A stretch of 64,000 nucleotides of DNA from a virus. Lineage: Duplodnaviria; Heunggongvirae; Uroviricota; Caudoviricetes. The DNA is taken from IMG/VR virus record IMGVR_UViG_3300021426_000065, positions 103,173 through 167,172 of that record; one strand, written 5' to 3'. Both the position numbers and the translations under genes were made by a program. This document shows, piece after piece, positions 1 to 64,000 of the stretch (position 1 is its first letter; each line of letters opens with the position of its first letter). The notes under the pieces were generated by a model. It did no database searches. It saw only the letters and a program-made list of their open reading frames with translations, and was not told the DNA's origin.

Positions 1-2
1 TT

Positions 3-1361
3 GATGGAATTACTATTGGTGGATAGGTTGTATATTTTAGCCGTTCTGCCTCTTTACGCGCGGTTAATGCGAGTGTTTTGTTTAAGAATATTAAAGTTGA
101 AGAAGGAGATGCGGAAACCCCGTGGTGTCCAGCCGATAGTGAAATGAATATTGATAGAACTATTATTGAAGATAGTAGTGGATATAATCATAATGGTACT
201 ATTGTTGGCTCTGCTGTTTCCGCGGCCGATACCGCGCGATATGGTGTAAGCACGCATATAGATGGCGCTGGTGTTATTACCGCGACCTCTCCTGGCGCAG
301 ATATTCGTACATTAAGTTGTTGGGTAAAAACAACAAAAAATAAATCTACTTCTCAAATGCTTGTTGCTGATTCTGGTTCAAATATGTGTATTTCTTTTTA
401 TAGTGGAACAATTATTGGTGTGTTTGGTACTACACGAAGCACTGGCAGTAAATGCACGCTTGGGGCGTCTTATAAAGAAAATGATTGGAATCATATTGTA
501 GTCGTAAAAACAAGTGATGATGGTAAGCGTGACATCTACTGCAATGGAGAGAAGCTTACTCCTGCGGCGGATGATTATTGGAGCGCAACAGCCGGATTCT
601 TTGTTGGAAATAGAAATGGCACGGTTAGTGGAAATACCCCGTTCTTTGGATATATATCTGATGTTCGTGCGTATTGTACTCAATTACTTGACACAGACAT
701 AAAATAGTTGTATAATGTTGGTATGAAGGTGGATAAAAAATAGAATATTCACGCTTTTGAGTTTAATGAAACCGCGGGGAGAACATAGTTTTTAAAAACT
801 GGCGTAATAAAAAGTGCGCAAGTCGCAGATAATTTATTATTTGACAATAAAGCACATATTGGGAAGCATAGCTATGAAAATATATTGCCAAATAATGTAA
901 ATATAGTAACGACAAAAAATGGGCATATAACTAATCAAAACACACTTGCATCTATTCCCGCGGCAAAAATACAATCGCTCGCTGGAAAAACATTACGTTT
1001 TACTTATGATGTTAAAGCAGATGGTACTAGAAGTTCTGCTGAAAATAATCAAACAGCATGGAATTATATTAGATATGGAATACATGCTACTTTTTAGTAT
1101 ACAAATGCATCTGGTACTACTGGTACATCGTATCCATTTGCTGGTGATTTAGCATATAGCGGCGCGGCAAAACGTAGCACACAAACATGGACAGTTCCAG
1201 CCGGATATTAGTCATATGGGGCGTTAGGCTTTTCCATATAGACTTTTGATAAACCGGCATCTACAAATAATGAAACATGGTTTATATAGAATGTTAGATT
1301 AGAAGTTATAGATAATACAATTGATGGGTACATTACTGGTACTCAACTTATAGAAAAATAA
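3..1361 (+). CDS. Tail-fibre-like structural protein, 5' truncated by the window edge. The frame is open through several in-frame TAG codons and ends at TAA 1359-1361.
   Basis: One frame stays open across track ORFs 78..707 and 885..1097 and is interrupted only by TAG. Gly/Thr/Ser-rich fibre-like composition. A Shine-Dalgarno site and the ATG of the next gene follow. Confidence 0.55.
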
Positions 1362-1373
1362 GGAGGGAAATCA

Positions 1374-4300
1374 ATGGCGGTCTTAAAGGATACATTAGTG
1401 TAGGGAAGTGCAAGAGTCACTGATACCCTCTATACAACAAATATTGCGGGTGGCAAAATTATTTAGCCAATTACTTGGACCGCGGATGGCTTGCCAGAAA
1501 AAGGTAGCAGTGCAGAGTTTTTTCTCGCGATTGATTCTTTTTAGAATGGTGGAAAAACATATTGGGTAAGTAAGGCTAATACGTTAAGTGCTATCGGCGC
1601 GGCTACGAGTGGGCATAATCATAATACCACTTATTTAAGACTTGATGGCTCCAATATTATGACTGGTACATTAGCTATAAAACCAGCATCAGGTGAAGGT
1701 GGAGAATTACATTTGTGTGCATCTACTGCAAATGCAACAGAAGCCGGAATAGTTTTAGACCATTTAAGTAATTCTTTACGTATTTTTGGTATAGCTTCTG
1801 CAGATGGAACAACTAAAACCGGCGTTGGAACACCATTAGTTATTGATCCATATGCTAAGACAATTACTGGCGGCTATACAATTACTGGCGCATTAACAGG
1901 GCACGCTTCTAGCGATTTAGCTTTAACCGGCGGAAAAATGACTGGCCGTATTTATCGTGAAGGGGTTGCCTCAAATTGGCACAAAGGACGCGATAATTCA
2001 TTAGTAGCAATTAGTACTAAAAATGGTTATAGCCCATTAGCTTCAATGAAAACTACTAATGGCTCTTGGGAAATTGGTACTTATGATAATTCTTCTTTTA
2101 CAGACGACCTGTTATTTACATATATTACAGATACTTTATATAATGGTTCAACCGCAACAACGTCTGCTCAATTACGATTCTATGAAACTGGTGGGGCATT
2201 ATTTACTGGTTAGACTACTGTTGAGTATAATCCAAATGGCGTAAACGCTACTGCAAAAGGTATGATTAATTTAACCTCAAGCGCACCAGCAACTGTGGTG
2301 GTAAGTGGCACTTATTCTTGGGGTATTAATCATTTAGTTCCTAATTTAGCTAGCGGTGCCCATACATGTTTAATTACTGGTATGGGGGATAGTACAAACA
2401 ATTCTGCCGTACTAGAATTTAATTATGTAGGTTCCAATCACGCAGATAATAGTGTTGGCTTAGGATTATATGGTAATAATTAGTTATTAACAATTAATAA
2501 AGCCGGCACAGTAAAAATTAAAGCCACTACGGCATCAACCTCTTCTACAACTGGTGCACTGGTAGTTGGCGGCGGTATAGGTACTGGCGCGGCGTCATAT
2601 TTAACTGGTAGTGTTCATATTACGGGCACTGCAGGTAGCAATGCGCTTATAGTACGCGGAATTTCTGGGTGTTATGAAGATGGTAATCGTGGCGATCCAG
2701 CAACTCAACCAGAAAATACCGCTCTATATCTTAATTTAAATAATGGTCCAATATATCTTGGTAGCGGCTCTACTACTGCATCAGATGTTATATATATGCA
2801 ATATGCACAGGATGCTAGTTCTTCTGCTACTGGTGCGGTTCGTATTGGTGGTGGCTTGGGCGTAGCAAAAAAAATCTATGCTGGCTCTACTATAAGTGCT
2901 CCTAACTTTATTGCAACGCATACTGCTGGTGGTAGCAGCGAATTTAAAGTATAGTATAGTAGTACAATTAGTTATTGGTGGGGTGTTGGTACTGCTAATG
3001 AAAATCACGGTTTATATGATGATAAAGCAAATAAGTGGATTATACTTGCTGGCGCGGCTAATACTTGGAGTTTTGATGGAAATGCTACAACCGCGACAAC
3101 TGCTTCTAAATTAACAAATTTTAAAGTTACCACAAACACGAATCTCGGTGTTGATGCTCCTAGTACTAATGCTATTGGTTATGTTTCTGGTCTTACAAAA
3201 GCGAATTGGAACTATTAGCAAACTGATGGTTCATTATATACACAATTTTATAATGCTAGTTGGATTAGTGAAATATTCCAAGATTATAGAACTGGTTAGT
3301 TAAGCGTTCGCGGGAAAAATAATGGTACTTGGCAATCTTGGCGCAGAATTTTAGATGAAACTAATGGCGCAACTATTTTAGGATTAAGTAATTATCGTGC
3401 TAATACATAGCCAAAATCAGGGGCTTGGTTCACGGGTACACCAGTAGTCGGCACAGATGGTGTAACAGAAGTCGGTAAATATATAGATTTCCATAGCACT
3501 AATGATGGCACATCAGATTATGATGCTCGCATCACTGCTTCAACAAGTGGATTAACTCTTTCTGGCACTACAACTGGCACATTTAGTGGTAATTTAACTG
3601 GTAATGCAAGTGGCACCGCCTCAAATGTAACCGGCACTGTCACAACTACGCACGGTGGTACAGGAATTACAACCTACACTGTCGGTGATATTTTATATTG
3701 TAGTGCGGCTAATACATTATCAAAACTCGCAAAAGGCACAGCGGGCCAATTTTTGAAAATGGGTACTGCTAATGTACCAATATGGGGTGAGGGCAGTGAA
3801 GTTACTTTAAATGGTACCCCAACTACTACACCAAGTTTTTATGCCCCAACGTAGGGTGGAACAGCCAACCATATATTAAAATCTGGCGGCGTTGGCGCAG
3901 AACCAGTATGGGACCCAAATGTTACTGTTAATGCAAATGGTGGATTAAGCGCGACGACCATTTTTACAGATAATATTTATCAAAAAACGAGTTGGGCGAA
4001 TGGTGCTCCAACAACTAATCAATAGAAAGTAATGTTTGAATTAGATGATTCAACTGGTTCTAACTTAATTACATACTTTTATAATAGATATTATCCAGAT
4101 TCTACTACTTCTAGAACTGGCTTATAGGTCAGCGCGCCAATAGCCAATACTGAAACTACTACTTATTTTGAATTATCAATTAACGCAGATGGTACGACAA
4201 AACGCACTTATACTGACGCACAAATCTATGGTGCTGTATGGAACGACTATGCCGAATATCGTAAACAAGCATATAAAATAACCCCCGGCCACGTTGTAAT

Positions 4301-4646
4301 AGATTTGGATAATGGTTTGGTTATATAGACAGAATAGCGCTTAATGCCTGGCGCACAAGTAGTATCAGATACCTTCGGATTTGCTATTGGCGAAAATGAT
4401 GAGTGTAAAACTCCGCTCGCGGTTTCTGGTAGGGTACTTGTTTATCCATATCGTAATCGTTATGAATATCACGCTGGTATGGCAGTATGTTCTGCGCCGA
4501 ACGGTACAGTAGATATAATGACGCGAGAAGAAATAAAAGAATACCCAGATGCGATTGTTGGCATTGTTAGTGAGATACCACAATATGAAGAATGGGGCGA
4601 AAAACCAGTCAAAGTTGATGGGCGTATTTGGATTAAAGTAAAATAA
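1374..4646 (+). CDS. Large tail fibre or receptor-binding protein of about 1090 codons with at least 14 in-frame TAG sense codons.
   Basis: AAGGAGGG Shine-Dalgarno then ATG at 1374. Track ORFs 1659..2213, 2262..2483 and 4344..4646 share one frame and are separated only by TAG. Repetitive G/T/S-rich fibre motifs. Ends at TAA. Confidence 0.6.
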
Positions 4647-4715
4647 TTAAAATATTCAATTTATTTTATTATATACATACATATAAATAGGACAATAGTC
4701 CGAGGAGGTAATATT

Positions 4716-5066
4716 ATGTTAAAATTAGTTCTAAATGAAGATTTCGTGCATGGCATTGATATTGATAACTATAATCAATCTACCGTATTAAGCATTACTA
4801 ACTATTCCACCCATAGTACCAGTATTACTTTTGTAACTCGTGCAGATTCAATTGCTAACATTATGGCTTTTGAGAATACGCCAATTACTAGCCTACGTAT
4901 TCGTGATGACGCGGGAGAAACACTACTTAATCTAAATCTAGCAGATAAAAATGTATATGTACTAAATTATAACACTAACATTTATAATGGTGGACAGAAC
5001 ACAAGCGTTAGTCTTGGACAGGTTGCCGTGGCGGCGCCAGAAAATAGTGAAGGAGAAGGAGAATAA
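4716..5066 (+). CDS. Hypothetical protein.
   Basis: ORF with Shine-Dalgarno, TAA stop, followed by a terminator hairpin. Confidence 0.5.
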   Translation: MLKLVLNEDFVHGIDIDNYNQSTVLSITNYSTHSTSITFVTRADSIANIMAFENTPITSLRIRDDAGETLLNLNLADKNVYVLNYNTNIYNGGQNTSVSLGQVAVAAPENSEGEGE

Positions 5067-5083
5067 TCCTTCTCCTCTTTTTA
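5051..5083 (+). terminator. Rho-independent terminator hairpin.
   Basis: aggagaagga / tccttctcct stem followed by a T-run. Confidence 0.5.
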
Positions 5084-5095
5084 AGGGGTGATATT

Positions 5096-5299
5096 ATGGC
5101 GCATAAAATGACAAAACGTGGTAATATAGATAATGTAATTACTTACGAACATTTCTGTGATACCAAAGCCGACATGGCGGATATAGACCCAAATGAAATT
5201 AATCTTGGTTCTGTCTGCGTGGTTCTTGCTGATGAATCCGCAGGTGGAGCCTTAAACTTTTATCTTGCAAAATCTGATAAGACTTGGGTTCAAGCGTAA
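5096..5299 (+). CDS. Hypothetical protein.
   Basis: ORF with Shine-Dalgarno GGGGTGA, TAA stop. Confidence 0.45.
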   Translation: MAHKMTKRGNIDNVITYEHFCDTKADMADIDPNEINLGSVCVVLADESAGGALNFYLAKSDKTWVQA

Positions 5300-5311
5300 G
5301 GAGGGAATAGT

Positions 5312-7300
5312 ATGGATATAGTTGATATTATTCTCGCGCGCGCAAAGTCTTTTACAGGAGAAACCGCCACTCTAACTCGTCAAGCCCAGCAAGCCATGAC
5401 GGATGCTAATAATATTGTAGATACACTAAGCGATATTCAAGCCGACACAGAGGCCGCGAATACCGCCGCGAATGAGGCGTCTGCCAAAGCAACGGCAGCA
5501 GCCGCAGAGTTTGATGAAATGAAAGCAGACCTTGAAGCCGCGGCAGCCACATTAGTAGACGACCGCGTAGAATAGGCCATGGGCACAGCAACCGACGATA
5601 TTGCGGACTTACAAACCAGAACAACCGCATTAGAAAATCAAATTGAAAACGCCGGTGGCACCATTACTTTTACCGATAATAATACGGCCGCGGCAAAAAT
5701 TAAGCAAGCAAACGTAACCAAAAACGGCGCTACCACAACCTATGTTGTAGAAAAGAATTATACAACCTATGGCGATAATGAGGACGGCTCTATGACACAG
5801 AAGGCGATTAAAAATTACGTCTCTGATGTTAAATCTAATTTAGAAAGTCAAATCCGTACTTCTGGCGGTGGTGGAAACACTAACCTTGGTGATGATAATG
5901 CGGGCCAAGTGGTTATTGTTGGCCCAGATGGCAATATCACCGCTGGCGATACAACAGAATAGTCTATAATTGAAGCACTAATTCGCGCGGGCGTATACCA
6001 AGCGAAAAACGCAGTTGGCACTTCGATAGACTATGAAAATAAAAACATTGGCCGCACATAGGAAGCGACCGCGAATACAGATTTTAATGATTATATCATG
6101 TATAATGGCCGCAGACGTTGTAATGTAAATGATGACGGCATAATAACTGCGTTTTATGGCGATGCTAATTATAAAGAAGATGGCAGTAATGGACAAGTTA
6201 TGGTATATCAACCTAAGTTCTATTATCAGCGCATTCCAATTAATACTACTAATTCTATTGTCGGTAAAATTATTCGTAAAGAATCTTTAATTATTTCTGC
6301 GACCAAACAATCAGGCTTCAAACTACATCCCGCGTTTATAGATGAAAATGGCAACGAACTTGAATATATACTTATTTCTGCCTATGAAGGATGCGCTTAT
6401 GACACTTCCGCAGGAAGTTATATTAAAGATGACGCGGCTGGTATTGATTTCGCGGCCGATAAGTTATCTTCTATCGCCGGAGCTAAACCACTAAGCGGTG
6501 AAAAAAATAATTTAACAATCGCAAACGCAGAAAAATTAGCGCAAAACCGCGGAGACAGATGGCATATCACAAGCATTAAAGCATGTAGTGTAGACCAAAT
6601 GTTGGCTCTTGTAGAATATGGTACCTTTAATATACAAAACGCAATCGAGAACGGCGTTAGTTATCTTGAAAACTCATATACTGTAAATCGCGCTTGCATT
6701 ACTGGTTCTACCGCGGAGTTAGGCAATAGTTCTGGTGCGGCAACACGTAGTAGTAACCTTGTTAATGGCACAACAAACACATATGGAGAAGCAGGTAAAC
6801 GTTCCATTTCTTACCGTGGCGAAGAAAATCCATTCGGTAATATTTGGAAGTTCATCGGTGATGTCAATATCTTTGGTGACGGCAATGTGTAGGGCGGCGT
6901 TCCATATATTTGTAAAAATTATAATTACTCTGATTCTATTACTGCCGACTATGAAAGTGTTGGTATTAGCTTACCAAATACAAGCGATTGGATTTCTGGT
7001 ATGGGCTATGGCGATGAAAAATATGATTGGCTATTTATCCCAGCCGAAGCATCAAATGCAAATAGCGCTACGCCGATAAGCGACTATATTTGGATAACAA
7101 AAAATGTCAATAAGATTCAATCTATGGCGTTTGGCGGCGACTGGCTATTCACACAACGCAATGGCATGTTCTTCTATGCTTGCGACCGCGATATGGATTA
7201 CGCCGCGTCCACATTTGGCGCACGTCTTGTTTATATACCACTTAAAGATAGTGTCCATGATACTAACTATGCCCTATGGCGTAACAAAGTGGGAGGTTGA
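5312..7300 (+). CDS. Coiled-coil tail-fibre-like structural protein, about 660 codons, read through 4 in-frame TAG codons.
   Basis: Track ORFs 5312..5575, 5579..5962, 6098..6892 and 7001..7300 share one frame and are joined only across TAG. Shine-Dalgarno GGAGGG before 5312. Ends at TGA. Confidence 0.55.
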
Positions 7301-7305
7301 TAATT

Positions 7306-7551
7306 ATGATTAATTATGGCAAAGTATAGAGCTTGAATCAGCCTCAATCAACAGAAATTAAAGAAGATAAAGTATTTATAGCATCTAATATTACGCCCTA
7401 TACCACTACTGTTGAAGATAAAGAAGAAAGTGGATATGAATATGATTATGTTGAATACAGTAAAGATGAATACATAATGTTACTTTTTGAAAAGTCTCAA
7501 CAGCTTGAAGAAGAACTAGCCGCGGCAAAAGTTCTATTGGGGGTGGAGTAA
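7306..7551 (+). CDS. Small acidic protein with one in-frame TAG.
   Basis: GGGAGGT Shine-Dalgarno 8 nt upstream of ATG 7306. An in-frame TAG at 7327 precedes track ORF 7333..7551. Confidence 0.5.
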
Positions 7552-7554
7552 TAT

Positions 7555-7965
7555 ATGACATTACTTGAATTAGCGCGTAAATTACGCCCCTACATAGAGA
7601 AAGCCGCGCTTTCTCTTGATGACGCAGATGCATTAGAAGCACCAAACTTATTTCCTAATTGGACGGCGGATAAAGCAGATGGATATAAAGTAGATGAACG
7701 CGTAAGATATGACAATGTTTTATATAAATGCTTATAGGCCCATATACCACAAGAGGCGTGGACCCCAGTGGCCGCGACCAGCTTATGGGCAAAAGTATTA
7801 ATTCCGGATGAAAATACCATTTATAATTGGGAGCAACCAGAATCAACTAACGGCTATAAAATTGGCGATAAAGTTAGATTTGAAGGAAAAGTATATGAAT
7901 CTGTAATTGATAATAATATATGGTCTCCCGCCGGTTATCCTGCTGGATGGAAAGAAGTACCTTAA
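7555..7965 (+). CDS. Protein with a CBM5/12-like (chitin-binding type 3) carbohydrate-binding motif and one in-frame TAG.
   Basis: Track ORFs 7555..7737 and 7768..7965 share a frame. The sequence YKVDERVRYDNVLYKCL-TAG-AHIPQEAWTP resembles the ChtBD3 motif YKCLQPHT...W.P, placing TAG at a position that is Q in Bacillus ChiA1 (recalled from memory). Confidence 0.55.
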
Positions 7966-7968
7966 TAT

Positions 7969-7997
7969 TTGACTTTTTTGGATTTTTATGATATAAT
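7969..7997 (+). promoter_or_regulatory. Sigma-70 consensus promoter of the repeated TTGACT-N17-TATAAT family, with extended -10 TATG.
   Basis: TTGACT 7969-7974 and TATAAT 7992-7997, spacer 17 nt. Confidence 0.6.
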
Positions 7998-8087
7998 ATT
8001 TATAGTGAAAGGGGAGAAAATAAAGTCTCCTCTTTCACAAATAAAACACAGGATAGGAACTGTGGAATTATAAGGAGAGGAACTTAT

Positions 8088-8426
8088 ATGAAGTTTTATA
8101 GTGAAAAGTTAAACCGTCTTTATGATAGTCAGGCGGAATGTGAAAAGGCTGAGTTTGAAGCAAAGGAAGCCGAAAATCGCGAGAAGATTCTCGCAGAGCG
8201 TAAGGCCGCGGAGGCCAAGGCGCAGAAGGAAAAGGAAGCCGCGGAACGCAAGATGATGGCCGCGGAAGTAGATGAAGCGTACAAGGCTATGGTTGCTGCG
8301 CAGAATGCGTATAAGACAAAGCTCGAAGCGTTTGTTAAGAAATATGGTTCTTACCACACTTCTCTAACTACAAAAGACATCCCTAGTCTTTTTGATATTT
8401 TCAATCCTTTTCTATTCAATCTATAA
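8088..8426 (+). CDS. Lys/Glu/Ala-rich coiled-coil protein.
   Basis: ORF with Shine-Dalgarno AAGGAGAGG, TAA stop, and a GC hairpin just after. Confidence 0.5.
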   Translation: MKFYSEKLNRLYDSQAECEKAEFEAKEAENREKILAERKAAEAKAQKEKEAAERKMMAAEVDEAYKAMVAAQNAYKTKLEAFVKKYGSYHTSLTTKDIPSLFDIFNPFLFNL

Positions 8427-8451
8427 GATTGAAGGGGCGTAAGCCCCGTAA

Positions 8452-8523
8452 TGAGGTATGGCCAAGTCGGTAAGGCACGAGACTTTGACTCTCGGATCGT
8501 TGGTTCAAGTCCAGCTACCTCAG
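8452..8523 (+). tRNA. tRNA-Gln, anticodon UUG.
   Basis: Perfect 7-bp acceptor stem tgaggta/tacctca. Anticodon stem cgaga/tctcg with loop ctTTGac. T arm gttgg-ttcaagt-ccagc. Confidence 0.7.
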
Positions 8524-8529
8524 TTATAT

Positions 8530-8617
8530 GAAAATGTGGCCGAGTGGCTTAAGGCGGCGGTCCTGAAAACCGTTGACCCGAGAGGGTCCGTAGGTTCAAA
8601 TCCTACCATTTTCGCCA
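8530..8617 (+). tRNA. tRNA-Ser, anticodon UGA, class II, with encoded CCA. Position 33 is C rather than U.
   Basis: Acceptor gaaaatg/cattttc. Long variable arm. Loop ccTGAaa. T arm gtagg-ttcaaat-cctac. G73 then CCA. Confidence 0.65.
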
Positions 8618-8640
8618 GTAGTGCCCAACACGCCTCTTAA

Positions 8641-9010
8641 TATGCGGACCACGTTGGGACATTATACGGGTTCTTCTCGCGGCCGCCCACCATGGGAAAG
8701 AGAAGCGAGCGTTCCGGCAGGCTTACGTGTAAACGCCGCTAGGAGTGCATCCCCTACAATAAAGTTGTTCTAGAGCAATAGATGCCGGTTTTCATAAGGG
8801 CCGTTATTTTTACTTATGATAGGGTGACATCAACCTATAAATCGTGGTCGTGGTGAACGGCATAGACAATCCGCACGGGTTATGCACGTAATAACATACG
8901 CAAGCGCACCGCGAGATTGTACGCACGCGATAAATAGCAACGCGAGCTATTTTCGCACTCTACCTTTCCACTTATATTAGGACTCCCAACCCTTGCGGTG
9001 GAAAGGTAGT
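8641..9010 (+). ncRNA. Unassigned GC-rich structured RNA block ending in a 12-bp hairpin (ctacctttccac / gtggaaaggtag).
   Basis: No ORF. GC content near 54% against about 35% for the genome. Multiple hairpins. Lies between a tRNA and a promoter. Confidence 0.3.
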
Positions 9011-9017
9011 TTAATAT

Positions 9018-9046
9018 TTGACTTATAATAAAAATTATGTTATAAT
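9018..9046 (+). promoter_or_regulatory. Sigma-70 consensus promoter, family copy.
   Basis: TTGACT 9018-9023, TATAAT 9041-9046, 17-nt spacer. Confidence 0.55.
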
Positions 9047-9070
9047 TTTTATAGAAACGGAGGGATAGGT

Positions 9071-9181
9071 TATGAAAAAGAACGAAAATGTGCAGATTTA
9101 TCTTGACGTAGAAGAAGAAATGGTTGAATGGTATTTTTTAGATGAACTTGGAATTGAAGCAGAAGTTTACGAAGATTAATA
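9071..9181 (+). CDS. Small acidic protein of 36 aa.
   Basis: Promoter, Shine-Dalgarno GGAGGG and ATG. Paralogous to the next small ORF. Confidence 0.4.
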
Positions 9182-9237
9182 TTTGACTAGAAATAAAAAT
9201 TATGATATAATAAATATGTTGAAAGGGGATAAGAAAG

Positions 9238-9366
9238 ATGATGGATGAAATTACTTGGTTATATCTGCATCAGGTGTATCTTTTCAAAGATGAAGATGAA
9301 TTTCAAGATTATCTTGATTATGTAAACTCTGAAGAAGAAATACTTGACACAGAAGAAAAATCGTGA
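9238..9366 (+). CDS. Small acidic protein of 42 aa, paralogue of 9071..9181.
   Basis: Own promoter copy at 9176, Shine-Dalgarno GGGGATAAG, shared YLD..EEE motifs. Confidence 0.4.
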   Translation: MMDEITWLYLHQVYLFKDEDEFQDYLDYVNSEEEILDTEEKS

Positions 9367-9395
9367 TATAATAAGTAAGGAAAGGCGGTAAGAGT

Positions 9396-9635
9396 ATGTA
9401 CACTTGGCATCCTGAATCTTGGAGTAAGCAAGCGCGAAATATGAGCAACAATGAGATTTGGTCTGTTAATAACGGATGGACTACTATTGAAGGCGCAATA
9501 CGTTTTTTCTCTAATTCTTATCGCGCCCCAATTATTCGACAGCGCGCGGCGAAGCGCTTCGGCCGCTATGTGCGTGCGGGTAAGGTAAAGAATAATTGGG
9601 AAGAATATTATAAGCATTATCCTGATGAAAAGTAA
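9396..9635 (+). CDS. Hypothetical protein of 79 aa.
   Basis: Track ORF, Shine-Dalgarno AAGGCGG, TAA stop. Confidence 0.45.
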   Translation: MYTWHPESWSKQARNMSNNEIWSVNNGWTTIEGAIRFFSNSYRAPIIRQRAAKRFGRYVRAGKVKNNWEEYYKHYPDEK

Positions 9636-9636
9636 T

Positions 9637-9709
9637 GGGGATGTAGCTCACTTGGTAGAGCAATTGCCCTGCAAGCAATAGGTAGTGTGTTCAAATCACA
9701 TCATCTCCA
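9637..9709 (+). tRNA. tRNA-Ala, anticodon UGC. Position 33 is C.
   Basis: The G3:U70 Ala identity pair is present. Anticodon stem attgc/gcaat, loop ccTGCaa. T loop ttcaaat. Confidence 0.75.
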
Positions 9710-9836
9710 TGACGCCGCGAGGATGACTGAGCGACGGCAATGAAGCGGAGTCATGACCGCATCGCTTTCCCGAGATACTGATAACATCAACTCGTTAAAG
9801 GTTGAAATAGAACCGTAATACGGATGTTATACGCGT

Positions 9837-9912
9837 AGCAGACAGGACAAACGGCTAAGTCACTAGGCTCATAACCTAAGAGGACCGAGTTCAACTCTCG
9901 GGTCTGCCACCA
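9837..9912 (+). tRNA. tRNA with anticodon CAU (Met, or Ile via lysidine), with an A1-C72 mismatch and encoded CCA.
   Basis: Anticodon stem ctagg/cctaa (four pairs plus a C27·A43 mismatch), loop ctCATaa. T arm ccgag-ttcaact-ctcgg. Acceptor (a)gcagac/gtctgc(c) then A CCA. Confidence 0.65.
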
Positions 9913-10100
9913 GGGCCAGCACTGCCCGAAATAGGTGCCGTGGGGAACGCCAGCGCGGAACTGGTGAGGGCGAATATCATTATCTAAAAGATTTGGTGCA
10001 AGACCAAACCAAGGATGGAGCGTAGAGAGCGCTTTTAGCATTTGATTCTCGGACGCGAGATAGCCCCGCTCAAGGGCGGCCACCCAAGAGCGTAAATTAA

Positions 10101-10169
10101 TACCAGTAGTATAGTGGGAGAATACTCGTCAGGTGGCGAGAGGTATTGGTTCGAATCCAATCTGGTGGT
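10101..10169 (+). ncRNA. tRNA-like element with acceptor-like and D-like stems and a canonical T arm (attgg-ttcgaat-ccaat), but no foldable anticodon arm.
   Basis: Hand folding gives six of seven acceptor pairs and a D stem agt/act with a GGG loop. The 27-43 region does not pair. Confidence 0.3.
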
Positions 10170-11010
10170 GGGTGATCACCTAAAAGCACAGAGTCGAGAG
10201 GCAACGGCTCTCTAAAGAAACACCGAGTCCATTCCATGAAATGGTAAAACTGGATGCATCCCCAGTATAACAAGATGCCGCGTTTATAAGCCGCAAGTTC
10301 GCAATAGCTTATACAGTTGCCCACTCTGTAAAAGGAGGCGCGCCGATAGACCGCAAGTTAAATAGTCTATGGATTGGGGCAATGACAGGACTTTGTGGCA
10401 AACTAAGCCCCACAACAAAAGGGATGGACCACAACGCTGAGGAAAACTGCGTAACAAAAGCGGTAGACATCCTAACAAGAATGTTACGACGTATAGGACA
10501 AGGCTCCACCAAAATAGATGGGAAGCGCTATACAGGTGCCCAAATGACGCAGTAGAAGTTTGAAGGCTTCTAGCCGTATAGCTAACGGTGTGTAACGTAA
10601 GAATGGGTTAAATGGAGTTTGAAGAACAGCCAACGCGCAAACTGAAAGGATAGGTATACGTCCATGTTGCTCGGCGCATTATAAAAGAGGAGCAAAATAA
10701 TGAGCTTTCAGCTTCCAGTAAACTGAATACAGTGGTTTTCAGGCTGAAAAGTACTCGGTAGAGCTTACGAGTATAAATAAATGTGAGTCCGCTCATAGAA
10801 GCGGGTTGCGACGAGCAACCAACGTCCACCTAGGGGACGTAATGATTTCTAGGCCGTGGTGAAAAACGGGAAGGCTAAGGAAAATGGATTGGAAGTCCTG
10901 GGCAGCTCTTAGGGTAGCTCCTTAAACTGAAAAACCAAAGCAGTCTCATCTACTGCTCCCGTCACATAGTGTAGCCACTCAGTTGCGGCTGAGTTATCAA
11001 ACCGCATTAT

Positions 11011-11082
11011 GCTCGGTTGGATTAACGGTTAGATCGGCGGCCCTTCAAGCCACAGACATGAGTTCAACTCTCATACCGAGTA
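11011..11082 (+). tRNA. tRNA-Glu, anticodon UUC. Position 33 is C.
   Basis: Acceptor gctcggt/accgagt. Loop ccTTCaa. T arm atgag-ttcaact-ctcat. Confidence 0.6.
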
Positions 11083-11146
11083 CTCTCACCTGAGCAAAAG
11101 CGGTGACTAAACCGATGCGCGGTTGACTGACCTTAAAGTCTTTAAT

Positions 11147-11223
11147 GGTCTCGTAGTGTAATTGGTTAACATCTCCCGCTGTCACCGGGAAGATTACGGA
11201 ATCGTACTCCGTCGAGACCGCCA
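11147..11223 (+). tRNA. tRNA-Asp, anticodon GUC, with a non-canonical T loop (atcgtac) and encoded CCA.
   Basis: Perfect acceptor ggtctcg/cgagacc. Anticodon stem cccg/cggg, loop ctGTCac. G73 then CCA. Confidence 0.65.
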
Positions 11224-11274
11224 ATTATATAACCTCCGCGGTCAGCCCGTTAGACCTAAAATGGCGGGGCACTT

Positions 11275-11347
11275 ACCCGGTTAGCTTAACTGGATAGAGC
11301 ACGCGGCTACGAACCGCGAGACAGGAGTTCAAGTCTTCTACTGGGTA
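11275..11347 (+). tRNA. tRNA-Arg, anticodon ACG.
   Basis: Acceptor acccggt/actgggt. Anticodon stem cgcgg/ccgcg, loop ctACGaa. T loop ttcaagt. Confidence 0.7.
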
Positions 11348-11521
11348 TTGTCGCTCCTTGCGCAGTTCAGAGCGACTCATAAATAGTTAACTGGCACCGC
11401 TAACATGGATTCGTGGGGACGGTCAACTACCACCGACGTGATGAATCATTATTGAGAACACGGTATGTGGCTTAGTGGAAAGCGGTATATAAAAAAGCAA
11501 AGCAACGGTCTCCACCAATAT

Positions 11522-11550
11522 TTGACTTTTACATAAAATTATGATATAAT
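11522..11550 (+). promoter_or_regulatory. Sigma-70 consensus promoter, family copy.
   Basis: TTGACT 11522-11527, TATAAT 11545-11550, 17-nt spacer. Confidence 0.55.
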
Positions 11551-11569
11551 ATTTATGTAAAAAGGAAAT

Positions 11570-11642
11570 GCCCGCTTAGCTCAGTCGGTAGAGCAATTGG
11601 CTGTTAACCAATGTGTCGGGAGTTCAAGTCTCTCAGCGGGCG
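11570..11642 (+). tRNA. tRNA-Asn, anticodon GUU.
   Basis: Acceptor gcccgct/agcgggc. D arm tagctcagtcggtagagca. Loop ctGTTaa. T loop ttcaagt. Confidence 0.75.
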
Positions 11643-11767
11643 CTCTTTTAGGCGAGTTAACTGCAAAATCTTTATAGGATGATTGAAAATGCTATTTATT
11701 TTCATAGAAAGTTCAAATCTTTCACACTTCCTCGCCTAGTATTTTAAATTAAAATGAGGTAATTAAC

Positions 11768-12307
11768 ATGAGTGATGCAAGGCTAAAGATTCTTCCCCCT
11801 TGGACAATCGTTATTCGTAAGTTTGAGGCCCTATTTGATGGCGATCCTCAGATTGCATGCAATTGTAATTTTAGTGGCTCTGCTCCTTCTATTGTATTTG
11901 CTTGCAATAATGGTGATAAGGTCGCGGCCCTACTATAGATTCTACCAGAAGAAGTTAGTTTCGGTAATATTAAACTAAAGGTAATGGTAGATGGCACCCC
12001 AAGTAATCGTGCTTTTACTAGCAAGGTAGAACTATTTGATACTGCTTTCAAGGGCAATCCCGCGTATGCGTATTCTGTTTGCCCCGCGGAAGAAGGGTAT
12101 CAGTGGATTGGAACTACATATGTTGTATTCAATAATTGCGTAGTTCAGTTCGCGGCGGATAATCTAAATGATTGTCATGGTATTATTAGCACCCTATATG
12201 AAACCATTGCTGATGAACTATTGACTGGTCCAGCGACAGAAGGTGTATTTTATAATACCAATGTTGAGCGCGCTAATCTTGGCAAGCCCCTTGGAGAGTG
12301 GCCGTAA
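11768..12307 (+). CDS. Hypothetical protein of about 179 aa with one in-frame TAG.
   Basis: Shine-Dalgarno TGAGGT then ATG 11768, in the same frame as track ORF 11984..12307 across a TAG. TAA stop. Confidence 0.5.
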
Positions 12308-12319
12308 TAGGAGAGTTAG

Positions 12320-12481
12320 ATGATAGTTGAATTAACAAATCATTGGTCTGAAATGAGTGGTCAATACGAAATTGAAGGAGTAGAAGAACATAATGATTAT
12401 TTTCGATTCTACTTCGGCAATGGTAAATGGTCAAAAGAATATAATATACCAACGTATACTTATAGAATTATACAAAAATGA
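12320..12481 (+). CDS. Small hypothetical protein.
   Basis: ORF with Shine-Dalgarno GGAGAG, TAA stop. Confidence 0.35.
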   Translation: MIVELTNHWSEMSGQYEIEGVEEHNDYFRFYFGNGKWSKEYNIPTYTYRIIQK

Positions 12482-12530
12482 ATTGTAATTCTTCTAACAT
12501 TTTTTGTTAAAACTAATTTATAGACCCGTC

Positions 12531-12638
12531 AGCAAATTACTTCTTTTTTTGACTGTTAATCAAAAGGTTATTGGTTCGAGTCCAATCGTATTCTACGGAA
12601 TATGTAGCTCAATTGGCAGAGCATTATAAGCGGGTCTA
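12531..12638 (+). ncRNA. Candidate Y-RNA-like (YrlA-like) RNA with a permuted tRNA-like module. The order is terminal stem, anticodon-like hairpin, T arm, loop-closed acceptor-like stem, D arm, terminal stem.
   Basis: The 9-bp terminal helix pairs tagacccgt (12531-12539) with gcgggtcta (12630-12638). Hairpin tttga-ctgttaa-tcaaa. T arm attgg-ttcgagt-ccaat. A 7-bp stem cgtattc/gaatatg is closed by tacg. D arm gctc-aattggca-gagc carries the GG needed for a T-loop contact. Confidence 0.4.
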
Positions 12639-12646
12639 GTTTTTAT

Positions 12647-12721
12647 CGCAACGTGACGCAGTTGGTTTAGCGTACCATTCTGATAAAATGGAAGTCCCTG
12701 GTCCGAGTCCAGGCGTTGCGA
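12647..12721 (+). tRNA. tRNA-Ile, anticodon GAU.
   Basis: Acceptor cgcaacg/cgttgcg. Anticodon stem ccatt/aatgg, loop ctGATaa. T arm cctgg-tccgagt-ccagg. Confidence 0.65.
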
Positions 12722-12900
12722 TTACCCGAGCGACGGGGCGCCGGTCGTAAAGTTCCCATGGCTACTTGTCCCGACAAGCGGTAGGACCGAAGTTGAGGAT
12801 TGGAACATTGAAAAGCACTGACAATATGCGTAGACCCGCACTATGGGGCGGCGAGCGAAGTGCCTAGCATAGGCACATTAACTGCAATGTAATTAGGGTA
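12722..12900 (+). ncRNA. Unassigned GC-rich structured RNA block. It contains the hairpin gtgcc-tagcata-ggcac and a second copy of the tagacccg motif.
   Basis: No credible ORF. High GC. Hairpins. Confidence 0.25.
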
Positions 12901-13105
12901 ACAGATGAGAATTGTGTTTAATGAGCACGATTCGTTGGATATTATTATATCCACCGACCAGTATGTCGAAATAACTACCATGGGCTGGCTGAGAGGCCCT
13001 GGTCCATCTTGGCATGTGGAAGATATCTACACTCATGAGGCCATCGCTTATCCAGCGATACATAAAAGGGAGATCGTCTGGCCACTCGACCGGTAGTGGC
13101 AATTC

Positions 13106-13176
13106 GCACCATTGGTGTAGCGGTAACATCTTTGCCTTCCAAGCAAATGTGGCCAGTTCAAATCTGGTATGGTGCT
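13106..13176 (+). tRNA. tRNA-Gly, anticodon UCC.
   Basis: Perfect acceptor gcaccat/atggtgc. Anticodon stem tttgc/gcaaa, loop ctTCCaa. T loop ttcaaat. Confidence 0.75.
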
Positions 13177-13180
13177 TTAA

Positions 13181-13296
13181 AGACGCATCAGCAATTATTC
13201 TTTTGCAAAGGGAGCCCGTCAAGTGTTGGTGCAACTCCAACCCACCGCAACATGCGGTGGTCGCTCAATAGTAGAAGCGCGGTTATAAGTGCGTCT
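13181..13296 (+). ncRNA. Second candidate Y-RNA-like element. Terminal pairing gacgca/tgcgtc encloses a T-arm-like hairpin (gttgg-tgcaact-ccaac) and a loop-closed 7-bp stem (ccaccgc-aacat-gcggtgg).
   Basis: Same module order as 12531-12638. No ORF. Sits between tRNA-Gly and tRNA-Leu. Confidence 0.3.
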
Positions 13297-13304
13297 TGTT
13301 TTAT

Positions 13305-14116
13305 GCCGCTGTGGTGGAATGGCAGACACAGCAGACTTATATAATTTGAGCACTTGGATACGAAAGTTCCAATGTGAATGTTCCCTAATTCGGCGAAAGT
13401 CCAAATTGGATTACGCCGAGCTAAATGGGATTACGCTAAAAAAATTTTTTCCAGAGAGTAAATTAAAATGGTTTCCTTGTAATGTAGTCACTCTTATAAT
13501 GAGGTGATGAATATGCGAAATGATATTATTGAACGCAAAGAAGAAATTCTCCAATGGATTAATGAAGGACAATCAAAAGCGAATATGGCGCGCGAACTTA
13601 GGTGTAAGCCTGAAACTTTAAATCGTTATCTTAATCTTTGGAATATAACTTACGATGGAAATCAAAGTGGTAAAGGTACTACAAAAATCAGTAATCGTGG
13701 TATGAATTTAATGGAATATCTTGCTGAAAGTAAAGATATTCAAACTAATAAAATTCGCCGCAAATTACTTGAAGAAGGATATAAAGAATATAAATGTGAA
13801 TGTTGCGGGAATACCGAATGGATGGGTAAGCCCATTCCGCTTGAAGTTCATCATAAAGATGGAAACCGCAATAACAATACATTAGAAAATTTTGAACTTC
13901 TTTGTCCTAATTGCCATGCTTTTACTGATAGTTATCGTGGAAAAAATAGCGCAATCTCTAAATGTGTAGAGACTATATAGGAACCACCTAAGTCATAAGA
14001 TATGGTGAAAACATAGTCCAGACTACAACGCAGTAATGCGGCCATAGTAATATGGAGTAGTAAGAAAATCTGCTGCTCTTATGAGCGTGCCGGTTCAAGT
14101 CCGGCCAGCGGCACCA
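13305..14116 (+). tRNA. tRNA-Leu, anticodon UAA, class II. The gene is interrupted between U34 and A35 by a 726-nt group I intron (13339-14064) that carries an HNH homing endonuclease ORF. Exon 1 is 13305-13338 and exon 2 is 14065-14116, ending in CCA.
   Basis: Exon 1 has acceptor gccgctg, a 3-bp D stem and gcaga-ctt. Exon 2 is aaaa-tctgc, then a variable-arm hairpin gctc-ttat-gagc, T arm gccgg-ttcaagt-ccggc, cagcggc, A73, CCA. Acceptor and anticodon stems pair perfectly across the intron. The intron starts atataatttgagc and ends gtagtaaG. It has P/Q/R/S-like elements (aattcggcg, cgccgagc, ccagagagtaaat, catagtccagac). The 5' end resembles the cyanobacterial tRNA-Leu intron (AAAUAAUUGAGCC, recalled from memory). 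Confidence 0.6.
13504..13998 (+). CDS. HNH homing endonuclease encoded inside the tRNA-Leu intron. The frame reads through TAG at 13978 to TAA 13996-13998.
   Basis: Motif CECCGN...EVHHKDGNRNNNTLENFELLCPNCH. Promoter-like TATAAT and Shine-Dalgarno GAGGTGA upstream. Confidence 0.75.
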
Positions 14117-14119
14117 AAT

Positions 14120-14193
14120 GTCCTCGTAACAGAATTGGCATATGTACCGCGCTCAAAACGCGGGTTCTGTGGGTCCGACTCCCACCGAGGATA
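14120..14193 (+). tRNA. tRNA with anticodon CAA (nominally Leu) but a class I short variable arm.
   Basis: Acceptor gtcctcg/cgaggat. Perfect anticodon stem ccgcg/cgcgg, loop ctCAAaa. T arm gtggg-tccgact-cccac. A73. Confidence 0.55.
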
Positions 14194-14194
14194 C

Positions 14195-14268
14195 GTCCAG
14201 TTGGCGCAATTGGCAGACGCGCTACGTTTAGGCCGTAGTTTTTGAAGGTTCAAATCCTTTACTGGACA
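14195..14268 (+). tRNA. tRNA with anticodon UAG (nominally Leu, reading CUA) but a class I short variable arm.
   Basis: Perfect acceptor gtccagt/actggac. Anticodon stem ctacg/cgtag, loop ttTAGgc. T loop ttcaaat. A73. Confidence 0.55.
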
Positions 14269-14275
14269 TTAGTAT

Positions 14276-14304
14276 TTGACTTTTCTCCAAAATTATTATA
14301 TAAT
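14276..14304 (+). promoter_or_regulatory. Sigma-70 consensus promoter, family copy.
   Basis: TTGACT 14276-14281, TATAAT 14299-14304, 17-nt spacer. Confidence 0.55.
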
Positions 14305-14330
14305 ATATATGTAAGAAAGGGGCGAATGGA

Positions 14331-14510
14331 ATGAAATTACTTTTTCTTAATAAAGAAGAAAAGAAAGCATTGATTAAATTATTAGTTCCTTTGGCTACTT
14401 CTTCAAAAGGTAATTATGAATTAACAACTATTTTAGAAAAATTGGATTGGAAAGCATATGAATATGCTTTTAACCATCCTAAAGAAGATAAGTATTTGAC
14501 TTTTCCTTAA
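14331..14510 (+). CDS. Small hypothetical protein of 59 aa. The next promoter copy is embedded in its 3' end.
   Basis: Shine-Dalgarno AAAGGGG then ATG. The ORF ends ...KYLTFP, overlapping TTGACTTTTCC. Confidence 0.35.
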   Translation: MKLLFLNKEEKKALIKLLVPLATSSKGNYELTTILEKLDWKAYEYAFNHPKEDKYLTFP

Positions 14511-14537
14511 AATTATGTTATAATAAATATATAATGA

Positions 14538-14806
14538 AGCCCGCTAGCATAATGGTTAATGCACCGGTCTCTAGTCTAAATTGGAGCCTTATATAGTAAT
14601 ATATAAGTGAAAACGCCGCTAATTCGGTGAAGGCTTAACTGCTAATACCGAGCAAGGATTTTTAATCTATGTGTAGAGACTTTATACGGCGCATCCTTAT
14701 AGGATGAAGATAAAGTCCGGACCACGATGCGAAAGCAACGCGTGTGAAGAAAACCGTAACACCTCTGAAGTGGGTTATCTCCGTTCGATCCGGAGGCGGG
14801 CCGCCA
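14538..14806 (+). tRNA. Candidate amber-suppressor tRNA, anticodon CUA, class II, G73, CCA encoded. The gene is split in the anticodon loop after U35 by a 177-nt group I-like intron (14573-14749). Exon 1 is 14538-14572 and exon 2 is 14750-14806.
   Basis: Exon 1 is agcccgc-ta-gcat-aatggtta-atgc-a-ccggt-ctCT. Exon 2 is Aaa-accgt, a 21-nt variable arm (acct/gggt stem), T arm ctccg-ttcgatc-cggag, gcgggcc, G, CCA. Six of seven acceptor pairs form. The spliced loop ctCTAaa matches the A37-A38 pattern of most tRNAs in the island. The intron starts agtctaaattggagcc with a GGAG internal guide for the ..CUCU exon end. It ends gtgtgaaG, the same ..aaG/aaaa junction as the tRNA-Leu intron, and carries P/Q/R/S-like segments (aattcgg, ccgagcaagg, gtagagact, aagataaagtccggacc). 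Confidence 0.5.
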
Positions 14807-14874
14807 TCTTTAAGCGACCATTACAGCAATATTTTATTTATAACTGAAAATTATAAAATATGGTCGCGTTTTTT

Positions 14875-14947
14875 CGGGGTATAGCGCAGTTGGTAGCGCG
14901 CCAGTTTTGGGAACTGGATGCCGCAAGTTCGAGCCTTGCTACTCCGA
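14875..14947 (+). tRNA. tRNA-Pro, anticodon UGG.
   Basis: Acceptor cggggta/tactccg with one G-U pair. Anticodon stem ccagt/actgg, loop ttTGGga. T loop ttcgagc. Confidence 0.65.
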
Positions 14948-14970
14948 CTTATAAAAAGAAAGGAATCAAT

Positions 14971-15336
14971 ATGACAGCGCAAGAAGTAGTTTGGTTTATT
15001 AATCACAAATACGGTGAACAGGCGTATATTGTAGAAACAAACGACCAAATCTTACTATTTACGAAAGAATCCAAATGGATAATCAATAAAAATGATTATT
15101 CTAAGTTTCATTGCTATACTTTATTTCATTCTAATAATACGCAAGGAAATGGATTCCATGTACAAATGCGCGGCAATCATATTGATTTTTTAGTTTATCA
15201 AGCTATCATGCATGATAATAAAGAAATTTTTTCTAATCGTGAAACCTGGGATAATTTTCAAAATGCTTGGGAATTATTTCTTCTTGGACGAAAAATTGAA
15301 GCAGAAATTAATGCGTGGGAATGGATGACAAAATAA
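14971..15336 (+). CDS. Hypothetical protein of about 121 aa.
   Basis: Shine-Dalgarno AAAGGAA then ATG 14971. Track ORF 14860.. starts inside tRNA-Pro, so the downstream start is preferred. Confidence 0.45.
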   Translation: MTAQEVVWFINHKYGEQAYIVETNDQILLFTKESKWIINKNDYSKFHCYTLFHSNNTQGNGFHVQMRGNHIDFLVYQAIMHDNKEIFSNRETWDNFQNAWELFLLGRKIEAEINAWEWMTK

Positions 15337-15355
15337 GATTGGAGCATTAGAATAT

Positions 15356-15562
15356 ATGAATGATGAAAAATATATAGATTCTATTTGTATCAATGGTTAG
15401 AAATATAAAATTAAAGCGTCATTAATTGAAGCTTATCCTATTAACTGTAAAAATTGTGGCGCGTTGTTTGAATTAAAATATGGGTCTGGACGATGTGATT
15501 ATTGCGGCACGTATTATACTACTGAGTTTAAAATAGTAGAAAAACCATTCAAGGAGAATTAA
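15356..15562 (+). CDS. Zinc-ribbon protein (CxxC...CxxC) with one in-frame TAG.
   Basis: ATG 15356. The frame is open through TAG to TAA. Confidence 0.4.
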
Positions 15563-15581
15563 CCGCGGAAGGTAAAATGAG

Positions 15582-15902
15582 ATGATTGAAGGAGTAGTTG
15601 TTTTATCAGAATGGACAAGCATGTCCGCACTGGGTTGTCTTATGCTAACTATCGGTTTAACTTTTTTTATTCTATTCGCTTGGATTGCAATGTTCAATAA
15701 AGGAGTTATTAGTAACAATTGGTTCTGTGTATTTGTTATTGGGTCTATTATTGGAATTGGCTTATTCGTCGGTTCATTTTTCATGCCCAAGGACCATGGG
15801 TACAAAATAACTTTAACTGATGATGCTAACTTTTCAGAAATAGTAAAGCATTATGAAATTATTAGTACCGATAACTTGATATTAAAAGTAAGAGAGCGGT
15901 GA
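15582..15902 (+). CDS. Small membrane protein with two transmembrane helices.
   Basis: Track ORF with hydrophobic stretches, TGA stop. Confidence 0.45.
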   Translation: MIEGVVVLSEWTSMSALGCLMLTIGLTFFILFAWIAMFNKGVISNNWFCVFVIGSIIGIGLFVGSFFMPKDHGYKITLTDDANFSEIVKHYEIISTDNLILKVRER

Positions 15903-15908
15903 AGTGGG

Positions 15909-16112
15909 ATGAATGAAACAGGCTTGAAAAAGACTCGAAAGTATTATCGTCTATGCGGAATGTGCGGAAAAAGGCATGAACAGAAACAAATGAAAAGAAC
16001 GACACATAGCAGAAATGGATGGCTTTGTAAAGATTGCTATGAATCAGATGAATATTTAGATTTTAATACCAATACCGGAGACCCAATTGGATGGGATTCT
16101 AATGAGTGGTAA
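15909..16112 (+). CDS. C4 zinc-finger protein.
   Basis: CGMCGK...CKDCY. Confidence 0.45.
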   Translation: MNETGLKKTRKYYRLCGMCGKRHEQKQMKRTTHSRNGWLCKDCYESDEYLDFNTNTGDPIGWDSNEW

Positions 16113-16151
16113 AAGAATAAAATGAAATTATATACTTCCTATTGGGCATAG

Positions 16152-16574
16152 GTGCGCAATTTTCCAAAAAATCTTATCGGTCTAAATACTACTGTTTTTC
16201 CGCCGAAGTGGCGCCCGCTTGGACAAGACGGCCGCGGCATATGGGTAATTGATTGCCCACCATTAAAGCCTGGCGCGGAATGCGATGGACTATGTAATGG
16301 GAAATGCGCCCCTAAACATCCACAAAATTGTTCTTTTCTACAAGTATATTCAAATCAATTAGATAAAATTGATTTTAAACTTTTCATGTCTAAATTATTT
16401 AGCTTACATGAACGTATCGCATACGATAATGATATAAAAGACTATGATTTCGCATTTATTGTATTTGAAAAATATGACAACCCTTGTAGTGAGCGATGGC
16501 CAATACAAGAGTGGTTTAGAAAAAATGGAGCGACAATAGAAGAATGGACCAAAGAGAATATAATAAACAACTAA
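16152..16574 (+). CDS. Cys-rich hypothetical protein.
   Basis: Track ORF, TAA stop. Confidence 0.45.
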   Translation: MRNFPKNLIGLNTTVFPPKWRPLGQDGRGIWVIDCPPLKPGAECDGLCNGKCAPKHPQNCSFLQVYSNQLDKIDFKLFMSKLFSLHERIAYDNDIKDYDFAFIVFEKYDNPCSERWPIQEWFRKNGATIEEWTKENIINN

Positions 16575-16597
16575 TTGAAAAATATCCATTTCTAATG

Positions 16598-16992
16598 CCA
16601 TATAATATATGGACTGGCGAGCCAATTGAAGATTATGATTATGAATATATATGGCTTGATGATATGCCAGACGGCTGGCGCAACGCATTTGGCTTACAAA
16701 TGTGCGAAGAATTAAAGCAGGCCCTAAACAAGCAGCCATAGGTTTTTGCAGATACCTTTAAAATTATTCAAATTAAAGAAAAGTTTGGCGGTCTACGCTT
16801 CTATACTAATTGGACAACACCAGAGATAAATGAAGTAATTAGTAAATATGAAAATATGAGTTATTCAATTTGTATTCGTTGTGGTGCGCCCGCGAAGTGG
16901 ATTACAAAAGGATGGATTTCTCCTTTCTGTGATAAGTGTAAGCCCGATGAAAATTGCGTAGAAATTGAAAAGTTCTACGAAGAAAATACTTG
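16598..16992 (+). CDS. Hypothetical protein with one in-frame TAG (at 16739) and C-terminal CxxC pairs.
   Basis: Track ORF 16544..16741 continues in frame past TAG to TGA 16990-16992. The start is placed at the first ATG beyond the overlap with the upstream gene. Confidence 0.4.
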
Positions 16993-17048
16993 ACTTATAG
17001 TAAAAATTATAGTATAATTATTATACAAAGAGGAAAGGAGCCAAGAAA

Positions 17049-17405
17049 ATGCGTAATTACAGTATGAAGTCTAAAAATCGTAGGAATCATCAGCGGTGGC
17101 TAAATCAGTATTGTAAAATGGTAAATAAGTATGTCGCGGAAGATCCACTCTGGCTCGGTCGCTTTGTAATGGAACAAGTCAGAACTAGAATGGAATGGTT
17201 TGAGGACGGTAGTGGCGGCCTCATGTATTGCGAGCTTCGTTTCCGCGATAAGAAAACCGGAAAGACTAAAATCTGGGATACCGATTGCCTTGAACTAGAA
17301 TATAAGTCTGGCTTTAAAATGAATGATTTTATTGTTAGTGATTGTGCTGTTTGGGAAAATGAACGCCCATATGAAGAAGTGAGGGATTATAGAAATGTCA
17401 AGTGA
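17049..17405 (+). CDS. Hypothetical protein.
   Basis: Promoter copy at 16990, Shine-Dalgarno GGAAAGGAG, TGA stop. Confidence 0.5.
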   Translation: MRNYSMKSKNRRNHQRWLNQYCKMVNKYVAEDPLWLGRFVMEQVRTRMEWFEDGSGGLMYCELRFRDKKTGKTKIWDTDCLELEYKSGFKMNDFIVSDCAVWENERPYEEVRDYRNVK

Positions 17406-17598
17406 AGAAAATAACGGACAGATTGAGTTTACTTTTTGGCCCGGCGGCGATAATCCGCATGAGCGACGAACAGAACTAAGCTTTGATATTCCAAGCGATG
17501 TCGGTATTGATGAACTATGTGATTGCTTTACTTCGTTCCTTGTCGCACTTGGGTATCATCCAAATACTATTAATAAGTATATTCCCGGGAGCTATTAA
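17395..17598 (+). CDS. Hypothetical protein.
   Basis: ORF overlapping the upstream stop, TAA stop. Confidence 0.4.
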   Translation: MSSEENNGQIEFTFWPGGDNPHERRTELSFDIPSDVGIDELCDCFTSFLVALGYHPNTINKYIPGSY

Positions 17599-17607
17599 GC
17601 TCTCTAT

Positions 17608-17679
17608 GGGACATTAGTTCAACGGTTAGAACGGTGGTCTTATAAACCATTAACGATAGTCCGACTCTATCATGTCCTA
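17608..17679 (+). tRNA. tRNA-Ile, anticodon UAU.
   Basis: Acceptor gggacat/atgtcct. Anticodon stem gtggt/accat, loop ctTATaa. T arm gatag-tccgact-ctatc. Confidence 0.6.
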
Positions 17680-17850
17680 CCACAATAGCGGCTAATCTTT
17701 GCGAAGATTAGGAAGGATGAAAACCACTTCCGCCAAACTATTGGCAGCAGCAAACACCTATGCGTAGGTAAAGGCAAATAGTCGCGACGTTGGTAATTAG
17801 ACCCGAAGCAAGAGGCCGAGTAGTATCCGCAACTCTTCCGCCGCGATTGT
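17680..17850 (+). ncRNA. Unassigned structured RNA block containing the hairpins ctaatctt-tgcg-aagattag and ggaag...cttcc, plus a third copy of the tagacccg motif.
   Basis: No ORF. GC-rich hairpins between two tRNAs. Confidence 0.25.
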
Positions 17851-17932
17851 GCCCGTTTAACTCAACGGACAGAGTATCTGACTTCTAATCAGAAAATATA
17901 GGTTCAATTCCTATAACGGGTATTTAAGTAGA
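17851..17932 (+). tRNA. tRNA-Arg, anticodon UCU.
   Basis: Acceptor gcccgtt/aacgggt. Anticodon stem tctga/tcaga, loop ctTCTaa. T loop ttcaatt. Confidence 0.7.
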
Positions 17933-17989
17933 AGGCGCGGCAGTACAGCGCCCCGAGAGGACAAAACCACACAGTATTCTACTTTTTAT

Positions 17990-18060
17990 GCGCCTGTAAC
18001 ATAGTGGTAGTGTTGTAGACTTTTAATCTATAAGCGCGGTTTCGATTACCGCCAGGCGCA
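17990..18060 (+). tRNA. tRNA-Lys, anticodon UUU.
   Basis: Perfect acceptor gcgcctg/caggcgc. Loop ctTTTaa. T arm gcggt-ttcgatt-accgc. Confidence 0.65.
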
Positions 18061-18138
18061 TTATGAGGTAGCGTTAGAATAGCTAACTAACGAGATAAAG
18101 ATGCTCCTACATCGGCTCAATTTTATATAATCATAGGA

Positions 18139-18801
18139 GTGATTAATATGATAGGATATATTTATAAAATTACTAATGATATAAATAATAAGGTTTATAT
18201 TGGAAAAACTTTAAAATCTATAACAAAGCGATTTGCAGAGCATATTCATGAAAGTACTCGTAAAAGAAGCGAGAAACGACCATTGTACATGGCAATGAAT
18301 AAATATGGAATTGAACATTTTTTCATAGAATTGATAGAAGAAGTTGATTCTTCCATATTAGAAGAACGTGAAATTTATTGGATTCAACAATACAACAGTT
18401 ATCATTATGGTTATAATGCTACTTATGGTGGAGATGGCAAAATATTATATGATGATAATATAAGACAAGAAATGATAAATGAATATAAAGATGGACAATT
18501 AATAATAGAAATTGCTACTAAATACAATTGTGATGTAAGTATTGTTCATAGTGCAATAGTCTCCGCGGGATTAGACGTAAATAGCAATAAAAATAAACGT
18601 CTTATGATTGGCATAAGTGCTTATAAAGATGGAAAATTAATTCAATCATTTGAATCACATAAACTTGCTGGACAATGGCTGTATACTAATGGATATACAC
18701 AGTCTCAAAATTGGGATAATATATCAGCAACCCTTGGCCGTGCAAGAGATAATCCTAATAGAACTGCTTATGGATTTATATGGAAAACAATAGGGGTATA
18801 A
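18139..18801 (+). CDS. GIY-YIG homing endonuclease, free-standing within the tRNA island.
   Basis: Motif GYIYKITNDINNKVYIGKT, then ...Y.G.K, C-terminal DNA-binding region. -10 TATAAT and Shine-Dalgarno upstream. Confidence 0.75.
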   Translation: MINMIGYIYKITNDINNKVYIGKTLKSITKRFAEHIHESTRKRSEKRPLYMAMNKYGIEHFFIELIEEVDSSILEEREIYWIQQYNSYHYGYNATYGGDGKILYDDNIRQEMINEYKDGQLIIEIATKYNCDVSIVHSAIVSAGLDVNSNKNKRLMIGISAYKDGKLIQSFESHKLAGQWLYTNGYTQSQNWDNISATLGRARDNPNRTAYGFIWKTIGV

Positions 18802-18867
18802 GATAATTAGCAGTCGGGGAATCTCCAAAATTCTCAGTTCCTAGGCAGAATAGGATACCCCTGCCAA

Positions 18868-18941
18868 GCGCGTCCAATTCTCGTCGGCCGGGAGCGGGCC
18901 TGCAAAGCCCCTGTTAGTTGGTTCAACTCCAACTGGACGCT
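18868..18941 (+). tRNA. tRNA-Cys, anticodon GCA.
   Basis: Acceptor gcgtcca/tggacgc. Loop ctGCAaa. T arm gttgg-ttcaact-ccaac. Confidence 0.6.
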
Positions 18942-18961
18942 TCAACAAAGGAGAAATAATT

Positions 18962-27791: not shown

Positions 27792-29021
27792 ATGTTGAAT
27801 GCGAATCAAGAACGCGAGTTGGCCTATGTAGTAATTGTTGATGGTATTGAACCTATTCCAGGCTACGACCGCGTAGAACATGCCATTATTGGTGGATGGC
27901 GAGTTATTGTACAGAAAGGCCAATTTAAGGTTGGCGACCCCGCGATTTATTTTGAAATTGACTCTCGCGTACCCTCTGATAAGGAGTGCTTCGCATTTCT
28001 TGAAAAGCGCAATTATAAGGTTAAGACCTTAAAAATGTGTAAAACCATTTCTCAGGGTTTGCTTATGCACGCAACTGATTTTGGCTGGAATTGGTATATA
28101 GATGAAGGAAAAAATATTCCATATATTTATAATAATCAAACAGAAGAGCGTTATTATCCTGATAATGAATCTCGTTTCCTAACCAAGCAACTTGGCGTAA
28201 CCTATGCGGATGAAGAAGATAATCAGCGTAAAGCCGCGTCAGTAGACAAGTATAAGAAAATGGCTTCTCGTCATCCCAATATCTTCAAGAAGCCTTTTGT
28301 TCGCTGGCTAATGAAGTATAAGTTTGGCCGCGGAATTATGTTCTTCTTCTTCGGCAAAAAGAAAGACAAGAAGGGCGGATGGCCCGCTTGGGTCCAAAAG
28401 ACAGATGAAGAACGGGTGCAGAATATGCCTTGGATTCTTACTGACGAAGGCGATTGGGTAGCAACTGAAAAGATTGATGGCACTTCAACCACTTTTACTA
28501 TGAAGCGTGGTAAGTTTGGTAAAAAGTCTTTCTATGTTTGTTCTCGCAATGTATGTTTTGATAGCGTAGATAAACCTTGTTATTATGATAGTAATGTTTA
28601 TTGGGAGATGGCTAAAAAGTATAATATTTTTGATGTGCTTTCTAAAATGCTAGACAGCAATCCCTCAGAAGAATGGATTACTATTCAGGGAGAAACCTAT
28701 GGTGAAGGCGTGCAGCGCCGTGAATATTCTATGAGCGGTCATGATTTCGCAGCTTTCAACCTTGTATTCTCTACCAAAGGACGCGTAGGCACTATTGAAA
28801 TGATTGGTATTCTTTCTCAATACAATGTTCCTTGTGTACCTGTTGTTGAAGAAAAGATGAAAATTAATCAATTTGAAAATGTAGATGCTATCCTAAATTA
28901 CGCAGAAGGCAATTCCAAGGTAGATGGCCAGCCCCGTGAAGGCATCGTCTTCCGCACTCTTGATGGCACCAAGTCTTTTAAAGCAGTAAGTAATAGTTTT
29001 CTACTAAAATATCATGGATAA
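27792..29021 (+). CDS. ATP-dependent polynucleotide ligase, probably an RNA ligase (Rnl-like).
   Basis: Nucleotidyltransferase motif I EKIDGTS, motif IV EGIVFR, motif V lysines. 409 aa with an extra N-terminal domain. A separate DNA ligase exists at 36742. Confidence 0.5.
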   Translation: MLNANQERELAYVVIVDGIEPIPGYDRVEHAIIGGWRVIVQKGQFKVGDPAIYFEIDSRVPSDKECFAFLEKRNYKVKTLKMCKTISQGLLMHATDFGWNWYIDEGKNIPYIYNNQTEERYYPDNESRFLTKQLGVTYADEEDNQRKAASVDKYKKMASRHPNIFKKPFVRWLMKYKFGRGIMFFFFGKKKDKKGGWPAWVQKTDEERVQNMPWILTDEGDWVATEKIDGTSTTFTMKRGKFGKKSFYVCSRNVCFDSVDKPCYYDSNVYWEMAKKYNIFDVLSKMLDSNPSEEWITIQGETYGEGVQRREYSMSGHDFAAFNLVFSTKGRVGTIEMIGILSQYNVPCVPVVEEKMKINQFENVDAILNYAEGNSKVDGQPREGIVFRTLDGTKSFKAVSNSFLLKYHG

Positions 29022-29042
29022 TATATAAAAGGAGAAAGTAAA

Positions 29043-29594
29043 ATGAATAATATGTTTAATGGAATGTTTGGAAAAATTGCCCCTGGCATGTGCCGTGTCT
29101 CTATGAATGGCGAAATTGCTATTAAAACCTCTAATGGCTATAAGACATATAATGTAGAAACTGGCACGCTAACTAATTGCGATAATTTCGCATTTGATAT
29201 TGGTGAGGATTTCTTCTTCATTATCCCAACCAACAAGGTTCATAAGGGAGATATTATTCTAGCGGGCGGCAAGCCTCGTTGTGTAATTGAAGCCGCGGCG
29301 AATGAAATTAAGACCTTCTGCTATGAAGATGGTACTATTGGAACTATCGTCCCCGAACATCACATGTTTATGGGTAAGCAGTATTTCTATGGTAAGATTG
29401 TCTCGATGTTCGGCAATATGATGAGCGAAAAGGGTGGCATGAATAACATGATGAAGTATATGATGATGTCTGAAATGATGAAGGGCAACAGTAATACTAA
29501 TTCTATGCTACCAATGATGTTCATGATGAACGGCGGCCTTAATTTTAATAACATTTTTGATGTAGACGAAGAGGAAGAAAAGGAGGATAAGTAA
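29043..29594 (+). CDS. Met/Asn-rich low-complexity protein.
   Basis: Shine-Dalgarno AAGGAGAAAG, TAA stop. Confidence 0.45.
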   Translation: MNNMFNGMFGKIAPGMCRVSMNGEIAIKTSNGYKTYNVETGTLTNCDNFAFDIGEDFFFIIPTNKVHKGDIILAGGKPRCVIEAAANEIKTFCYEDGTIGTIVPEHHMFMGKQYFYGKIVSMFGNMMSEKGGMNNMMKYMMMSEMMKGNSNTNSMLPMMFMMNGGLNFNNIFDVDEEEEKEDK

Positions 29595-29596
29595 GT

Positions 29597-30445
29597 ATGG
29601 GTGGCGGTACATGGACTACCACAGCTTATAATGCTAGTATCAGAAGCATGGGCTTCAAGGACGCAACCTCTGTAAGCTATACTAGTAATATCCAGTCGGT
29701 TTATAAAGAAAATCATCTACACCCTCTGCTGAATCCCTATGGAGTTACTCGTGAGTGCCGCGACACAGAAGAGCATCCAGAAACAATTCCTGTTATTCTC
29801 GCGCTAGATGTTACCGGAAGTATGGGGCGGGCAGCCGCGATGTGCGCGGGAAAACTAGATGAAGTAATGCAAGAACTTTACTCAAAAGTAAAAGATGTAG
29901 AGTTTCTAATGATGGGCATTGGCGATTTGAGTTATGATGACGCGCCAATCCAGGCTTCGCAGTTTGAAAGCGACATCCGCATTCTAGACCAGACTACAAA
30001 GATTTATTTTGAAGGTGGTGGCGGCGGCAATTCGTTTGAATCCTATACGGCCGCGTGGTATTTTGGCCTACATAATACCGAACTTGATTGTTGGAAGCGC
30101 GGAAAGAAGGGCATTATCATCACACTCGGTGATGAGCCGCTTAATCCATATCTTCCCGGTCATAATTTAAGTAAAGTACTTGGGTGCCCTGCGCAAGATG
30201 TTAATACCCCAGAACTTTATAAAGAAGTCTGTGAAAAGTTTGATGTATATCATATTGCTATTACCAATGAAAGCAGTTATAGACACTATGATGAAGCAAT
30301 TAAAAACACTTGGGGTGAACTTCTAGGCCAGCATTTAATTGTTGCGTCTAGTGAAGAACTACCAAAGGTAATTGGTGAAATTGTAGCAGAACATGAAAAT
30401 GGCACTAATACAATTAATGTAACAGAGGAAGGAATTAGTTGGTAA
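29597..30445 (+). CDS. vWA-domain protein.
   Basis: MIDAS motif LALDVTGSMG. Confidence 0.5.
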   Translation: MGGGTWTTTAYNASIRSMGFKDATSVSYTSNIQSVYKENHLHPLLNPYGVTRECRDTEEHPETIPVILALDVTGSMGRAAAMCAGKLDEVMQELYSKVKDVEFLMMGIGDLSYDDAPIQASQFESDIRILDQTTKIYFEGGGGGNSFESYTAAWYFGLHNTELDCWKRGKKGIIITLGDEPLNPYLPGHNLSKVLGCPAQDVNTPELYKEVCEKFDVYHIAITNESSYRHYDEAIKNTWGELLGQHLIVASSEELPKVIGEIVAEHENGTNTINVTEEGISW

Positions 30446-30446
30446 T

Positions 30447-31526
30447 ATGGAAGTCAAAGTTGTAATTGGAAGTAATTATGGCGACGAGGGTAAGGGATTG
30501 GTATCGGCAAATCTCGCGCGCGAAGCAAAGCAGGAAAATAAGAAGTCTCTCACTGTATTTTATAATGGCACAGTACAAAGAGCGCATTCTTTTGGAAATA
30601 AAGTACTTCATTGTCTAGCCGCCGGCGAAGAGTTTGGTAGTGATACTTATTATCACCATATGTTCGTCGTAGACCCAATTGCAGTTTGGCTTACACAGTC
30701 TCGTGTATATATTGACCCTAATTGTCGCGTGATTCTACCTTGCGACGTCATGGAAAATCGCAAGGTAGAAAAAGACCGCGGTGACAAGCGCCATGGCTCA
30801 TGTGGATTAGGTCTATTCGCCGCGGTAAAACGTAGTAAAAAATTAGAAGATAATGTTGTAATTAATGATTTTTGTAGTCCATATAATCTGTACTTTAAAT
30901 TAAAAGAAATTGAGCAACGCCATCCAACAGAAAAAGATACATTATATAATATTGATATGTTCATGCGAGCAGTCGCGTGGATTGTGAGTAATTGTAAGAT
31001 TATCACATTTGACGACTTAGTGAAAAATCATCAGTATGATACAATTATTTATGAAGGCGGGCAAGGACTACTACTTGACCAAACTAATATGGATGATTTT
31101 CCGCACCTAACTCCTTCCAGTGTGGGAATGTATAATATTACACATGATATTAATAAATTAAATTGTACGCCCGAACTATTCTATGTTTCGCGCACTTATA
31201 TGACACGGCATGGCGCTGGACCAATGGAGTTTGAGTGCAATAAAGAAGATATTAACCCCAGCATTGTTGATAATGTTAATCAGCCAAATGAATGGCAAGG
31301 TTCTCTACGATTTGGCCGCATTGATTTGAATACGCTTTATCAGCGTATTCAGAAAGATGCCGCGACATATAATAATAATTCAAATATTAATCTTGTCTTT
31401 ACTCAATTAAATTATACAGATAATAAGATTGAGACAAATAATGGACGAGTAGATATTATCAAACCAGATTTTTGTTCAAAGATTTATATTTCAAACGACA
31501 AATATTATATTTTTAATAAGGAGTAA
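30447..31526 (+). CDS. Adenylosuccinate-synthetase-like protein. At 359 aa it is short for PurA, so it is possibly PurZ-like.
   Basis: P-loop VVIGSNYGDEGKGL matches the PurA GDEGKGK motif. The protein is about 70 aa shorter than bacterial PurA. Confidence 0.5.
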   Translation: MEVKVVIGSNYGDEGKGLVSANLAREAKQENKKSLTVFYNGTVQRAHSFGNKVLHCLAAGEEFGSDTYYHHMFVVDPIAVWLTQSRVYIDPNCRVILPCDVMENRKVEKDRGDKRHGSCGLGLFAAVKRSKKLEDNVVINDFCSPYNLYFKLKEIEQRHPTEKDTLYNIDMFMRAVAWIVSNCKIITFDDLVKNHQYDTIIYEGGQGLLLDQTNMDDFPHLTPSSVGMYNITHDINKLNCTPELFYVSRTYMTRHGAGPMEFECNKEDINPSIVDNVNQPNEWQGSLRFGRIDLNTLYQRIQKDAATYNNNSNINLVFTQLNYTDNKIETNNGRVDIIKPDFCSKIYISNDKYYIFNKE

Positions 31527-31528
31527 TT

Positions 31529-32485
31529 ATGTTTATTTTCATTATCGGTATTCTTTTACTAATTGGTTCTATTGTTGCCCTAGTAATAAAAACAGAAGCA
31601 GAATATAAGGCAGTAGTACGAGTAAGTGGAGTTGTAGCATTTATTCTCGCGCTTGTGTTGGTTAGTTTTTCATGCATTTCTTATGTCCCTACCGGCTATA
31701 CTGGTATTGTAACGACATTCGGTAAAGTTCATGACGTAACCCTTGACGCCGGCATTAATTTCCACGCGCCTTGGGATAAGGTAATTACAATGGACAACCG
31801 CGAACAACGTGTTCCATTTACTATGCAGGCATTTTCGTCTGATATTCAGGAAGTATCTATCTCTGGCTCTGTAAACCTAAATATTGATAAGAGTACAGCG
31901 ATGAATCTATATCGTGAAGTAGGTACAAATTACCTAAATATTCTAGTAATGCCACGCATTTCAGAAGAAGTAAAAAGCGTTATTAGCAAATATACCGCCG
32001 AAGGACTTATTGTGAATAGAAATAATCTATCTCTTGAAATGGCTGATTTACTAAAATCCGCGCTGGCGCAGCAAGGTATTAATATCTTATCCGTCGCGGT
32101 TGAAGATGTAGACTTCTCTGATGCTTTTACTAATGCTGTTGAAGCAAAGCAGGTTGCTACACAGGAAAAGCAGAAAGCACAGACCGAACAGGAACGCATG
32201 ACTATGGAAGAAGAAGCGGCTTCAAAGCGTGCCATTATTATTGCTAATGCCGAAGCAGAGAAGGCCAAAATCGCCGCGCAGGCAGACCTTGAAGTCGTAA
32301 AGATTCAGGCCGAGGCCGCGCTATATGCTGGCGAAAAAGAAGCCGAAAAGAATAAGCGTATTGCCGAAGCACTAAGCGACGAACTAATTAAATATTACTG
32401 GATTAAGCAATGGAATGGTAAGCTTCCTACCGTATCCACAGATAATGCCATGTCAATCCTAAATATTCCAGAAATTACAGAATAA
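31529..32485 (+). CDS. SPFH/band-7 (stomatin or prohibitin-like) membrane protein.
   Basis: N-terminal transmembrane helix, SPFH core, Ala/Glu-rich coiled coil. Confidence 0.6.
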   Translation: MFIFIIGILLLIGSIVALVIKTEAEYKAVVRVSGVVAFILALVLVSFSCISYVPTGYTGIVTTFGKVHDVTLDAGINFHAPWDKVITMDNREQRVPFTMQAFSSDIQEVSISGSVNLNIDKSTAMNLYREVGTNYLNILVMPRISEEVKSVISKYTAEGLIVNRNNLSLEMADLLKSALAQQGINILSVAVEDVDFSDAFTNAVEAKQVATQEKQKAQTEQERMTMEEEAASKRAIIIANAEAEKAKIAAQADLEVVKIQAEAALYAGEKEAEKNKRIAEALSDELIKYYWIKQWNGKLPTVSTDNAMSILNIPEITE

Positions 32486-32896
32486 TCCCATGTCTAAAAT
32501 AATCTGGTATGCTTGGATTTATATGCCCAATGGTTATAAAGGAATAATTAAAATTAATTCATATGATAATTTAAGTAGAACTTGTGATATAGTTTTTTCT
32601 GGCGGTATAGCCGCGGAAGTATCAATGAATTGGATACATGCCTGTAATGGATGTATCTTACCTTGGGAAGAAGATAAAAAATGTCAAGATTAATTTCTTG
32701 ACATTTTTTTAAAATTATAGTATAATTAATATATCAAGAGGAAAGGAAGTAGAAAAATGACTTACTTTGAGTTCGTCCGTCGCTTTAATCAGATGTATAC
32801 CATTATTGATGAGACACCAGAAGAACGTATCGCAAGTGCACTTGAACGTATCGCAGACGCAATGGAAAAAGAAAGTCAGAAAGAGGAAAAAGAAAA

Positions 32897-33285
32897 TGGC
32901 TAATTATTTGATTGTCGCGCAGGAAGATATGTATCGGGGCGAGCATGGTATTGAAGATTGGACTATTGAAGATTGTGCTAATGTACAAGAAGCAATTGCT
33001 ATCGGCCGCGAAATGTCATTAGATTTAATTGATTCTTATTGCCAATTTTATAACTCTTATAAAGAAAATGCTGAATGCTGGGCTGACCAGGAAGAAGAGG
33101 ACGGTAAGTTTTTATCTGCCGAAGCAAGAGAAGAGTATATCGCCAATGCAATTGAAGAGCAGCGCGAAGATGCAGTGTATTGTATGTGCTGGAAACTTTC
33201 TGATAAATTTGACTATTCCTCTCTAAACAAAGAAGATATTGATTGGCGCAATATTGCGGATATATATGGCGAGGAGGAATATTAA
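32897..33285 (+). CDS. Acidic hypothetical protein.
   Basis: Shine-Dalgarno then ATG 32897 inside track ORF 32767..33285. Confidence 0.45.
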
Positions 33286-33540
33286 TGACGACTATACTCC
33301 TTGGTTTAATTCTAATTGTACTAGTTTGCTATGTATTAAATGATGATAATATGAGGTATTAATATGAATAAGGAAAACAAAATTAAGGCACTTGAATATC
33401 GTTATAATCTAATTATGAAGCGCGGATTTTACAATAATAAAATTGGTAATAAGATTCTTCGTAAGATTAGAAAGTTGGAGAGAGAGGAATGACTTGGATT
33501 GTTTGGACCTGTATTGGAGTCACAGTCGCGCTCTTTATCT

Positions 33541-34419
33541 ATGCCCTCTGTAAAGCCGGAAATTGGTTCCAAGAATAAAGTTTTTTATTTCACAGACATA
33601 CATGGCCACTTACATTTATGTAATTATATTATAAATTATTGTAATACATTAGACCCAGATTGTGCAATAATTTTCGGCGGTGATGCCTGTGATCGCGGAA
33701 TCTATGGATATGAAATTATGAAAGTTCTTTTAAATAGTGAAAATATAATTTATTTAAAAGGTAATCATGAAGATATGTTCGTTAAAGCTGCGAAAGAATT
33801 TATGGAACATTTTCCTGCTTATGGCAACATGTCTTTAGAAACTATAACACGTATTTTAAAGGGCGTAAATATATTTGATAATAAATATCCAGCATTGCAA
33901 ATATATTTATATAACGGCGGAAAAGAAACATTGATTAATTGGCTTTTGAAAGAACCAAGAAAAGAAGAATTTGTAGAACGAATTAACTCACTTCCTCTAA
34001 CATATTCATATAAAAACATTGATTTCTGTCATGCTGGTGGGGTATATCCAAGTTTTACCAGAGAACAAAAAAATGAATTTGATATGGAGAGTATTTTATG
34101 GAATCGAACCGCCTTTGATTATGGATGGGCCCCCAATAGAATCTGTATTCATGGCCATACTCCCACGCCAGCAATGCCTAAAAGATGTGGCGGCCGAATG
34201 CCTATTCATGAGGCGCATCCGCTGAAATATCGTGGCGATTTTGACGATAAATATACTGGATACAAAATTAACATGGACACAGGAGTGTTCGCTTCTGGAC
34301 GTATTTTTATACTAGATTGCTGTAATTTAATTGCCACTGGTTTTTACGACCATGAAATTAATGATACAGAAAAGCTATCACATAATATAGAAAAAATAAT
34401 AGATATTAATTTATCATAA
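33541..34419 (+). CDS. Calcineurin-like Ser/Thr or diadenosine-polyphosphate phosphatase (PrpE/ApaH-like).
   Basis: Motifs DIHG, GDACDRG, GNHE. Confidence 0.55.
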   Translation: MPSVKPEIGSKNKVFYFTDIHGHLHLCNYIINYCNTLDPDCAIIFGGDACDRGIYGYEIMKVLLNSENIIYLKGNHEDMFVKAAKEFMEHFPAYGNMSLETITRILKGVNIFDNKYPALQIYLYNGGKETLINWLLKEPRKEEFVERINSLPLTYSYKNIDFCHAGGVYPSFTREQKNEFDMESILWNRTAFDYGWAPNRICIHGHTPTPAMPKRCGGRMPIHEAHPLKYRGDFDDKYTGYKINMDTGVFASGRIFILDCCNLIATGFYDHEINDTEKLSHNIEKIIDINLS

Positions 34420-34420
34420 G

Positions 34421-34449
34421 ATGCGGCGTTAAACGCCGCATTTTTTTTG
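34421..34449 (+). terminator. Rho-independent terminator.
   Basis: Stem gatgcggcgtt-aa-acgccgcat followed by T8. Confidence 0.6.
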
Positions 34450-34483
34450 TTATTTTAATACATATTATCTAGGCAGACGGGAG

Positions 34484-34900
34484 GTGGTGTCAATGGAGCA
34501 GGAAGTACTCAATTGGATATGGTCCAATATTTGGAAAATTATTGTTATCTTATCTTTATTTATTGAAATTACACCTATTAAATGGAATCCGTTATCTTCG
34601 GCGTTTAAATGGCTTGGCCGCAAGCTGACCGCGCGAATTGAAGATGACTTATCTGCAATTCATAAAGAAATTGAAGAGAACGAAAAAGACCGTATTCGTT
34701 GGGAAATTTTAGATTTTGCAAACTCATGTCGCAATGGCAGGAAGCACACAAAAGATGAATATTAGCATATAATGACCTTAAATGATAAATATACAAAACT
34801 ACTCGCAAAAACACATGATAAAAATGGTGTTTTTGAAGCAGAATACGAGTATATTAAAAAATTATATGCCGAACGCCAAATGAAAAATGATTTTCTATAA
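34484..34900 (+). CDS. Membrane protein with one in-frame TAG (at 34763), possibly a holin partner.
   Basis: N-terminal transmembrane helix. The frame continues past TAG to TAA. Confidence 0.4.
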
Positions 34901-34912
34901 GGAGGAATTACT

Positions 34913-35122
34913 ATGAAAGAATGGATTAAAGCCGCGGGAATACGCGCACTAAAAACAGTCGCATAGACAGCAGTCGCTACAATAGGAACAAGCGCAGTTA
35001 TATCAGAAGTAAATTGGGTAATGGTTGCATCTGCTTCTGTCTTAGCCGGTATATTAAGTCTATTAACCAGCGTTGCTGGTCTACCAGAATTAAAACAACC
35101 AGAAGAAAATATAACCGAGTAA
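34913..35122 (+). CDS. Holin-like protein of 69 aa with two transmembrane helices and one in-frame TAG.
   Basis: Shine-Dalgarno GGAGGAA then ATG. Sequence ...AVATIGTSAVI...ASASVLAGILSLL. Confidence 0.45.
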
Positions 35123-35182
35123 TTACTTGACTTTTTTATTTTTTTATAGTATAATATAAGAAAAGGAATAAGGAGCAAGTAA

Positions 35183-35683
35183 ATGGAAGAACGTCGCAGT
35201 AAAGAAAAAGTCTTGTCGCTGGAAATTTATACAGATGGTTCATTAAAAAAACGTGGCCAGCTAACATTCGGTGGCTGGGGCTTTATTGCGGTACAAGATA
35301 GTCAACAAATTGAGGCGCGGGCGGGTAGCGAAAAGGATACAACAAATCAGCGTATGGAATTAACCGCAATCGTAGAAGCATTGAAATATGCTTCCGCTAC
35401 CCGCCGCACCAATGAAAAAATTATTATTTATAGTGACTCTGCTTACGCCATTAACTGTTATAGACAAGAATGGTATCATGGATGGATGGCAAACGGATGG
35501 GTCAATTCAAAAGGAGAGCCGGTCGCCAATCAAGATTTATGGTATCAAATTGTGCCTTATTTTGATAATTTTTGGTATGATTTTAGAAAAGTAACTGGCC
35601 ATGCAGGTAACTATTGGAACGAATGCTGTGATGACCTAGCTCAGGCACAGTCAGAAGCATTAAAACAAGAATATAGAGGTTAA
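35183..35683 (+). CDS. rnhA: Ribonuclease HI.
   Basis: Motifs IYTDGS, ELTA, IIYSDS, HAGNYWNECCDDLA. Confidence 0.75.
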   Translation: MEERRSKEKVLSLEIYTDGSLKKRGQLTFGGWGFIAVQDSQQIEARAGSEKDTTNQRMELTAIVEALKYASATRRTNEKIIIYSDSAYAINCYRQEWYHGWMANGWVNSKGEPVANQDLWYQIVPYFDNFWYDFRKVTGHAGNYWNECCDDLAQAQSEALKQEYRG

Positions 35684-35684
35684 T

Positions 35685-36008
35685 ATGGATAACGAAATTT
35701 ATCGAGTAGGACGTGATGAATATGTCGGTTTCATGGCTGAAATAAAACCAGAATGCCGTGAAGTAGAAATATCTCATCTAAAAAATAATACCATAGTAAA
35801 AGTATTGAGTAAAAAGACTGGAAAACATTTATGTTCTCGTATTATTCCAGAAGAAGATGAAGAACAATATTATATCTTCAATATGCCAGATAATGATGAG
35901 CGGCAACGTGGTCGCGCGATTAGAAAAATTACTTTAAAAACGCAAGAAGAAGTTCAATCATTTTTTGACGCACTTTCTAAGGTAATGAAGGAGAATGAAC
36001 ATGGTTGA
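35685..36008 (+). CDS. Hypothetical protein.
   Basis: ORF, TGA stop. Confidence 0.45.
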   Translation: MDNEIYRVGRDEYVGFMAEIKPECREVEISHLKNNTIVKVLSKKTGKHLCSRIIPEEDEEQYYIFNMPDNDERQRGRAIRKITLKTQEEVQSFFDALSKVMKENEHG

Positions 36009-36187
36009 AATTTTTACCGATATTTCAGATACAACAAAAGCGGGCGCGGAAATGATTTTTAATATCGCCAGTTAGTTAAACCCAACAAAAATGGCAGAAC
36101 TACTTAATAATTATACAAACGCTTGCCCCGAAAATGAACAAGAGTTTGTTCGTTTCTATTTTAATATGCGTATGAGGTAGATAATGA

Positions 36188-36739
36188 ATGAAAGTGATAA
36201 TGATAAGCGGTAAAAGCGGCTCTGGAAAAGATGCCGTAGCAAACGCCTTTGCTCAAAAATTAGAAGCACGAAATAATCAGGTACTAACTATTCATTTCGC
36301 TGATTTAGTAAAATTTTACGCCCTCATTTATTATAAGTGGGACGGCGAAAAGGATGAAGCCGGCCGTAAACTATTGCAAACAATTGGCACCGAAATGATG
36401 CGCACATATGAGCCAGATTATTGGGCTAATATTGTAGCAAAATTTATTGATGCATCAAAAGATGATTTTGATGTTGCATTAATTCCCGATTGGCGTTTCA
36501 TTAATGAATATGAGCGTGTATGCCATTATAACAGTGATGTATGTGCAATTCGTATTGAGCGCTATAATCCAGATGGAACTGCTTATGTCAATCCTAATAT
36601 GACAGCAGAGCAACTACGTCATATCAGTGAAACACAATTAGATAAGTTTGCATTTGATTATATTATTGAAAATCGTGATGGGCTTAAAGCCCTTGAAGAT
36701 TCAGTTGATGTAATTATTGAAGATTTAATGAAGGAGTAA
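36188..36739 (+). CDS. dNMP kinase-like P-loop kinase.
   Basis: Motif ISGKSGSGKD, similar to T4 gp1. Confidence 0.55.
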   Translation: MKVIMISGKSGSGKDAVANAFAQKLEARNNQVLTIHFADLVKFYALIYYKWDGEKDEAGRKLLQTIGTEMMRTYEPDYWANIVAKFIDASKDDFDVALIPDWRFINEYERVCHYNSDVCAIRIERYNPDGTAYVNPNMTAEQLRHISETQLDKFAFDYIIENRDGLKALEDSVDVIIEDLMKE

Positions 36740-36741
36740 TT

Positions 36742-37854
36742 ATGGATTTATTTACTATGGAACCCATGAAGTACTGGTCAATCCAAAGTACCGTTTCACC
36801 ACAAGATAAACGCATGAAGCTTGAACGTTTAAGTGAAAGTGGAAATTATCTTTTTGGTATTAAAACCGACGGAAATTGGAGTCGCGCGGTTCTTACTGCG
36901 GAGCGCAAAGCACTTCAAACACGCGGTATTTCTAAAAATACTGGAACTTACGGCGAAATCCAAGATAAAGTATTTTTTTGGGACGCTGTTGTAAATGCTT
37001 TCCAAGATGGAGATACTGTAATTCTTGGTGAAGTATATCGTGATGGTGATATAGATAAAGATATTGGTAGTGTACTTAGGTGTCTAACGCCAAAAGCACG
37101 CGAGCGTCAAAAAAATAATCCATTAAGATGGCGTATTTTTGATGTGCTTTATATTGATGGCCAAAATCTAATGGATACAGATTTTGAAGAACGTATTAAA
37201 TATATTCCACAAGTAGTAAATAGAATCAATTCTCCATTGGTTGAAGGCGTTGAATATTATCCAATGGATGATACTTTCTTTGATAAAATGGGTAAAATTT
37301 TTGCCGCGGGAGGAGAGGGCGCGGTATGTTATAAGCGTAATGCGCATTACGAAGCCGGCAAAAGAGGCCCGCACGCTTGGGACAGTATTAAAGTTAAGCA
37401 AGAGATTTCATCTGATATTGATTGCTTTATTTTAAATACCGTACCGTGCGAAAAAAATTATAATGGCGGTGATATTGGACATTGGCAATTTTGGGAGAAC
37501 ACACGCACTGGCGAAAAGCTTTGCGGCGAATATTATGGAGATTACCATCTTGGTGGCCCTTATATTCCAATTTCAAAAAATTATTATTATAATTGGCCAG
37601 CCAGTATTACTGTGGGTGTTTTTGATGGAGAAGGAAATAAAATTGAATTATGTAAAGTCGCAGGATTAACTGAAGAGTTCAAAAACGAACTACGTGACCA
37701 TTTTGATGATTATTATATGTGTCCCGTAAGTATTAATGGAATGATGGTTTCTACAGCGCGCGAAAATATTTCAATTCGTCATCCAGTTCTAAAATCAATT
37801 AGAATGGAAGACATTTCTCCGGAAGATTGCACTCTTGAAAAAATTTTAAATTAA
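36742..37854 (+). CDS. ATP-dependent DNA ligase.
   Basis: Motif I GIKTDGNWSR (KxDGxR) and EGAVCYKR. Confidence 0.65.
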   Translation: MDLFTMEPMKYWSIQSTVSPQDKRMKLERLSESGNYLFGIKTDGNWSRAVLTAERKALQTRGISKNTGTYGEIQDKVFFWDAVVNAFQDGDTVILGEVYRDGDIDKDIGSVLRCLTPKARERQKNNPLRWRIFDVLYIDGQNLMDTDFEERIKYIPQVVNRINSPLVEGVEYYPMDDTFFDKMGKIFAAGGEGAVCYKRNAHYEAGKRGPHAWDSIKVKQEISSDIDCFILNTVPCEKNYNGGDIGHWQFWENTRTGEKLCGEYYGDYHLGGPYIPISKNYYYNWPASITVGVFDGEGNKIELCKVAGLTEEFKNELRDHFDDYYMCPVSINGMMVSTARENISIRHPVLKSIRMEDISPEDCTLEKILN

Positions 37855-37884
37855 TGTTGTTCCTCGAACAACGAGGAGGTTTTT

Positions 37885-38490
37885 ATGGCTTTAGATTTTG
37901 ATATTTCCACTCTTTTAGAGTAGGTTGGTTTTAACGCAAAAGATTATCAATATTTTCATCAATTATTAGATAATCGCACCATACTTTTTAATACTTATAT
38001 TGATGAGGATATAGTAGAAAAAATCTATCTACCTCTAAAAGAGTTTGAAAACGATACATCTGTTGAGCCAGTGACACTTATTCTTAACTCTCCTGGTGGC
38101 TCTGTTGCAGATGGTTTCTTTCTAGCACATTACATTGCGCAGTATAAGAAACAATTAAATATAATTGTTCTTGGGTATGCTGCTTCTATGTCCGCAGTAA
38201 TTTTAGCCGCGGGCGGAAAGAATGACAACGTGCATCGTATGTGCTATCCAAGCACCTATGCTTTAGTACATGATGGTTATATTACTATGGAATCTAGCGA
38301 ATCAAAAACCGCGCAAGATTTTATGGCATTTAATGATAAAGTTGATAATGATATTAAAGATTTTATTATTAAAAATACAAATATAACCGCAGAATTATAT
38401 GAGTCAAAAACTAGACATCAATGGTTTATTTCCGCGAAAGAAATGAAAGAATTAAATTTAATTGATGAAATTATTGGAAGTGAAGAATAA
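37885..38490 (+). CDS. ClpP-like serine protease with one in-frame TAG.
   Basis: LNSPGGSV...YAASMSAVILAAG. Shine-Dalgarno GAGGAGG. Same frame as track ORF 38071..38490 across the TAG. Confidence 0.6.
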
Positions 38491-39716
38491 TGATTAACTT
38501 TTTAGATACATCGGCTATCCTCTCCGGCGGTTTGGATAGCTTTTTCAATATTTATATAAGTCCAATTGTAATTAGTGAATTAGAAAATATTAAAACAGAT
38601 AAAAATAAAGACGATAATACTAAATTTTTCGCGCGGCAGGCTGTGCGCGAAATTATCCAAAATAATGAATACTCATTTACTTGTTTTGCACAAAAGGATA
38701 TTCTAAAAGAAATTAAAAAATATCCTTTTTTAACAGATATAAACGACCATCGCATTTTAAGCGAAGCTATTTTATTAAGTAAAAAAATGCGGCAACCAGT
38801 CCATTTTATTACTTCTGATGGTGCATTATTTCTATTCGCAAAACAAATTAAGGAAATAACGAGCACTTACTATGTGCCTAAAGATAAAGAATTAACAGAA
38901 CAATATTGCGGTTGGCGTCGCTGCTATCCAGACATGGATACATTAAGTGAAATTTATACAAATCCTAATAATAACGTTTTTAATTGTAAAAACAATGAAT
39001 TTATTATGATATATAATGATAATGATGAATTAAAAGATGTTATGTTTTGGAATGGTACAAAATATAGGCCGCTGGCTTATAAAGAATTTACATCAGTACT
39101 TGGTGAACGCATCAAGCCACGTAATATTGAACAAAAAATGTATATGGACTTATTACAGAATAAAGATGTTCCTATTAAATTATGTCTTGCTAAGTTTGGT
39201 ACAGGCAAAAGTTTCCTTGCATTAAATTATGCACTACATGAAATGCAGACTGGACGTTTTGATAAGATTGTCTTTGTCAAAAATAATCTAGAAGTCAAAG
39301 GCGCGGGAAAATTAGGAACATTACCCGGAGATACGGTTTCCAAATTATATCCTTGGCTAATGCAAATTGAGGATATGATTGGTATTGAAAAATTTGAAGA
39401 ATATTTAGATAATGGACAAATTGAACCAGCGCACTTATCTTCTCTTCGCGGCCGCGACTTAAAGAATTGTTGCATTGTGGTCGATGAAGCGGAGAACTTA
39501 TTAACATCTAATATTCAATTATTACTTGGGCGTGTTGCAGAAGGTAGTGAAATTATTTTCTGCGCAGATGTAAAGCAATGTGATTATTATGATGAAAAAA
39601 TGAGTGGTATCCCAAAGATGATTGAAAGATTGTATGGAAAATCATTATTTGGAATGGTGAAGTTATTAAAGACTGAAAGAAGTAATGTTGCGGCTATGGC
39701 GGATTTGTTAGATTAA
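38490..39716 (+). CDS. PIN-domain PhoH-like ATPase (YlaK-like).
   Basis: N-terminal PIN domain, Walker A GTGKSFLAL, DEAEN. Confidence 0.65.
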   Translation: MINFLDTSAILSGGLDSFFNIYISPIVISELENIKTDKNKDDNTKFFARQAVREIIQNNEYSFTCFAQKDILKEIKKYPFLTDINDHRILSEAILLSKKMRQPVHFITSDGALFLFAKQIKEITSTYYVPKDKELTEQYCGWRRCYPDMDTLSEIYTNPNNNVFNCKNNEFIMIYNDNDELKDVMFWNGTKYRPLAYKEFTSVLGERIKPRNIEQKMYMDLLQNKDVPIKLCLAKFGTGKSFLALNYALHEMQTGRFDKIVFVKNNLEVKGAGKLGTLPGDTVSKLYPWLMQIEDMIGIEKFEEYLDNGQIEPAHLSSLRGRDLKNCCIVVDEAENLLTSNIQLLLGRVAEGSEIIFCADVKQCDYYDEKMSGIPKMIERLYGKSLFGMVKLLKTERSNVAAMADLLD

Positions 39717-39730
39717 GTTGGTGATAAAAA

Positions 39731-42124
39731 ATGGCTAAATCTAAAAAAAAATCAATATCAAATACTTGGGCCCCTACTTTTCCTAGTAGATATATATTTT
39801 TTCAATCTCTTAAAAATGCAAAAGGTTCACTCGGGGGATTAAGTATTCATATGTCAAATGTATTTGGCTCTTTATCAATTAAACAAGAAGAAGAACAAAA
39901 ACGACAATAGTCCTTACAATATATTTCTAATTATATTACAATGCTGACTAAATTAGCAGAAAAGGAACAAAGTCAAGAAAAAAAATATTTACAATCAATT
40001 GCTAGAAATGGATTTGATGAAAATAAATTTAAAAATACTGATGGTAGTTTTAACTATTTAGCTTTTATTAAAGAATTAAATTTGGCTAATAGTAATATTG
40101 AATTTTTACGTAAAACAATTAAAACAAATATTAATAATATACAACAAATTGAATAGGAAATGAAAAAATTTAGTCAACAAGAAGAACGGACATATAAACG
40201 ACTGAAGGTTAATGCTAAAAATAAAGATGATACTATTGATATTGTCACTAATGAAGATGAATATATAAAACATGGCTATGTAGTAGCATATCAAAAATAT
40301 ATTGAAGAAATGTAGAAAAGAGTTAATAGCAGTTATGCAAAAACATTAAATGAATAGTTTACTGCACTAGTAAATAAAGTTATATCTAATATAGCATATA
40401 ATAAAAAAATTTTAACATAGATTACTAATGCCTGCACTAATTTAGGTATTCCTGAATCAGCCTTATTAACTACTATTCAGAACCTATGTGTAGAAGCAGT
40501 AAGATAGGAAGCTTAGAATGTCAAATGGAATTTAAAACAAATTAATGTTAAACAATTAATAAATAATCTTAATGGTACTGCGCAATTAGATTAGTTAATA
40601 GAACGCGCAGCGAATAGTATGGCCAATAAAGTTATGGATTCATAGAATAGTGTAATTCAGCAAATTTTAGATAATAGCTTAAAAGACGGTCGAGGCATTG
40701 CTAAACGTTTAGAAGAGACTCCAGAATCCTTAGATGAGTTACTCAATACAATCGGAGCGAATCAAACAGAAAAAAAATAGATTAAAAAACTTTTTTCTAA
40801 CGATCAAAAAGCCCTAAAAAATAAAAATAATAAAAAAACGAATGGCGCGATTGAACGAGCAGAATTAAAATTAACTTAGACTCGTCATCAATTGACAAAA
40901 GAGATAAATAGAATTATTAAAAAAATAGATAATAAAACATATTCTAAAAAAGAAGAGCGTGAAATAGCAGTTAATAAAATTATTTCTACATATATTTCAT
41001 CTTCAACTCCGGCTACAGTATAGCAGGCATTAATTAATTCACTTTCTTCAAGACTCAAGGTAACAAATTTATCAGATAATTCCGCGGCAGAAATACTAAG
41101 TAGCCCTGAATTTCATAATTTTCTACAAAATCATATTACAGATATATTTATTCCAGGAAAATCTATTCAATATAAACATGATTTAGCTTTTGGAGTATCT
41201 TTATAGCCACTAGAAGATACATAGTTATTAAAATATTTTACTAATATGCCATATTGGATAGAAACATACGCAGAAGAACGAGGAAGACTATTCTTAGAAG
41301 CTTATAAAGCAACTGCTGGTGGAGCAACTAGTGTATCACTCGCAGCAGAAGCCTATCGTAATGTTTTGTCAGCAAGTTTAGCGTCAAAAAAAGCTATGTT
41401 GGTCCAAGCAGATGAGAATTTACACGATAAAATTGAAGAATATTTTTCTGGACAATTAGATGGCGCAATTTCTGTTAAAGAATACAAATTCTATGATAAT
41501 AATCAAGGATTTCACGCGGGTTCATTGGGTGGAAGCGGAAAAGTAGTAGATGCTATTCCGTAGATTGCTTAGATGTTAGAATTAGGCGGAATCACATTAC
41601 CAGATACTGAATTAATAATTGATGCCTTATTAAACTGTTTTAGTGAATCTTTAATTGGCGATACTGGCCTTTTAGATGATTTAAAAAGTTTATTAATAGG
41701 TGGAGCAGCAATGATGCTTTTTGATGATGGCTTTGCCAACTGTGAAAATTTTATTAATAGATTAGTAAGTGAATTTCAACTTTCTAACGCTAAAGAACTT
41801 CCTACCGGTGGTAGTGTTCATATATTATATTTAAATAATATTTATATGCCACAATCTTATATATTATTCAACGTTATTGATCAGTTAAAAAAAATTCAGG
41901 CCGATTTAAATGGAGATGTTTTTGAGCCCTCCGAAGCCCAAAATAGTTTATACTTAAACAATCCAATGTCGGAAAGCATGTTAAAAGAAGTAGAAAATTT
42001 ACCCACTCCTGCAGAGCGATGGAATGCAATTTCTAGTTATGCACAAGAAAATGTTACAATTCATTTTCTTTTTATGGCAGGAATGCTCGATATTCTCCAA
42101 AGTTTAGAAAATTTAGGTATATAA
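39731..42124 (+). CDS. Protein of about 797 aa that is extremely TAG-rich (about 27 TAG codons), probably a virion or internal protein.
   Basis: Track ORFs 39941.., 41246.. and 41573.. share the frame of ATG 39731. Only TAG interrupts the frame. TAA stop and terminator. Confidence 0.5.
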
Positions 42125-42127
42125 TTA

Positions 42128-42157
42128 ATGAGGCACAATTTGTGCCTCACTTTTTTT
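42128..42157 (+). terminator. Rho-independent terminator.
   Basis: Stem tgaggcaca-att-tgtgcctca followed by T7. Confidence 0.6.
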
Positions 42158-42375
42158 ATTTGACTTTTTCCAAAATCTATGTTATAATAAAGAAAAAGTT
42201 AGGAGGAAAAATATGTCCGAACATACAATTTATGATGAGATGATAGATGAATATTTCAATCGTCATCCTGATGCTGGATTAGCATGGTGGATGTTACCAT
42301 TAGAGCAACAGCCAGAAGGATTTAAACAAGAAATGTATGATATTCTTTGGGATTTGACACATAAGGAGAATAAAA

Positions 42376-43041
42376 ATGAATAAAGAACCACTTGGATACT
42401 TAGGCGGCGATATTATGACACATGGCTCTAATCTCGCACGCCAAGAAGAATATGATAAATTCAAAGCCGCGGGAATACCAGGTGAAGTATATAGCCCGGT
42501 TTAGAATAAATCCATTAATGATAAGTCTAGTATGACAGAAGAAGAAAATAATCACTTGGCGGAAAAAATCTGCGAAGCGGATATTGAACGTCTTTGGAAT
42601 AGTGATTATACTGTTTTATGTCCAGAGCAGAGCGCCATTGGTACTATGTGTGAGATGGGCGTATTGTATGGATGGAAATATATGGCAGATAAATTGCTCG
42701 ATTTAGAAGAAGCTTTTATAGAAGAACATCGCCAAGAATTTGATGAAGGAAATAAAGAGCATTGTCTAGAATTAGTTAATGAAATGCACAATAAAGTATG
42801 GGAAGAAATTTATCGTATTCTTACCAAAAAAAATTATGCTCATTATTTTGATATTCGCACAAACCATCTTAATGAAAAAGATTGGCGTCGTAGCTTTTCC
42901 ATTAATTAGATGTTATATGGCATGATTTTATATGCAACAGCAGACCATACTTTACATAATTCATTTGATGAAATACTACCAATTCTTCAAAAACAATATA
43001 GCGTTAAAAACAATGAAGAATTAAATTCAGAATGGAGATAA
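42376..43041 (+). CDS. Nucleoside 2-deoxyribosyltransferase-like protein with 2 in-frame TAG codons.
   Basis: Motif LGYLGGDI..HG. Track ORF 42532..42909 extended in frame. Confidence 0.4.
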
Positions 43042-43220
43042 TATGAGAGACTCACATCGTATTAACAAAATTTGTGATATGCTAGCCGCGGCTTGGAGCA
43101 ATGTCCCAGATTGGCGGCTGGCTCAACTTATGTCTAATATTTTTGCAACAAAAGATTGTTTCTATATGGAAGATAAAGAATTTATTGAATATATTGAAAA
43201 ATATATTGAAGGAGTAAAAA

Positions 43221-44507
43221 ATGGAAAGTAATATGTTATATAATATTAATGATAAACTACCAATAAAACGCTTAATTGTGGCGGCATTACAGCAAGTTGT
43301 TGCTTGCTTTGTCGCAACAATTCTTATTCCTCAAATTTGCGGCCTACCTATCGCGCCCGCAATGCTTGGCGCCTGTATTGGCACTCTTATCTATCAGCTA
43401 TGTACACGTGGTCAAAGCCCCATGTTTATTAGTTCTTCTGGCGCATTTGTTGCCGCGGTAATTGGCGGACTTGCATTAGGCGCGACTCCAAATTATACCG
43501 CAGTAGCAATTGGCGGCGCCATTGTATGTATTGTTTATTGCGCTATTGGTGCAATTATCAATAAATGCGGCACCAATTGGATGAATAAAGTTTTGCCGCC
43601 CGTTGTTATTGGCCCAATCGTTGCAGTTATTGGTCTAAATCTTGCTACATTTATTCCAACTTACTTCCAAATTAATGGTGAATATAGTTTACTTGGCGTT
43701 GGACTTGGTATGCTAACATTAGCAATTACCGCGTTAATTTCGCACTATGGTAAGGGATTTATTAAAAATCTACCATTCCTATTTTCTATTTTAATTGTAT
43801 ATGCTTTCGCCGCGGTATTAACTGCTTGTGGCGTACCAATTATTGATTTCTCCGTATTTAATAATGTAAAGCTAATTCAAATCCCCGATTTTGCTTTTAT
43901 GCATTTTGCCGCGTTTGATTGGACACTACTACCCCAGATTCTAATGTTATTCTTACCACTATCATTAGTTACAATCGCGGAACACACCAGTGACCATAAG
44001 GCTTTAAGCGCTGTTATTGGCATAGACCTAACGCAGAATCCTGGACTTGGCAAGACTCTAATTGGCGATGGTATTGCTACCGCAGCCGGGTGTGTTATTG
44101 GCGGACTACCCAATACAAGCTATGGCGAAAGTGTTGGAACCACTGGTTTTAGCAAGATTTGCTCTCGCTATGTAATTAGTCTCGCCGCCGTTATTATGGG
44201 CGTTGCTGCATTCTTTGGACCACTTCAAGCCTTCTTAGTAAGTATTCCAAGCTCAATTTTCGGCGGCTGTGCCGCGGTTCTTTATGGATATATTACTTTG
44301 TCCGGTATTCGTACCATTAAGGATAATAATATTGACCTAAATAATAATAAGAATGTCACAATCATTGCTTCTGTTTTAACTCTTGGCGTTTCCGGTGCGG
44401 TTTGTAATTTTGGTATTGTAAGCATTGGAACCACTGCACTTGCAATGCTTGTTGGTATTATTTTAAATCTTATTTTAAAGGAGAAAAAAGATGAGAAACT
44501 TTCTTGA
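43221..44507 (+). CDS. NCS2-family nucleobase permease, copy 1.
   Basis: Twelve or more transmembrane helices, Gly-rich NCS2 motifs, EHTSDHKA. Confidence 0.6.
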   Translation: MESNMLYNINDKLPIKRLIVAALQQVVACFVATILIPQICGLPIAPAMLGACIGTLIYQLCTRGQSPMFISSSGAFVAAVIGGLALGATPNYTAVAIGGAIVCIVYCAIGAIINKCGTNWMNKVLPPVVIGPIVAVIGLNLATFIPTYFQINGEYSLLGVGLGMLTLAITALISHYGKGFIKNLPFLFSILIVYAFAAVLTACGVPIIDFSVFNNVKLIQIPDFAFMHFAAFDWTLLPQILMLFLPLSLVTIAEHTSDHKALSAVIGIDLTQNPGLGKTLIGDGIATAAGCVIGGLPNTSYGESVGTTGFSKICSRYVISLAAVIMGVAAFFGPLQAFLVSIPSSIFGGCAAVLYGYITLSGIRTIKDNNIDLNNNKNVTIIASVLTLGVSGAVCNFGIVSIGTTALAMLVGIILNLILKEKKDEKLS

Positions 44508-45798
44508 TTCACATTTCCATATTACCGAGCGCGGTTCAACTATTGGCCGCGAAGTAATTGGTGGACTCGTTACCTTCCTTACGATGGCATACATTCTAGT
44601 TGTTAATCCATCTATTCTTGGAGCAACTGGTATGGATTATACTGCACTGGTAGTTGCAACAGCACTAGCTTCTGCAATTGGCACGCTATTAACCGGCTTT
44701 ATTGCCAACGCGCCAATTGGACAAAGCACCGGATTGGGCGTTAATGCGTTTTTCGCTTATACGCTATGTTTAAAAATGGGCTATACTTGGCAGCAATGCC
44801 TTGGTATTACATTTATTAGCGGCCTTGTATTCCTTGGCATTATGCTTTCGCCACTTCGTAACAAAATCATTGATGTTATTCCAGCCGCGCTAAAACGCGC
44901 AATTAGTGTTGGTATCGGCTTATTTGTTACTTTAATTGCTTTCTTTAATGCCGGTATTATTCAGACTGCCAATGGCATCCTAGACCTTGGTCTAATTACT
45001 TCTGGTCCTGGTCTGCTAGCTATTATCGGTCTAGCAATTACAGCACTACTAATGATTTTCAAAGTAAAAGGCGCAATTCTTATCGGTATTATCGCCGCGA
45101 CACTAATTGGTATTCCAATGGGAGTAACAAATGTTAATATTACTTCTCTTGCCAGTATAAGTGTAGCGCCAGTATTCTTTAAACTATCTTTTACTGGTTT
45201 ACTATCTGCTGGTGTTGTGCCGCTACTTACTTCTATTTTTACACTTGCAATTATTGATACTTTCGATTCTGTCGGTACACTTACCGCAACACTTGCTGAA
45301 TGTGATATGATTGATGAGAACGGTGAAGTCAAAGATAAGACTATGACAAAAGCATTAATTGCTGACGCGGCGGCAACCTGCACTGGCGCACTTACGGGCG
45401 TTAGCACTATCACAAGTTTCGTAGAATCCAGCGCCGGTATAGCAGCGGGAGCACGCACAGGACTAGCCTCAATCGTAACTGGTATTTTATTCTTACTTTC
45501 TTGCGTGCTTGCTCCATTCGCTGGTGTCGTTCCATCAGCAGCAACAGCCGCGGCATTAATTATCGTTGGCATTCTAATGTTTAAGAATGTAAAATACATT
45601 GATTGGACAGATTTAGAAATTGCCATTCCAGCATTTCTAACAATTGTCGCAATGCCTTTTACATATTCAATTTCTAATGGGCTTGGATTTGGATTTATTT
45701 CTTATGTATTAATTAAAATGGTACGTGGAAAGTTTAAAGAAATCCATCCGCTTATGTATGTTCTCGCGGCATTATTCGTATTAATGTTTATTCTATAA
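44491..45798 (+). CDS. NCS2-family nucleobase permease, copy 2.
   Basis: Polytopic membrane protein, paralogue of the upstream gene. Confidence 0.6.
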   Translation: MRNFLDSHFHITERGSTIGREVIGGLVTFLTMAYILVVNPSILGATGMDYTALVVATALASAIGTLLTGFIANAPIGQSTGLGVNAFFAYTLCLKMGYTWQQCLGITFISGLVFLGIMLSPLRNKIIDVIPAALKRAISVGIGLFVTLIAFFNAGIIQTANGILDLGLITSGPGLLAIIGLAITALLMIFKVKGAILIGIIAATLIGIPMGVTNVNITSLASISVAPVFFKLSFTGLLSAGVVPLLTSIFTLAIIDTFDSVGTLTATLAECDMIDENGEVKDKTMTKALIADAAATCTGALTGVSTITSFVESSAGIAAGARTGLASIVTGILFLLSCVLAPFAGVVPSAATAAALIIVGILMFKNVKYIDWTDLEIAIPAFLTIVAMPFTYSISNGLGFGFISYVLIKMVRGKFKEIHPLMYVLAALFVLMFIL

Positions 45799-45909
45799 TT
45801 GATTAAAAATAAAATTTATGTTATAATTTAATAGAAATGAAATGAAGAAATATTACCTATCTTATGATAGGAATATTTCTTTTTACTAGGGAGGTGCCAA
45901 AAACGTCAA

Positions 45910-46095
45910 ATGATACAAGAAATTATTAACAAATACTATGATTTTATTAAACAAAAAGGATGGACTTATCAGCTCGCGGCGGAAAAAATAGAATGTAGCC
46001 GCACACATCTAGGTCGTATTTTTAATGGGTTGCGAGTGCCATCTATGACCTTATTAATGAGAATGGAAGAGGTTATGAAGAATGACAGAGATTAA
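45910..46095 (+). CDS. Small HTH (XRE-like) regulator.
   Basis: QLAAEKIECSRTHLGRIFNG. Confidence 0.5.
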   Translation: MIQEIINKYYDFIKQKGWTYQLAAEKIECSRTHLGRIFNGLRVPSMTLLMRMEEVMKNDRD

Positions 46096-46287
46096 AACCT
46101 ATAAAATTTATACTCGTTGGCTAGCATTTGCATTACGCAAGCAAGGCTTTAAAATTATTAGCACGGATATAAATGAATATCATCCACAATTTGATGTCTG
46201 GCTATTTGAAGATAGCCCAGAATTGCAGGCCGCAATATCTAAGCTCAGTAAGAATCATAAGCAAAGCGGCTGAGGAGGAACCAAAGT

Positions 46288-46665
46288 ATGCCAAATTATA
46301 TGAACCAATTACGTCTAAATCTTACAGAATTAGATAAAATAACACATAAAGAAGGAAACCGTTTTATTCAACCTATTGATTTTAAATGGGAAGCCGCGGC
46401 GATGCGCAACTTAAACGGAAATGCTTATAAAATCTGGCGTTATCTTTTACGCTGGTATGGCAAAGATTATTTCTACTTTTCTCCCGCGGCAATAAGAAAA
46501 GAATTAGGACTTGGAGAGAATGGTGCCACATCCGCGCGAAAAGAACTTGAAGCCAAAGGATATATTACACCAGTAGAGGGAAAAGAAAATGTATATACTT
46601 TTACTCCTGTGCTGCCAGTGGATTATGAAAATTTAAAAAATAAAAAAGATTTAACTGATGGATAA
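46288..46665 (+). CDS. Winged-helix replication-initiator-like protein.
   Basis: HTH segment AAIRKELGLGENGATSARKELEAKGYI, next to iterons. Confidence 0.5.
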   Translation: MPNYMNQLRLNLTELDKITHKEGNRFIQPIDFKWEAAAMRNLNGNAYKIWRYLLRWYGKDYFYFSPAAIRKELGLGENGATSARKELEAKGYITPVEGKENVYTFTPVLPVDYENLKNKKDLTDG

Positions 46666-46666
46666 C

Positions 46667-46850
46667 CACGAAAATCGTGGCATTCATTGCATCAAAAATC
46701 GTGGCATTCATCCACGAAAATCGTGGAAGGTATACACGAAAATCGTGGCATTGCCACGAAAATCGTGGATATGTCCACGAAAATCGTATGAGTAATATAA
46801 ATATAATATAAATATAAATAAAAATATTAAATAAAAACAATAAATAAAAA
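46667..46850 (+). repeat. Iteron array (CACGAAAATCGTGG, 5-6 copies) followed by a more than 90% AT stretch, a putative replication origin.
   Basis: Direct 14-bp repeats at 46667, 46713, 46735, 46754 and 46776, with a variant at 46695. Then the AT-rich tract ATATAAATATAAATAAAAAT. Confidence 0.6.
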
Positions 46851-49582
46851 TATGGTCGCCGCGCGACTTAAAAGGAGAAATTTTATGAATACAGATGATG
46901 AATTTTTAGAAGAACAGACAAAAGAACAAATTATTATCTTTCTTCACAATACTGAATATGAATTAGAAAGTTTACGTAAACGTATGGAAAAATTAACTGG
47001 CTGCCGTGAATTTGGTGCTATGGATAGTATGAACGGTAATTGTATAGAATGTTTTTATGATGATAAAAAACTTTTTGAAAAATGTGAAAAATTTAAACTT
47101 GACAAAAAATAAAATTTAGTGTATAATAAAGAAAAAGAAGAAAGGAAGTATGATTATGGGAATGGATTTGTATATCTTTAAAGCGCGAACTCGTAAGGTT
47201 TTTGAAACAGATAATTGGTATAATTCTGATGCAGTAACAGAAGTGCTTTATGCACGTAAATGGTGGAGCCTTGTAGAGCATTGCTCATTTATTCCAGAAG
47301 ATTACGAAAGCGGCGATTATATTGAACTCACTTATGATAATATTGAAGAAATGATTAAAGTTGCCTGTGAATATCCAGATTATTGGGATGATTATACTAA
47401 TGTTCCTATTCTTTGTCGTATGCGTGATTCTTTTCAAGAAATTACCGAAGAGGGCTACCATTACTACCTTGAATATGATTGGTGATTAATATGAATTTAA
47501 AGACAATACAAGAATATTTTCCTATGGAAAAAACTTTAATTGGTTTCTATTCTACTGACCAAAGTTTTGAAGCGCATTGCTTTGAGGATGTAAAAAATAT
47601 TGATAGATGGCCGTTCCCACCGCTAGATTGGGCAACAGGATGTTATCCTTTTATTTATTATAACAAAGAACGGGATGAGTTTGAATGCTGGATGTTTGCC
47701 GCGTGGCCAGTACAAGGATACTATACTGATGATGTTTATGGTGAAGACTACCAGTTAATCACTAATGAGCCTGATTTTGGTATAGAAATTGTTGACCCAT
47801 TTGACCATGATGAATACCATATTGTTTTTAAGCCCTATGCCGAAGATGATTATGAAGAAAAAATTCTTCAATTATATGCTGATAATGAATATCGCCAGCA
47901 AATAGAACTTGCGGCTTATAGATGGAATCCAGAAGCATATATGGATGGAAAAATTATGACTACTTATGACGCGGTTAAAAATTTTTGTGCAAATATGGAA
48001 GAGAGTAAGGCATGAGAAAACTTTATTATAAATTAAAATTTATGCTTTTTAAATTAAAATTTAAAATACAGAAAAAATTTTATACAGTATCGCCGCGTGG
48101 CGAGTATATGATTAAATATCTTATAGATAGATATATAAATTGTACTGCACTGGAAGATAATGAAATTTATGAATCGTCTCTGCGTCCATATGTAGAAAAA
48201 CACGCAAATAAAATTTCAAATGAATTATTTAAAAATGTTCCAGAAGTATTAATAGATGATTTAAAACAATACCATTGTATCTTTGCTTATTTATGTTCAT
48301 TGCTATTATTTTCTAAAGATAAACGAGAGTGGCTAGATTATATTAATAATGAAAAAATACGCGCATTAGTTGCAGAAACAATAGGAGATTAATTATGAAA
48401 ACAGTAATTCGCAGCCGTGATAGCGGCAAAGCAAAAGAACTACTACAATACGCGCGCGATAATAATGCTTTTGTAGTTAGTCAAAACAAACGCGCGCTTC
48501 AAGTAAAAGCAAAGGCATTAGGATATGATGACGTAATGATTATAGATTATGAAGATTTGTCTAATGAAATATTTGAAGGTAATATTGTAATTCATAATGT
48601 AGATAAATGGTTAAAAGAAATTTTTTATAATACTTATGGTCTTAATGTAATCGGTTTTAGCGCGACAGAGGAATAATATGAGAACAATAATAGATTTTAA
48701 TACTCATGAAAATTTTCAAGTATGTAATAGCGCAGACGAATTAAATAAAATTATTACTGACACTATCACCTATTATCAAGATATAGCAAAGCGCGCCGAA
48801 GATAAAGCCGCGAAAACAAGAGAACAAGTCGCGGCCGAAATACATAATGAGTTTGAAGAAGAAAATAAATCCTTGCGGGCACGGTTACATTTTTCTTATG
48901 GTAGCTTTCATACTGAAAAAGAATTAAATAAATGGAAAGATTTTTGTGAGCGCCATCAAGATTGTTGGGATGGCAGCAAAATTAGCTCTGGTCGTGCATT
49001 TTATATTAAACCATACAATACTGGATTTAGTACTGGTTATGTCGCAGTTTGTCCGTATTGCGGAGTAGAAGAAGATATAAGTGATACAAGTTGGTGGTAA
49101 TTTATGAAGAAAGAACTATTAAAACAATTAGAATCACTACGTATTGACGTAGATACAGAAACTCAGTATTGTGACCCGACTGGTGAGCTTCGTGCGCGAT
49201 ATGAAAAAGCCAATGAAATGCTAGATGAATGTATTTCAATAGTTGATAAACATGTGGTTGACAATTATAATTATTATGAAGATGAAAAATCACGAATCTA
49301 TGATTATTGTCGCGAAAACAATCTTTCACTAACAGATGAAGACTTAGCGGATACATTATGGGACGTTGATTATATCACAGGCAATCAAACTGGATATGAT
49401 ACAGAAGAAAATTGTCAGATTTATGTTGGACAAAATTTAGACTTAGCCAAAGAAGCATTAGACTCATTTGGCACAAGTTTTAAAGATATTCCAGAAGATA
49501 ATCCCGCAACTTATATAGACGCTACTATTCGTTGTTATTTACTACAAGAGTTGATCTGGGAATTACAGGAGGAAAATACTTG

Positions 49583-49981
49583 ATGAAAAATAAATTGATT
49601 CCTATTATAACCATAGTCTTTTTACTACTATTTACATCTCTTTCTATTGGAGAAGAGCAAGAAATTTCTAATGTTATTAAACCCGACCCATCCATTGAAT
49701 TAATTACACCAACTCCCGCCCCAACGCCAGAGCCTACTCCAATACCTAAAAGAGTAACAATCGCTACAAATCGTAAATCAGTAATGGAAGAGGGTGCGAC
49801 AGTTACACTAACTAGTAAACTAGAAGGATTTGAAGACTGTGAAGAAATCCATTATCAGTGGCAACGAGACCGCGGTAATGGTTTTGAGGATATGCCAGGT
49901 GCTACATCCAGTACATATAGTTTCCCAGCAACCGCAGAATCACTTTGCTGGGGATGGCGTTTAATTGTTTATTATAGATAA
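49583..49981 (+). CDS. Secreted or anchored Pro/Thr-rich protein.
   Basis: Signal-peptide-like N terminus, PTPAPTPEPTP linker. Confidence 0.45.
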   Translation: MKNKLIPIITIVFLLLFTSLSIGEEQEISNVIKPDPSIELITPTPAPTPEPTPIPKRVTIATNRKSVMEEGATVTLTSKLEGFEDCEEIHYQWQRDRGNGFEDMPGATSSTYSFPATAESLCWGWRLIVYYR

Positions 49982-49995
49982 AGAAAGGAAAGAAA

Positions 49996-50445
49996 ATGAA
50001 AATTTATTTAGCGGGTCCTTGCGATAGCGAAAATCGTAGTCTAATGGTCGCGGCGGCAAAAATTCTTCGTAAGTATGGGTTAGAAATTTATTGCCCGTTT
50101 GAGCTTAAAATTGAAAATGCTTGGGATTACCCGCAGGAAGAATGGGCACAGAAAGTGTTTGAGAAAGATGTAGAAGCTATTAACAAATGTGATTGTATGC
50201 TTTATATTAGTCGCGGCCGCATGTCTTCTGCTGGAAGTAACTGGGAACAGGGTTATGCTTATGCACTAAAAAAGCGTATCGTAGTGCTTCAAATTGAAGA
50301 TGTACCTACATCGCTTATGACATTCTGTGGCTGTGATTTGTTCTTTAATATTGATGATATTAATGAGTTGCCGTTAGTAATTAAAATTATTGAAGATAAT
50401 GATTATGACAATTATATTAAAAGTTGTTCTACTATTTTGACATAA
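49996..50445 (+). CDS. Nucleoside 2-deoxyribosyltransferase-family protein.
   Basis: MKIYLAGP...E motif. Confidence 0.55.
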   Translation: MKIYLAGPCDSENRSLMVAAAKILRKYGLEIYCPFELKIENAWDYPQEEWAQKVFEKDVEAINKCDCMLYISRGRMSSAGSNWEQGYAYALKKRIVVLQIEDVPTSLMTFCGCDLFFNIDDINELPLVIKIIEDNDYDNYIKSCSTILT

Positions 50446-50854
50446 GGGTAAATAATATGGAAATAGAAATTAAATATAAATTGCCAACAGTGACAGAAGA
50501 AGATTCAAACCTTAACGCGCTTATATTATATGAATTAAATTCTGCTTTTGATAGTGAAAAATATCCGCCTCTTCAACCAACTGATATTTATACTATGACA
50601 GTAATAAAAACTATACGAAAAATAATAGCTGAACGACTATTAATTAAACGATTGGAAATTGAAAATCAAATTAATGAGGCACTTGAAGCTGCGCATAAAA
50701 TGTATCCACAATATACTATTGATGAATTAAAAGAAAAAATTGGTGGAATTAATATAAAATTTGTTGAAGAAAATAAGTCAACTGATTAAATAGTTGACTT
50801 TATATCAAAATTATGATATAATAAATTATAAAGAAAAGAAAGGGAGATTAAGTA

Positions 50855-51454
50855 ATGAAGTATCTTAAACATTTCGGAGATCAATTTAAAAAGGTTGCAA
50901 TGGATCCAAACGCTACTCGTAGCTCTGCACTTCTTGAGCCCATGCATACAGAAATTGCAAAACAAGTAGAATCATATGGTTTTCAGACACGGAGTTTAAA
51001 AAATAAAGAATATGAATTTATTGGGCCATATGGTAGTAAAAAATTAGATATTGGTATTTTTAAAAATGGAAAACTGGTTGGTGCAATTATGTTCAAAGGA
51101 ATTAGAAGCGAGTATAATAAAAATGCTAATAATTATTTTGAAGGAATGCGTGGAGAAAGTCAATTACTAATTGATGGCGGTATTCCGGTATATCAAATTA
51201 TGTTAATTCCTACCAAAGTAAAGCATAAAAATAATAGTAATATAGTATTTGAAATTCCAGCCGAGAAATATAGTATTAATTATAGTAACTATATCAATAG
51301 TAAATATAAACCAAATAAATTAAAGGTCGGAGTATATTACGTAGACGTTAATTATAATACATATGAAGTAAATTATTCTAATAAAAAAATTTTAGGGGTT
51401 GAAGACACCATAGAAGAAGGTATTAAAAATTTTATAGACTCACTTGGAGAGTGA
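50855..51454 (+). CDS. Hypothetical protein, possibly a restriction-endonuclease-like partner of the adjacent methyltransferase.
   Basis: Adjacent to and overlapping the MTase start. Possible D...K fold, not verified. Confidence 0.3.
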   Translation: MKYLKHFGDQFKKVAMDPNATRSSALLEPMHTEIAKQVESYGFQTRSLKNKEYEFIGPYGSKKLDIGIFKNGKLVGAIMFKGIRSEYNKNANNYFEGMRGESQLLIDGGIPVYQIMLIPTKVKHKNNSNIVFEIPAEKYSINYSNYINSKYKPNKLKVGVYYVDVNYNTYEVNYSNKKILGVEDTIEEGIKNFIDSLGE

Positions 51455-52640
51455 TATAAATATGGATAAAATTAAACAATTGGGCCAAGTCATGACTCCT
51501 ACAAATATCGTCAATCATATGATTGACGTTCTTTGTTTATCGGAAGAAGAAATAAAAACTAAATTATTTCTAGATAATAGTTGTGGAAATGGAAATTTTA
51601 TTAAAGCATTAATTAATATAGGTGTTCCTCCTACTCATATATATGCTTGTGACATAGATAAAGAAATTAGCCAGCTAGTTATCTCTTTAATTCCAAAAAA
51701 TAATTTCTATTTAGGATCTGCATTTGATAAAATTGATTGGTTTAATAAATTTGATTATGTTATAGGGAATCCTCCATATGTACGGATACATAATCTAGAT
51801 ACTAATTTAAAAGAATTTTTAAAGATAAACTATAGTACTTGTACGGGAATGTTTGATCTATATTATGCTTTTTATGAATTAGGATTACAATTTTTAAATG
51901 ATAAAGGTACTTTATTGTATATTACTCCAAATAGTTTTATTAAAAATATTTCTGGAAAAAAATTAAGAGAACTCATAGAAAATAAAACAAATCTTTGGTA
52001 TTTTGAAGATTTTGAACATCAAAATAATTTTAATAATTATTCAACTTATACATGTATTGTAGGATTAAGTAGTATAAAAGAAAAAATACCAATTCCTTGG
52101 AGTATTACTCGTAATAAGATTGGTTTAAGTTTTTCGTCTCTACAAAATGGTATCGCGACATTAGCTGATAAAATTTTTATACAAAATGATTTTTCTTTCT
52201 TAGAATCAGAATTAATTCACCCAATATTAAAAGCTTCTACCGGTGAAAAAAAATATGTAATTGTTCCGCCTAAAACAGAAGAAGAATTAAAAAAATTTCC
52301 TAAAACTTATGAATATTTAAATAATAATAAAAATAAATTATTAGCTCGTGCAATTACCGGAAAGACTCAATGGTTTGAATTTGGGCGTTCACAAGGGCTA
52401 GCTAATATGAATAATGAGAAAATTGCAATTCCAACCACTGTTTCATTTAATGAGTTAAAAACTTATAGATTACCAAAAAATTATTATGTATATTCAGGAT
52501 TATATGCAACAGCAGAAAATTTAGATAAATTAGAAAATGAATTACATGATGAAAATTTATTGGATTATTTAATAAATAACGGTAAACCTATGCAAGGAAA
52601 TTACGTACAAATTAGTTCAACCTTATTAAAAAATTATTAA
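51444..52640 (+). CDS. N6-adenine DNA methyltransferase (gamma-class).
   Basis: Motif I LDNSCGNGNF and motif IV VIGNPPYV. Confidence 0.7.
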   Translation: MESDINMDKIKQLGQVMTPTNIVNHMIDVLCLSEEEIKTKLFLDNSCGNGNFIKALINIGVPPTHIYACDIDKEISQLVISLIPKNNFYLGSAFDKIDWFNKFDYVIGNPPYVRIHNLDTNLKEFLKINYSTCTGMFDLYYAFYELGLQFLNDKGTLLYITPNSFIKNISGKKLRELIENKTNLWYFEDFEHQNNFNNYSTYTCIVGLSSIKEKIPIPWSITRNKIGLSFSSLQNGIATLADKIFIQNDFSFLESELIHPILKASTGEKKYVIVPPKTEEELKKFPKTYEYLNNNKNKLLARAITGKTQWFEFGRSQGLANMNNEKIAIPTTVSFNELKTYRLPKNYYVYSGLYATAENLDKLENELHDENLLDYLINNGKPMQGNYVQISSTLLKNY

Positions 52641-52655
52641 GTCAAGTTAAATAAC

Positions 52656-52684
52656 TTGACTTTTTCTTTAATTTATGATATAAT
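52656..52684 (+). promoter_or_regulatory. Sigma-70 consensus promoter overlapping a terminator hairpin.
   Basis: TTGACT 52656-52661, TATAAT 52679-52684. Hairpin gtcaagtt-aaat-aacttgac upstream. Confidence 0.5.
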
Positions 52685-52712
52685 TAAATGAAAGAAAAGG
52701 AGGATTGATATA

Positions 52713-54584
52713 GTGGCTTATGATGCAAATTCAATTCAAGTAAGAGACTTTCGCACTGCGGCGAGGACAACTCCTGGCATGTATATTGGTGCTGATGGGC
52801 AAGACGCAGTTTTTAATTGTTTTCTTGAAATTTTAAATAATTCTTGTGATGAGGCTATTATGGGCCGCGGCGATAAGATTGAAGTGCTTGTAATGCCCAA
52901 TGAAATTACAATTTCTGATGCGGGTGCTGGTGTTCCTCGCGGTCCCAATAAAGATTGTGAAGAAGTTCTAATTGAGTTATATACCTCTGCTCATAGCTCT
53001 GGGAAATTTGATACTAAAAATTATTCGCGCGTTCGCGGTATGCACGGCGTCGGTGCTTCTACTGTATGCGTTTGTTCAAAGCAATTTACAGTATGGACAC
53101 GGCGTGATGGTGCAGAATGGGAGCTTACATTTATAGATGGTATTCCACAAAATCCAGTAGCTAAGCAAGTAAGAAAGACAAAAGAAACGGGGACTACAAT
53201 ATATTTTAAGCCCGATAAAAGTATTTTTCATATTGATGATGCTACACCTGCTTTTGATATAGATAGAATAAAAGATGAATTAGAACTAACTAGTTATTTT
53301 ATTCCTAATGTTAGTTTTATATTAATTGATGGCACTAATGACAAGCGTTTTACTTATTTATCAAAGAATGGCTTAAAAGATTTCGCCGCGGCAAAAATTT
53401 CAAATCCACTACATAAAAATTATATCTATGCTAATAAACATTTTGAAGATAATGTTGATATTGAAGTTTTCGCGCAATGGACCGCGGGAAAAGAAAAAAG
53501 TTATGTATTTTCCAATGGCGCATTAAATAGTGGCGGCGGCACTCCAATCACAGGTATGAAAACTGCTTTTACGCGCACTATTAATGACCAGTCCAAAGAA
53601 TCATTTGATAGTGATATGATTCGTAAGGGCTTAGTAACAATTATTAATATCAAACATCCACATCCAATATATCAGAATCAGGTTAAAGATAAAATTCAGA
53701 ACCAAGAACTTCGTGGTTATACTCAAACTGTTTTCACCGAAGCGATTAAAGATTGGATTGTAAAGAATAGAGAAGATTTTGATAAGATTATTGCTTTACT
53801 TGCACGCGATAAGAAGGCTGAGGCCGCAGCTGAAAAAGCACGTCAGGGTGTTCTCAATTTTGAGAAGAAAGAGATAGAACATAAGAAACAAAAAATTACT
53901 TCCTCTGATAAGTTCAAAGATTGTGAAAAGCATGGCCAAGATTCTATGCTTATTATCTGTGAAGGTAATTCTGCTCTTGGCGGTCTGATGCCCGCGCGTG
54001 ATGTTAATAAGGAAGCATTATATGCTGTGCGCGGTAAGGTTAAGAATCTATTGAAGCATCCGCTTGATGAATGCCTTGAAAACCAAGAAGTATCTGATAT
54101 TATTATGGCGCTTGGATGCGGTATTCAAGAAAAGTATAATAGTAAAAAATTAAATTATGGCAAGGTCGCGATTGCAACAGATGCTGATGTTGATGGATAT
54201 TCTATTATGTGTCTAATTGCAACTTTATTTCATACACTAATGCCTTCGTTTGTAATGGAAGGTCGTCTATGTTGGCTTCGCGCCCCGCTTTATAAAATTG
54301 AAAAAGGCAATCAAAAATTATTTGCTTATGATGATAATGAACTTGCTTCTATTAGAAAAGGTCGTGAAAATTGGGATATCACAAGGGCAAAAGGGTTGGG
54401 AGAACTGAGCGCAGATGATATGGAAAAGTCAATGCTCCATCCAACCGAGCGACGTCTTGAAGTTCTTACTATTCATGATGTTGAAGCCGCGGCTGAAAGT
54501 ATTATGATGCTAATGGGGCCAGAAGTTGAAGGCAGACGTGATTTCCTGTTTGAAAATGTTGATTTCAGCATTTTGAATAGGTGA
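52713..54584 (+). CDS. Type II DNA topoisomerase ATPase and TOPRIM subunit (GyrB or T4 gp39-like).
   Basis: GHKL motifs, NNSCDEA, TOPRIM EGNSA/DADVDG. Confidence 0.7.
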   Translation: MAYDANSIQVRDFRTAARTTPGMYIGADGQDAVFNCFLEILNNSCDEAIMGRGDKIEVLVMPNEITISDAGAGVPRGPNKDCEEVLIELYTSAHSSGKFDTKNYSRVRGMHGVGASTVCVCSKQFTVWTRRDGAEWELTFIDGIPQNPVAKQVRKTKETGTTIYFKPDKSIFHIDDATPAFDIDRIKDELELTSYFIPNVSFILIDGTNDKRFTYLSKNGLKDFAAAKISNPLHKNYIYANKHFEDNVDIEVFAQWTAGKEKSYVFSNGALNSGGGTPITGMKTAFTRTINDQSKESFDSDMIRKGLVTIINIKHPHPIYQNQVKDKIQNQELRGYTQTVFTEAIKDWIVKNREDFDKIIALLARDKKAEAAAEKARQGVLNFEKKEIEHKKQKITSSDKFKDCEKHGQDSMLIICEGNSALGGLMPARDVNKEALYAVRGKVKNLLKHPLDECLENQEVSDIIMALGCGIQEKYNSKKLNYGKVAIATDADVDGYSIMCLIATLFHTLMPSFVMEGRLCWLRAPLYKIEKGNQKLFAYDDNELASIRKGRENWDITRAKGLGELSADDMEKSMLHPTERRLEVLTIHDVEAAAESIMMLMGPEVEGRRDFLFENVDFSILNR

Positions 54585-55476
54585 TAAAAATGAATAAAGA
54601 AAATATTGTAGGACGATTTCACGGAAAAGAAGTATATGTGGTGCCAGATAAGAAATTAGATACAATCATTTTACCAGAATCATTGGCTAAATATATATTA
54701 GAATTACAAGATAATACAATTAAAAATGTAAATCAAACTCATCGAGGTAAACGCAGTAATCTTATAGGTTTTGTTAATAATAATTAGATTATTTGGTTTA
54801 ATATTTTGACTAATGAAATAGATAGAATAGAACAATTTGATGGGTGAAGTATGAAACTTATAATTTTAAAAATTACAGAGCCACATGGCTGGGTAATAGC
54901 TAATACCATTTGCGAAAAATATCCTTCATTTATAAAAGTCAATTATAGTGATGAAATATTTATTAATTCATTAACAGTTCCACAAACCACTTCATTAGAG
55001 GAGCTAAGTCAGGCCATAAAATATTGGTTTACTATAAGATTTAAAGAAAATAAACACTTATTAATATTAACTAATAAAACAGAAGAAGAGAATGTTAAGT
55101 TAATTGAAGTATTAAATAATATTAATTTAGATAATTATTGTATATTAATTTGTAACGATTTTATGAAAAAATATTTTAATAACAATTGACTTATTCCAAA
55201 ATTTATAATATAATATATTTATAAAAAGGAGAGAAATAAAATGGATAAAAATAATTCTACTAGTAGTGGTATTGGCTTTACTGGCCTACTTACAATAGTC
55301 TTTATTGTATTAAAACTATGTCATGTTATAGAATGGTCTTGGCTTTGGGTTCTTGCGCCTCTGTGGATTTCAACTATACTTGGATTAATTATTGTAATTA
55401 TCTATGCTATAATAGTAACAAAATAATTGACAATAATAAAAATTTATGATATAATATAAGAAATAAAGAAAAGGAA

Positions 55477-57864
55477 GTGAACCCATTGATTAAAGAAGTA
55501 GACTTCCAAAAAACTACTGAAAGTGCATTTTTAGCCTATGCCGCATCAGTTGCGCAGGAACGAGCAATTCCAGATGTAAGAGATATGCTTAAAATCGGTT
55601 TGCGGCAAGGTTTGTATGCACAATTTACAAATAAACTTACATATAAAGATAAGTATCAGAAAGCACAGAAAAGTGTTGCCGCAGCCATGACGCAATCATA
55701 TGTCCATGGTGATGTCGCGATGTATGATACATTTATTCGCGCAGCCCGCCCTTGGTCTTATCGTTATCCTCTTGAAGCGGTTCAAGGTAACTATGGTAAT
55801 CCATCTTCACCAGATAGCCACGCGGCCGCGCGTTATGTAGAAATGAAGGCGGCAGAAACCGCGAATATTCTTTTTGATGGATTAAAAAAGAACGCAATTG
55901 GAAATCAGAAATATTGGAATTATGATGATACAGAAGAAATTCCGTCTGTATTTCCTTCAATTGGATTTTGGAATATTGTAAATGGATGCTCTGGTATTGC
56001 GGTCGCTATGGCGACCTCTGTCCCGCAGTTTAATTTACGCGAAGTAAATGAAGCGCTTATTAAAATTATTCAAAATCCAGATATAGATTTTAATGAAATC
56101 TATTGTAAGCCCGACTTTGCAACTGGTGGCACAATTATAAATGCCGCGCAAGTAAAAGAAAGTCTACGTATTGGTAAGGGCGAATCAATTCGTTTACGCG
56201 CGAAGCTTGAATATTTTCCTGACCAGAATATGATTCAGGCAACAGAGCTACCATATGGTGTATTTACAAATACAGTAATTGACCAACTCGCGGCAGTAAC
56301 TAGTGAAAATGAAAGTTATGGAATTGAGCGCGTTGTAGACCATACAAAGAAAACCGCGGACATTCGTATTTATCTAACGAAGGGCACGAATCCAAGTAAG
56401 ATGATAGCAAAATTATATAAGGATACCTCATTAGAAAATTGGTATTCTGTAAATATGATTTTACTAGACCAGGGCAGATTTCCTAGACTATTTGGTTGGC
56501 GTGCGGCGTGCGATGCGTATATTGCACATATTCGTGAATGCGAACGCAATATCATTCAATTTGATTTAGATAAAGCCCTCGCGCGAAAAAATATCGTAGA
56601 TGGTTTAATTAAAGCATATTCAATTATTGATGAAGTTGTAGCACTTATTCGCGCATCTTCAAATCCAACCGAGGCCGCGGGAAAACTAATTTCAAAATAT
56701 GATTTTAATGAAGAGCAAGCCAAAGCAATTCTCGCTATGAAACTTTCTTCATTAACAAAATTAGATATAGTAAAGTTGAATAACGAGGCCGAAGAACTTA
56801 TTGAAAAAATTGAGTGGTGTCACCACTTATTAAATGATTCTACGGCTTTGGATAATGAATTAATTAAAATTTTGCGTGATGTTGCTACTAAATTTGGTGA
56901 TGAACGTAGAACAAAGATACTAAATATAGTAGAACAAGATGACGAATCAGCCGAACCAATTGAAGAAAAAGAATTGGGGATTATGTTATTTGACAATAAC
57001 ATGATTCGTCTAATTGAAAAAGATAACCTTCAAGGCGCGAAACGTGGCAGGAAGGGCATTAATATTAAGCCGCCAAAGAATGCGAATCTAATTAATACTT
57101 TGTATTCCACAAATCTTGGCACAATTGCAGCATTTACTGACCGCGGCAGAATGTATAGCTTCTCACTTGGAGACTTAGATACAGATAAAGATTATTCTAT
57201 TTATGAATTAATCGCGCTTCAAGATGATGAAAAGCCAATTCTATTAATTGATACAACTTCTTTAAACGCATATAAATATCTTATTACGATAAGTAAAAAT
57301 GGATTTATTAAAAAGACGTTGATTAAGGAATATAATAGTAGGAATAAGAAAGGTTTAGTCGCGGTAAAAATTGAAGATGATGATACACTTATAGGCGTAT
57401 ATCTATCTCATTCTGATAATGATAAAGTATTTGTTGGCAACGTAAATGGTTCTTATAATTATTATAATCTATCAGAAGTAAGCTCTACTGGACGCGCAAC
57501 GAAGGGCGTTAAAGCAATTAAATTAAGTAAAGATGAATATGTATCATGCGCTGCACTTATTAGAGAAAATATTACATATCGTGGCTTACTAACAATTTCT
57601 AGTTCTGGGCGTGGAAAAATTACTGAACTTGAAGAGTTTTCAGAAACTGCGCGTGGAGCAAAGGGCGCGGCAGTAATGAACTTAAAAGATGAACAACTCG
57701 CAGCAATGTGCGCAATTACAGATGAAATGGAAAAGATTTTCGTAACAGCTAATAATAAAGCGGTTCTGCTTGAAATAAATAGTATTCCAGTACAGGGCCG
57801 CAATACCGCTGGCGTTCAAATTATAGATGCGCGTAATTCTAATGCCGCAATTAAGATTATGTGA
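55477..57864 (+). CDS. Type II DNA topoisomerase DNA-cleavage subunit (GyrA or T4 gp52-like).
   Basis: Motif YVHGDVAMYDTFIRAARPWSYRYPLEAVQGNYGN. Confidence 0.7.
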   Translation: MNPLIKEVDFQKTTESAFLAYAASVAQERAIPDVRDMLKIGLRQGLYAQFTNKLTYKDKYQKAQKSVAAAMTQSYVHGDVAMYDTFIRAARPWSYRYPLEAVQGNYGNPSSPDSHAAARYVEMKAAETANILFDGLKKNAIGNQKYWNYDDTEEIPSVFPSIGFWNIVNGCSGIAVAMATSVPQFNLREVNEALIKIIQNPDIDFNEIYCKPDFATGGTIINAAQVKESLRIGKGESIRLRAKLEYFPDQNMIQATELPYGVFTNTVIDQLAAVTSENESYGIERVVDHTKKTADIRIYLTKGTNPSKMIAKLYKDTSLENWYSVNMILLDQGRFPRLFGWRAACDAYIAHIRECERNIIQFDLDKALARKNIVDGLIKAYSIIDEVVALIRASSNPTEAAGKLISKYDFNEEQAKAILAMKLSSLTKLDIVKLNNEAEELIEKIEWCHHLLNDSTALDNELIKILRDVATKFGDERRTKILNIVEQDDESAEPIEEKELGIMLFDNNMIRLIEKDNLQGAKRGRKGINIKPPKNANLINTLYSTNLGTIAAFTDRGRMYSFSLGDLDTDKDYSIYELIALQDDEKPILLIDTTSLNAYKYLITISKNGFIKKTLIKEYNSRNKKGLVAVKIEDDDTLIGVYLSHSDNDKVFVGNVNGSYNYYNLSEVSSTGRATKGVKAIKLSKDEYVSCAALIRENITYRGLLTISSSGRGKITELEEFSETARGAKGAAVMNLKDEQLAAMCAITDEMEKIFVTANNKAVLLEINSIPVQGRNTAGVQIIDARNSNAAIKIM

Positions 57865-58428
57865 GGTTAATAAAATGAAGAAAGAATATCAAGATTTATT
57901 TGTAGAGATGGCTCTATCAGCCGCGACATTGGCTGAAAGGGTTATGGACTATGATAAAAAGAAAAATGACAATAAAGGTTATGAAGTCGCTGAATCTATG
58001 CGTGATGATTATTTGGAACTTCATGGCAGACTAAAAGACGGTGGTATGCCTACTTATAATGATTATACAAAGCTACTTGCTGCGGCTTATATGATTACTA
58101 ATAATCTACAAGACCAAGTAACCATGTATCAAAAAGCAATTAATGGATATAAAACAGATACTATTCCTAAACTTTCTAGAATTATGGATGAAACGAAAAA
58201 TAATTCTGACGAATTTGAAAAATTAGTCCATCAATTATTTGACTAAAATAAAAATTCATGATATAATATAAATGTAAAGAAGAGCAAATGAAAATTCTTA
58301 AATATAAAACAGAATTAAATATTTGACTATTCTTTAAAAGTATGATATAATATGTATATAAAGAGGGAAGGGAAAACCTACCGCTTTAATATAAATAAAA
58401 TAAATAAATTTTTTAAAACAAAAGGAGA

Positions 58429-58797
58429 ATGATTATTATGACTCAGAATTCAGAACTCGTGCTAAATTATCTAAAGAAGAACTATGGTAGCGAATTTTCT
58501 AAGGCCCAGATTGCTGAGGCACTAGGTATTTCCGTTCCCGCCGTCACCGGTAGTCTAAATAGTCTAATTAAGAAGGGCTATGCAAGAAACACCCGCAGTG
58601 AGGAAGTTGTTGTAACCGAAGCCACTGAAACCCGTAAGGCCCAGATTAAGAACGTTCTATATCACACTCTAACCGAAGCTGGCCTATCTTATGACCCCGT
58701 TGCCGAGGAAGCCGAGAAGCTAGCGGCTAAGGAAGCCGCGAAGGCTGCTCGTGCCGCTGAGCGCGCTGCTGCCAAGGCCGCGAAGGAAAACGCCTAA
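58429..58797 (+). CDS. HTH protein with a C-terminal AKAA-repeat tail, histone-like.
   Basis: wHTH N terminus and C-terminal AAKEAAKAARAAERAAAKAAKE. Confidence 0.5.
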   Translation: MIIMTQNSELVLNYLKKNYGSEFSKAQIAEALGISVPAVTGSLNSLIKKGYARNTRSEEVVVTEATETRKAQIKNVLYHTLTEAGLSYDPVAEEAEKLAAKEAAKAARAAERAAAKAAKENA

Positions 58798-58886
58798 TTA
58801 TCTAACCCACCAGCGTGGGAACAGTTTCTGTGAACGTAAAACGTTTACTGTGGACGGTTCCAAAAAGGAACCGTCCATTTTAAAAA

Positions 58887-58915
58887 TTGACAGAAAATAA
58901 AAATTATAGTATAAT
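58887..58915 (+). promoter_or_regulatory. Sigma-70 consensus promoter with a perfect TTGACA -35.
   Basis: TTGACA 58887-58892, TATAAT 58910-58915, 17-nt spacer. Confidence 0.55.
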
Positions 58916-58945
58916 AAAGAAAAAAGAAAATGGAGAAGAAATAAT

Positions 58946-59836
58946 ATGAAAACACTAATGGATCAATCAACAAATAAGATAACAATTGTAGGCAAGCTTC
59001 TAGATGCAACTTTTAATAGCGGTAAGACCAAGACTGGTGTGCCATATGAGCGCGCAAATATCACAGTCCGTGTGGCTCAGCATTATGGCGACCATGATGA
59101 AGTAAGTGAAATCCCTGTAAGCATGTTTGCTTCTCAGTTCACGCAGAAGGGTACTCTTAATCCCGCGTGGCAGAGCATTTAGGATCTTCGTAAAATGAAG
59201 ACTGCTCAGGATCATGGCATTGACGGCGCGGATACAGTTCGTATTACTGGTGCGAATATTCGTGAAAATAACTTTGTATCCAAGAGTGGCCAGCTAATTA
59301 CCGGTTGGCAGATTAACACTTCTTTCGTTAATGCTGGCAATACTCCCGAAGTCGCATCTTTTATTCTAGATATTTTCATCATGGATATGACTGATGAACT
59401 TGACCGCGATGGCGATCCTACTGGTCGTTTAATTATCAAGGGCGCGCTAGTTCAGTATGGTGGTAAGCTTGATGTTCTACAATTTATTGTAGAAAATCCT
59501 GACGCGGTTGATTATATCAGCAGCCACTGGAATCCAAATGATACAAATACTGTAAAGGGTCGTATTCGTGTAACTTCTACCGAAGAGAAGTCTGCACCTT
59601 CTACAAGCTCTTGGGGCGAAGATGTTCCTGACACCACAACCCGTATGGTGCGTGAACTTATTATCACAAAGGGTGATGATGAAGGCAAAGAAGAAGACTT
59701 CGCGTATGACCCAGTTGAAATTAAGAAAGGGTTTAATGCCCGTAAGGCTGAAATTGAACAGCTACAAATTGATGCAAAGAACAAGAGCGCTGCTCCTGCT
59801 CCTGCCACAACCTCTAATAAGTATACCTGGGAGTAA
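58946..59836 (+). CDS. Putative single-stranded DNA-binding protein with one in-frame TAG.
   Basis: OB-fold-like N terminus KITIVGKL..., acidic C-terminal tail. Track ORFs 58946..59182 and 59195..59836 share a frame across TAG 59180. Confidence 0.45.
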
Positions 59837-59867
59837 TTCTCCCAGGTCATTTTAGGAGGGATGACAT

Positions 59868-61921
59868 ATGGCAAATATTGATATTTTTAATTTAGAGCCA
59901 AGTAAGATTAGCCGCGACCTAAAAGGTAAATTTTTATTGATTTACGGTCAGCCTAAATAATTTGGGCCTTATATAAGCGATTATATAAGATAATTACTGG
60001 AAAAATCTGGAAGCCTGAAATGGCAATCAGAGCGGAAGTTATTCCTTAAAAAGAATAACACGCACAACGATTAGGATAATTAAACATCCAAGGAGGGTTC
60101 TATCTATGGATATTACCGTTATTAAGCAATTATATGAAAACGACAAAAAAAGTTTGGCGTAGTTAAGTAAAGACACAGGAATTAGTGCTTATAGATTAAA
60201 AAAAATTCTACTAGCAGAAGGAATTCACATTAGAAGTAAAGAAGAGCAAAACAAGTATTCTCCATAGAATCAAAGAAAATATAAAATTTATGATGAGTTT
60301 TTTGATAATTTAAATCCAACTAATGTCTATCTTATTGGATTTCTTGCCGCTGATGGTAGTATTCAAAAAGACGGCGGAATAAAAATTGGTTTATCTACTA
60401 TTGATAAATCATTTTTAGAACAAATAAAATTACTACTTAATAGTAATTATCCAATTAGAGATTATATTACTAAAGATGGATTTTCTATTTCAGAATTTAT
60501 TTTTAGAAGTGAAAAAATAAAACAAAAATTAAGTGAATTTGGTATTGTAAATAATAAGACAAAAACCTTTCAGTTTCCTTATAATTTACCAAAAGAATTT
60601 TATATTGACTTTATTCGCGGTTATTTTGATGGGGATGGAACATTTTGTACGGCTGGGCAATATTGTCGAGCTTCATTATGTGGATACAATAAACAATTTT
60701 TACAGGACGTTGTTGATATTCTTGAAAATCAATACAATATTCCAAAAGTAAAAATACAAAAAGATTCACGCGGCAATACTTATTATTTCCAATATTCTCA
60801 AACTTCTGCAAAAAAATTATATGAACTTTTTTATCAAAATCATCCAAAACTTTACTTGACTCGTAAATATGAAAAATGCTTACAACTCTTTGGTGAAATA
60901 ACATCCCACGAGCCAGTAACTTCTCAAGAAGAAGAAAAGATAATCTGACCTTATACGAATAATAAGTATAAGAATTATCGGATAAAAAGCCGATAAGATA
61001 ACATAAGTGAAGACTGGCAAGTCAACATTTGGTTCTTAGTTGCCTCGCGCATTATTCCTTAACTTTGAATAGGGTACAAATGCATTAGCCGGTATTCGCG
61101 GTGTGCCAATTCTTCGTTGGACGGACTTTAAGAAGGTATTAAGTCAGCTACGTAAACCATAGGCACGCGAAATGTATGATAGCATCGTTGTTGATACTGC
61201 TTCTATTGCTTGGCAGCTTTGTGAAGATTATATCAAGCAACGCGAATCAGTCGATTCTATTAGAGACATTCCTTGGGGCCAAGGATGGGGAATGGTTAAG
61301 AATGAGTTCTCTGAATGCTGGCGTGAGATTACCCTACTAGGATTTGGTATCCTATTTATTGCACACAGTAAAGAAAAGCCAACCGAAATGCGAGATGAAG
61401 AGGGTAATCCGATTACTGCGGTCGCGCCAGACCTACCAAATAATGCTTATACAATTATAAATAGTATTGTAGACATTATTGGTTATCTACAAGTTCAAAT
61501 GAACGCGGACGGAACAACAGAGCGTTATTTGTATACACGTTCTACTCCAACGATTTTCGCGGGTTCAAGGTATTAGTATCTAGCACCTAAAATCGCATTT
61601 GGTTATAAGGAGCTTGTAGATGCAATTGGTGAAGCAATTGACCAAGCGGTTACAAAAGACGGAGCAGAAGTAACTGACCATACTGAAATCGCTCAGGTTA
61701 AGGCGCGTCCATTCCAAGAAGTTATGGAAGAAGCTAAGCAAATCTGGATTCATTATTTGGATATGGCTACAAATGATGAAGAAAAAGACCAGCACGCAAA
61801 TATTATGCGAGATATTATTAAACGAGTATTTGGTTCAGAGGATTTCAAACTCAGCCAGGCTGTACCTTCTCAAACTGACCTCGTTGAATTGTTTATAGAT
61901 GAAATGAAAGATTTAATGTAA
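59868..61921 (+). CDS. AAA_24 (Sak4-like) recombination ATPase gene split by a group I intron. Exon 1 is 59868-59954 and exon 2 is 61010-61921. The intron (59955-61009) carries a LAGLIDADG ORF. Exon 2 contains 4 in-frame TAG codons.
   Basis: Exon 1 ends FLLIYGQP. Exon 2 begins KTGKSTFGSQLPRALFLNFEQG, rebuilding the Walker A GQPKTGKS only after splicing. The intron ends in G. A GGGC internal guide lies 9 nt inside the intron, opposite the exon end GCCU. Walker B IVVDTASI follows downstream. Confidence 0.5.
60106..60948 (+). CDS. Intron-encoded LAGLIDADG homing endonuclease with two motifs and 2 in-frame TAG codons.
   Basis: LIGFLAADGS and IRGYFDGDGT. Shine-Dalgarno AAGGAGGG then ATG 60106. 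Confidence 0.7.
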
Positions 61922-61941
61922 GCTTATCTGCTATGCGGAGA

Positions 61942-61975
61942 GGACGTTTCAAATTAAGAAACGTCCTTGTTTTAT
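61942..61975 (+). terminator. Rho-independent terminator.
   Basis: Stem ggacgtttc-aaattaa-gaaacgtcc followed by a T-rich tail. Confidence 0.55.
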
Positions 61976-62025
61976 TTGACTTTCTTTTAAACTTGTGTTA
62001 TAATAATTATAGAGGTGAAATATAA

Positions 62026-62505
62026 ATGGATAGTAAAAGATGTTGGAAATGTCATGATAATTTTCGTAAAGACGAATTAATTGATTATTGCGCGCCCGGA
62101 TATAAAACTTATCATAGTTATTGTAAGAAATGTTTAAAAGAACAGCAAGATTTTGATGCATTAAAATTGAAAATTGTTTCTATATTTGGTAACGACCAGA
62201 AATTATGGCCGCGAATAATGAAAGATAGAAAACGAATAATAATGCAATATGGTTATACAGATAATACTATTAGCGATTGTCTAGATTATTTATATAATGT
62301 TTTAAAATTAAAGGTACTATCTAAATCTTTATGTTTAGTGACACCTACAAATGTAGAAAAAATGAAGCAGTATAAAAGGCAGCAAAGTGCAGCGGCCGGA
62401 CAATTAGCAGCGGCAGCCGCGATAGAAATTGTAGAAAAGCCTGTATCAATACGGGAAAATATAGATGAGGAACAAGAAGAAAATCTTGATGAATGGTTTG
62501 AATGA
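62026..62505 (+). CDS. Zinc-finger hypothetical protein.
   Basis: CWKCH...CKKC. Promoter copy at 61976. Confidence 0.5.
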   Translation: MDSKRCWKCHDNFRKDELIDYCAPGYKTYHSYCKKCLKEQQDFDALKLKIVSIFGNDQKLWPRIMKDRKRIIMQYGYTDNTISDCLDYLYNVLKLKVLSKSLCLVTPTNVEKMKQYKRQQSAAAGQLAAAAAIEIVEKPVSIRENIDEEQEENLDEWFE

Positions 62506-62517
62506 GAGGGGATTTAA

Positions 62518-64000
62518 TTGGTTTTATCAGATACAGCAGCACAGCGAGCAATCGTTGGAGCGTTAATCCATAATCCACTTCTCTTTTTGGAATATCCAGA
62601 TTTAACCCCAGCCGATTTTGATTTAGAGATTGCACGAAGGTGCATGGGTGTTATTAGGTATTTATATACGCAAGGAGCAAAAACATTAACTCCCGCGGAA
62701 GTAGACCAGGAGTTTGCTAGACGTGATAAAATATATAGCTCTTACGAAAGAGAAGGCGGATTAGAGTATTTAAAGAATGCGTATGAATATGCTTCTTCAT
62801 CAGGAAGTAACTTTGATATGTATTATCAACGATTAAAGAAATATTCATTGCTTCGTAGATTAAAAGCAGATAAATATGACATTAGTGATTATTATATAGA
62901 TGATAAAGAAAATGATGACCCATTAAAAGAAGTAAAAACATTAGAAAGATTTAATAACGCAACACTTGAAGAGATTTTAAATACAGTAGAAAGTAAATAT
63001 AATATAATCAGAAATGATTATTTGAATGGCGGAAAAGCAAAAGGAGACCCAGCAGAAGGCATCTTCGCCTTAATAGATAGATTAAAGCAAAGTCCAGATA
63101 TTGGACCAAACTTAGAAGGAAAATTATTTAATTACGCATGTCGCGGCGCGAGAGAAGGATGTTTCTTCTTAAAATCAGCAAGTACGAATGCAGGTAAAAC
63201 AAGAACTTCGGTATTCGACGCTTGTAGATTAGCATATCCAATTAAATGGTCGCATGAAAAAAATACTTTTGTTCAAGAAGCAGATAGCGTGACAGGAGAA
63301 ATATATAAGCCAAGAAAAGTATTATTTATTGTAACGGAGATGGATAAAGAAGAACTGCAAACAATTATGTTGGCTTATCTATCCGGTGTTAATGAAGACC
63401 ATATACTTCGCGGCGAATATGAATTGGGCGAAGAACAGCGCGTTAGATATGCTGGGAAAATTATAGAAAAATATAGTGGATATTTTATAATTGAAGAAAT
63501 TAGTGAACCTAATCTTGTAAATGTTGAAGCAACAATTAGAAAATATGCTACATTAGATAAAGTAAAATATATTTTCTTTGACTATATTCACACAACTGCG
63601 AGTATGGTCAATGAATTTGCAAAAAATAATTTAAGAGAAGATACGATTTTAATGATGATGGCAAATCAGTTAAAATAGGTTGCCAAAGATTATAATGTTT
63701 TTATTTTCTCCGCGACTCAGGTTAATGCAATGGCAATGGGTGACGATGGAGAATTTAAAAATGAGATGTGTATTCGCGGCAGTAAGGCAGTAGCTGATAA
63801 GTGCGATATGGGTTATGTAATGACGCGAGTCAGTGAACAAACATGGCAAAAGTTGCTTCCTAATTTTCGTATGGCTGTGCGCGAAGGCATTATAAGTAGT
63901 AAATATTTAGAAGATGATAGTAAACCAACTCATGTTATTGACATCTATAAAATGCGCCGCGGACGTTTTAAGAACGTAAGGATTTGGTTGAATCTACATT
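62518..64000 (+). CDS. DnaB-like replicative helicase, 3' truncated by the window edge, with at least one in-frame TAG (at 63676).
   Basis: DnaB N-terminal domain, Walker A SASTNAGKTRT, motif SATQVN after the TAG. Confidence 0.6.

What the first reader, a model, noticed from the sequence alone, without database searches (positions are those of the whole stretch)
14538..14806. Candidate amber-suppressor tRNA(CUA) interrupted by a 177-nt group I-like intron in the anticodon loop
The only canonical CUA anticodon context I found has a 5' half (acceptor, D arm, ccggt-ctCU) at 14538-14572 and a 3' half (Aaa-accgt, class II variable arm, T arm, acceptor, G73, CCA) at 14750-14806. The acceptor and anticodon stems pair across the gap. 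The 177-nt insert begins agtctaaattggagcc, with a GGAG guide for the CUCU exon end, and ends ..gtgaaG before the exon aaaa. That is the same junction style as the tRNA-Leu intron 1.2 kb upstream. P/Q/R/S-like segments are present. Decoding of every TAG in the genome would then depend on a self-splicing step, which is a possible timing switch. At 177 nt it would be shorter than the smallest group I intron I know (Azoarcus, 205 nt). The long variable arm and G73 suggest Ser or Leu-type charging rather than Gln.
Basis: partly seen in the sequence, partly recalled or inferred. Interest (0 to 1): 0.9.

Follow-up and report, generated by a model that had tools for sequence, protein, structure and literature searches.

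The report
Intron-split amber suppressor tRNA in phage
A phage that reads the stop codon TAG as glutamine carries its TAG-reading tRNA gene split, in the middle of the anticodon, by a very small (177-nt) group I intron, so ordinary tRNA finders miss the gene. This may explain some of the "missing suppressor tRNAs" in recoded phage genomes.

Summary
Default ARAGORN and the Rfam tRNA model both miss it.

The insert is a group I intron:
- It matches Rfam Intron_gpI at 49.3 bits (cut-off 50; E 4e-11).
- It has a U·G 5' splice pair, a terminal G and helices P1-P9.
- Covariation across 16 distinct metagenomic relatives (introns 171-177 nt) supports the fold.
- A natural intron-less allele equals one relative's predicted ligated exons base for base.

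The window is TAG-recoded, with at least 52 in-frame TAGs in ten genes.

- **Amino acid.** TAG sites align with CAA/CAG in relatives, and the acceptor end is tRNA-Gln-like. The tRNA therefore inserts glutamine, not Ser or Leu, despite its long variable arm.
- **Timing switch.** Nothing supports it. Intron-less alleles are commoner, the intron has no ORF, homologous introns sit in other phage tRNA genes, and the gene has its own consensus promoter.

The best reading is a tolerated, self-splicing passenger intron in an essential suppressor tRNA. It is a new variant of a known kind. I could not confirm that it is the smallest group I intron.

The parts
14496..14524 (+). Sigma-70-type promoter TTGACT - 17 nt - (TG)TATAAT, ending 13 nt upstream of tRNA position 1
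   Evidence: 11 of 12 consensus matches with an extended -10 TG. The same module recurs at 14276-14304. Consensus match only; function is inferred.
14538..14572 (+). 5' exon: acceptor 5' strand (A1 mismatched with C72), D arm, anticodon stem 5' strand, loop C32 U33 C34 U35
   Evidence: Acceptor and D stems covary in 16 relatives.
14573..14749 (+). 177-nt ORF-less group I intron (IC3-like) inserted between anticodon positions 35 and 36
   Evidence: Rfam Intron_gpI 49.3 bits, E 4e-11. ARAGORN i(36,177). Covariation. A natural intron-less allele matches a relative's ligated exons exactly.
14569..14586 (+). P1: exon CUCU plus intron AGU (14569-14575) paired with AUUGGAG (14580-14586). U14572·G14583 is the 5' splice-site wobble pair and GGAG 14583-14586 is the internal guide.
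   Evidence: alignment. The U·G pair and five neighbouring pairs are invariant in 16 of 16 sequences.
14588..14607 (+). P2 hairpin, 8 bp with a GUAA loop
   Evidence: Five of 8 pairs change on both sides; 100% of cells are paired.
14614..14691 (+). P3 (14614-14618 with 14687-14691), enclosing P4 (14623-14628/14647-14652), P5 (14632-14634/14641-14643) and P6 (14656-14658/14666-14668)
   Evidence: P3 has C·G to U·A exchanges in 6 and 1 sequences. P6 has 2 double changes. P4 is invariant. P4, P5 and P6 are also recovered in the free-energy fold.
14678..14717 (+). P7 pseudoknot helix (14678-14683 with 14712-14717), enclosing P3' and P8 (14693-14697/14701-14705). J8/7 GAAGAUA is at 14706-14712.
   Evidence: P7 is invariant and fully paired in 16 of 16 sequences. 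P8 has compensatory changes. The segment matches the Rfam consensus GAAGAUAUAGUC.
14722..14749 (+). P9 hairpin (14722-14730/14735-14744, GAAA loop), then UGAAG ending in the terminal G14749
   Evidence: Four P9 pairs change on both sides. G ends the intron in all 16 sequences.
14750..14806 (+). 3' exon: A36 A37 A38, anticodon stem 3' strand, 21-nt variable region, T arm, acceptor 3' strand, G73, encoded CCA
   Evidence: The T arm covaries.
14760..14772 (+). Variable-arm hairpin CAC-CUCUGAA-GUG. Its 7-nt loop differs from the real anticodon loop CUCUAAA only at the position equivalent to 36, and it reads like a tRNA-Gln CUG loop.
   Evidence: N-U-Y-U-G-N-N is present in 42 of 43 long-arm family members. 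The flanking triplets covary (UCC/GGA, UGC/GCA, CAC/GUG, CUC/GAG, CGC/GCG). Its function is unknown.
14814..14874 (+). Possible terminator: 8-bp stem GCGACCAU/AUGGUCGC with a large loop, followed by UUUUUU, just before tRNA-Pro (14875)
   Evidence: -14.3 kcal/mol, z -2.3. Not found by the strict consensus scan. Weak evidence.
13305..14116 (+). Neighbouring tRNA-Leu(UAA) with a homologous 726-nt group I intron (13339-14064) carrying an HNH ORF
   Evidence: i(35,726). The intron is precisely absent in 97-100% identical relatives L003 and L004. Both halves are hit by the small-intron profile.

Best explanation
This is the phage's amber suppressor tRNA gene, and it is needed to read at least 52 in-frame TAG codons in this window as glutamine. 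The gene is interrupted between anticodon nucleotides U35 and A36 by a compact, ORF-less, IC3-like group I intron.

Proposed mechanism:
1. The gene is transcribed from its own sigma-70-type promoter (inferred).
2. The intron folds into P1-P9. The exon end CUCU pairs with the guide GGAG, giving a U·G pair at the splice site.
3. An external guanosine attacks after U14572. The freed 3'-OH of the 5' exon then attacks after the terminal G14749. This step is inferred from group I chemistry.
4. The exons are ligated, which creates the anticodon loop CUCUAAA. The junction is shown indirectly by a natural intron-less allele.
5. The 92-nt tRNA, with its CCA encoded, is charged with Gln by host enzymes and decodes UAG. 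Gln is inferred from codon substitutions and acceptor-end identity.

The intron itself is most likely a tolerated selfish or mobile passenger of a family that colonises phage tRNA genes, and not a built-in regulator.
For: - tRNA and intron calls.
- Group I covariance-model match over the full model, E 4e-11.
- Structure supported by 29 doubly changed pairs and 92.9% pairing, against 31-43% for slid controls, in 16 distinct sequences.
- P2, P4-P6, P7 and P8 recovered by free-energy folding.
- The spliced product of relative L016 is identical to the intron-less genes in L050 and L077.
- TAG is a sense codon. Long-ORF coverage rises from 0.74 to 0.88, and ORFs of 1094, 798 and 666 codons carry 14, 16 and 4 TAGs. 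Profile matches span the TAGs.
- TAG corresponds to CAA/CAG in relatives.
- Gln-like acceptor identity in 48 family members. The 1:72 pair is A×C 17, U·A 12, A·U 6, U×U 5 and is never G·C in the long-arm members. G73 is present in 42 of 48.
- The published intron-less homologue in phage phAss-1 is annotated Sup-CTA. tRNAscan-SE called a phAss-1 Sup-CTA gene Gln-type, though the paper does not say which of the three (PMC10607447).
- Intron-bearing loci are TAG-recoded and show no second CUA tRNA in the flanks held.
- Passenger status: 45 viral contigs carry the intron-less junction sequence. Homologous introns occur in other tRNA genes. The neighbouring Leu intron is present or absent among near-identical phages.
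Against: - No RNA data, so splicing is not observed.
- The Rfam score is 0.7 bit under the gathering cut-off. The hit disappears under the stricter filters of the whole-window scan.
- Only 64 kb of a genome of probably 160-190 kb is visible, so a second suppressor elsewhere cannot be excluded.
- The long variable arm with G73 is what SerRS normally reads, so Gln charging is unproven.
- The IC3 subgroup assignment rests on resemblance. No subgroup-specific model was run.
Confidence: 0.85

Rival explanations
1. The intron is a regulatory gate. All TAG decoding needs the spliced tRNA, so the rate or conditions of self-splicing (GTP, Mg2+, folding, a phage factor) would time the switch from the standard code to TAG=Gln, and with it the expression of TAG-rich genes such as tail fibres.
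For: It is the only CUA tRNA seen in the window and in the held flanks of 24 intron-bearing loci. TAGs are concentrated in tail-fibre-like genes and absent from 21-39 kb. The intron sequence is strongly conserved while the exons diverge. The literature proposes recoding as a lysis and late-gene timer (bioRxiv 10.1101/2021.08.26.457843) and ribozyme-assisted suppressor tRNA maturation (PMC10879173).
Against: Intron-less alleles are the majority, and one has identical exons. The same intron family sits in ordinary sense tRNAs. TAGs also occur in replication genes such as the Sak4-like and DnaB genes. The tRNA has a consensus host-type promoter of its own. High intron conservation is also expected for a recently spreading mobile element.
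Confidence: 0.1
2. The tRNA is charged by SerRS (or LeuRS or TyrRS) because of its class-II-size variable arm and G73, so TAG would encode Ser or Leu.
For: The variable region is 21 nt and forms a hairpin, and G73 is present. From general knowledge, bacterial SerRS recognises the long arm and ignores the anticodon.
Against: TAG sites correspond to CAA/CAG in relatives, with no Ser or Tyr codons and only four Leu codons overall. Conserved Q is found at all four Sak4-like sites. The 1:72 pair is mismatched or weak, unlike G1-C72 of Ser, Leu and Tyr tRNAs. The D arm is class-I-like, with a 4-bp stem. G73 excludes the A73 required by LeuRS and TyrRS (general knowledge). TAG to Gln was shown by metaproteomics in other code-15 phages (PMC9523058).
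Confidence: 0.05
3. The gene is an inactivated relic: the intron no longer splices, and TAG is decoded by another suppressor encoded outside the window or by the host.
For: Only about a third of the genome is visible. The published relative phAss-1 has three Sup-CTA genes (PMC10607447). The covariance-model score is just under threshold.
Against: Compensatory changes in P2, P3, P6, P8 and P9, and invariant catalytic-core segments across 16 sequences, indicate purifying selection on the ribozyme fold. The exons keep a perfect cloverleaf in all of them. There is no second CUA tRNA in the tRNA clusters of 24 loci.
Confidence: 0.05

Closest known systems
[quoted passage not shown]
   Same: A small, ORF-less group I intron in a tRNA anticodon loop. 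It has P2 to P9 with GNRA loops on P2 and P9, a U·G pair at the 5' splice site, a terminal G, and the J8/7-P7 consensus GAAGAUA.AGUC.
   Different: It is bacterial and chromosomal, sits in a sense tRNA, and (from memory) is inserted after position 36. The intron here is 28 nt shorter (171-177 nt in the family), with a minimal P5, P6 and P8 and no 11-nt tetraloop receptor in P8. It lies at 35/36 and is in a phage suppressor tRNA.
[quoted passage not shown]
   Same: The same intron class and the same logic. A homologous Leu(UAA) intron at 34/35 lies 1.2 kb upstream in this very window.
   Different: It is inserted at 34/35, is typically about 250 nt or more, and its host is a sense tRNA.
Group I introns at position 35/36 of Patescibacteria tRNA-Asn, Asp and Tyr (Nakagawa et al. 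2026, PMC13011429)
   Same: The same unusual insertion point inside the anticodon (35/36). They are missed or mis-assigned by standard tRNA finders and mostly lack an ORF. Their self-splicing was verified in vitro.
   Different: They are bacterial, mostly subgroup IA, and sit in sense tRNAs. That paper does not mention suppressor tRNAs and mentions phage only in a reference title.
'Enigmatic' tRNA introns of Lak megaphages (Devoto et al. 2019, PMC6784885)
   Same: Phage tRNA genes with conserved introns in TAG-recoded phages, including tRNA-Tyr(GTA). Intron presence or absence varies among related genomes.
   Different: In the passages I read they are not identified as group I ribozymes and not reported in the CUA suppressor. 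The phage lineage (540 kb, Prevotella host) is different.
tRNA-Sup-CTA of phage phAss-1 (OQ749652, 62445-62532; PMC10607447)
   Same: The same tRNA family without the intron: 91% identity over 68 nt to an intron-less family member (L050 allele), the identical anticodon arm, and the same long variable arm with a CUCUGAA loop. TAG is Gln in that genome.
   Different: It has no intron, lies next to a second Sup-CTA of 72 nt (the paper reports three Sup-CTA genes in the genome), and comes from the human gut.
Theta (HDV-like) ribozymes next to phage suppressor tRNAs (Kienbeck et al. 2024, PMC10879173)
   Same: Maturation of a code-15 phage suppressor tRNA depends on a self-processing ribozyme.
   Different: It is a self-cleaving ribozyme flanking the tRNA. 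It is not an intron, and no exon ligation is needed.
E. coli supE (tRNA-Gln CUA)
   Same: A CUA anticodon on a tRNA with a weak 1:72 pair, G2, G10 and G73, which inserts Gln at UAG (general knowledge).
   Different: supE has a 5-nt variable loop, G3-C70 and no intron. Here position 3:70 is C-G and the variable region is 21 nt.

Membership tests
Group I intron | Conserved core helices P3-P9, including the P3/P7 pseudoknot and the J8/7 segment | tested here: met
   The full-length alignment to RF00028 covers model positions 1-253. All helices are paired in 16 sequences, with compensatory changes in P2, P3, P6, P8 and P9, and P7 is invariant.
Group I intron | The 5' exon ends in U, which forms a U·G wobble with the internal guide sequence in P1 | tested here: met
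   U14572·G14583, and a U·G pair in 16 of 16 sequences.
Group I intron | The intron ends in G (omega G) | tested here: met
   G14749. G is terminal in all 16 family members.
Group I intron | Score at or above Rfam's curated gathering cut-off (an operational criterion, not a structural one) | tested here: not met
   49.3 bits against 50. The shortfall comes from deleted peripheral positions, since about 76 of 253 model positions are absent. The E-value is still 4e-11.
Group I intron | Guanosine-dependent self-splicing with exact exon ligation | not testable with these tools
   Indirect support only: the intron-less alleles L050 and L077 equal the predicted ligated exons of L016 exactly.
Group I intron, subgroup IC3 | Match to a subgroup-specific model or architecture | not tested
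   No subgroup models were available. The architecture (P2 present, no P2.1, GNRA loops on L2 and L9, tRNA host) and homology to the tRNA-Leu(UAA) intron resemble IC3.
Amber suppressor tRNA | Canonical cloverleaf with a 7-nt anticodon loop: U33, C34 U35 A36, purine 37 | tested here: met
   ARAGORN on the spliced sequence and with the intron option. The mature sequence is fixed by intron-less alleles.
Amber suppressor tRNA | The genome uses in-frame TAG in genes whose homology continues across the codon | tested here: met
tRNA-Gln identity (E. coli GlnRS set, from general knowledge) | Weak or broken 1:72 pair, G2-C71, G10 and G73 | tested here: met
   The window has A1×C72, G2-C71, G10 and G73.
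tRNA-Gln identity (E. coli GlnRS set, from general knowledge) | G3-C70, G36 and a short (4-5 nt) variable loop | tested here: not met
   The window has C3-G70, A36 (as in supE) and a 21-nt variable region. I therefore do not file it as a canonical tRNA-Gln. I say only that it very probably inserts Gln.
tRNA-Gln identity | Aminoacylation with Gln (by GlnRS, or by GluRS plus GatCAB) | not testable with these tools
   Inferred from CAA/CAG at the homologous positions.
   There are no Ser or Tyr codons, and Leu codons number 4 of 161 aligned positions.
   A 21-nt variable region with a covarying hairpin.

The most novel reading that the evidence does not exclude
In lineages like this one the intron-bearing gene is the only TAG decoder. 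Guanosine- and Mg2+-dependent self-splicing would then be the rate-limiting gate of the switch from the standard code to TAG=Gln, acting as an RNA-only timer for tail-fibre and other TAG-rich genes.

A second reading, independent of the first and also not excluded, concerns the variable arm. Its conserved 7-nt loop (C-U-C/U-U-G-A-A, a Gln CUG/UUG anticodon loop) might be a decoy anticodon that keeps glutamine identity while the real anticodon reads UAG. I would give that about 0.1 as well.
Probability: 0.1. Interest if true: 0.85.

Novelty: new variant of a known kind. Interest (0 to 1): 0.62.

Why it matters
1. **Annotation of recoded phages.** Surveys report that 40-65% of recoded phage genomes lack a detectable suppressor tRNA, and they suspect non-canonical genes (10.1101/2021.08.26.457843; PMC7886860; PMC13037316). 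Here the suppressor is invisible to default ARAGORN and to the Rfam tRNA model purely because of an intron. At least 16 distinct such genes exist in public metagenomes. Intron-aware tRNA searches should recover part of the "missing" suppressors.

2. **Where phage introns live.** A 2014 review stated that all phage introns known to that date were in protein-coding genes despite many phage tRNA genes (PMC3984707). This window alone has two tRNA genes with group I introns. The family also occupies Asn, Tyr, Ser, Arg and Leu tRNA genes in other contigs.

3. **Ribozyme size.** At 171-177 nt these are at or below the size of the classic minimal self-splicing introns. They offer natural, covariation-supported minimal scaffolds for ribozyme work.

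4. **Dependence on an RNA reaction.** An entire genetic-code change is made dependent on an RNA-catalysed step. That makes a timing role directly testable.

Tried and rejected
- **Near and distant DNA searches of GenBank phages** with the 2-kb region and the 269-nt gene found nothing. The lineage and the intron are not in deposited phage genomes. Only the intron-less tRNA matched, in phAss-1.
- **The Rfam whole-window E-value scan** did not list the intron, because filters are stricter on 64 kb. Only the 1.8-kb scan did.
- **Pattern GGTCTCTAGTNNNNATTGGAG:** three of the five hits were chance matches in coding DNA. **Pattern GATGAAGATAAAGTCCGG:** ten of the 15 hits were unrelated coding sequence.
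- **The bacterial-genome scan** for the suppressor gave only three MAG contigs, probably mis-binned phage, so it gave no host assignment.
- **Alternative splice registers were considered.** A 5' splice site after U33 would need a non-G intron end or would give a 5- or 8-nt anticodon loop. It is also contradicted by the intron-less alleles. This matters because two-base boundary shifts are a known source of wrong anticodon calls (PMC13011429).
- **Alternative cloverleaf rejected.** A fold using the variable-arm hairpin as the anticodon arm leaves only a 2-nt variable loop and a bulged 3+2-bp stem.
- **The apparent Shine-Dalgarno-like AAGGAGGU** in some variable arms is not conserved. The window has GAAGUGGGU, so I dismissed it.
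- **Literature searches** for an intron in a phage suppressor tRNA, or for the variable-arm feature, found no description. A search for the smallest known group I intron was uninformative.
- **Pfam scans of 20 window proteins** found no GlnRS, GatB, release factor or other code-change protein.
Full report
**Observation**

The window is 36.6% G+C and encodes about 20 tRNAs on the + strand between 8.4 and 20.4 kb.
- 5' exon, 14538-14572: AGCCCGCUAGCAUAAUGGUUAAUGCACCGGUCUCU
- 177-nt insert, 14573-14749
- 3' exon, 14750-14806: AAAACCGUAACACCUCUGAAGUGGGUUAUCUCCGUUCGAUCCGGAGGCGGGCCGCCA

Default ARAGORN and the Rfam tRNA model do not report a gene here. ARAGORN with introns allowed returns tRNA(cta) [14538,14806] with a 177-nt intron after position 35. 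It also returns tRNA-Leu(taa) [13305,14116] with a 726-nt intron. The joined exons alone are accepted as a 92-nt cloverleaf with anticodon loop C-U-CUA-A-A, a 21-nt variable region, G73 and an encoded CCA. Position 1 (A) is mismatched with C72.

**The insert is a group I intron**

In a scan of 13150-14950, Rfam Intron_gpI aligns end to end (model positions 1-253) to 14563-14742. The score is 49.3 bits with E 4.4e-11, which is 0.7 bit below the curated cut-off of 50. The alignment and inspection give these elements:
- P1: exon CUCU plus AGU, paired with AUUGGAG, with U14572·G14583 at the splice site
- P2: 8 bp with a GUAA loop
- P3, P4, a minimal P5 and P6
- P7: GACUUU paired with AAAGUC
- P8, and P9 with a GAAA loop
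- a terminal G at 14749

Free-energy folding of the intron alone recovers P2, P4-P6, P7 and P8, with z = -2.2.

**Relatives and covariation**

Pattern scans of viral and metagenome contigs recovered 16 distinct intron-bearing tRNA(CUA) genes, with introns of 171-177 nt. One ARAGORN call of 192 nt turned out to be a mis-placed boundary on a 177-nt intron.

I counted pairs for the full structure I derived on the alignment of these 16 sequences:
- 92.9% of pair cells are standard pairs, against 31-43% when the 3' partners are slid by 1-3 columns.
- 29 pairs change on both sides, against 16.7 ± 1.9 in shuffles (0 of 500 shuffles reach the observed value).
- Compensatory changes occur in P2 (5 pairs), P3 (2), P6 (2), P8 (3) and P9 (4), and in the acceptor, D and T stems.
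- P1, P4 and P7 are invariant, so they are uninformative for covariation. That is expected for the catalytic core.

The caveat is that I derived the structure from these sequences, so the slid control flatters it. The number of doubly changed pairs is still large.

**The splice junction**

The tRNA exons of relative L016 are 100% identical to contiguous intron-less genes in L050 and L077. The flanking DNA is unrelated. The mature sequence is therefore ...CCGGUCUCUAAAACCGU..., and the anticodon is CUA.

This excludes the two-base boundary shifts that are known to produce wrong anticodon calls for 35/36 introns (PMC13011429). At DNA level the junction can slide by one A. The group I rules (U at -1, G at the intron end) fix it at 14572|14573 and 14749|14750.

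**The genome is TAG-recoded, and TAG means glutamine**

- Treating TAG as sense raises the fraction of the window covered by ORFs of at least 100 codons from 0.74 to 0.88.
- It also joins fragments into ORFs of 1094, 798 and 666 codons carrying 14, 16 and 4 TAGs.
- PHROG profile matches run across the TAGs in a tail protein, a nucleoside 2-deoxyribosyltransferase, a LAGLIDADG endonuclease, a Sak4-like ATPase and DnaB.
- I count at least 52 in-frame TAGs in ten such genes. Genes at 21-39 kb and 43-58 kb are almost free of TAG.

I aligned window proteins to six-frame translations of related contigs and read the codon opposite each TAG. Overall the counts were TAG 43, CAA 28, CAG 27, AAA 16 and GAA 10, among others. 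By identity band:

| Identity band | Codons opposite the window's TAGs |
|---|---|
| 70-90% | CAA 14, CAG 14, ATG 2, TAG 2 |
| 50-70% | CAA 9, CAG 7, remainder scattered |

No Ser or Tyr codon was seen.

The four TAG sites of the Sak4-like protein are Q in 116-120 of 120 homologues at 82-99% identity. Some of those Q may come from code-15 gene calling, which is why I made the DNA-level comparison.

CAA is as frequent as CAG at these sites. They are therefore conserved glutamine positions, and not merely CAG codons that mutated to TAG.

**tRNA identity**

I parsed 48 distinct family members: 16 spliced sequences plus intron-less alleles from 45 viral contigs sharing the 17-nt anticodon arm.
- The 1:72 pair is A×C 17, U·A 12, A·U 6, U×U 5 and G·U 3. 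It is never G·C among the 43 members with the long variable arm.
- Position 2 is G in 42 of 48.
- Position 73 is G in 42 of 48.

From general knowledge, these are the acceptor-end hallmarks that GlnRS uses. The weak 1:72 pair is also used by GatCAB.

A published intron-less member lies in phage phAss-1 (OQ749652, 62445-62532) and is annotated tRNA-TERM/Sup-CTA. That paper reports a tRNAscan-SE Gln isotype for a phAss-1 Sup-CTA gene and a predicted Clostridia host (PMC10607447).

Two features keep it from being a canonical tRNA-Gln: the long variable arm and C3-G70. How it is charged is unresolved.

**What the intron is doing**

The evidence favours a tolerated mobile passenger:
- The intron has no ORF.
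- Intron-less alleles are commoner: 45 viral contigs carry the intron-less junction sequence, against 9 of 18 viral contigs matching the intron-core pattern that carry an intron-bearing CUA tRNA.
- Homologous small introns occur in tRNA-Asn(GUU) and tRNA-Tyr(GUA), also at 35/36, in tRNA-Ser(UGA) at 34/35, and in tRNA-Arg(UCU) and several tRNA-Leu genes of other contigs.
- A sequence profile of the family hits both halves of the neighbouring Leu(UAA) intron (13339-13424, E 3e-6; 13962-14042, E 4e-8). That intron is the same core with an HNH gene inserted near P6.
- The Leu intron is precisely absent from contigs that are 97-100% identical on both sides.

The suppressor gene has its own TTGACT-17-TGnTATAAT promoter, ending 13 nt upstream of position 1. 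A hairpin followed by a U-run lies before tRNA-Pro (weak evidence). The gene therefore looks constitutively transcribed by a host-type polymerase.

Some facts keep a gating role possible, though there is no positive evidence for it. The intron-bearing copy is the only CUA tRNA in the window and in the flanks of 24 related loci. Those loci are themselves TAG-recoded.

**Context**

- The nearest deposited phages by Sak4-like protein are Enterococcus and Bacillus phages, at 30-37% identity.
- The 2-kb region around the gene and the 269-nt intron-bearing gene itself have no DNA match in GenBank phages.
- Relatives are abundant in metagenomes, with 1730 Sak4-like homologues on contigs up to 189 kb.
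- A sub-threshold hit to the "cow-rumen-3" RNA family hints at a cow-rumen origin.
- The promoter type and these homologies suggest a Bacillota host.
- The bacterial-genome scan found the tRNA only on three MAG contigs, which are probably mis-binned phage.

**Comparison with what is known**

- Group I introns in tRNA anticodon loops are classic in bacteria and plastids.
- Insertion at 35/36 was described in 2026 for Patescibacteria Asn, Asp and Tyr tRNAs (PMC13011429).
- "Enigmatic" introns in Lak-phage tRNAs were noted in 2019 without classification (PMC6784885).
- A 2014 review stated that all phage introns known then lay in protein genes (PMC3984707).
- HDV-like theta ribozymes flank some phage suppressor tRNAs (PMC10879173).

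I found no report of a self-splicing intron inside a phage suppressor tRNA. The searchable library lacks most subscription-journal papers.

The size of 171-177 nt is below the 205 nt that I recall for Azoarcus. I could not check this against a catalogue. A 2025 preprint gives an average of about 206 nt for gut-phage group I introns (PMC12363816), so I treat "smallest" as unverified.

**Verdict**

- It is a new variant of a known kind.
- It has practical value for annotating recoded phages.
- The glutamine-anticodon-like loop in the variable arm is an unexplained side observation that deserves an experiment.

Noticed in passing
window 14760-14772; family in L038-L082, L154: The suppressor's long variable arm is a covarying hairpin. 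Its 7-nt loop is C-U-(C/U)-U-G-A-A in 42 of 43 members, which reads as a tRNA-Gln anticodon loop (CUG or UUG). It differs from the real anticodon loop CUCUAAA at one base. It might be an identity element or decoy, and I found no literature on it.
   Followed up: partly
window 13305-14116: tRNA-Leu(UAA) is split at 34/35 by a 726-nt group I intron (13339-14064) with an HNH endonuclease ORF (13507-13980). The intron is precisely absent from 97-100% identical contigs L003 and L004. Its core is homologous to the suppressor's intron.
   Followed up: yes
window 59868-61921: The Sak4-like ATPase gene is split. Exon 1 (MANIDIF...LLIYGQPK) ends near 59954, a LAGLIDADG ORF lies at 60106-60948, and exon 2 starts near 61010. 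The intervening sequence begins with a P1/P2 like the tRNA intron's (AATTTGGGCC TTATATAAGCGATTATATAAG) and ends GTGAAG. Uninterrupted homologues of 332 aa exist.
   Followed up: partly
window 14120-14194 and 14195-14268: Two tRNAs with Leu anticodons (CAA and UAG) are only 74-75 nt long and have no long variable arm. That is unusual for bacterial-type tRNA-Leu.
   Followed up: no
L115, L141, L091, L138 (coordinates): The same small intron family (172-186 nt) interrupts tRNA-Asn(GUU) and tRNA-Tyr(GUA) at 35/36, tRNA-Ser(UGA) at 34/35, and tRNA-Arg(UCU) in other phage-like contigs, one of which is 345 kb.
   Followed up: partly
window 21208-29021; 12546-12655; 12909-13008: An RNA-repair-like gene cluster is present: an AAA_33 kinase, a metallophosphatase, a DUF2828/DUF7788 protein, RlaP and an RNA ligase. 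There are also sub-threshold Rfam hits to the YrlA (Y RNA-like) family at 32.9 bits and to cow-rumen-3 RNA at 60.2 bits (cut-off 86.7) inside the tRNA cluster.
   Followed up: no
window 39731-42124: A 797-codon ORF carries 16 in-frame TAGs, the densest in the window, and has no PHROG match. The HNH ORF of the Leu intron also has a TAG (13978), six codons before its TAA.
   Followed up: no
window 43221-45798: Two adjacent xanthine/uracil-family permease genes (Pfam Xan_ur_permease, E 4e-62 and 1e-38) lie in a phage genome.
   Followed up: no
window 14276-14304 and 14496-14524: A repeated near-consensus promoter module (TATTTGACTTTTC...TATAAT) precedes a small ORF and the suppressor tRNA.
   Followed up: partly
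L154 1410-1575 (OQ749652 62445-62610): Phage phAss-1 carries two adjacent Sup-CTA genes. One is a 72-nt class-I form and the other is the 88-nt long-variable-arm form. Both architectures therefore coexist in one genome.
   Followed up: partly

What the first reader, a model, noticed from the sequence alone, without database searches (positions are those of the whole stretch)
30447..50445. Nucleotide-salvage gene set: short PurA-like (possibly PurZ), two NCS2 nucleobase permeases, two NDT-like proteins, dNMP kinase, HD-like hydrolase
Two tandem NCS2 transporters (43221, 44491) are rare in phages. The 359-aa PurA-like protein has the GDEGKGK P-loop but is shorter than cellular PurA, as PurZ of 2-aminoadenine (Z-genome) phages is. 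Two nucleoside 2-deoxyribosyltransferase-family proteins (42376, 49996), a dNMP kinase (36188) and a His-rich HD-like protein (25587, a possible DatZ-like dATPase) could belong to a base-modification or salvage pathway.
Basis: inference. Interest (0 to 1): 0.6.

Follow-up and report, generated by a model that had tools for sequence, protein, structure and literature searches.

The report
PurA-like enzyme cassette, not PurZ
The genes are real, but the short PurA-like protein is not the PurZ enzyme of 2-aminoadenine phages: it is the enzyme of a widespread, unnamed three-gene cassette shared by gut Clostridia and several unrelated large phages, and the base transporters and base-swapping enzymes nearby form a separate salvage module.

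Summary
Every listed gene exists. The window is a large phage with all genes on the + strand. TAG is read as Gln in a subset of its genes, which is why NDT1 looked broken.

The PurZ reading fails each test made here:
- Asp13 is kept (GDEGKG); all PurZ/PurZ0 have Ser.
- The NCBIfam PurZ model scores 26.8 bits against a cut-off of 300.
- A profile of the clade scores bacterial PurA at 36-64 bits and phiVC8 PurZ at 11.9.
- In an NJ tree the clade is monophyletic (100/100) and never sister to PurZ.

It is not canonical PurA either (48 bits against a cut-off of 402). The phosphotransfer residues are kept, but the IMP-phosphate, aspartate and guanine ligands are replaced by other invariant residues.

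The gene is the last of a tight trio: a Met-rich protein (29043), a vWA-like protein (29597) and the PurA-like protein (30447). The trio recurs in all related phages, in Vibrio Va1, Rhizobium RHph_Y65 and gut contig MT835469. All 80 Clostridia loci examined have the vWA-like/PurA-like pair, and 21 sit next to an NrtR-type regulator. Its function is unknown and it has no annotation.

The UraA-type and AzgA-type permeases, two NDT-family proteins and the dNMP kinase are a plausible salvage set. DUF5662 is not DatZ-like and belongs to an RNA-repair cluster.

The parts
29043..29594 (+). Met-rich protein (183 aa), first gene of the trio: a conserved N-terminal beta-rich domain of about 120 aa, a Met-rich segment and an acidic C-terminal tail
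29597..30445 (+). vWA-like protein (282 aa) with a MIDAS-like motif DVTGSMG and a later TLGDE; second gene of the trio
   Evidence: phrog_2971 4.6e-49, function unknown. No Pfam or PDB match, even with family profile A4. hhalign against the window's own TROVE/vWA protein gives only 12% probability but aligns DVTGSMG with DVSGSMW. It lies directly upstream of the PurA-like gene in 80/80 bacterial loci, or separated only by a second vWA-like paralogue, and also in Va1 and RHph_Y65 (37% and 36% identity). At least 7160 homologues, none named.
30447..31526 (+). PurA-like NTP-dependent ligase (359 aa); third gene of the trio; neither PurA nor PurZ
   Evidence: Pfam PF00709 8.2e-17. NCBIfam PurA models 35-48 bits against cut-offs of 368-445; PurZ model 26.8 against 300. 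AF2 pLDDT 87.7 and pTM 0.88; Foldseek top hits are canonical PurA, E about 1e-14, TM 0.66-0.72. Residue map, tree. About 1966 clusters at 50% identity match the clade profile at E<=1e-30.
31529..32485 (+). SPFH/Band-7 protein (318 aa), packed 2 nt after the PurA-like gene; an accessory neighbour, not part of the core
   Evidence: PF01145 2.8e-31. Present after the trio in L004-L007 and L013, absent there in L008-L011.
36188..36739 (+). dNMP kinase (183 aa)
   Evidence: PF21448 6.8e-12, phrog_139 7.3e-35.
42376..43041 (+). NDT-family protein 1 (221 aa, read through two TAG=Gln codons)
   Evidence: In-frame TAG at 42502-42504 and 42907-42909. phrog_1817 3.4e-36 across both TAG positions. PF05014 24.6 bits, below the 28.8 cut-off. 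Tyr/Asp/Glu triad seen by eye. 89% identical in L096 with both TAGs kept.
43221..44507 (+). NCS2 permease, UraA (uracil/pyrimidine) type, 428 aa
   Evidence: PF00860 3.8e-62. NCBIfam uracil permease 257 bits against a cut-off of 477. PDB UraA 3qe7 4.8e-54.
44491..45798 (+). NCS2 permease, AzgA (adenine/guanine/hypoxanthine) type, 435 aa; overlaps the preceding gene by 17 nt
   Evidence: PF00860 9.5e-39. PDB AZG1 8irl 1.2e-52. phrog_27398 3.1e-128, labelled 'tail protein' there, which conflicts with the permease matches. 38-44% identical to bacterial yieG-type permeases.
49996..50445 (+). NDT-family protein 2 (149 aa)
   Evidence: PF05014 1.4e-17, 64.3 bits against a cut-off of 28.8. PDB NDT 8qc0 9e-8, with the nucleophile Glu aligned. 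Conserved in L097 at 62%.

Best explanation
The 20-kb stretch holds two unrelated things.

(1) 29043-31526 is a self-contained, horizontally mobile three-gene cassette: a Met-rich beta-barrel protein, a vWA-like MIDAS protein and a PurA-fold enzyme. The enzyme keeps the PurA machinery for moving the gamma-phosphate of an NTP onto a substrate oxygen and then displacing it with an amine (Asp13, Lys16, His41, Gln224). Its ligands for the IMP 5'-phosphate, for L-aspartate and for the guanine of GTP are replaced by other residues that are invariant within the clade. It is therefore most likely an active ligase that joins an amine other than aspartate to a 6-oxopurine-type nucleotide other than plain IMP, working in a complex with, or controlled by, the other two proteins. 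It makes neither adenylosuccinate nor the PurZ product. Its neighbours suggest a link to nucleotide, NAD or ADP-ribose metabolism in phage-host conflict. That link and the ligase chemistry are inferred, not shown.

(2) 42376-45798, together with 49996-50445 and 36188-36739, is a base-salvage set. A uracil-type and an adenine/guanine-type permease would import free bases. Two NDT-family enzymes would swap bases on deoxyribose or deoxyribose 5-phosphate. A dNMP kinase would pass the products on. Family membership is shown; the pathway is inferred.
For: Cassette:
- The three genes are separated by 2 nt and 1 nt.
- The trio recurs in all IMG/VR relatives. It is 90-97% identical even where flanking genes are about 50% identical (L008, L010).
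- Human-gut contig MT835469 has the trio and, within 20 kb either side, no other shared gene except a weak SPFH match.
- Vibrio phage Va1 and Rhizobium phage RHph_Y65 carry all three kinds of gene.
- In 80/80 Bacillota genome loci the vWA-like gene lies upstream. The first gene is either the Met-rich type (16-18 loci) or a Zn-ribbon protein of about 330 aa (50-56 loci).
- The two isolate loci examined lie among two-component, TRAP-transporter and STAND-like genes, not in prophages.

Enzyme:
- PurA fold with high model confidence.
- Invariant in 77 bacterial members and the phage members: G12, D13, E14, G15, G17 and (76/77) K16; H41; Q224; T239 (76/77).
- Changed: N38 to Q, T128/T129 to S/C, R143 lost, V273 to H, T300 to an aromatic residue or His, T301 to Q, R303 to S/T/A, K331 to H/Q, D333 to N or D.
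- Far below the curated PurA and PurZ cut-offs.
- Monophyletic 100/100. About 1966 clusters at 50% identity at E<=1e-30.

Context:
- An NrtR-type regulator (NUDIX + NrtR_WHD) is adjacent in 21/80 loci.
- A NADAR gene (9.7e-49) lies just upstream in Va1. PRTase_3, HAD, a Nudix gene annotated as NMN adenylyltransferase/NUDIX hydrolase, and HIRAN lie alongside in RHph_Y65.

Salvage set: family assignments. The permease pair and NDT2 are kept in relative L097 at 41%, 68% and 62% identity. A phage transporter-plus-enzyme pair that restores a depleted metabolite has a published precedent, NARP3 (PMC13464706).
Against: - No substrate, product or phenotype is known for any member of the trio.
- No profile search confirms the vWA assignment; it rests on a motif and a 12%-probability hhalign match.
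- The residue map depends on a MAFFT alignment at about 20% identity and is least reliable in the aspartate loop and the C-terminal third.
- I could not inspect the ligand pockets of the AF2 model.
- 59 of 80 bacterial loci have no NrtR-type gene within 6 kb.
- NrtR-like regulators also control sugar use (AraR), so the NAD/ADP-ribose link is weak.
- The NADAR and PRTase neighbours could be coincidental in gene-dense phage early regions.
- Whether the bacteria with the trio also have a normal purA was not tested.
- For the salvage set, no nucleoside kinase, phosphorylase or phosphoribosyltransferase was found in the window to complete a pathway.
- The two NDT-family proteins are not similar to each other or to DmtZ.
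Confidence: 0.55

Rival explanations
1. PurZ and a Z-genome: the enzyme condenses dGMP with aspartate to start dZTP synthesis, helped by a DatZ-like dATPase and an NDT-family DmtZ-like enzyme.
For: The protein is short, like PurZ, and aligns with a 4-residue gap in the aspartate loop as PurZ does. PHROG 1211, which holds PurZ, matches at 1.6e-36. NDT-family enzymes (DmtZ) do take part in Z synthesis in PurZ0 phages (PMC12884076).
Against: - Asp13 is kept in the window protein, its phage relatives and 77/77 bacterial members. phiVC8, S-2L, Wayne and MaF61 all have Ser, as do 100% of 147 published phage PurZ/PurZ0 sequences.
- The PurZ HMM scores 26.8 against a cut-off of 300.
- The clade profile scores phiVC8 PurZ at 11.9 bits (E 0.7) and does not list S-2L PurZ or PurZ0.
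- Sister to PurZ in 0 of 100 bootstraps.
- The PurZ-specific insertion after TRVG is absent.
- DUF5662 is unrelated to DatZ.
- NDT1 and NDT2 are not similar to Wayne DmtZ (E 0.09-0.14).
- The same enzyme sits in the chromosomes of Clostridia isolates.
Confidence: 0.02
2. An ordinary auxiliary PurA: the phage boosts AMP/dATP supply by converting IMP to adenylosuccinate, matching its A+T-rich genome and the purine importer.
For: Best sequence and fold matches are canonical bacterial PurA. D13, K16, H41, Q224 and T239 are kept. An AzgA-type permease could bring in hypoxanthine.
Against: - 48 bits against an equivalog cut-off of 402.
- The aspartate-pocket positions V273, T300, T301 and R303 are all replaced, as are the phosphate ligands N38, T129 and R143.
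- The guanine ligands K331 and D333 are Q and N in the window protein.
- It is linked to a vWA-like gene in 80/80 bacterial loci and in four phage lineages, which a housekeeping step would not need.
- No hypoxanthine phosphoribosyltransferase was found in the window to make IMP.
Confidence: 0.1
3. The trio is a bacterial conflict (anti-phage or stress) system that large phages also carry. A swappable first protein senses a trigger, the vWA-like protein couples it, and the PurA-like enzyme is the effector that depletes or converts a nucleotide.
For: The first component varies (Met-rich or Zn-ribbon type, and some loci have two vWA-like paralogues) while the pair stays constant. It occurs patchily as a small island next to a STAND-like NTPase in L050. 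It behaves as a mobile cassette among unrelated phages. NrtR-like sensors and vWA proteins occur in predicted ADP-ribose conflict systems (PMC9503650).
Against: No PADLOC match for any component. The neighbours examined are mostly ordinary metabolic and regulatory genes. No nuclease, pore or other classic effector was seen. Enrichment in defence islands was not measured.
Confidence: 0.2
4. The trio serves NAD+/ADP-ribose homeostasis or reconstitution: in bacteria it is switched on by an ADP-ribose-sensing NrtR, and in phages it counters NAD+-depleting immunity.
For: An NrtR-type regulator is adjacent in 21/80 loci. NADAR is adjacent in Va1. PRTase_3, HAD and a Nudix gene annotated as NMN adenylyltransferase/NUDIX hydrolase are adjacent in RHph_Y65. 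Phage NAD+ reconstitution pathways exist, NARP1-3.
Against: No NAD-pathway enzyme family matches any trio protein. No NAD-related gene was found in the window. Keeping Asp13 and Gln224 points to a 6-oxopurine rather than a ribose or pyridine substrate. Most loci lack the regulator.
Confidence: 0.12

Closest known systems
Adenylosuccinate synthetase PurA (E. coli type; PF00709, TIGR00184)
   Same: Same fold (Foldseek E about 1e-14, TM 0.66-0.72). Same P-loop GDEGKG with the catalytic Asp13, plus Lys16, His41, Gln224, Thr239 and the TR-x-G-x-GP motif.
   Different: - About 22% identity; 35-48 bits against curated cut-offs of 368-445.
- About 70 residues shorter, with a different C-terminal third.
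- Replaced: N38, T128/T129, R143, V273, T300, T301, R303, K331, D333.
- Always paired with a vWA-like gene.
PurZ / PurZ0, succino-amino-deoxyadenylate synthase of Z-genome phages (NF038379; PDB 6FM1, 7ODX, 7VF6)
   Same: Phage-borne, short form of the same superfamily. Lys18 is replaced by Leu in both.
   Different: Asp rather than Ser at position 13. No insertion after TRVG. 18% identity. PurZ HMM 26.8 against 300. Separate clade. No DatZ, MazZ, DutZ or DmtZ partner found. Also chromosomal in Clostridia.
vWA-containing multi-gene conflict or chaperone systems (vWA-MoxR ternary systems; the ARG-centred systems with Nudix regulators and vWA chaperones predicted in PMC9503650)
   Same: A MIDAS-motif protein coupled to an NTP-using protein and a variable third component. 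A Nudix-wHTH regulator is often adjacent.
   Different: The NTP-using partner is a PurA-fold enzyme, not a MoxR AAA+ ATPase or an ADP-ribosylglycohydrolase. The vWA assignment itself is unconfirmed.
NARP3 (phage PnuC-like transporter plus NadR-like enzyme; PMC13464706)
   Same: A phage-encoded importer next to a salvage enzyme: the window has two NCS2 permeases next to an NDT-family gene.
   Different: Different transporter family and different metabolite (nucleobases, not nicotinamide riboside). No experimental evidence here.
NDT superfamily: nucleoside 2-deoxyribosyltransferases, DNPH1/Rcl dNMP hydrolases, DmtZ
   Same: NDT2 passes the PF05014 cut-off and aligns its nucleophile Glu with solved NDTs. 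NDT1 matches phrog_1817. Both show the Tyr/Asp/Glu triad by eye.
   Different: No significant similarity to Wayne DmtZ or to each other. Whether they act on nucleosides or on dNMPs is undecided. The small uncharged residues before the Glu (SSAGSNWE, QSAIGTMCE) resemble the 5'-phosphate class, but that is inference only.

Membership tests
PurZ / PurZ0 | Ser in place of PurA Asp13 in the P-loop (100% of 147 phage sequences; PMC12884076) | tested here: not met
   The window protein has GDEGKG. Asp is invariant in 77/77 bacterial and all phage clade members. phiVC8 GSTGKG, S-2L GSTGKG, Wayne GSEAKG.
PurZ / PurZ0 | Score above the curated cut-off of NCBIfam NF038379 (amino_Aden_PurZ) | tested here: not met
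   26.8 bits against a cut-off of 300.
PurZ / PurZ0 | Groups with PurZ, PurZ0 and archaeal PurA in similarity searches and trees | tested here: not met
   Clade profile: phiVC8 PurZ 11.9 bits, archaeal PurA 23.7, bacterial PurA up to 64. NJ tree: own clade 100/100, sister to PurZ 0/100. Foldseek ranks PurZ0 26th and PurZ 33rd or lower.
PurZ / PurZ0 | Co-occurrence with DatZ, or with MazZ/DUF550/DUF5664, or with DutZ/DmtZ, and a DpoZ polymerase | tested here: inconclusive
   No HD/DatZ, MazG, dUTPase or DUF5664 gene among the window ORFs scanned. DUF5662 is unrelated to DatZ. The NDTs are unlike DmtZ. No DNA polymerase gene lies in this 64-kb window, so DpoZ cannot be judged.
PurZ / PurZ0 | Makes dSMP from dGMP + Asp; Z replaces A in virion DNA | not testable with these tools
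   Needs an enzyme assay and LC-MS of virion DNA.
PurA (adenylosuccinate synthetase) | Score above the NCBIfam/TIGRFAM equivalog cut-offs | tested here: not met
   NF002223 48.3 against 402; TIGR00184 41.4 against 395.55; archaeal-type NF003295 35.3 against 368.
PurA (adenylosuccinate synthetase) | Catalytic residues Asp13, Lys16, His41, Gln224 | tested here: met
   D13, H41 and Q224 are invariant across the clade; K16 is K in 76/77 bacterial members and all phage members (A2 invariants).
PurA (adenylosuccinate synthetase) | IMP 5'-phosphate ligands Asn38, Thr129, Arg143', Thr239 | tested here: not met
   Q38 and C129 are invariant substitutions, R143 is not conserved, only T239 is kept. Depends on the alignment.
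PurA (adenylosuccinate synthetase) | L-aspartate pocket Val273, Thr300, Thr301, Arg303 (my recollection of the E. coli PurA structure and mutagenesis literature; no paper on this was read here) | tested here: not met
   H273 (77/77), W/Y/H/F at 300, Q301 (77/77), S/T/A at 303; R305 is kept. The alignment is least certain in this loop.
PurA (adenylosuccinate synthetase) | Guanine-specific Lys331 and Asp333 | tested here: not met
   The window protein has Q and N (FTQLNY). Bacterial members have H, and N (49) or D (26).
NCS2 nucleobase:cation symporters | Pfam PF00860 above the gathering score | tested here: met
   210.6 and 133.6 bits against a cut-off of 27.
Uracil permease UraA (equivalog) | NCBIfam NF007995 above its cut-off | tested here: not met
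   257.4 against 477 for 43221-44507. Closest solved relative is UraA, 4.8e-54. UraA-like, substrate not established.
NDT superfamily | PF05014 above its cut-off, and the Tyr/Asp(Asn)/Glu catalytic triad | tested here: met
   NDT2: 64.3 against 28.8, with Glu aligned to solved NDTs. NDT1: 24.6 against 28.8 (below), but phrog_1817 3.4e-36. Triad read by eye in both.
DmtZ | Sequence similarity to Wayne/Ghobes DmtZ | tested here: not met
   BLASTP E 0.09-0.14 against the Wayne NDT-Dut protein.
DatZ (HD dATPase) | HD domain; similarity to phiVC8 DatZ | tested here: not met
   25587-26174 is DUF5662 with no HD match in Pfam, no PDB match at E<=10, and BLASTP E 3.0 against DatZ.
vWA domain | Match to a vWA profile or structure; MIDAS motif DxSxS...T...D | tested here: inconclusive
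   The motif D71-x-T-x-S75 and T176-x-G-D179 are invariant (A4). No Pfam or PDB match. hhalign probability is 12% with the MIDAS motifs aligned.
dNMP kinase | PF21448 above its cut-off | tested here: met
   45.9 against 27.1; phrog_139 7.3e-35.

The most novel reading that the evidence does not exclude
The PurA-like clade is a third functional branch of the adenylosuccinate-synthetase superfamily. It would be a GTP/ATP-dependent ligase that attaches an amine other than aspartate to a 6-oxopurine nucleotide (or activates a different oxygen, such as one on ADP-ribose). It would be active only in a complex with a vWA-like adaptor and an exchangeable sensor protein, and would be used by Clostridia and by large phages on opposite sides of a conflict over nucleotides, NAD or ADP-ribose.
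Probability: 0.3. Interest if true: 0.85.

Novelty: new variant of a known kind. Interest (0 to 1): 0.62.

Why it matters
PurA and PurZ are the only functions known for this fold, and PurZ opened the field of Z-genomes. Here there is a third large clade: about 2,000 clusters at 50% identity, with no name in any of the libraries searched. Its catalytic core is intact, its substrate pockets are rebuilt, and it is always linked to two unannotated partner proteins.

The clade occurs in Clostridia genomes and MAGs from gut and rumen, and in phages of Vibrio and Rhizobium and of unknown gut hosts. That makes it a concrete, testable candidate for a new nucleotide-modifying reaction or a new conflict system. 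Culturable entry points exist: Hungatella effluvii DSM 24995, Lachnospiraceae AC2031 and NE2001, and Vibrio phage Va1.

It also warns against a specific annotation error. Pharokka/PHROG-style labels already call these genes '2-aminooxy adenylosuccinate synthetase' in Va1-like and Rhizobium phages, which wrongly implies Z-DNA.

The tandem pyrimidine and purine importers next to an NDT-family gene add a second example, after NARP3, of a phage bringing its own uptake system.

Tried and rejected
- Nucleotide search of the 20-kb region against phage records: no match.
- PADLOC scan of the trio and its bacterial versions: nothing usable.
- PDB sequence search with the vWA-like protein, alone and as a family profile: nothing.
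- PDB search with the Zn-ribbon partner: only Zn-ribbon noise.
- Literature searches for a PurA-like/vWA pairing, and for a PurA-like enzyme in NAD+ reconstitution: none found. The 2016 RNA-repair survey I wanted was not found under the PMC id I recalled.
- I considered the trio as part of the adjacent RNA-repair cluster. Rejected as a core link, because the bacterial loci and MT835469 carry the trio without RNA-repair genes.
- I considered SPFH as a fourth core gene. Rejected, because it is absent after the trio in L008-L011.
- I considered NDT1 a pseudogene. Rejected, because TAG is a sense codon here, the relative keeps both TAGs, and the PHROG match spans them.

Full report
**What the window is.** All substantial ORFs lie on the + strand, and 17 tRNA genes sit at 8.4-20.4 kb. 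The window encodes tail fibres, ClpP, PhoH, DNA ligase, RNase H, gyrase A and B, SSB and a DnaB-type helicase, so it is a large phage. Near-identical and related contigs in IMG/VR reach 164-172 kb. No annotated phage record matches at nucleotide level.

**TAG recoding.** With the standard code several long genes fall apart. If TAG is read as sense, clean ORFs appear with 4-16 in-frame TAGs each: 144-1361, 1374-4646, 5312-7300, 20490-21146 and 39731-42124. Most other genes have none. Where window TAG codons align with a different codon in relatives, that codon is CAA or CAG in 9 of 11 cases, so TAG means Gln. No suppressor tRNA lies in the window. This bears on the finding.

The family assignments are:
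- PurA-like, 30447-31526: Pfam PF00709 8.2e-17.
- Two NCS2 permeases: 3.8e-62 and 9.5e-39.
- NDT2: 1.4e-17.
- dNMP kinase: 6.8e-12 (all).

The permeases are of different kinds. The first is UraA-like (PDB 3qe7, 4.8e-54). The second is AzgA-like (adenine/guanine permease AZG1, 1.2e-52). The phage database holds very few NCS2 genes, and by their names and annotation most of the records look like bacterial contamination. The 'HD-like' protein is DUF5662, with no HD match and no similarity to DatZ.

**Is the PurA-like protein a PurZ? No.**
- Published work defines the PurZ/PurZ0 group by Ser in place of PurA Asp13 in 100% of 147 phage sequences, and reports that S14D abolishes substrate selectivity (PMC12884076; bioRxiv 10.1101/2025.10.22.683976).
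- The window protein reads GDEGKG. The PurZ references I fetched read GSTGKG (phiVC8, S-2L) and GSEAKG (Wayne).
- The NCBIfam PurZ model gives 26.8 bits against a cut-off of 300.
- phiVC8 PurZ finds S-2L PurZ, PurZ0 and archaeal PurA in the PDB at 88-219 bits. The window protein finds none of them at E<=0.001, only bacterial PurA.
- A profile of the window's clade scores bacterial PurA at 36-64 bits, archaeal PurA at 23.7 and phiVC8 PurZ at 11.9.
- The AF2 model (pLDDT 87.7) is closest to canonical PurA. PurZ0 ranks 26th and PurZ 33rd or lower.
- In an NJ tree of 31 sequences the clade is monophyletic in 100/100 bootstraps and never sister to PurZ.

**Is it an ordinary PurA? Also no.** It reaches 35-48 bits on models whose cut-offs are 368-445. 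I mapped it onto E. coli numbering together with 77 bacterial relatives.
- Kept: the phosphotransfer and base-activating residues D13, K16, H41 and Q224, plus T239.
- Replaced by other clade-invariant residues: Q38, S128, C129, H273, Q301.
- R143 is lost and R303 becomes S/T/A. Position 300 becomes aromatic or His. K331 and D333 become H/Q and N/D.

As I recall the E. coli PurA literature, these positions bind the IMP 5'-phosphate (38, 129, 143), L-aspartate (273, 300, 301, 303) and guanine (331, 333). No paper on this was read here. The simplest reading is the same chemistry on different substrates. The alignment is at about 20% identity and is weakest in the aspartate loop and the C-terminal third.

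**The unexpected part: a conserved cassette.** The gene is the last of three tightly packed genes: 29043-29594, 29597-30445 and 30447-31526.
- The middle protein has an invariant DxTxS...TxGD pattern like a vWA MIDAS site. It has no Pfam, PDB or PADLOC match and only a weak hhalign link to the window's own TROVE/vWA protein. I call it vWA-like, unconfirmed.

The trio is present in every related IMG/VR contig that reaches far enough upstream. It is 90-97% identical even where flanking genes are about 50% identical. The closest GenBank hit, a 176-kb human-gut contig, has the trio and almost nothing else in common nearby. Vibrio phage Va1 and Rhizobium phage RHph_Y65 have the vWA-like and PurA-like pair (31-37% identity) with a Met-rich protein of the same layout upstream. 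In RHph_Y65 a HIRAN gene lies between the Met-rich and vWA-like genes.

A scan of one genome per species found at least 583 loci. The best 80 are nearly all Bacillota (Lachnospiraceae, Ruminococcus, Oscillospiraceae) and include isolate genomes.
- In 80 of 80 the vWA-like gene lies directly upstream, sometimes duplicated.
- The gene before it is either the Met-rich type or a Zn-ribbon protein of about 330 aa.
- In two isolates the surroundings are ordinary chromosomal genes.
- In 21 of 80 loci an NrtR-type regulator (NUDIX plus NrtR winged helix) is adjacent.
- In Va1 a NADAR gene lies just upstream. In RHph_Y65, PRTase_3, HAD and Nudix genes lie upstream.

The clade is large: 1,966 representatives of 50% clusters at E<=1e-30. 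There are 4,046 and at least 7,160 homologues of the two partners, none with a name. Full-text searches found no paper that pairs a PurA-like enzyme with a vWA protein.

**What it most likely does.**
- Shown: fold, retained catalytic residues, replaced ligand positions, gene linkage, distribution.
- Inferred: an active NTP-dependent ligase that activates an oxygen on a 6-oxopurine-type nucleotide and displaces it with an amine that is not aspartate. It would work with or be gated by the vWA-like protein and an exchangeable first component.

A constant pair with a swappable first gene, cassette mobility, and neighbours that handle ADP-ribose or NAD make a role in nucleotide, NAD or ADP-ribose conflict the best guess. 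That step is weak. Rivals (ordinary PurA, defence effector, NAD+ homeostasis, PurZ) are scored separately.

The UraA-type and AzgA-type permeases overlap by 17 nt and follow NDT1. The pair plus NDT2 survives in a relative at 41-68% identity, so it is under selection. Both NDT-family proteins show the Tyr/Asp/Glu triad. NDT2's Glu aligns with solved NDTs. Neither resembles DmtZ, nor each other. With the dNMP kinase this is a plausible route of base import, base exchange and phosphorylation. NARP3 is a published precedent for a phage importer-enzyme pair. No assay supports the pathway.

DUF5662 belongs elsewhere. Its start overlaps the stop of RlaP, within a run made up of a P-loop kinase, a phosphoesterase, a TROVE-like protein, RlaP, DUF5662 and an RNA ligase at 21.2-29.0 kb. 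That is the layout of phage RNA-repair systems described in PMC7824862.

Noticed in passing
window 144-1361, 1374-4646, 5312-7300, 20490-21146, 37885-38490, 39731-42124, 42376-43041, 58946-59836, 60106-60948: TAG is a sense codon (Gln) in a subset of genes, mostly tail-fibre-like and a few others, with up to 16 in-frame TAGs per gene. Most replication and metabolism genes have none. In relatives, window TAG aligns with CAA or CAG in 9 of 11 substitutions. None of the 17 tRNAs in the window is a suppressor.
   Followed up: partly
window 39731-42124: A 797-aa ORF, visible only with TAG read-through (16 TAGs), lies inside the finding's span. It has no Pfam match and is only 39% identical over 334 aa in the close relative L096.
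   Followed up: partly
window 21208-29021: An RNA-repair cluster lies directly upstream of the trio: a P-loop kinase (AAA_33), a metallophosphoesterase, a TROVE-like DUF2828/DUF7788 protein, an RlaP nucleotidyltransferase, DUF5662 (its start overlaps the RlaP stop) and an RNA ligase with a PHA02142 OB domain.
   Followed up: partly
window 8452-20431: 17 tRNA genes are interspersed with small ORFs and homing-endonuclease genes (HNH at 13507-13980, GIY-YIG at 18148-18801). A LAGLIDADG gene at 60106-60948 sits between SSB and a Sak4-like ATPase.
   Followed up: no
window 32676-32726: A perfect 12/12 sigma-70 consensus (TTGACA, 17 nt, TATAAT) overlaps a hairpin with a 14-bp stem, immediately after the trio + SPFH + 67-aa ORF block. 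Overall promoter-like counts in the region are not above the shuffles.
   Followed up: no
L095 3968-5311 (Flavobacterium phage MaF61, PQ858689.1, ORF141): This 'putative adenosuccinate synthetase' has GSSGKG, with Ser at the Asp13 position, and groups with PurZ in the NJ tree. It lies between the scaffold and terminase genes. It could mark a Z-genome phage of Flavobacterium.
   Followed up: partly
L002 7986-9098 (Vibrio phage Va1 group) and L003 7986-9236 (Rhizobium phage RHph_Y65 group): RefSeq and Pharokka-style records label these clade members '2-aminooxy adenylosuccinate synthetase', the PurZ label. They keep Asp13 and belong to the vWA-linked clade, so the label is probably wrong.
   Followed up: yes
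window 44491-45798: PHROG 27398, which this AzgA-type permease matches at 3e-128, is annotated 'tail protein'. That conflicts with the permease matches in Pfam and the PDB.
   Followed up: partly
window 51462-52640: An Eco57I-type N6-adenine DNA methyltransferase lies just upstream of the gyrase genes and is 89% identical in the distant relative L097.
   Followed up: no
L050 7298-11191 (Lachnospiraceae bacterium AC2031): A 1297-aa STAND-like NTPase (weak AAA_16 and NPHP3_N matches) sits between the trio and its NrtR-type regulator in this isolate genome.
   Followed up: no

What the first reader, a model, noticed from the sequence alone, without database searches (positions are those of the whole stretch)
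59868..61921. Group I intron with a TAG-recoded LAGLIDADG ORF splitting the Walker A motif of an AAA_24 (Sak4-like) ATPase gene
The exon 1 reading frame stops at TAA right after ..LLIYGQP(K). 1.05 kb downstream the frame resumes as (K)TGKSTFGSQLP..LNFEQG, so the P-loop GQPKTGKS exists only after splicing. The intron ends in G, and a GGGC guide lies 9 nt into the intron opposite GCCU. The internal LAGLIDADG ORF uses TAG twice as a sense codon, so the homing endonuclease has adopted the phage code.
Basis: partly seen in the sequence, partly recalled or inferred. Interest (0 to 1): 0.7.

Follow-up and report, generated by a model that had tools for sequence, protein, structure and literature searches.

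The report
Mobile self-splicing intron in phage ATPase
A phage DNA-repair/replication ATPase gene is cut in two inside its ATP-binding loop by a 1,055-base self-splicing group I intron that carries its own homing-endonuclease gene, and that gene, like its host phage, uses TAG as a glutamine codon. It is a clean example of a phenomenon already described in other recoded phages.

Summary

- **Gene structure.** Exon 1 is 59868-59954, the intron is 59955-61009, and exon 2 is 61010-61921. Joined, they give a 332-aa AAA_24/Sak4-like protein whose Walker A (GQPKTGKS) spans the junction.
- **Intronless allele.** Contigs with flanks 98-99% identical to the window encode exactly this protein from an uninterrupted gene.
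- **Ribozyme.** Rfam RF00028 does not hit the window. The intron nevertheless belongs to a family found at more than 120 IMG/VR phage loci. Two covariance models built without the window hit its 5' half (E=4e-13) and its 3' half (E=1.5e-15). All helices pair and covary, including the P3/P7 pseudoknot.
- **Endonuclease.** The LAGLIDADG ORF (60106-60948) sits in the loop of an extra helix between P7 and P3'. Its last ~46 nt run through the ribozyme core. Its two TAG codons align with CAA/CAG (Gln) in orthologous endonucleases at the same site in related phages.
- **Homing signature.** Synonymous differences from the intronless allele cluster next to the insertion site, as a co-conversion tract would.
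- **What is missing.** No CUA suppressor tRNA lies in this window, and splicing and cleavage are untested.
- **Novelty.** Recoded intron endonucleases were already reported (Borges 2021; Yutin 2021), so this is a new member of a known kind.

The parts
59868..59954 (+). Exon 1 of the AAA_24/Sak4-like ATPase gene (29 codons, MANIDIF...LLIYGQP). An AGGAGGG ribosome-binding site lies at 59854-59860. The last base, U59954, is the 5' splice site.
   Evidence: Its translation matches the first 29 residues of the intronless allele's product exactly. The last 22 nt are identical in three intron-containing alleles and differ at synonymous sites in four intronless alleles.
59955..61009 (+). Group I intron, 1,055 nt, ending in omega-G at 61009.
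   Evidence: Covariance models R1 and R2 hit its two halves. Pair counts support the structure. The intronless allele L124 defines both boundaries. Orthologous introns sit at the same site in L129-L134.
59951..59967 (+). P1. Exon GCCU (59951-59954) plus intron AAA (59955-59957) pair with UUUGGGC (59961-59967). The internal guide GGGC is 59964-59967, and U59954 pairs with G59964 as a wobble at the splice site.
   Evidence: Direct reading. It is the minimum-free-energy fold of 59946-59993. GGGC and GCCU are conserved in L129 and L132. The intronless alleles L124 and L138 have A instead of U at the last exon-1 position.
59968..59989 (+). P2. A 9-bp hairpin, CUUAUAUAA/UUAUAUAAG, with a GCGA (GNRA) tetraloop.
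   Evidence: The loop is GUGA in L132, so it stays GNRA.
59994..60000 (+). P3 5' strand, UUACUGG. It pairs with 60913-60919.
   Evidence: helix 1: 6 of 7 pairs change on both sides across the family. L132 has UUGCUGG/CCAGCAG, a compensatory change.
60007..60063 (+). P4-P6 domain. P4 is 60007-60010/60027-60030. P5 is 60013-60015/60022-60024 with loop UGAAAU. P6 is 60032-60034/60061-60063. P6a is 60038-60044/60053-60059.
   Evidence: R1 alignment with no non-canonical pair. Pair counts, helices 2-4. About 80% blastn identity to Clostridium phage CS266P1-P4.
60069..60073 (+). P7 5' strand, GAUUA. It pairs with UAAUC at 60941-60945.
   Evidence: helix 5. The family consensus is GCAUA/UAUGC, L132 has GACUA/UAGUC (the same letters as the RF00028 consensus), and the window carries two compensatory pairs.
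60074..60906 (+). Extra helix between P7 and P3' (P7.1-like), GGAU 60074-60077 paired with AUCC 60903-60906. Its loop holds the endonuclease ORF.
   Evidence: helix 6: 4 of 5 pairs change on both sides across the family. The hairpin is compact in ORF-less family members.
60106..60948 (+). LAGLIDADG homing-endonuclease ORF, 280 codons. The ribosome-binding site AAGGAGGG is at 60090-60097. Sense TAG codons are at 60160-60162 (codon 19) and 60265-60267 (codon 54). Motif 1 (LIGFLAADGS) is 60328-60357 and motif 2 (FIRGYFDGDGT) is 60610-60642. The stop TGA is 60946-60948.
60903..60948 (+). Dual-use stretch. The last ~15 codons of the ORF (..SHEPVTSQEEEKII*) are also the 3' strand of P7.1, the CACGAG junction, P3' (60913-60919), P8 (60920-60924/60930-60934), J8/7 (60935-60940) and the 3' strand of P7 (60941-60945).
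   Evidence: R2 alignment. The C-terminal tail SHEPxTSQxExKIx is kept in endonuclease homologues down to about 53% identity.
60950..61009 (+). P9 (60950-60956/60966-60972), P9.1 (60975-60981/60990-60996, loop AUAAAAAG), and the 3' tail GAUAACAUAAGUG with omega-G at 61009.
   Evidence: helices 8-10. About 82% identity to phiCD211.
61010..61921 (+). Exon 2 of the ATPase gene (KTGKSTFGS... to TAA at 61919-61921). It has four sense TAG codons: 61037-61039, 61070-61072, 61160-61162 and 61574-61576.
   Evidence: Codon 39 is TAG in the window, L124 and L138, and CAG/CAA in L129, L132, L137 and L139.

Best explanation
The region is one gene for an AAA_24 (Sak4-like) P-loop ATPase of the phage replication/recombination module. 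A mobile group I intron interrupts it in phase 0, between the Pro29 and Lys30 codons of Walker A.

**Splicing (inferred).** After transcription the ribozyme folds into P1-P2, a P3/P7 pseudoknot, P4-P6, an extra helix between P7 and P3', P8, P9 and P9.1. Exogenous guanosine attacks after U59954, which is held by the GGGC guide. The freed exon-1 3'-OH then attacks after omega-G61009. This joins ..GGU CAG CCU|AAG ACU GGC.. and restores GQPKTGKS.

**Homing (inferred).** The loop of the extra helix carries a two-motif LAGLIDADG homing endonuclease with its own ribosome-binding site. It would cut intronless alleles at the P-loop-coding site. Repair from the intron-bearing copy then copies in the intron together with about 22-50 nt of upstream exon.

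**Genetic code.** The phage lineage reads TAG as glutamine. The ATPase exons carry 4 TAG codons and the endonuclease ORF carries 2. The two in the ORF most likely arose by synonymous CAG/CAA-to-TAG drift while the intron resided in this recoded lineage. The endonuclease can therefore only be made when TAG suppression is active.

**Shown here:** the anatomy, the exact junction, conservation and covariation of the ribozyme, presence/absence polymorphism of the intron, TAG-Gln codon equivalence, and the clustered synonymous differences in the flanking exon.

**Inferred, not shown:** catalysis, endonuclease activity and target, the decoding agent, and the timing of expression.
For: **Junction**
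- The spliced translation is 100% identical over 332 aa to P0001.
- P0001 is encoded by an uninterrupted 999-nt gene in L124-L128. The flanks of L124 are 98.3-99.1% identical to the window.
- 1,726 homologues were found; the 120 best listed are contiguous proteins of 331-335 aa.

**Ribozyme**
- R1 hits 59990-60084 at 61.8 bits (E=4.4e-13). R2 hits 60895-61011 at 89.4 bits (E=1.5e-15). Both matches are full length with no non-canonical pair, and both models were built without the window sequence.
- On the 15-sequence alignment, 96.3% of cells pair against 72% in shuffles and 32-42% when partners are slid. 38 of 52 pairs change on both sides. All 49 window cells with letters on both sides form standard pairs.
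- Three orthologous introns at the same site show compensatory changes in P3, P7 and P8, and keep a GNRA loop on P2.
- RF00028 passes its gathering score on family member L010.
- P1 and P2 are the minimum-free-energy fold of the intron's 5' end.

**Endonuclease**
- Pfam LAGLIDADG_3 and PHROG 4645 both match.
- 238 homologues were found. Orthologues with 86% and 69% identity lie in the same intron at the same site.
- Against L129, 67 codons differ synonymously and 38 non-synonymously.

**TAG = Gln**
- Endonuclease codons 19 and 54 are CAG/CAA in orthologues. Q54 lies in SPQNQRKY, where 15 of 17 aligned homologues (down to 38% identity) have Q.
- ATPase codon 28 is TAG in L124 and CAG in the window. 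Codon 39 alternates between TAG and CAG/CAA among alleles.
- A tail-protein match (phrog_5302) spans three in-frame TAGs.

**Mobility**
- 12 of the 13 differences between the window's exons and L124 cluster from 48 nt upstream to 3 nt downstream of the insertion site, and all 13 are synonymous if TAG=Gln.
- All three intron-containing alleles share an identical 22 nt upstream of the intron. Four intronless alleles each differ there.
Against: - RF00028 gives no hit on the window, even at E<=10.
- P1 has only 4 exon-guide base pairs, and no convincing P10 was found.
- No tRNA with a CUA anticodon lies in the 64-kb window, although it holds a cluster of about 18 tRNA genes. The decoding agent is therefore unidentified.
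- At distant standard-code homologues, the ATPase TAG positions are R, K, Q/K and D, so those positions alone do not fix the amino acid.
- The identical upstream exon stretch could reflect selection by the intron (P1 context, or immunity to cleavage) rather than co-conversion.
- No RNA or protein data exist.
Confidence: 0.9

Rival explanations
1. The intron is real, but its endonuclease gene is a decaying pseudogene. On this view the two TAGs are genuine nonsense mutations and no full-length enzyme is made. This is the late stage of the homing cycle, after the intron has become fixed.
For: - Orthologous endonucleases in L129 and L132 have no TAG, so TAG is not needed for function.
- No CUA suppressor tRNA lies in the window.
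- No in-frame start follows the second TAG before motif 1, so a stop there would be disabling.
Against: - Both TAGs fall exactly on Gln codons of the orthologues. One is the Q of SPQNQRKY, where 15 of 17 aligned homologues have Q.
- The 280-codon ORF has no TAA, TGA or frameshift, and synonymous differences outnumber non-synonymous ones, 67 to 38.
- The host ATPase exons and neighbouring essential genes of the same lineage use TAG in frame.
- An identical protein was called in other assemblies (P0121).
- Intron presence/absence polymorphism at 98-99% flank identity argues that mobility is recent.
Confidence: 0.08
2. The TAG codons early in the endonuclease ORF are a selected timing device. Before the phage's TAG suppression switches on, ribosomes stop at codon 19 or 54. 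That delays endonuclease production and keeps ribosomes out of the ribozyme core that the ORF's 3' end overlaps, so splicing proceeds undisturbed. This refines the best explanation rather than replacing it.
For: - The ORF's last ~46 nt are P7.1', P3', P8, J8/7 and P7', so translation to the end must unfold the core.
- Both TAGs lie in the first fifth of the ORF.
- Borges et al. proposed exactly this delay for a TGA-recoded intron endonuclease in Agate phages.
- From my own knowledge, delayed I-TevI translation is needed for efficient td intron splicing in T4 (Gibb and Edgell 2010). I did not check this paper here.
Against: - The TAGs are absent from orthologues in L129 and L132, which have the same ORF-core overlap.
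- The host ATPase exons also carry 4 TAGs, so host gene and endonuclease would be gated together.
- 2 TAG out of 19 Gln codons (11%) is not enriched over the window-wide share, 78 of 559 or 14%.
Confidence: 0.15
3. The region is not a self-splicing intron. A free-standing endonuclease gene cassette disrupted the ATPase gene, leaving it dead or made as two polypeptides.
For: - The stock Rfam model is silent on the window.
- Free-standing GIY-YIG endonuclease genes do occur nearby in relatives.
Against: - Strong structure-aware hits to both intron halves.
- Covariation that includes the pseudoknot.
- A U at the 5' splice site, an omega-G, and an in-phase junction that reproduces the intronless protein exactly.
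- The element is kept at the same site in phages only 72-76% identical, with the exons intact and under constraint.
Confidence: 0.02

Closest known systems
Recoded group I intron endonuclease of TGA-recoded 'Agate' phages (Borges et al., bioRxiv 10.1101/2021.08.26.457843), and the intron ORFs with TGA codons in PolB of Zeta crAss-like phages (Yutin et al. 2021, PMC7886860)
   Same: A self-splicing intron sits in a replication or early gene of a stop-codon-recoded gut phage. Its intron-encoded ORF contains in-frame reassigned stop codons, so the enzyme depends on suppression.
   Different: - Here the reassigned codon is TAG, evidently read as Gln, rather than TGA (Trp in Agate phages; the amino acid is not stated for the Zeta crAss-like case).
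- The enzyme is a LAGLIDADG type, and the host gene is an AAA_24/Sak4-like ATPase split in Walker A.
- TAG is not enriched in the ORF (2 of 19 Gln codons), and orthologues lack it. The Agate endonuclease family was reported as preferentially recoded.
- The phage lineage differs: the closest annotated homologues of the ATPase, at 30-38% identity, are in Enterococcus and Bacillus SPbeta-like phages, with the same neighbouring gene order.
Classical phage group I introns with homing endonucleases (T4 td, nrdB and sunY; SPO1/SP82 DNA polymerase with I-HmuI; Staphylococcus phage Twort). This comparison rests on my own knowledge.
   Same: - A group I ribozyme in a nucleotide-metabolism or replication gene, inserted at a catalytic motif.
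- An extra helix between P7 and P3', as in subgroup IA.
- The endonuclease ORF lies in a peripheral loop.
- Flanking exon sequence is co-converted during homing.
   Different: - The endonuclease is LAGLIDADG, whereas those phages carry GIY-YIG or HNH enzymes.
- The ORF sits in the P7.1-like loop and runs through P3', P8 and P7'.
- P7 is GAUUA/UAAUC, whereas the RF00028 consensus is GACUA/UAGUC.
- The ORF contains TAG sense codons.
- Subgroup assignment was not tested here.
Unannotated intron-like element in Clostridioides phage phiCD211 / phiCDIF1296T (L001 ~2330-2590), and the family of more than 120 IMG/VR loci that carry GGATAAAAAGCCNNTANGATAACA
   Same: The same core architecture and sequence motifs: J3/4-P4-P5 (AAAAUC..GAAG.CUGA.AU), J6/7-P7 (AACGCAUAG), CCACGAG before P3', J8/7-P7' (GAAAAUGUAUGCUGA), P9, and P9.1 with loop AUAAAAAG.
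   Different: - Most members are compact at roughly 230-260 nt, or carry ORFs elsewhere. They sit in other genes, such as those for tail and terminase proteins.
- The window's copy has the LAGLIDADG ORF in the P7.1 loop and two compensatory changes in P7.
Rfam RF00028 (Intron_gpI)
   Same: The helix order and the J8/7-P7 motif are the same. The window reads AAAAGAUAAUCUGA where the model consensus reads gAAGAUAUAGUCuaa. Family member L010 scores 51 bits against a gathering score of 50.
   Different: The window gives no hit even at E<=10. Only 1 of 20 scanned family loci had its family copy detected at the gathering score.

Membership tests
Group I intron | The 5' splice site follows a U that forms a U-G wobble with an internal guide sequence (P1). 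| tested here: met
   GCCU (59951-59954) pairs with GGGC (59964-59967). P1 is the minimum-free-energy fold and is conserved in orthologues. The intronless alleles L124 and L138 have A at this position.
Group I intron | A terminal guanosine (omega-G) at the 3' splice site, with exon ligation that restores the reading frame. | tested here: met
   G61009. The junction 59954|61010 gives a protein identical to that of the intronless gene in L124.
Group I intron | A conserved core: the P3/P7 pseudoknot, the P4-P6 domain, P8 and P9, supported by covariation. | tested here: met
   R1 and R2 hits at E=4.4e-13 and E=1.5e-15. 96.3% of cells pair, and 38 of 52 pairs change on both sides. Compensatory changes occur among the three orthologues.
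Group I intron | A match to Rfam RF00028 at or above the gathering score. | tested here: not met
   No hit on the window at the gathering score or at E<=10. It is met by the compact relative L010 at 51 bits. Two likely reasons for the miss are the 0.83-kb ORF inside the core and the variant P7. This criterion is a detection tool, not a biological definition.
Group I intron | A guanosine-binding pocket in P7 (a conserved G-C pair with its neighbouring geometry). | tested here: inconclusive
   The first P7 pair, G60069-C60945, is invariant in 15 of 15 sequences. Bulge and base-triple geometry cannot be judged from sequence.
Group I intron | Guanosine-dependent self-splicing. | not testable with these tools
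   This needs an in vitro transcript with GTP and Mg2+, or RNA from infected cells.
LAGLIDADG homing endonuclease (two-motif, monomeric type) | Two LAGLIDADG motifs, each with its acidic residue. | tested here: met
   LIGFLAADGS (aa 75-84) and FIRGYFDGDGT (aa 169-179). Pfam LAGLIDADG_3 gives two stretches at E=8.9e-17. D83/G84 and D175-G178 are invariant in 18 homologues.
LAGLIDADG homing endonuclease (two-motif, monomeric type) | Site-specific cleavage of the intronless allele, followed by homing. | not testable with these tools
   Only indirect evidence exists: intron presence/absence polymorphism at 98-99% flank identity, and clustered synonymous exon differences next to the site.
AAA_24 / Sak4-like ATPase | A Pfam AAA_24 match above the curated cut-off, with an intact Walker A (GxxxxGK[ST]). 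| tested here: met
   164.4 bits against a cut-off of 27, on residues 22-217. PHROG 124, Sak4-like, at E=1.5e-55. GQPKTGKS exists only after the exons are joined.
AAA_24 / Sak4-like ATPase | Single-strand annealing or recombination activity. | not testable with these tools
   The name comes from the annotation of homologues with 37.5% identity. Function was not tested.
TAG-to-Gln recoded phage (genetic code 15) | In-frame TAG codons in conserved genes, at positions where relatives have Gln codons. | tested here: met
   TAG alternates with CAG/CAA at ATPase codons 28 and 39 and at endonuclease codons 19 and 54. The tail-protein ORF 5312-7300 has 4 in-frame TAGs, three of them inside its PHROG match, and the ORF 1374-4646, which carries a short tail-fibre match, has 14.
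TAG-to-Gln recoded phage (genetic code 15) | A phage-encoded suppressor tRNA with a CUA anticodon. | tested here: not met
   None was found among about 18 tRNA genes in the window, even with relaxed ARAGORN thresholds. The window is only part of a genome that is probably 140-190 kb, so this is absence from the window, not from the phage.

The most novel reading that the evidence does not exclude
The two TAG codons at codons 19 and 54 of the endonuclease ORF may act as a code-switch gate. Until TAG suppression starts, ribosomes terminate early and never reach the last ~46 nt of the ORF, which are the ribozyme's P7.1', P3', P8 and P7' strands. Splicing of the ATPase mRNA would then be protected early in infection, with homing enzyme made only late. 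That would make genetic-code switching a regulator of the trade-off between splicing and homing.
Probability: 0.12. Interest if true: 0.6.

Novelty: new member of a known kind. Interest (0 to 1): 0.35.

Why it matters
**Annotation.** Standard pipelines would report a 30-aa micro-ORF, ORF fragments in place of the endonuclease gene, and an N-terminally truncated ATPase lacking half its P-loop. Three things compound here: a split gene, an alternative genetic code, and an intron the stock Rfam model misses.

**Biology.**
- The locus gives direct codon-level evidence for TAG=Gln, because TAG alternates with CAG/CAA between near-identical alleles.
- It offers a natural intron-plus/intron-minus pair with a visible co-conversion-like tract.
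- It shows a selfish element's gene drifting into its host's altered genetic code. That would limit expression of the endonuclease, and so homing, in relatives that use the standard code.

**Wider family.** The intron family it belongs to (more than 120 IMG/VR loci) has a non-consensus P7. RF00028 at its gathering score detected the family copy in only 1 of 20 scanned loci. A dedicated covariance model would improve phage annotation.

The concept itself, recoded stop codons inside intron-encoded endonucleases of recoded phages, is already published.

Tried and rejected
- **Rfam on the window.** RF00028 gave nothing at the gathering score or at E<=10 on 59800-61150; only chance-level hits to unrelated families appeared. 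I bypassed this by building family-specific half models.
- **Manual core assignments.** My first attempts placed P3' at AAUUAU (60973-60978) and P7 at UUAGG/UCUGA. I abandoned both when family alignments showed P3' = CCAGUAA inside the ORF's end and P7 = GAUUA/UAAUC.
- **A second intron at 7.27-8.05 kb.** R1 hit 7273-7338 (E=0.6) and R2 hit 7991-8047 (E=0.96), on the same strand and in the right order. I rejected this after reading the sequence. The region holds separate genes, a promoter-like TTGACT/TATAAT, and a terminator-like hairpin that mimics P9.1.
- **An extra tRNA as the suppressor.** The Rfam tRNA at 9837-9909, which default ARAGORN missed, has a CAU anticodon and is not a suppressor.
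- **Distant ATPase homologues to identify the TAG amino acid.** This was uninformative: the positions are R, K, Q/K and D.
- **Nearest solved structure of the endonuclease.** Only a marginal match appeared (2dch, E=0.003).
- **P10.** No convincing pairing was found beyond 2-3 weak A-U or G-U pairs.
- **RF00028 on the phiCD211 locus.** It detects only the neighbouring, already annotated intron (41.7 bits), not the element related to the window's intron.
Full report
**1. The observation**

- An ORF starts at ATG 59868, behind an AGGAGGG ribosome-binding site. It reads MANIDIFNLEPSKISRDLKGKFLLIYGQPK and stops at TAA 59958-59960.
- From 61010 the sequence reads KTGKSTFGS-TAG-LPRALFLNFE-TAG-G... 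and runs to TAA at 61919-61921.
- Joining 59954 to 61010 is in phase (87 + 912 nt). It gives a 332-aa protein in which the Walker A motif G27-Q-P-K-T-G-K-S34 straddles the junction.
- The intervening 1,055 nt end in G61009. GGGC lies at 59964-59967, 9 nt into the intron, opposite exon GCCU at 59951-59954.
- An internal ORF, 60106-60948 (280 codons), follows an AAGGAGGG ribosome-binding site. It has two LAGLIDADG motifs and in-frame TAG at 60160 and 60265.
- No ATG, GTG or TTG lies in frame between the second TAG and the first motif. The enzyme can therefore only be made if TAG is read through.
- Pfam gives AAA_24 at 164 bits (E=3.8e-48, residues 22-217) for the spliced protein, and LAGLIDADG_3 at E=8.9e-17 for the internal ORF. 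PHROGs gives Sak4-like ssDNA annealing protein (phrog_124, E=1.5e-55) and endonuclease (phrog_4645).

**2. Is it an intron? The intronless allele**

- A search with the spliced translation found 1,726 homologues. The 120 best listed are all contiguous proteins of 331-335 aa.
- The best hit, P0001, is 100% identical over all 332 residues.
- Its gene (L124-L128) is an uninterrupted 999-nt ORF. The flanks of L124 are 98.3-99.1% identical to the window.
- The window's two exons, joined at 59954|61010, differ from that gene at 13 nucleotides. All 13 are synonymous if TAG is read as Gln.
- This fixes both intron boundaries to the base.

**3. Is it group I?**

Rfam RF00028 is silent on the window, both at the gathering score and at E<=10 on 59800-61150. 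Other evidence identified the ribozyme.

- *Leads from blastn.* A search against phage genomes gave two short matches. The intron's 3' end is ~82% identical to an unannotated stretch of phiCD211/phiCDIF1296T, next to an annotated Intron_gpI. The P4-P6 part is ~80% identical to Clostridium phages CS266P1-P4.
Aligning these loci revealed a family of mostly compact introns (roughly 230-260 nt). Their order of elements is J3/4-P4-P5-P6, AACGCAUAG (J6/7-P7), a hairpin, CCACGAG, P3', P8, GAAAAUGUAUGCUGA (J8/7-P7'), P9, P9.1 with loop AUAAAAAG, then GAUAACAnnnnG.
- *Link to RF00028.* The model passes its gathering score on one member (L010, 51 bits) and aligns the family's P7, P3', P8 and P9 to the canonical positions. 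In 20 scanned loci, only that one family copy was detected.
- *Predicted helices.* RNAalifold on 22 members predicts P5, P6/P6a, P7, the extra hairpin, P8, P9 and P9.1. 31 of its 43 pairs show compensatory changes.
- *Independent models.* I built two half models that exclude the window's sequence. R1 covers P3 to the 5' strand of P7 (14 sequences). R2 covers the 3' strand of P7.1 to omega-G (19 sequences).
- *Hits in the window.* R1 hits 59990-60084 at 61.8 bits (E=4.4e-13). R2 hits 60895-61011 at 89.4 bits (E=1.5e-15). Both matches are full length with no non-canonical pair.
- *Pair counts.* I aligned the window's ORF-deleted intron with 14 relatives. A structure that includes the P3/P7 pseudoknot pairs 96.3% of cells. 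Column shuffles give 72% (0 of 500 reach the observed value), and slid partners give 32-42%. 38 of 52 pairs change on both sides, and every window cell with letters on both sides forms a standard pair.
- *The window's P7.* It is GAUUA/UAAUC against the family's GCAUA/UAUGC, which amounts to two compensatory pairs.
- *P1 and P2.* P1 (GCCUAAA/UUUGGGC) and P2 (9 bp with a GCGA tetraloop) are the minimum-free-energy fold of the 5' end.

**4. Orthologous introns**

- Endonuclease homologues with 86% identity (P0133) and 69% identity (P0150) lie between the same 30/31-codon exon 1 and the AAA_24 exon 2. They occur on phage contigs of up to 139 and 179 kb whose local DNA is only 76% and 72% identical to the window.
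- Their introns show compensatory changes:
  - P3: UUACUGG/CCAGUAA against UUGCUGG/CCAGCAG.
  - P7: GAUUA/UAAUC against GACUA/UAGUC.
  - P8: CUUCU/AGAAG against CCUCU/AGAGG.
  - The P2 loop remains GNRA (GCGA against GUGA).
  - P9.1 differs in sequence but is isostructural.

**5. Anatomy worth noting**

- The ORF sits in the loop of the extra helix between P7 and P3' (GGAU 60074-60077 with AUCC 60903-60906). From my own knowledge this position corresponds to P7.1/P7.2 of subgroup IA introns. I did not test subgroup membership.
- The ORF does not end in the loop. Its last ~15 codons (SHEPVTSQEEEKII) are also the 3' strand of P7.1, the CACGAG junction, P3', P8, J8/7 and the 3' strand of P7. The TGA stop (60946-60948) follows P7' directly.
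- The same C-terminal tail is kept in endonuclease homologues down to about 53% identity. This arrangement is therefore old within the family.

**6. TAG as a sense codon**

- *Distribution in the window.* With TAG read as sense, several long plus-strand ORFs carry many in-frame TAGs:
  - 1374-4646 has 14; it also has a short tail-fibre match (residues 679-733).
  - 5312-7300 has 4. Its tail-protein match (phrog_5302) covers residues 99-644 and so spans three of them.
  - 39731-42124 has 16, 78-1361 has 7, and 20490-21146 has 7.
  - Many other genes have none.
- *Codon-level evidence for Gln.*
  - ATPase codon 28 is TAG in the intronless L124 and CAG in the window.
  - ATPase codon 39 is TAG in the window, L124 and L138, and CAG/CAA in L129, L132, L137 and L139.
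  - Endonuclease codons 19 and 54 are TAG in the window and CAG/CAA in L129, L132 and L134.
  - Q54 lies in SPQNQRKY, where 15 of the 17 aligned homologues (which reach down to 38% identity) have Q.
- *Selection on the endonuclease ORF.* Against L129, 67 codons differ synonymously and 38 non-synonymously.
- *Relatives.* In L129 and L132 none of the 7-8 replication-module genes has an in-frame TAG. In the window's lineage YorF, AAA_24 and DnaB do.
- *Codon share.* TAG makes up 2 of 19 Gln codons in the endonuclease, 4 of 18 in the ATPase, and 78 of 559 window-wide.
- *Reading.* The simplest account is synonymous CAG/CAA-to-TAG drift in a lineage where TAG means Gln.
- *Caveat.* No tRNA with a CUA anticodon is in the window, despite a cluster of about 18 tRNA genes at 8.4-20.4 kb. 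The window is only part of the genome.

**7. Mobility**

- Of the 13 differences between the window's exons and L124, 12 lie between 48 nt upstream and 3 nt downstream of the insertion site.
- The three intron-containing alleles (window, L129, L132) are otherwise 72-76% identical. They share an identical 22 nt, TTTATTGATTTACGGTCAGCCT, immediately before the intron.
- Four intronless alleles each differ there at synonymous sites. For example, Tyr is TAC in every intron-containing allele and TAT in every intronless one. The last exon base is A in L124 and L138, and U in every intron-containing allele.
- This is the pattern expected from co-conversion of flanking exon during homing. Selection for P1 pairing or for resistance to cleavage cannot be separated from it with these data.

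**8. Comparison with what is known**

- Borges et al. (bioRxiv 10.1101/2021.08.26.457843) describe a group I intron endonuclease in an early gene of TGA-recoded Agate phages. It preferentially uses the reassigned codon. They propose that in-frame stops delay endonuclease production.
- Yutin et al. (PMC7886860) show PolB introns in Zeta crAss-like phages whose ORFs contain TGA codons that must be suppressed.
- The present locus is the same kind of thing with different parts: TAG to Gln, a LAGLIDADG enzyme, an AAA_24 P-loop target, and a phage whose closest annotated ATPase homologues, at 30-38% identity, are in Enterococcus and Bacillus SPbeta-like phages with the same neighbouring gene order.
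- I file it as a new member of a known kind.

**9. Rivals**

- *Pseudogenised endonuclease.* This is unlikely. Both TAGs fall on Gln positions, no other lesion exists, the ORF shows purifying selection, and the host genes use TAG in frame.
- *Selected timing gate.* This is possible but unsupported. Orthologues lack the TAGs, TAG is not enriched in the ORF, and the host exons carry TAG too.
- *Non-intron cassette.* This is excluded by sections 2-4.

**10. Verdict**

Interest is modest at 0.35. The case is unusually well documented, and it exposes a large intron family that the stock Rfam model mostly misses. The underlying concept is already published.

Noticed in passing
L004-L123 (IMG/VR loci); the window's member is 59955-61009: More than 120 viral loci carry the 3' motif GGATAAAAAGCCNNTANGATAACA of a group I intron family with a non-consensus P7 (GCAUA/UAUGC). 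In 20 scanned loci, RF00028 at its gathering score detected the family copy only once (L010). A dedicated model would find many unannotated phage introns.
   Followed up: partly
L001 (phiCD211, LN681537.2) ~2330-2590 and 2606-2870: Two group I intron-like elements lie in tandem upstream of the annotated tape-measure gene. One is an unannotated member of the family above. About 30 nt downstream lies the annotated Intron_gpI (RF00028, 41.7 bits). This suggests twin introns around a mini-exon and a mis-annotated gene start.
   Followed up: no
window 8452-20431: A cluster of 17 tRNA genes (ARAGORN), plus a tRNA with a CAU anticodon at 9837-9912. None has a CUA anticodon, even at relaxed thresholds, although the phage uses TAG as a sense codon.
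   Followed up: partly
window 78-7300, 20490-21146, 39731-42124: TAG-rich ORFs carry 4 to 16 in-frame TAGs each. They include a tail protein (5312-7300, phrog_5302) and a large ORF with a short tail-fibre match (1374-4646). Most ORFs at 21-39 kb and 43-58 kb have no TAG. This is the module-specific use of the reassigned codon described for recoded phages.
   Followed up: partly
window 60903-60948; homologues P0122-P0170: The endonuclease's C-terminal tail (SHEPxTSQxExKIx) is encoded by the ribozyme core (CCACGAG, P3', P8, J8/7, P7') and is conserved in homologues down to about 53% identity. The stretch is constrained at both the protein and the RNA level.
   Followed up: partly
L132 497-1240, L133 416-1243, L134 68-934: Relatives carry a free-standing GIY-YIG endonuclease gene (SegE/I-HmuI-NUMOD-like) upstream of the MarR-like and YorF genes, where the window's lineage has none. 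The replication module appears to be a hot spot for selfish endonucleases.
   Followed up: no
L003 (Clostridium phage CS266P3, OP172777.1) 1014-2863: A stretch about 80% identical to the window's P4-P6 lies between two I-HmuI-like HNH endonuclease genes, just after a truncated terminase large-subunit CDS. It overlaps a 'hypothetical protein' annotation. The terminase gene is probably split by unannotated introns.
   Followed up: no
window 7273-7338 and 7991-8047: The two half models gave weak hits here (E=0.6 and E=0.96) on the same strand and in the right order. Reading the sequence shows separate genes, a promoter-like site and a terminator-like hairpin. I judged these to be chance matches.
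   Followed up: yes
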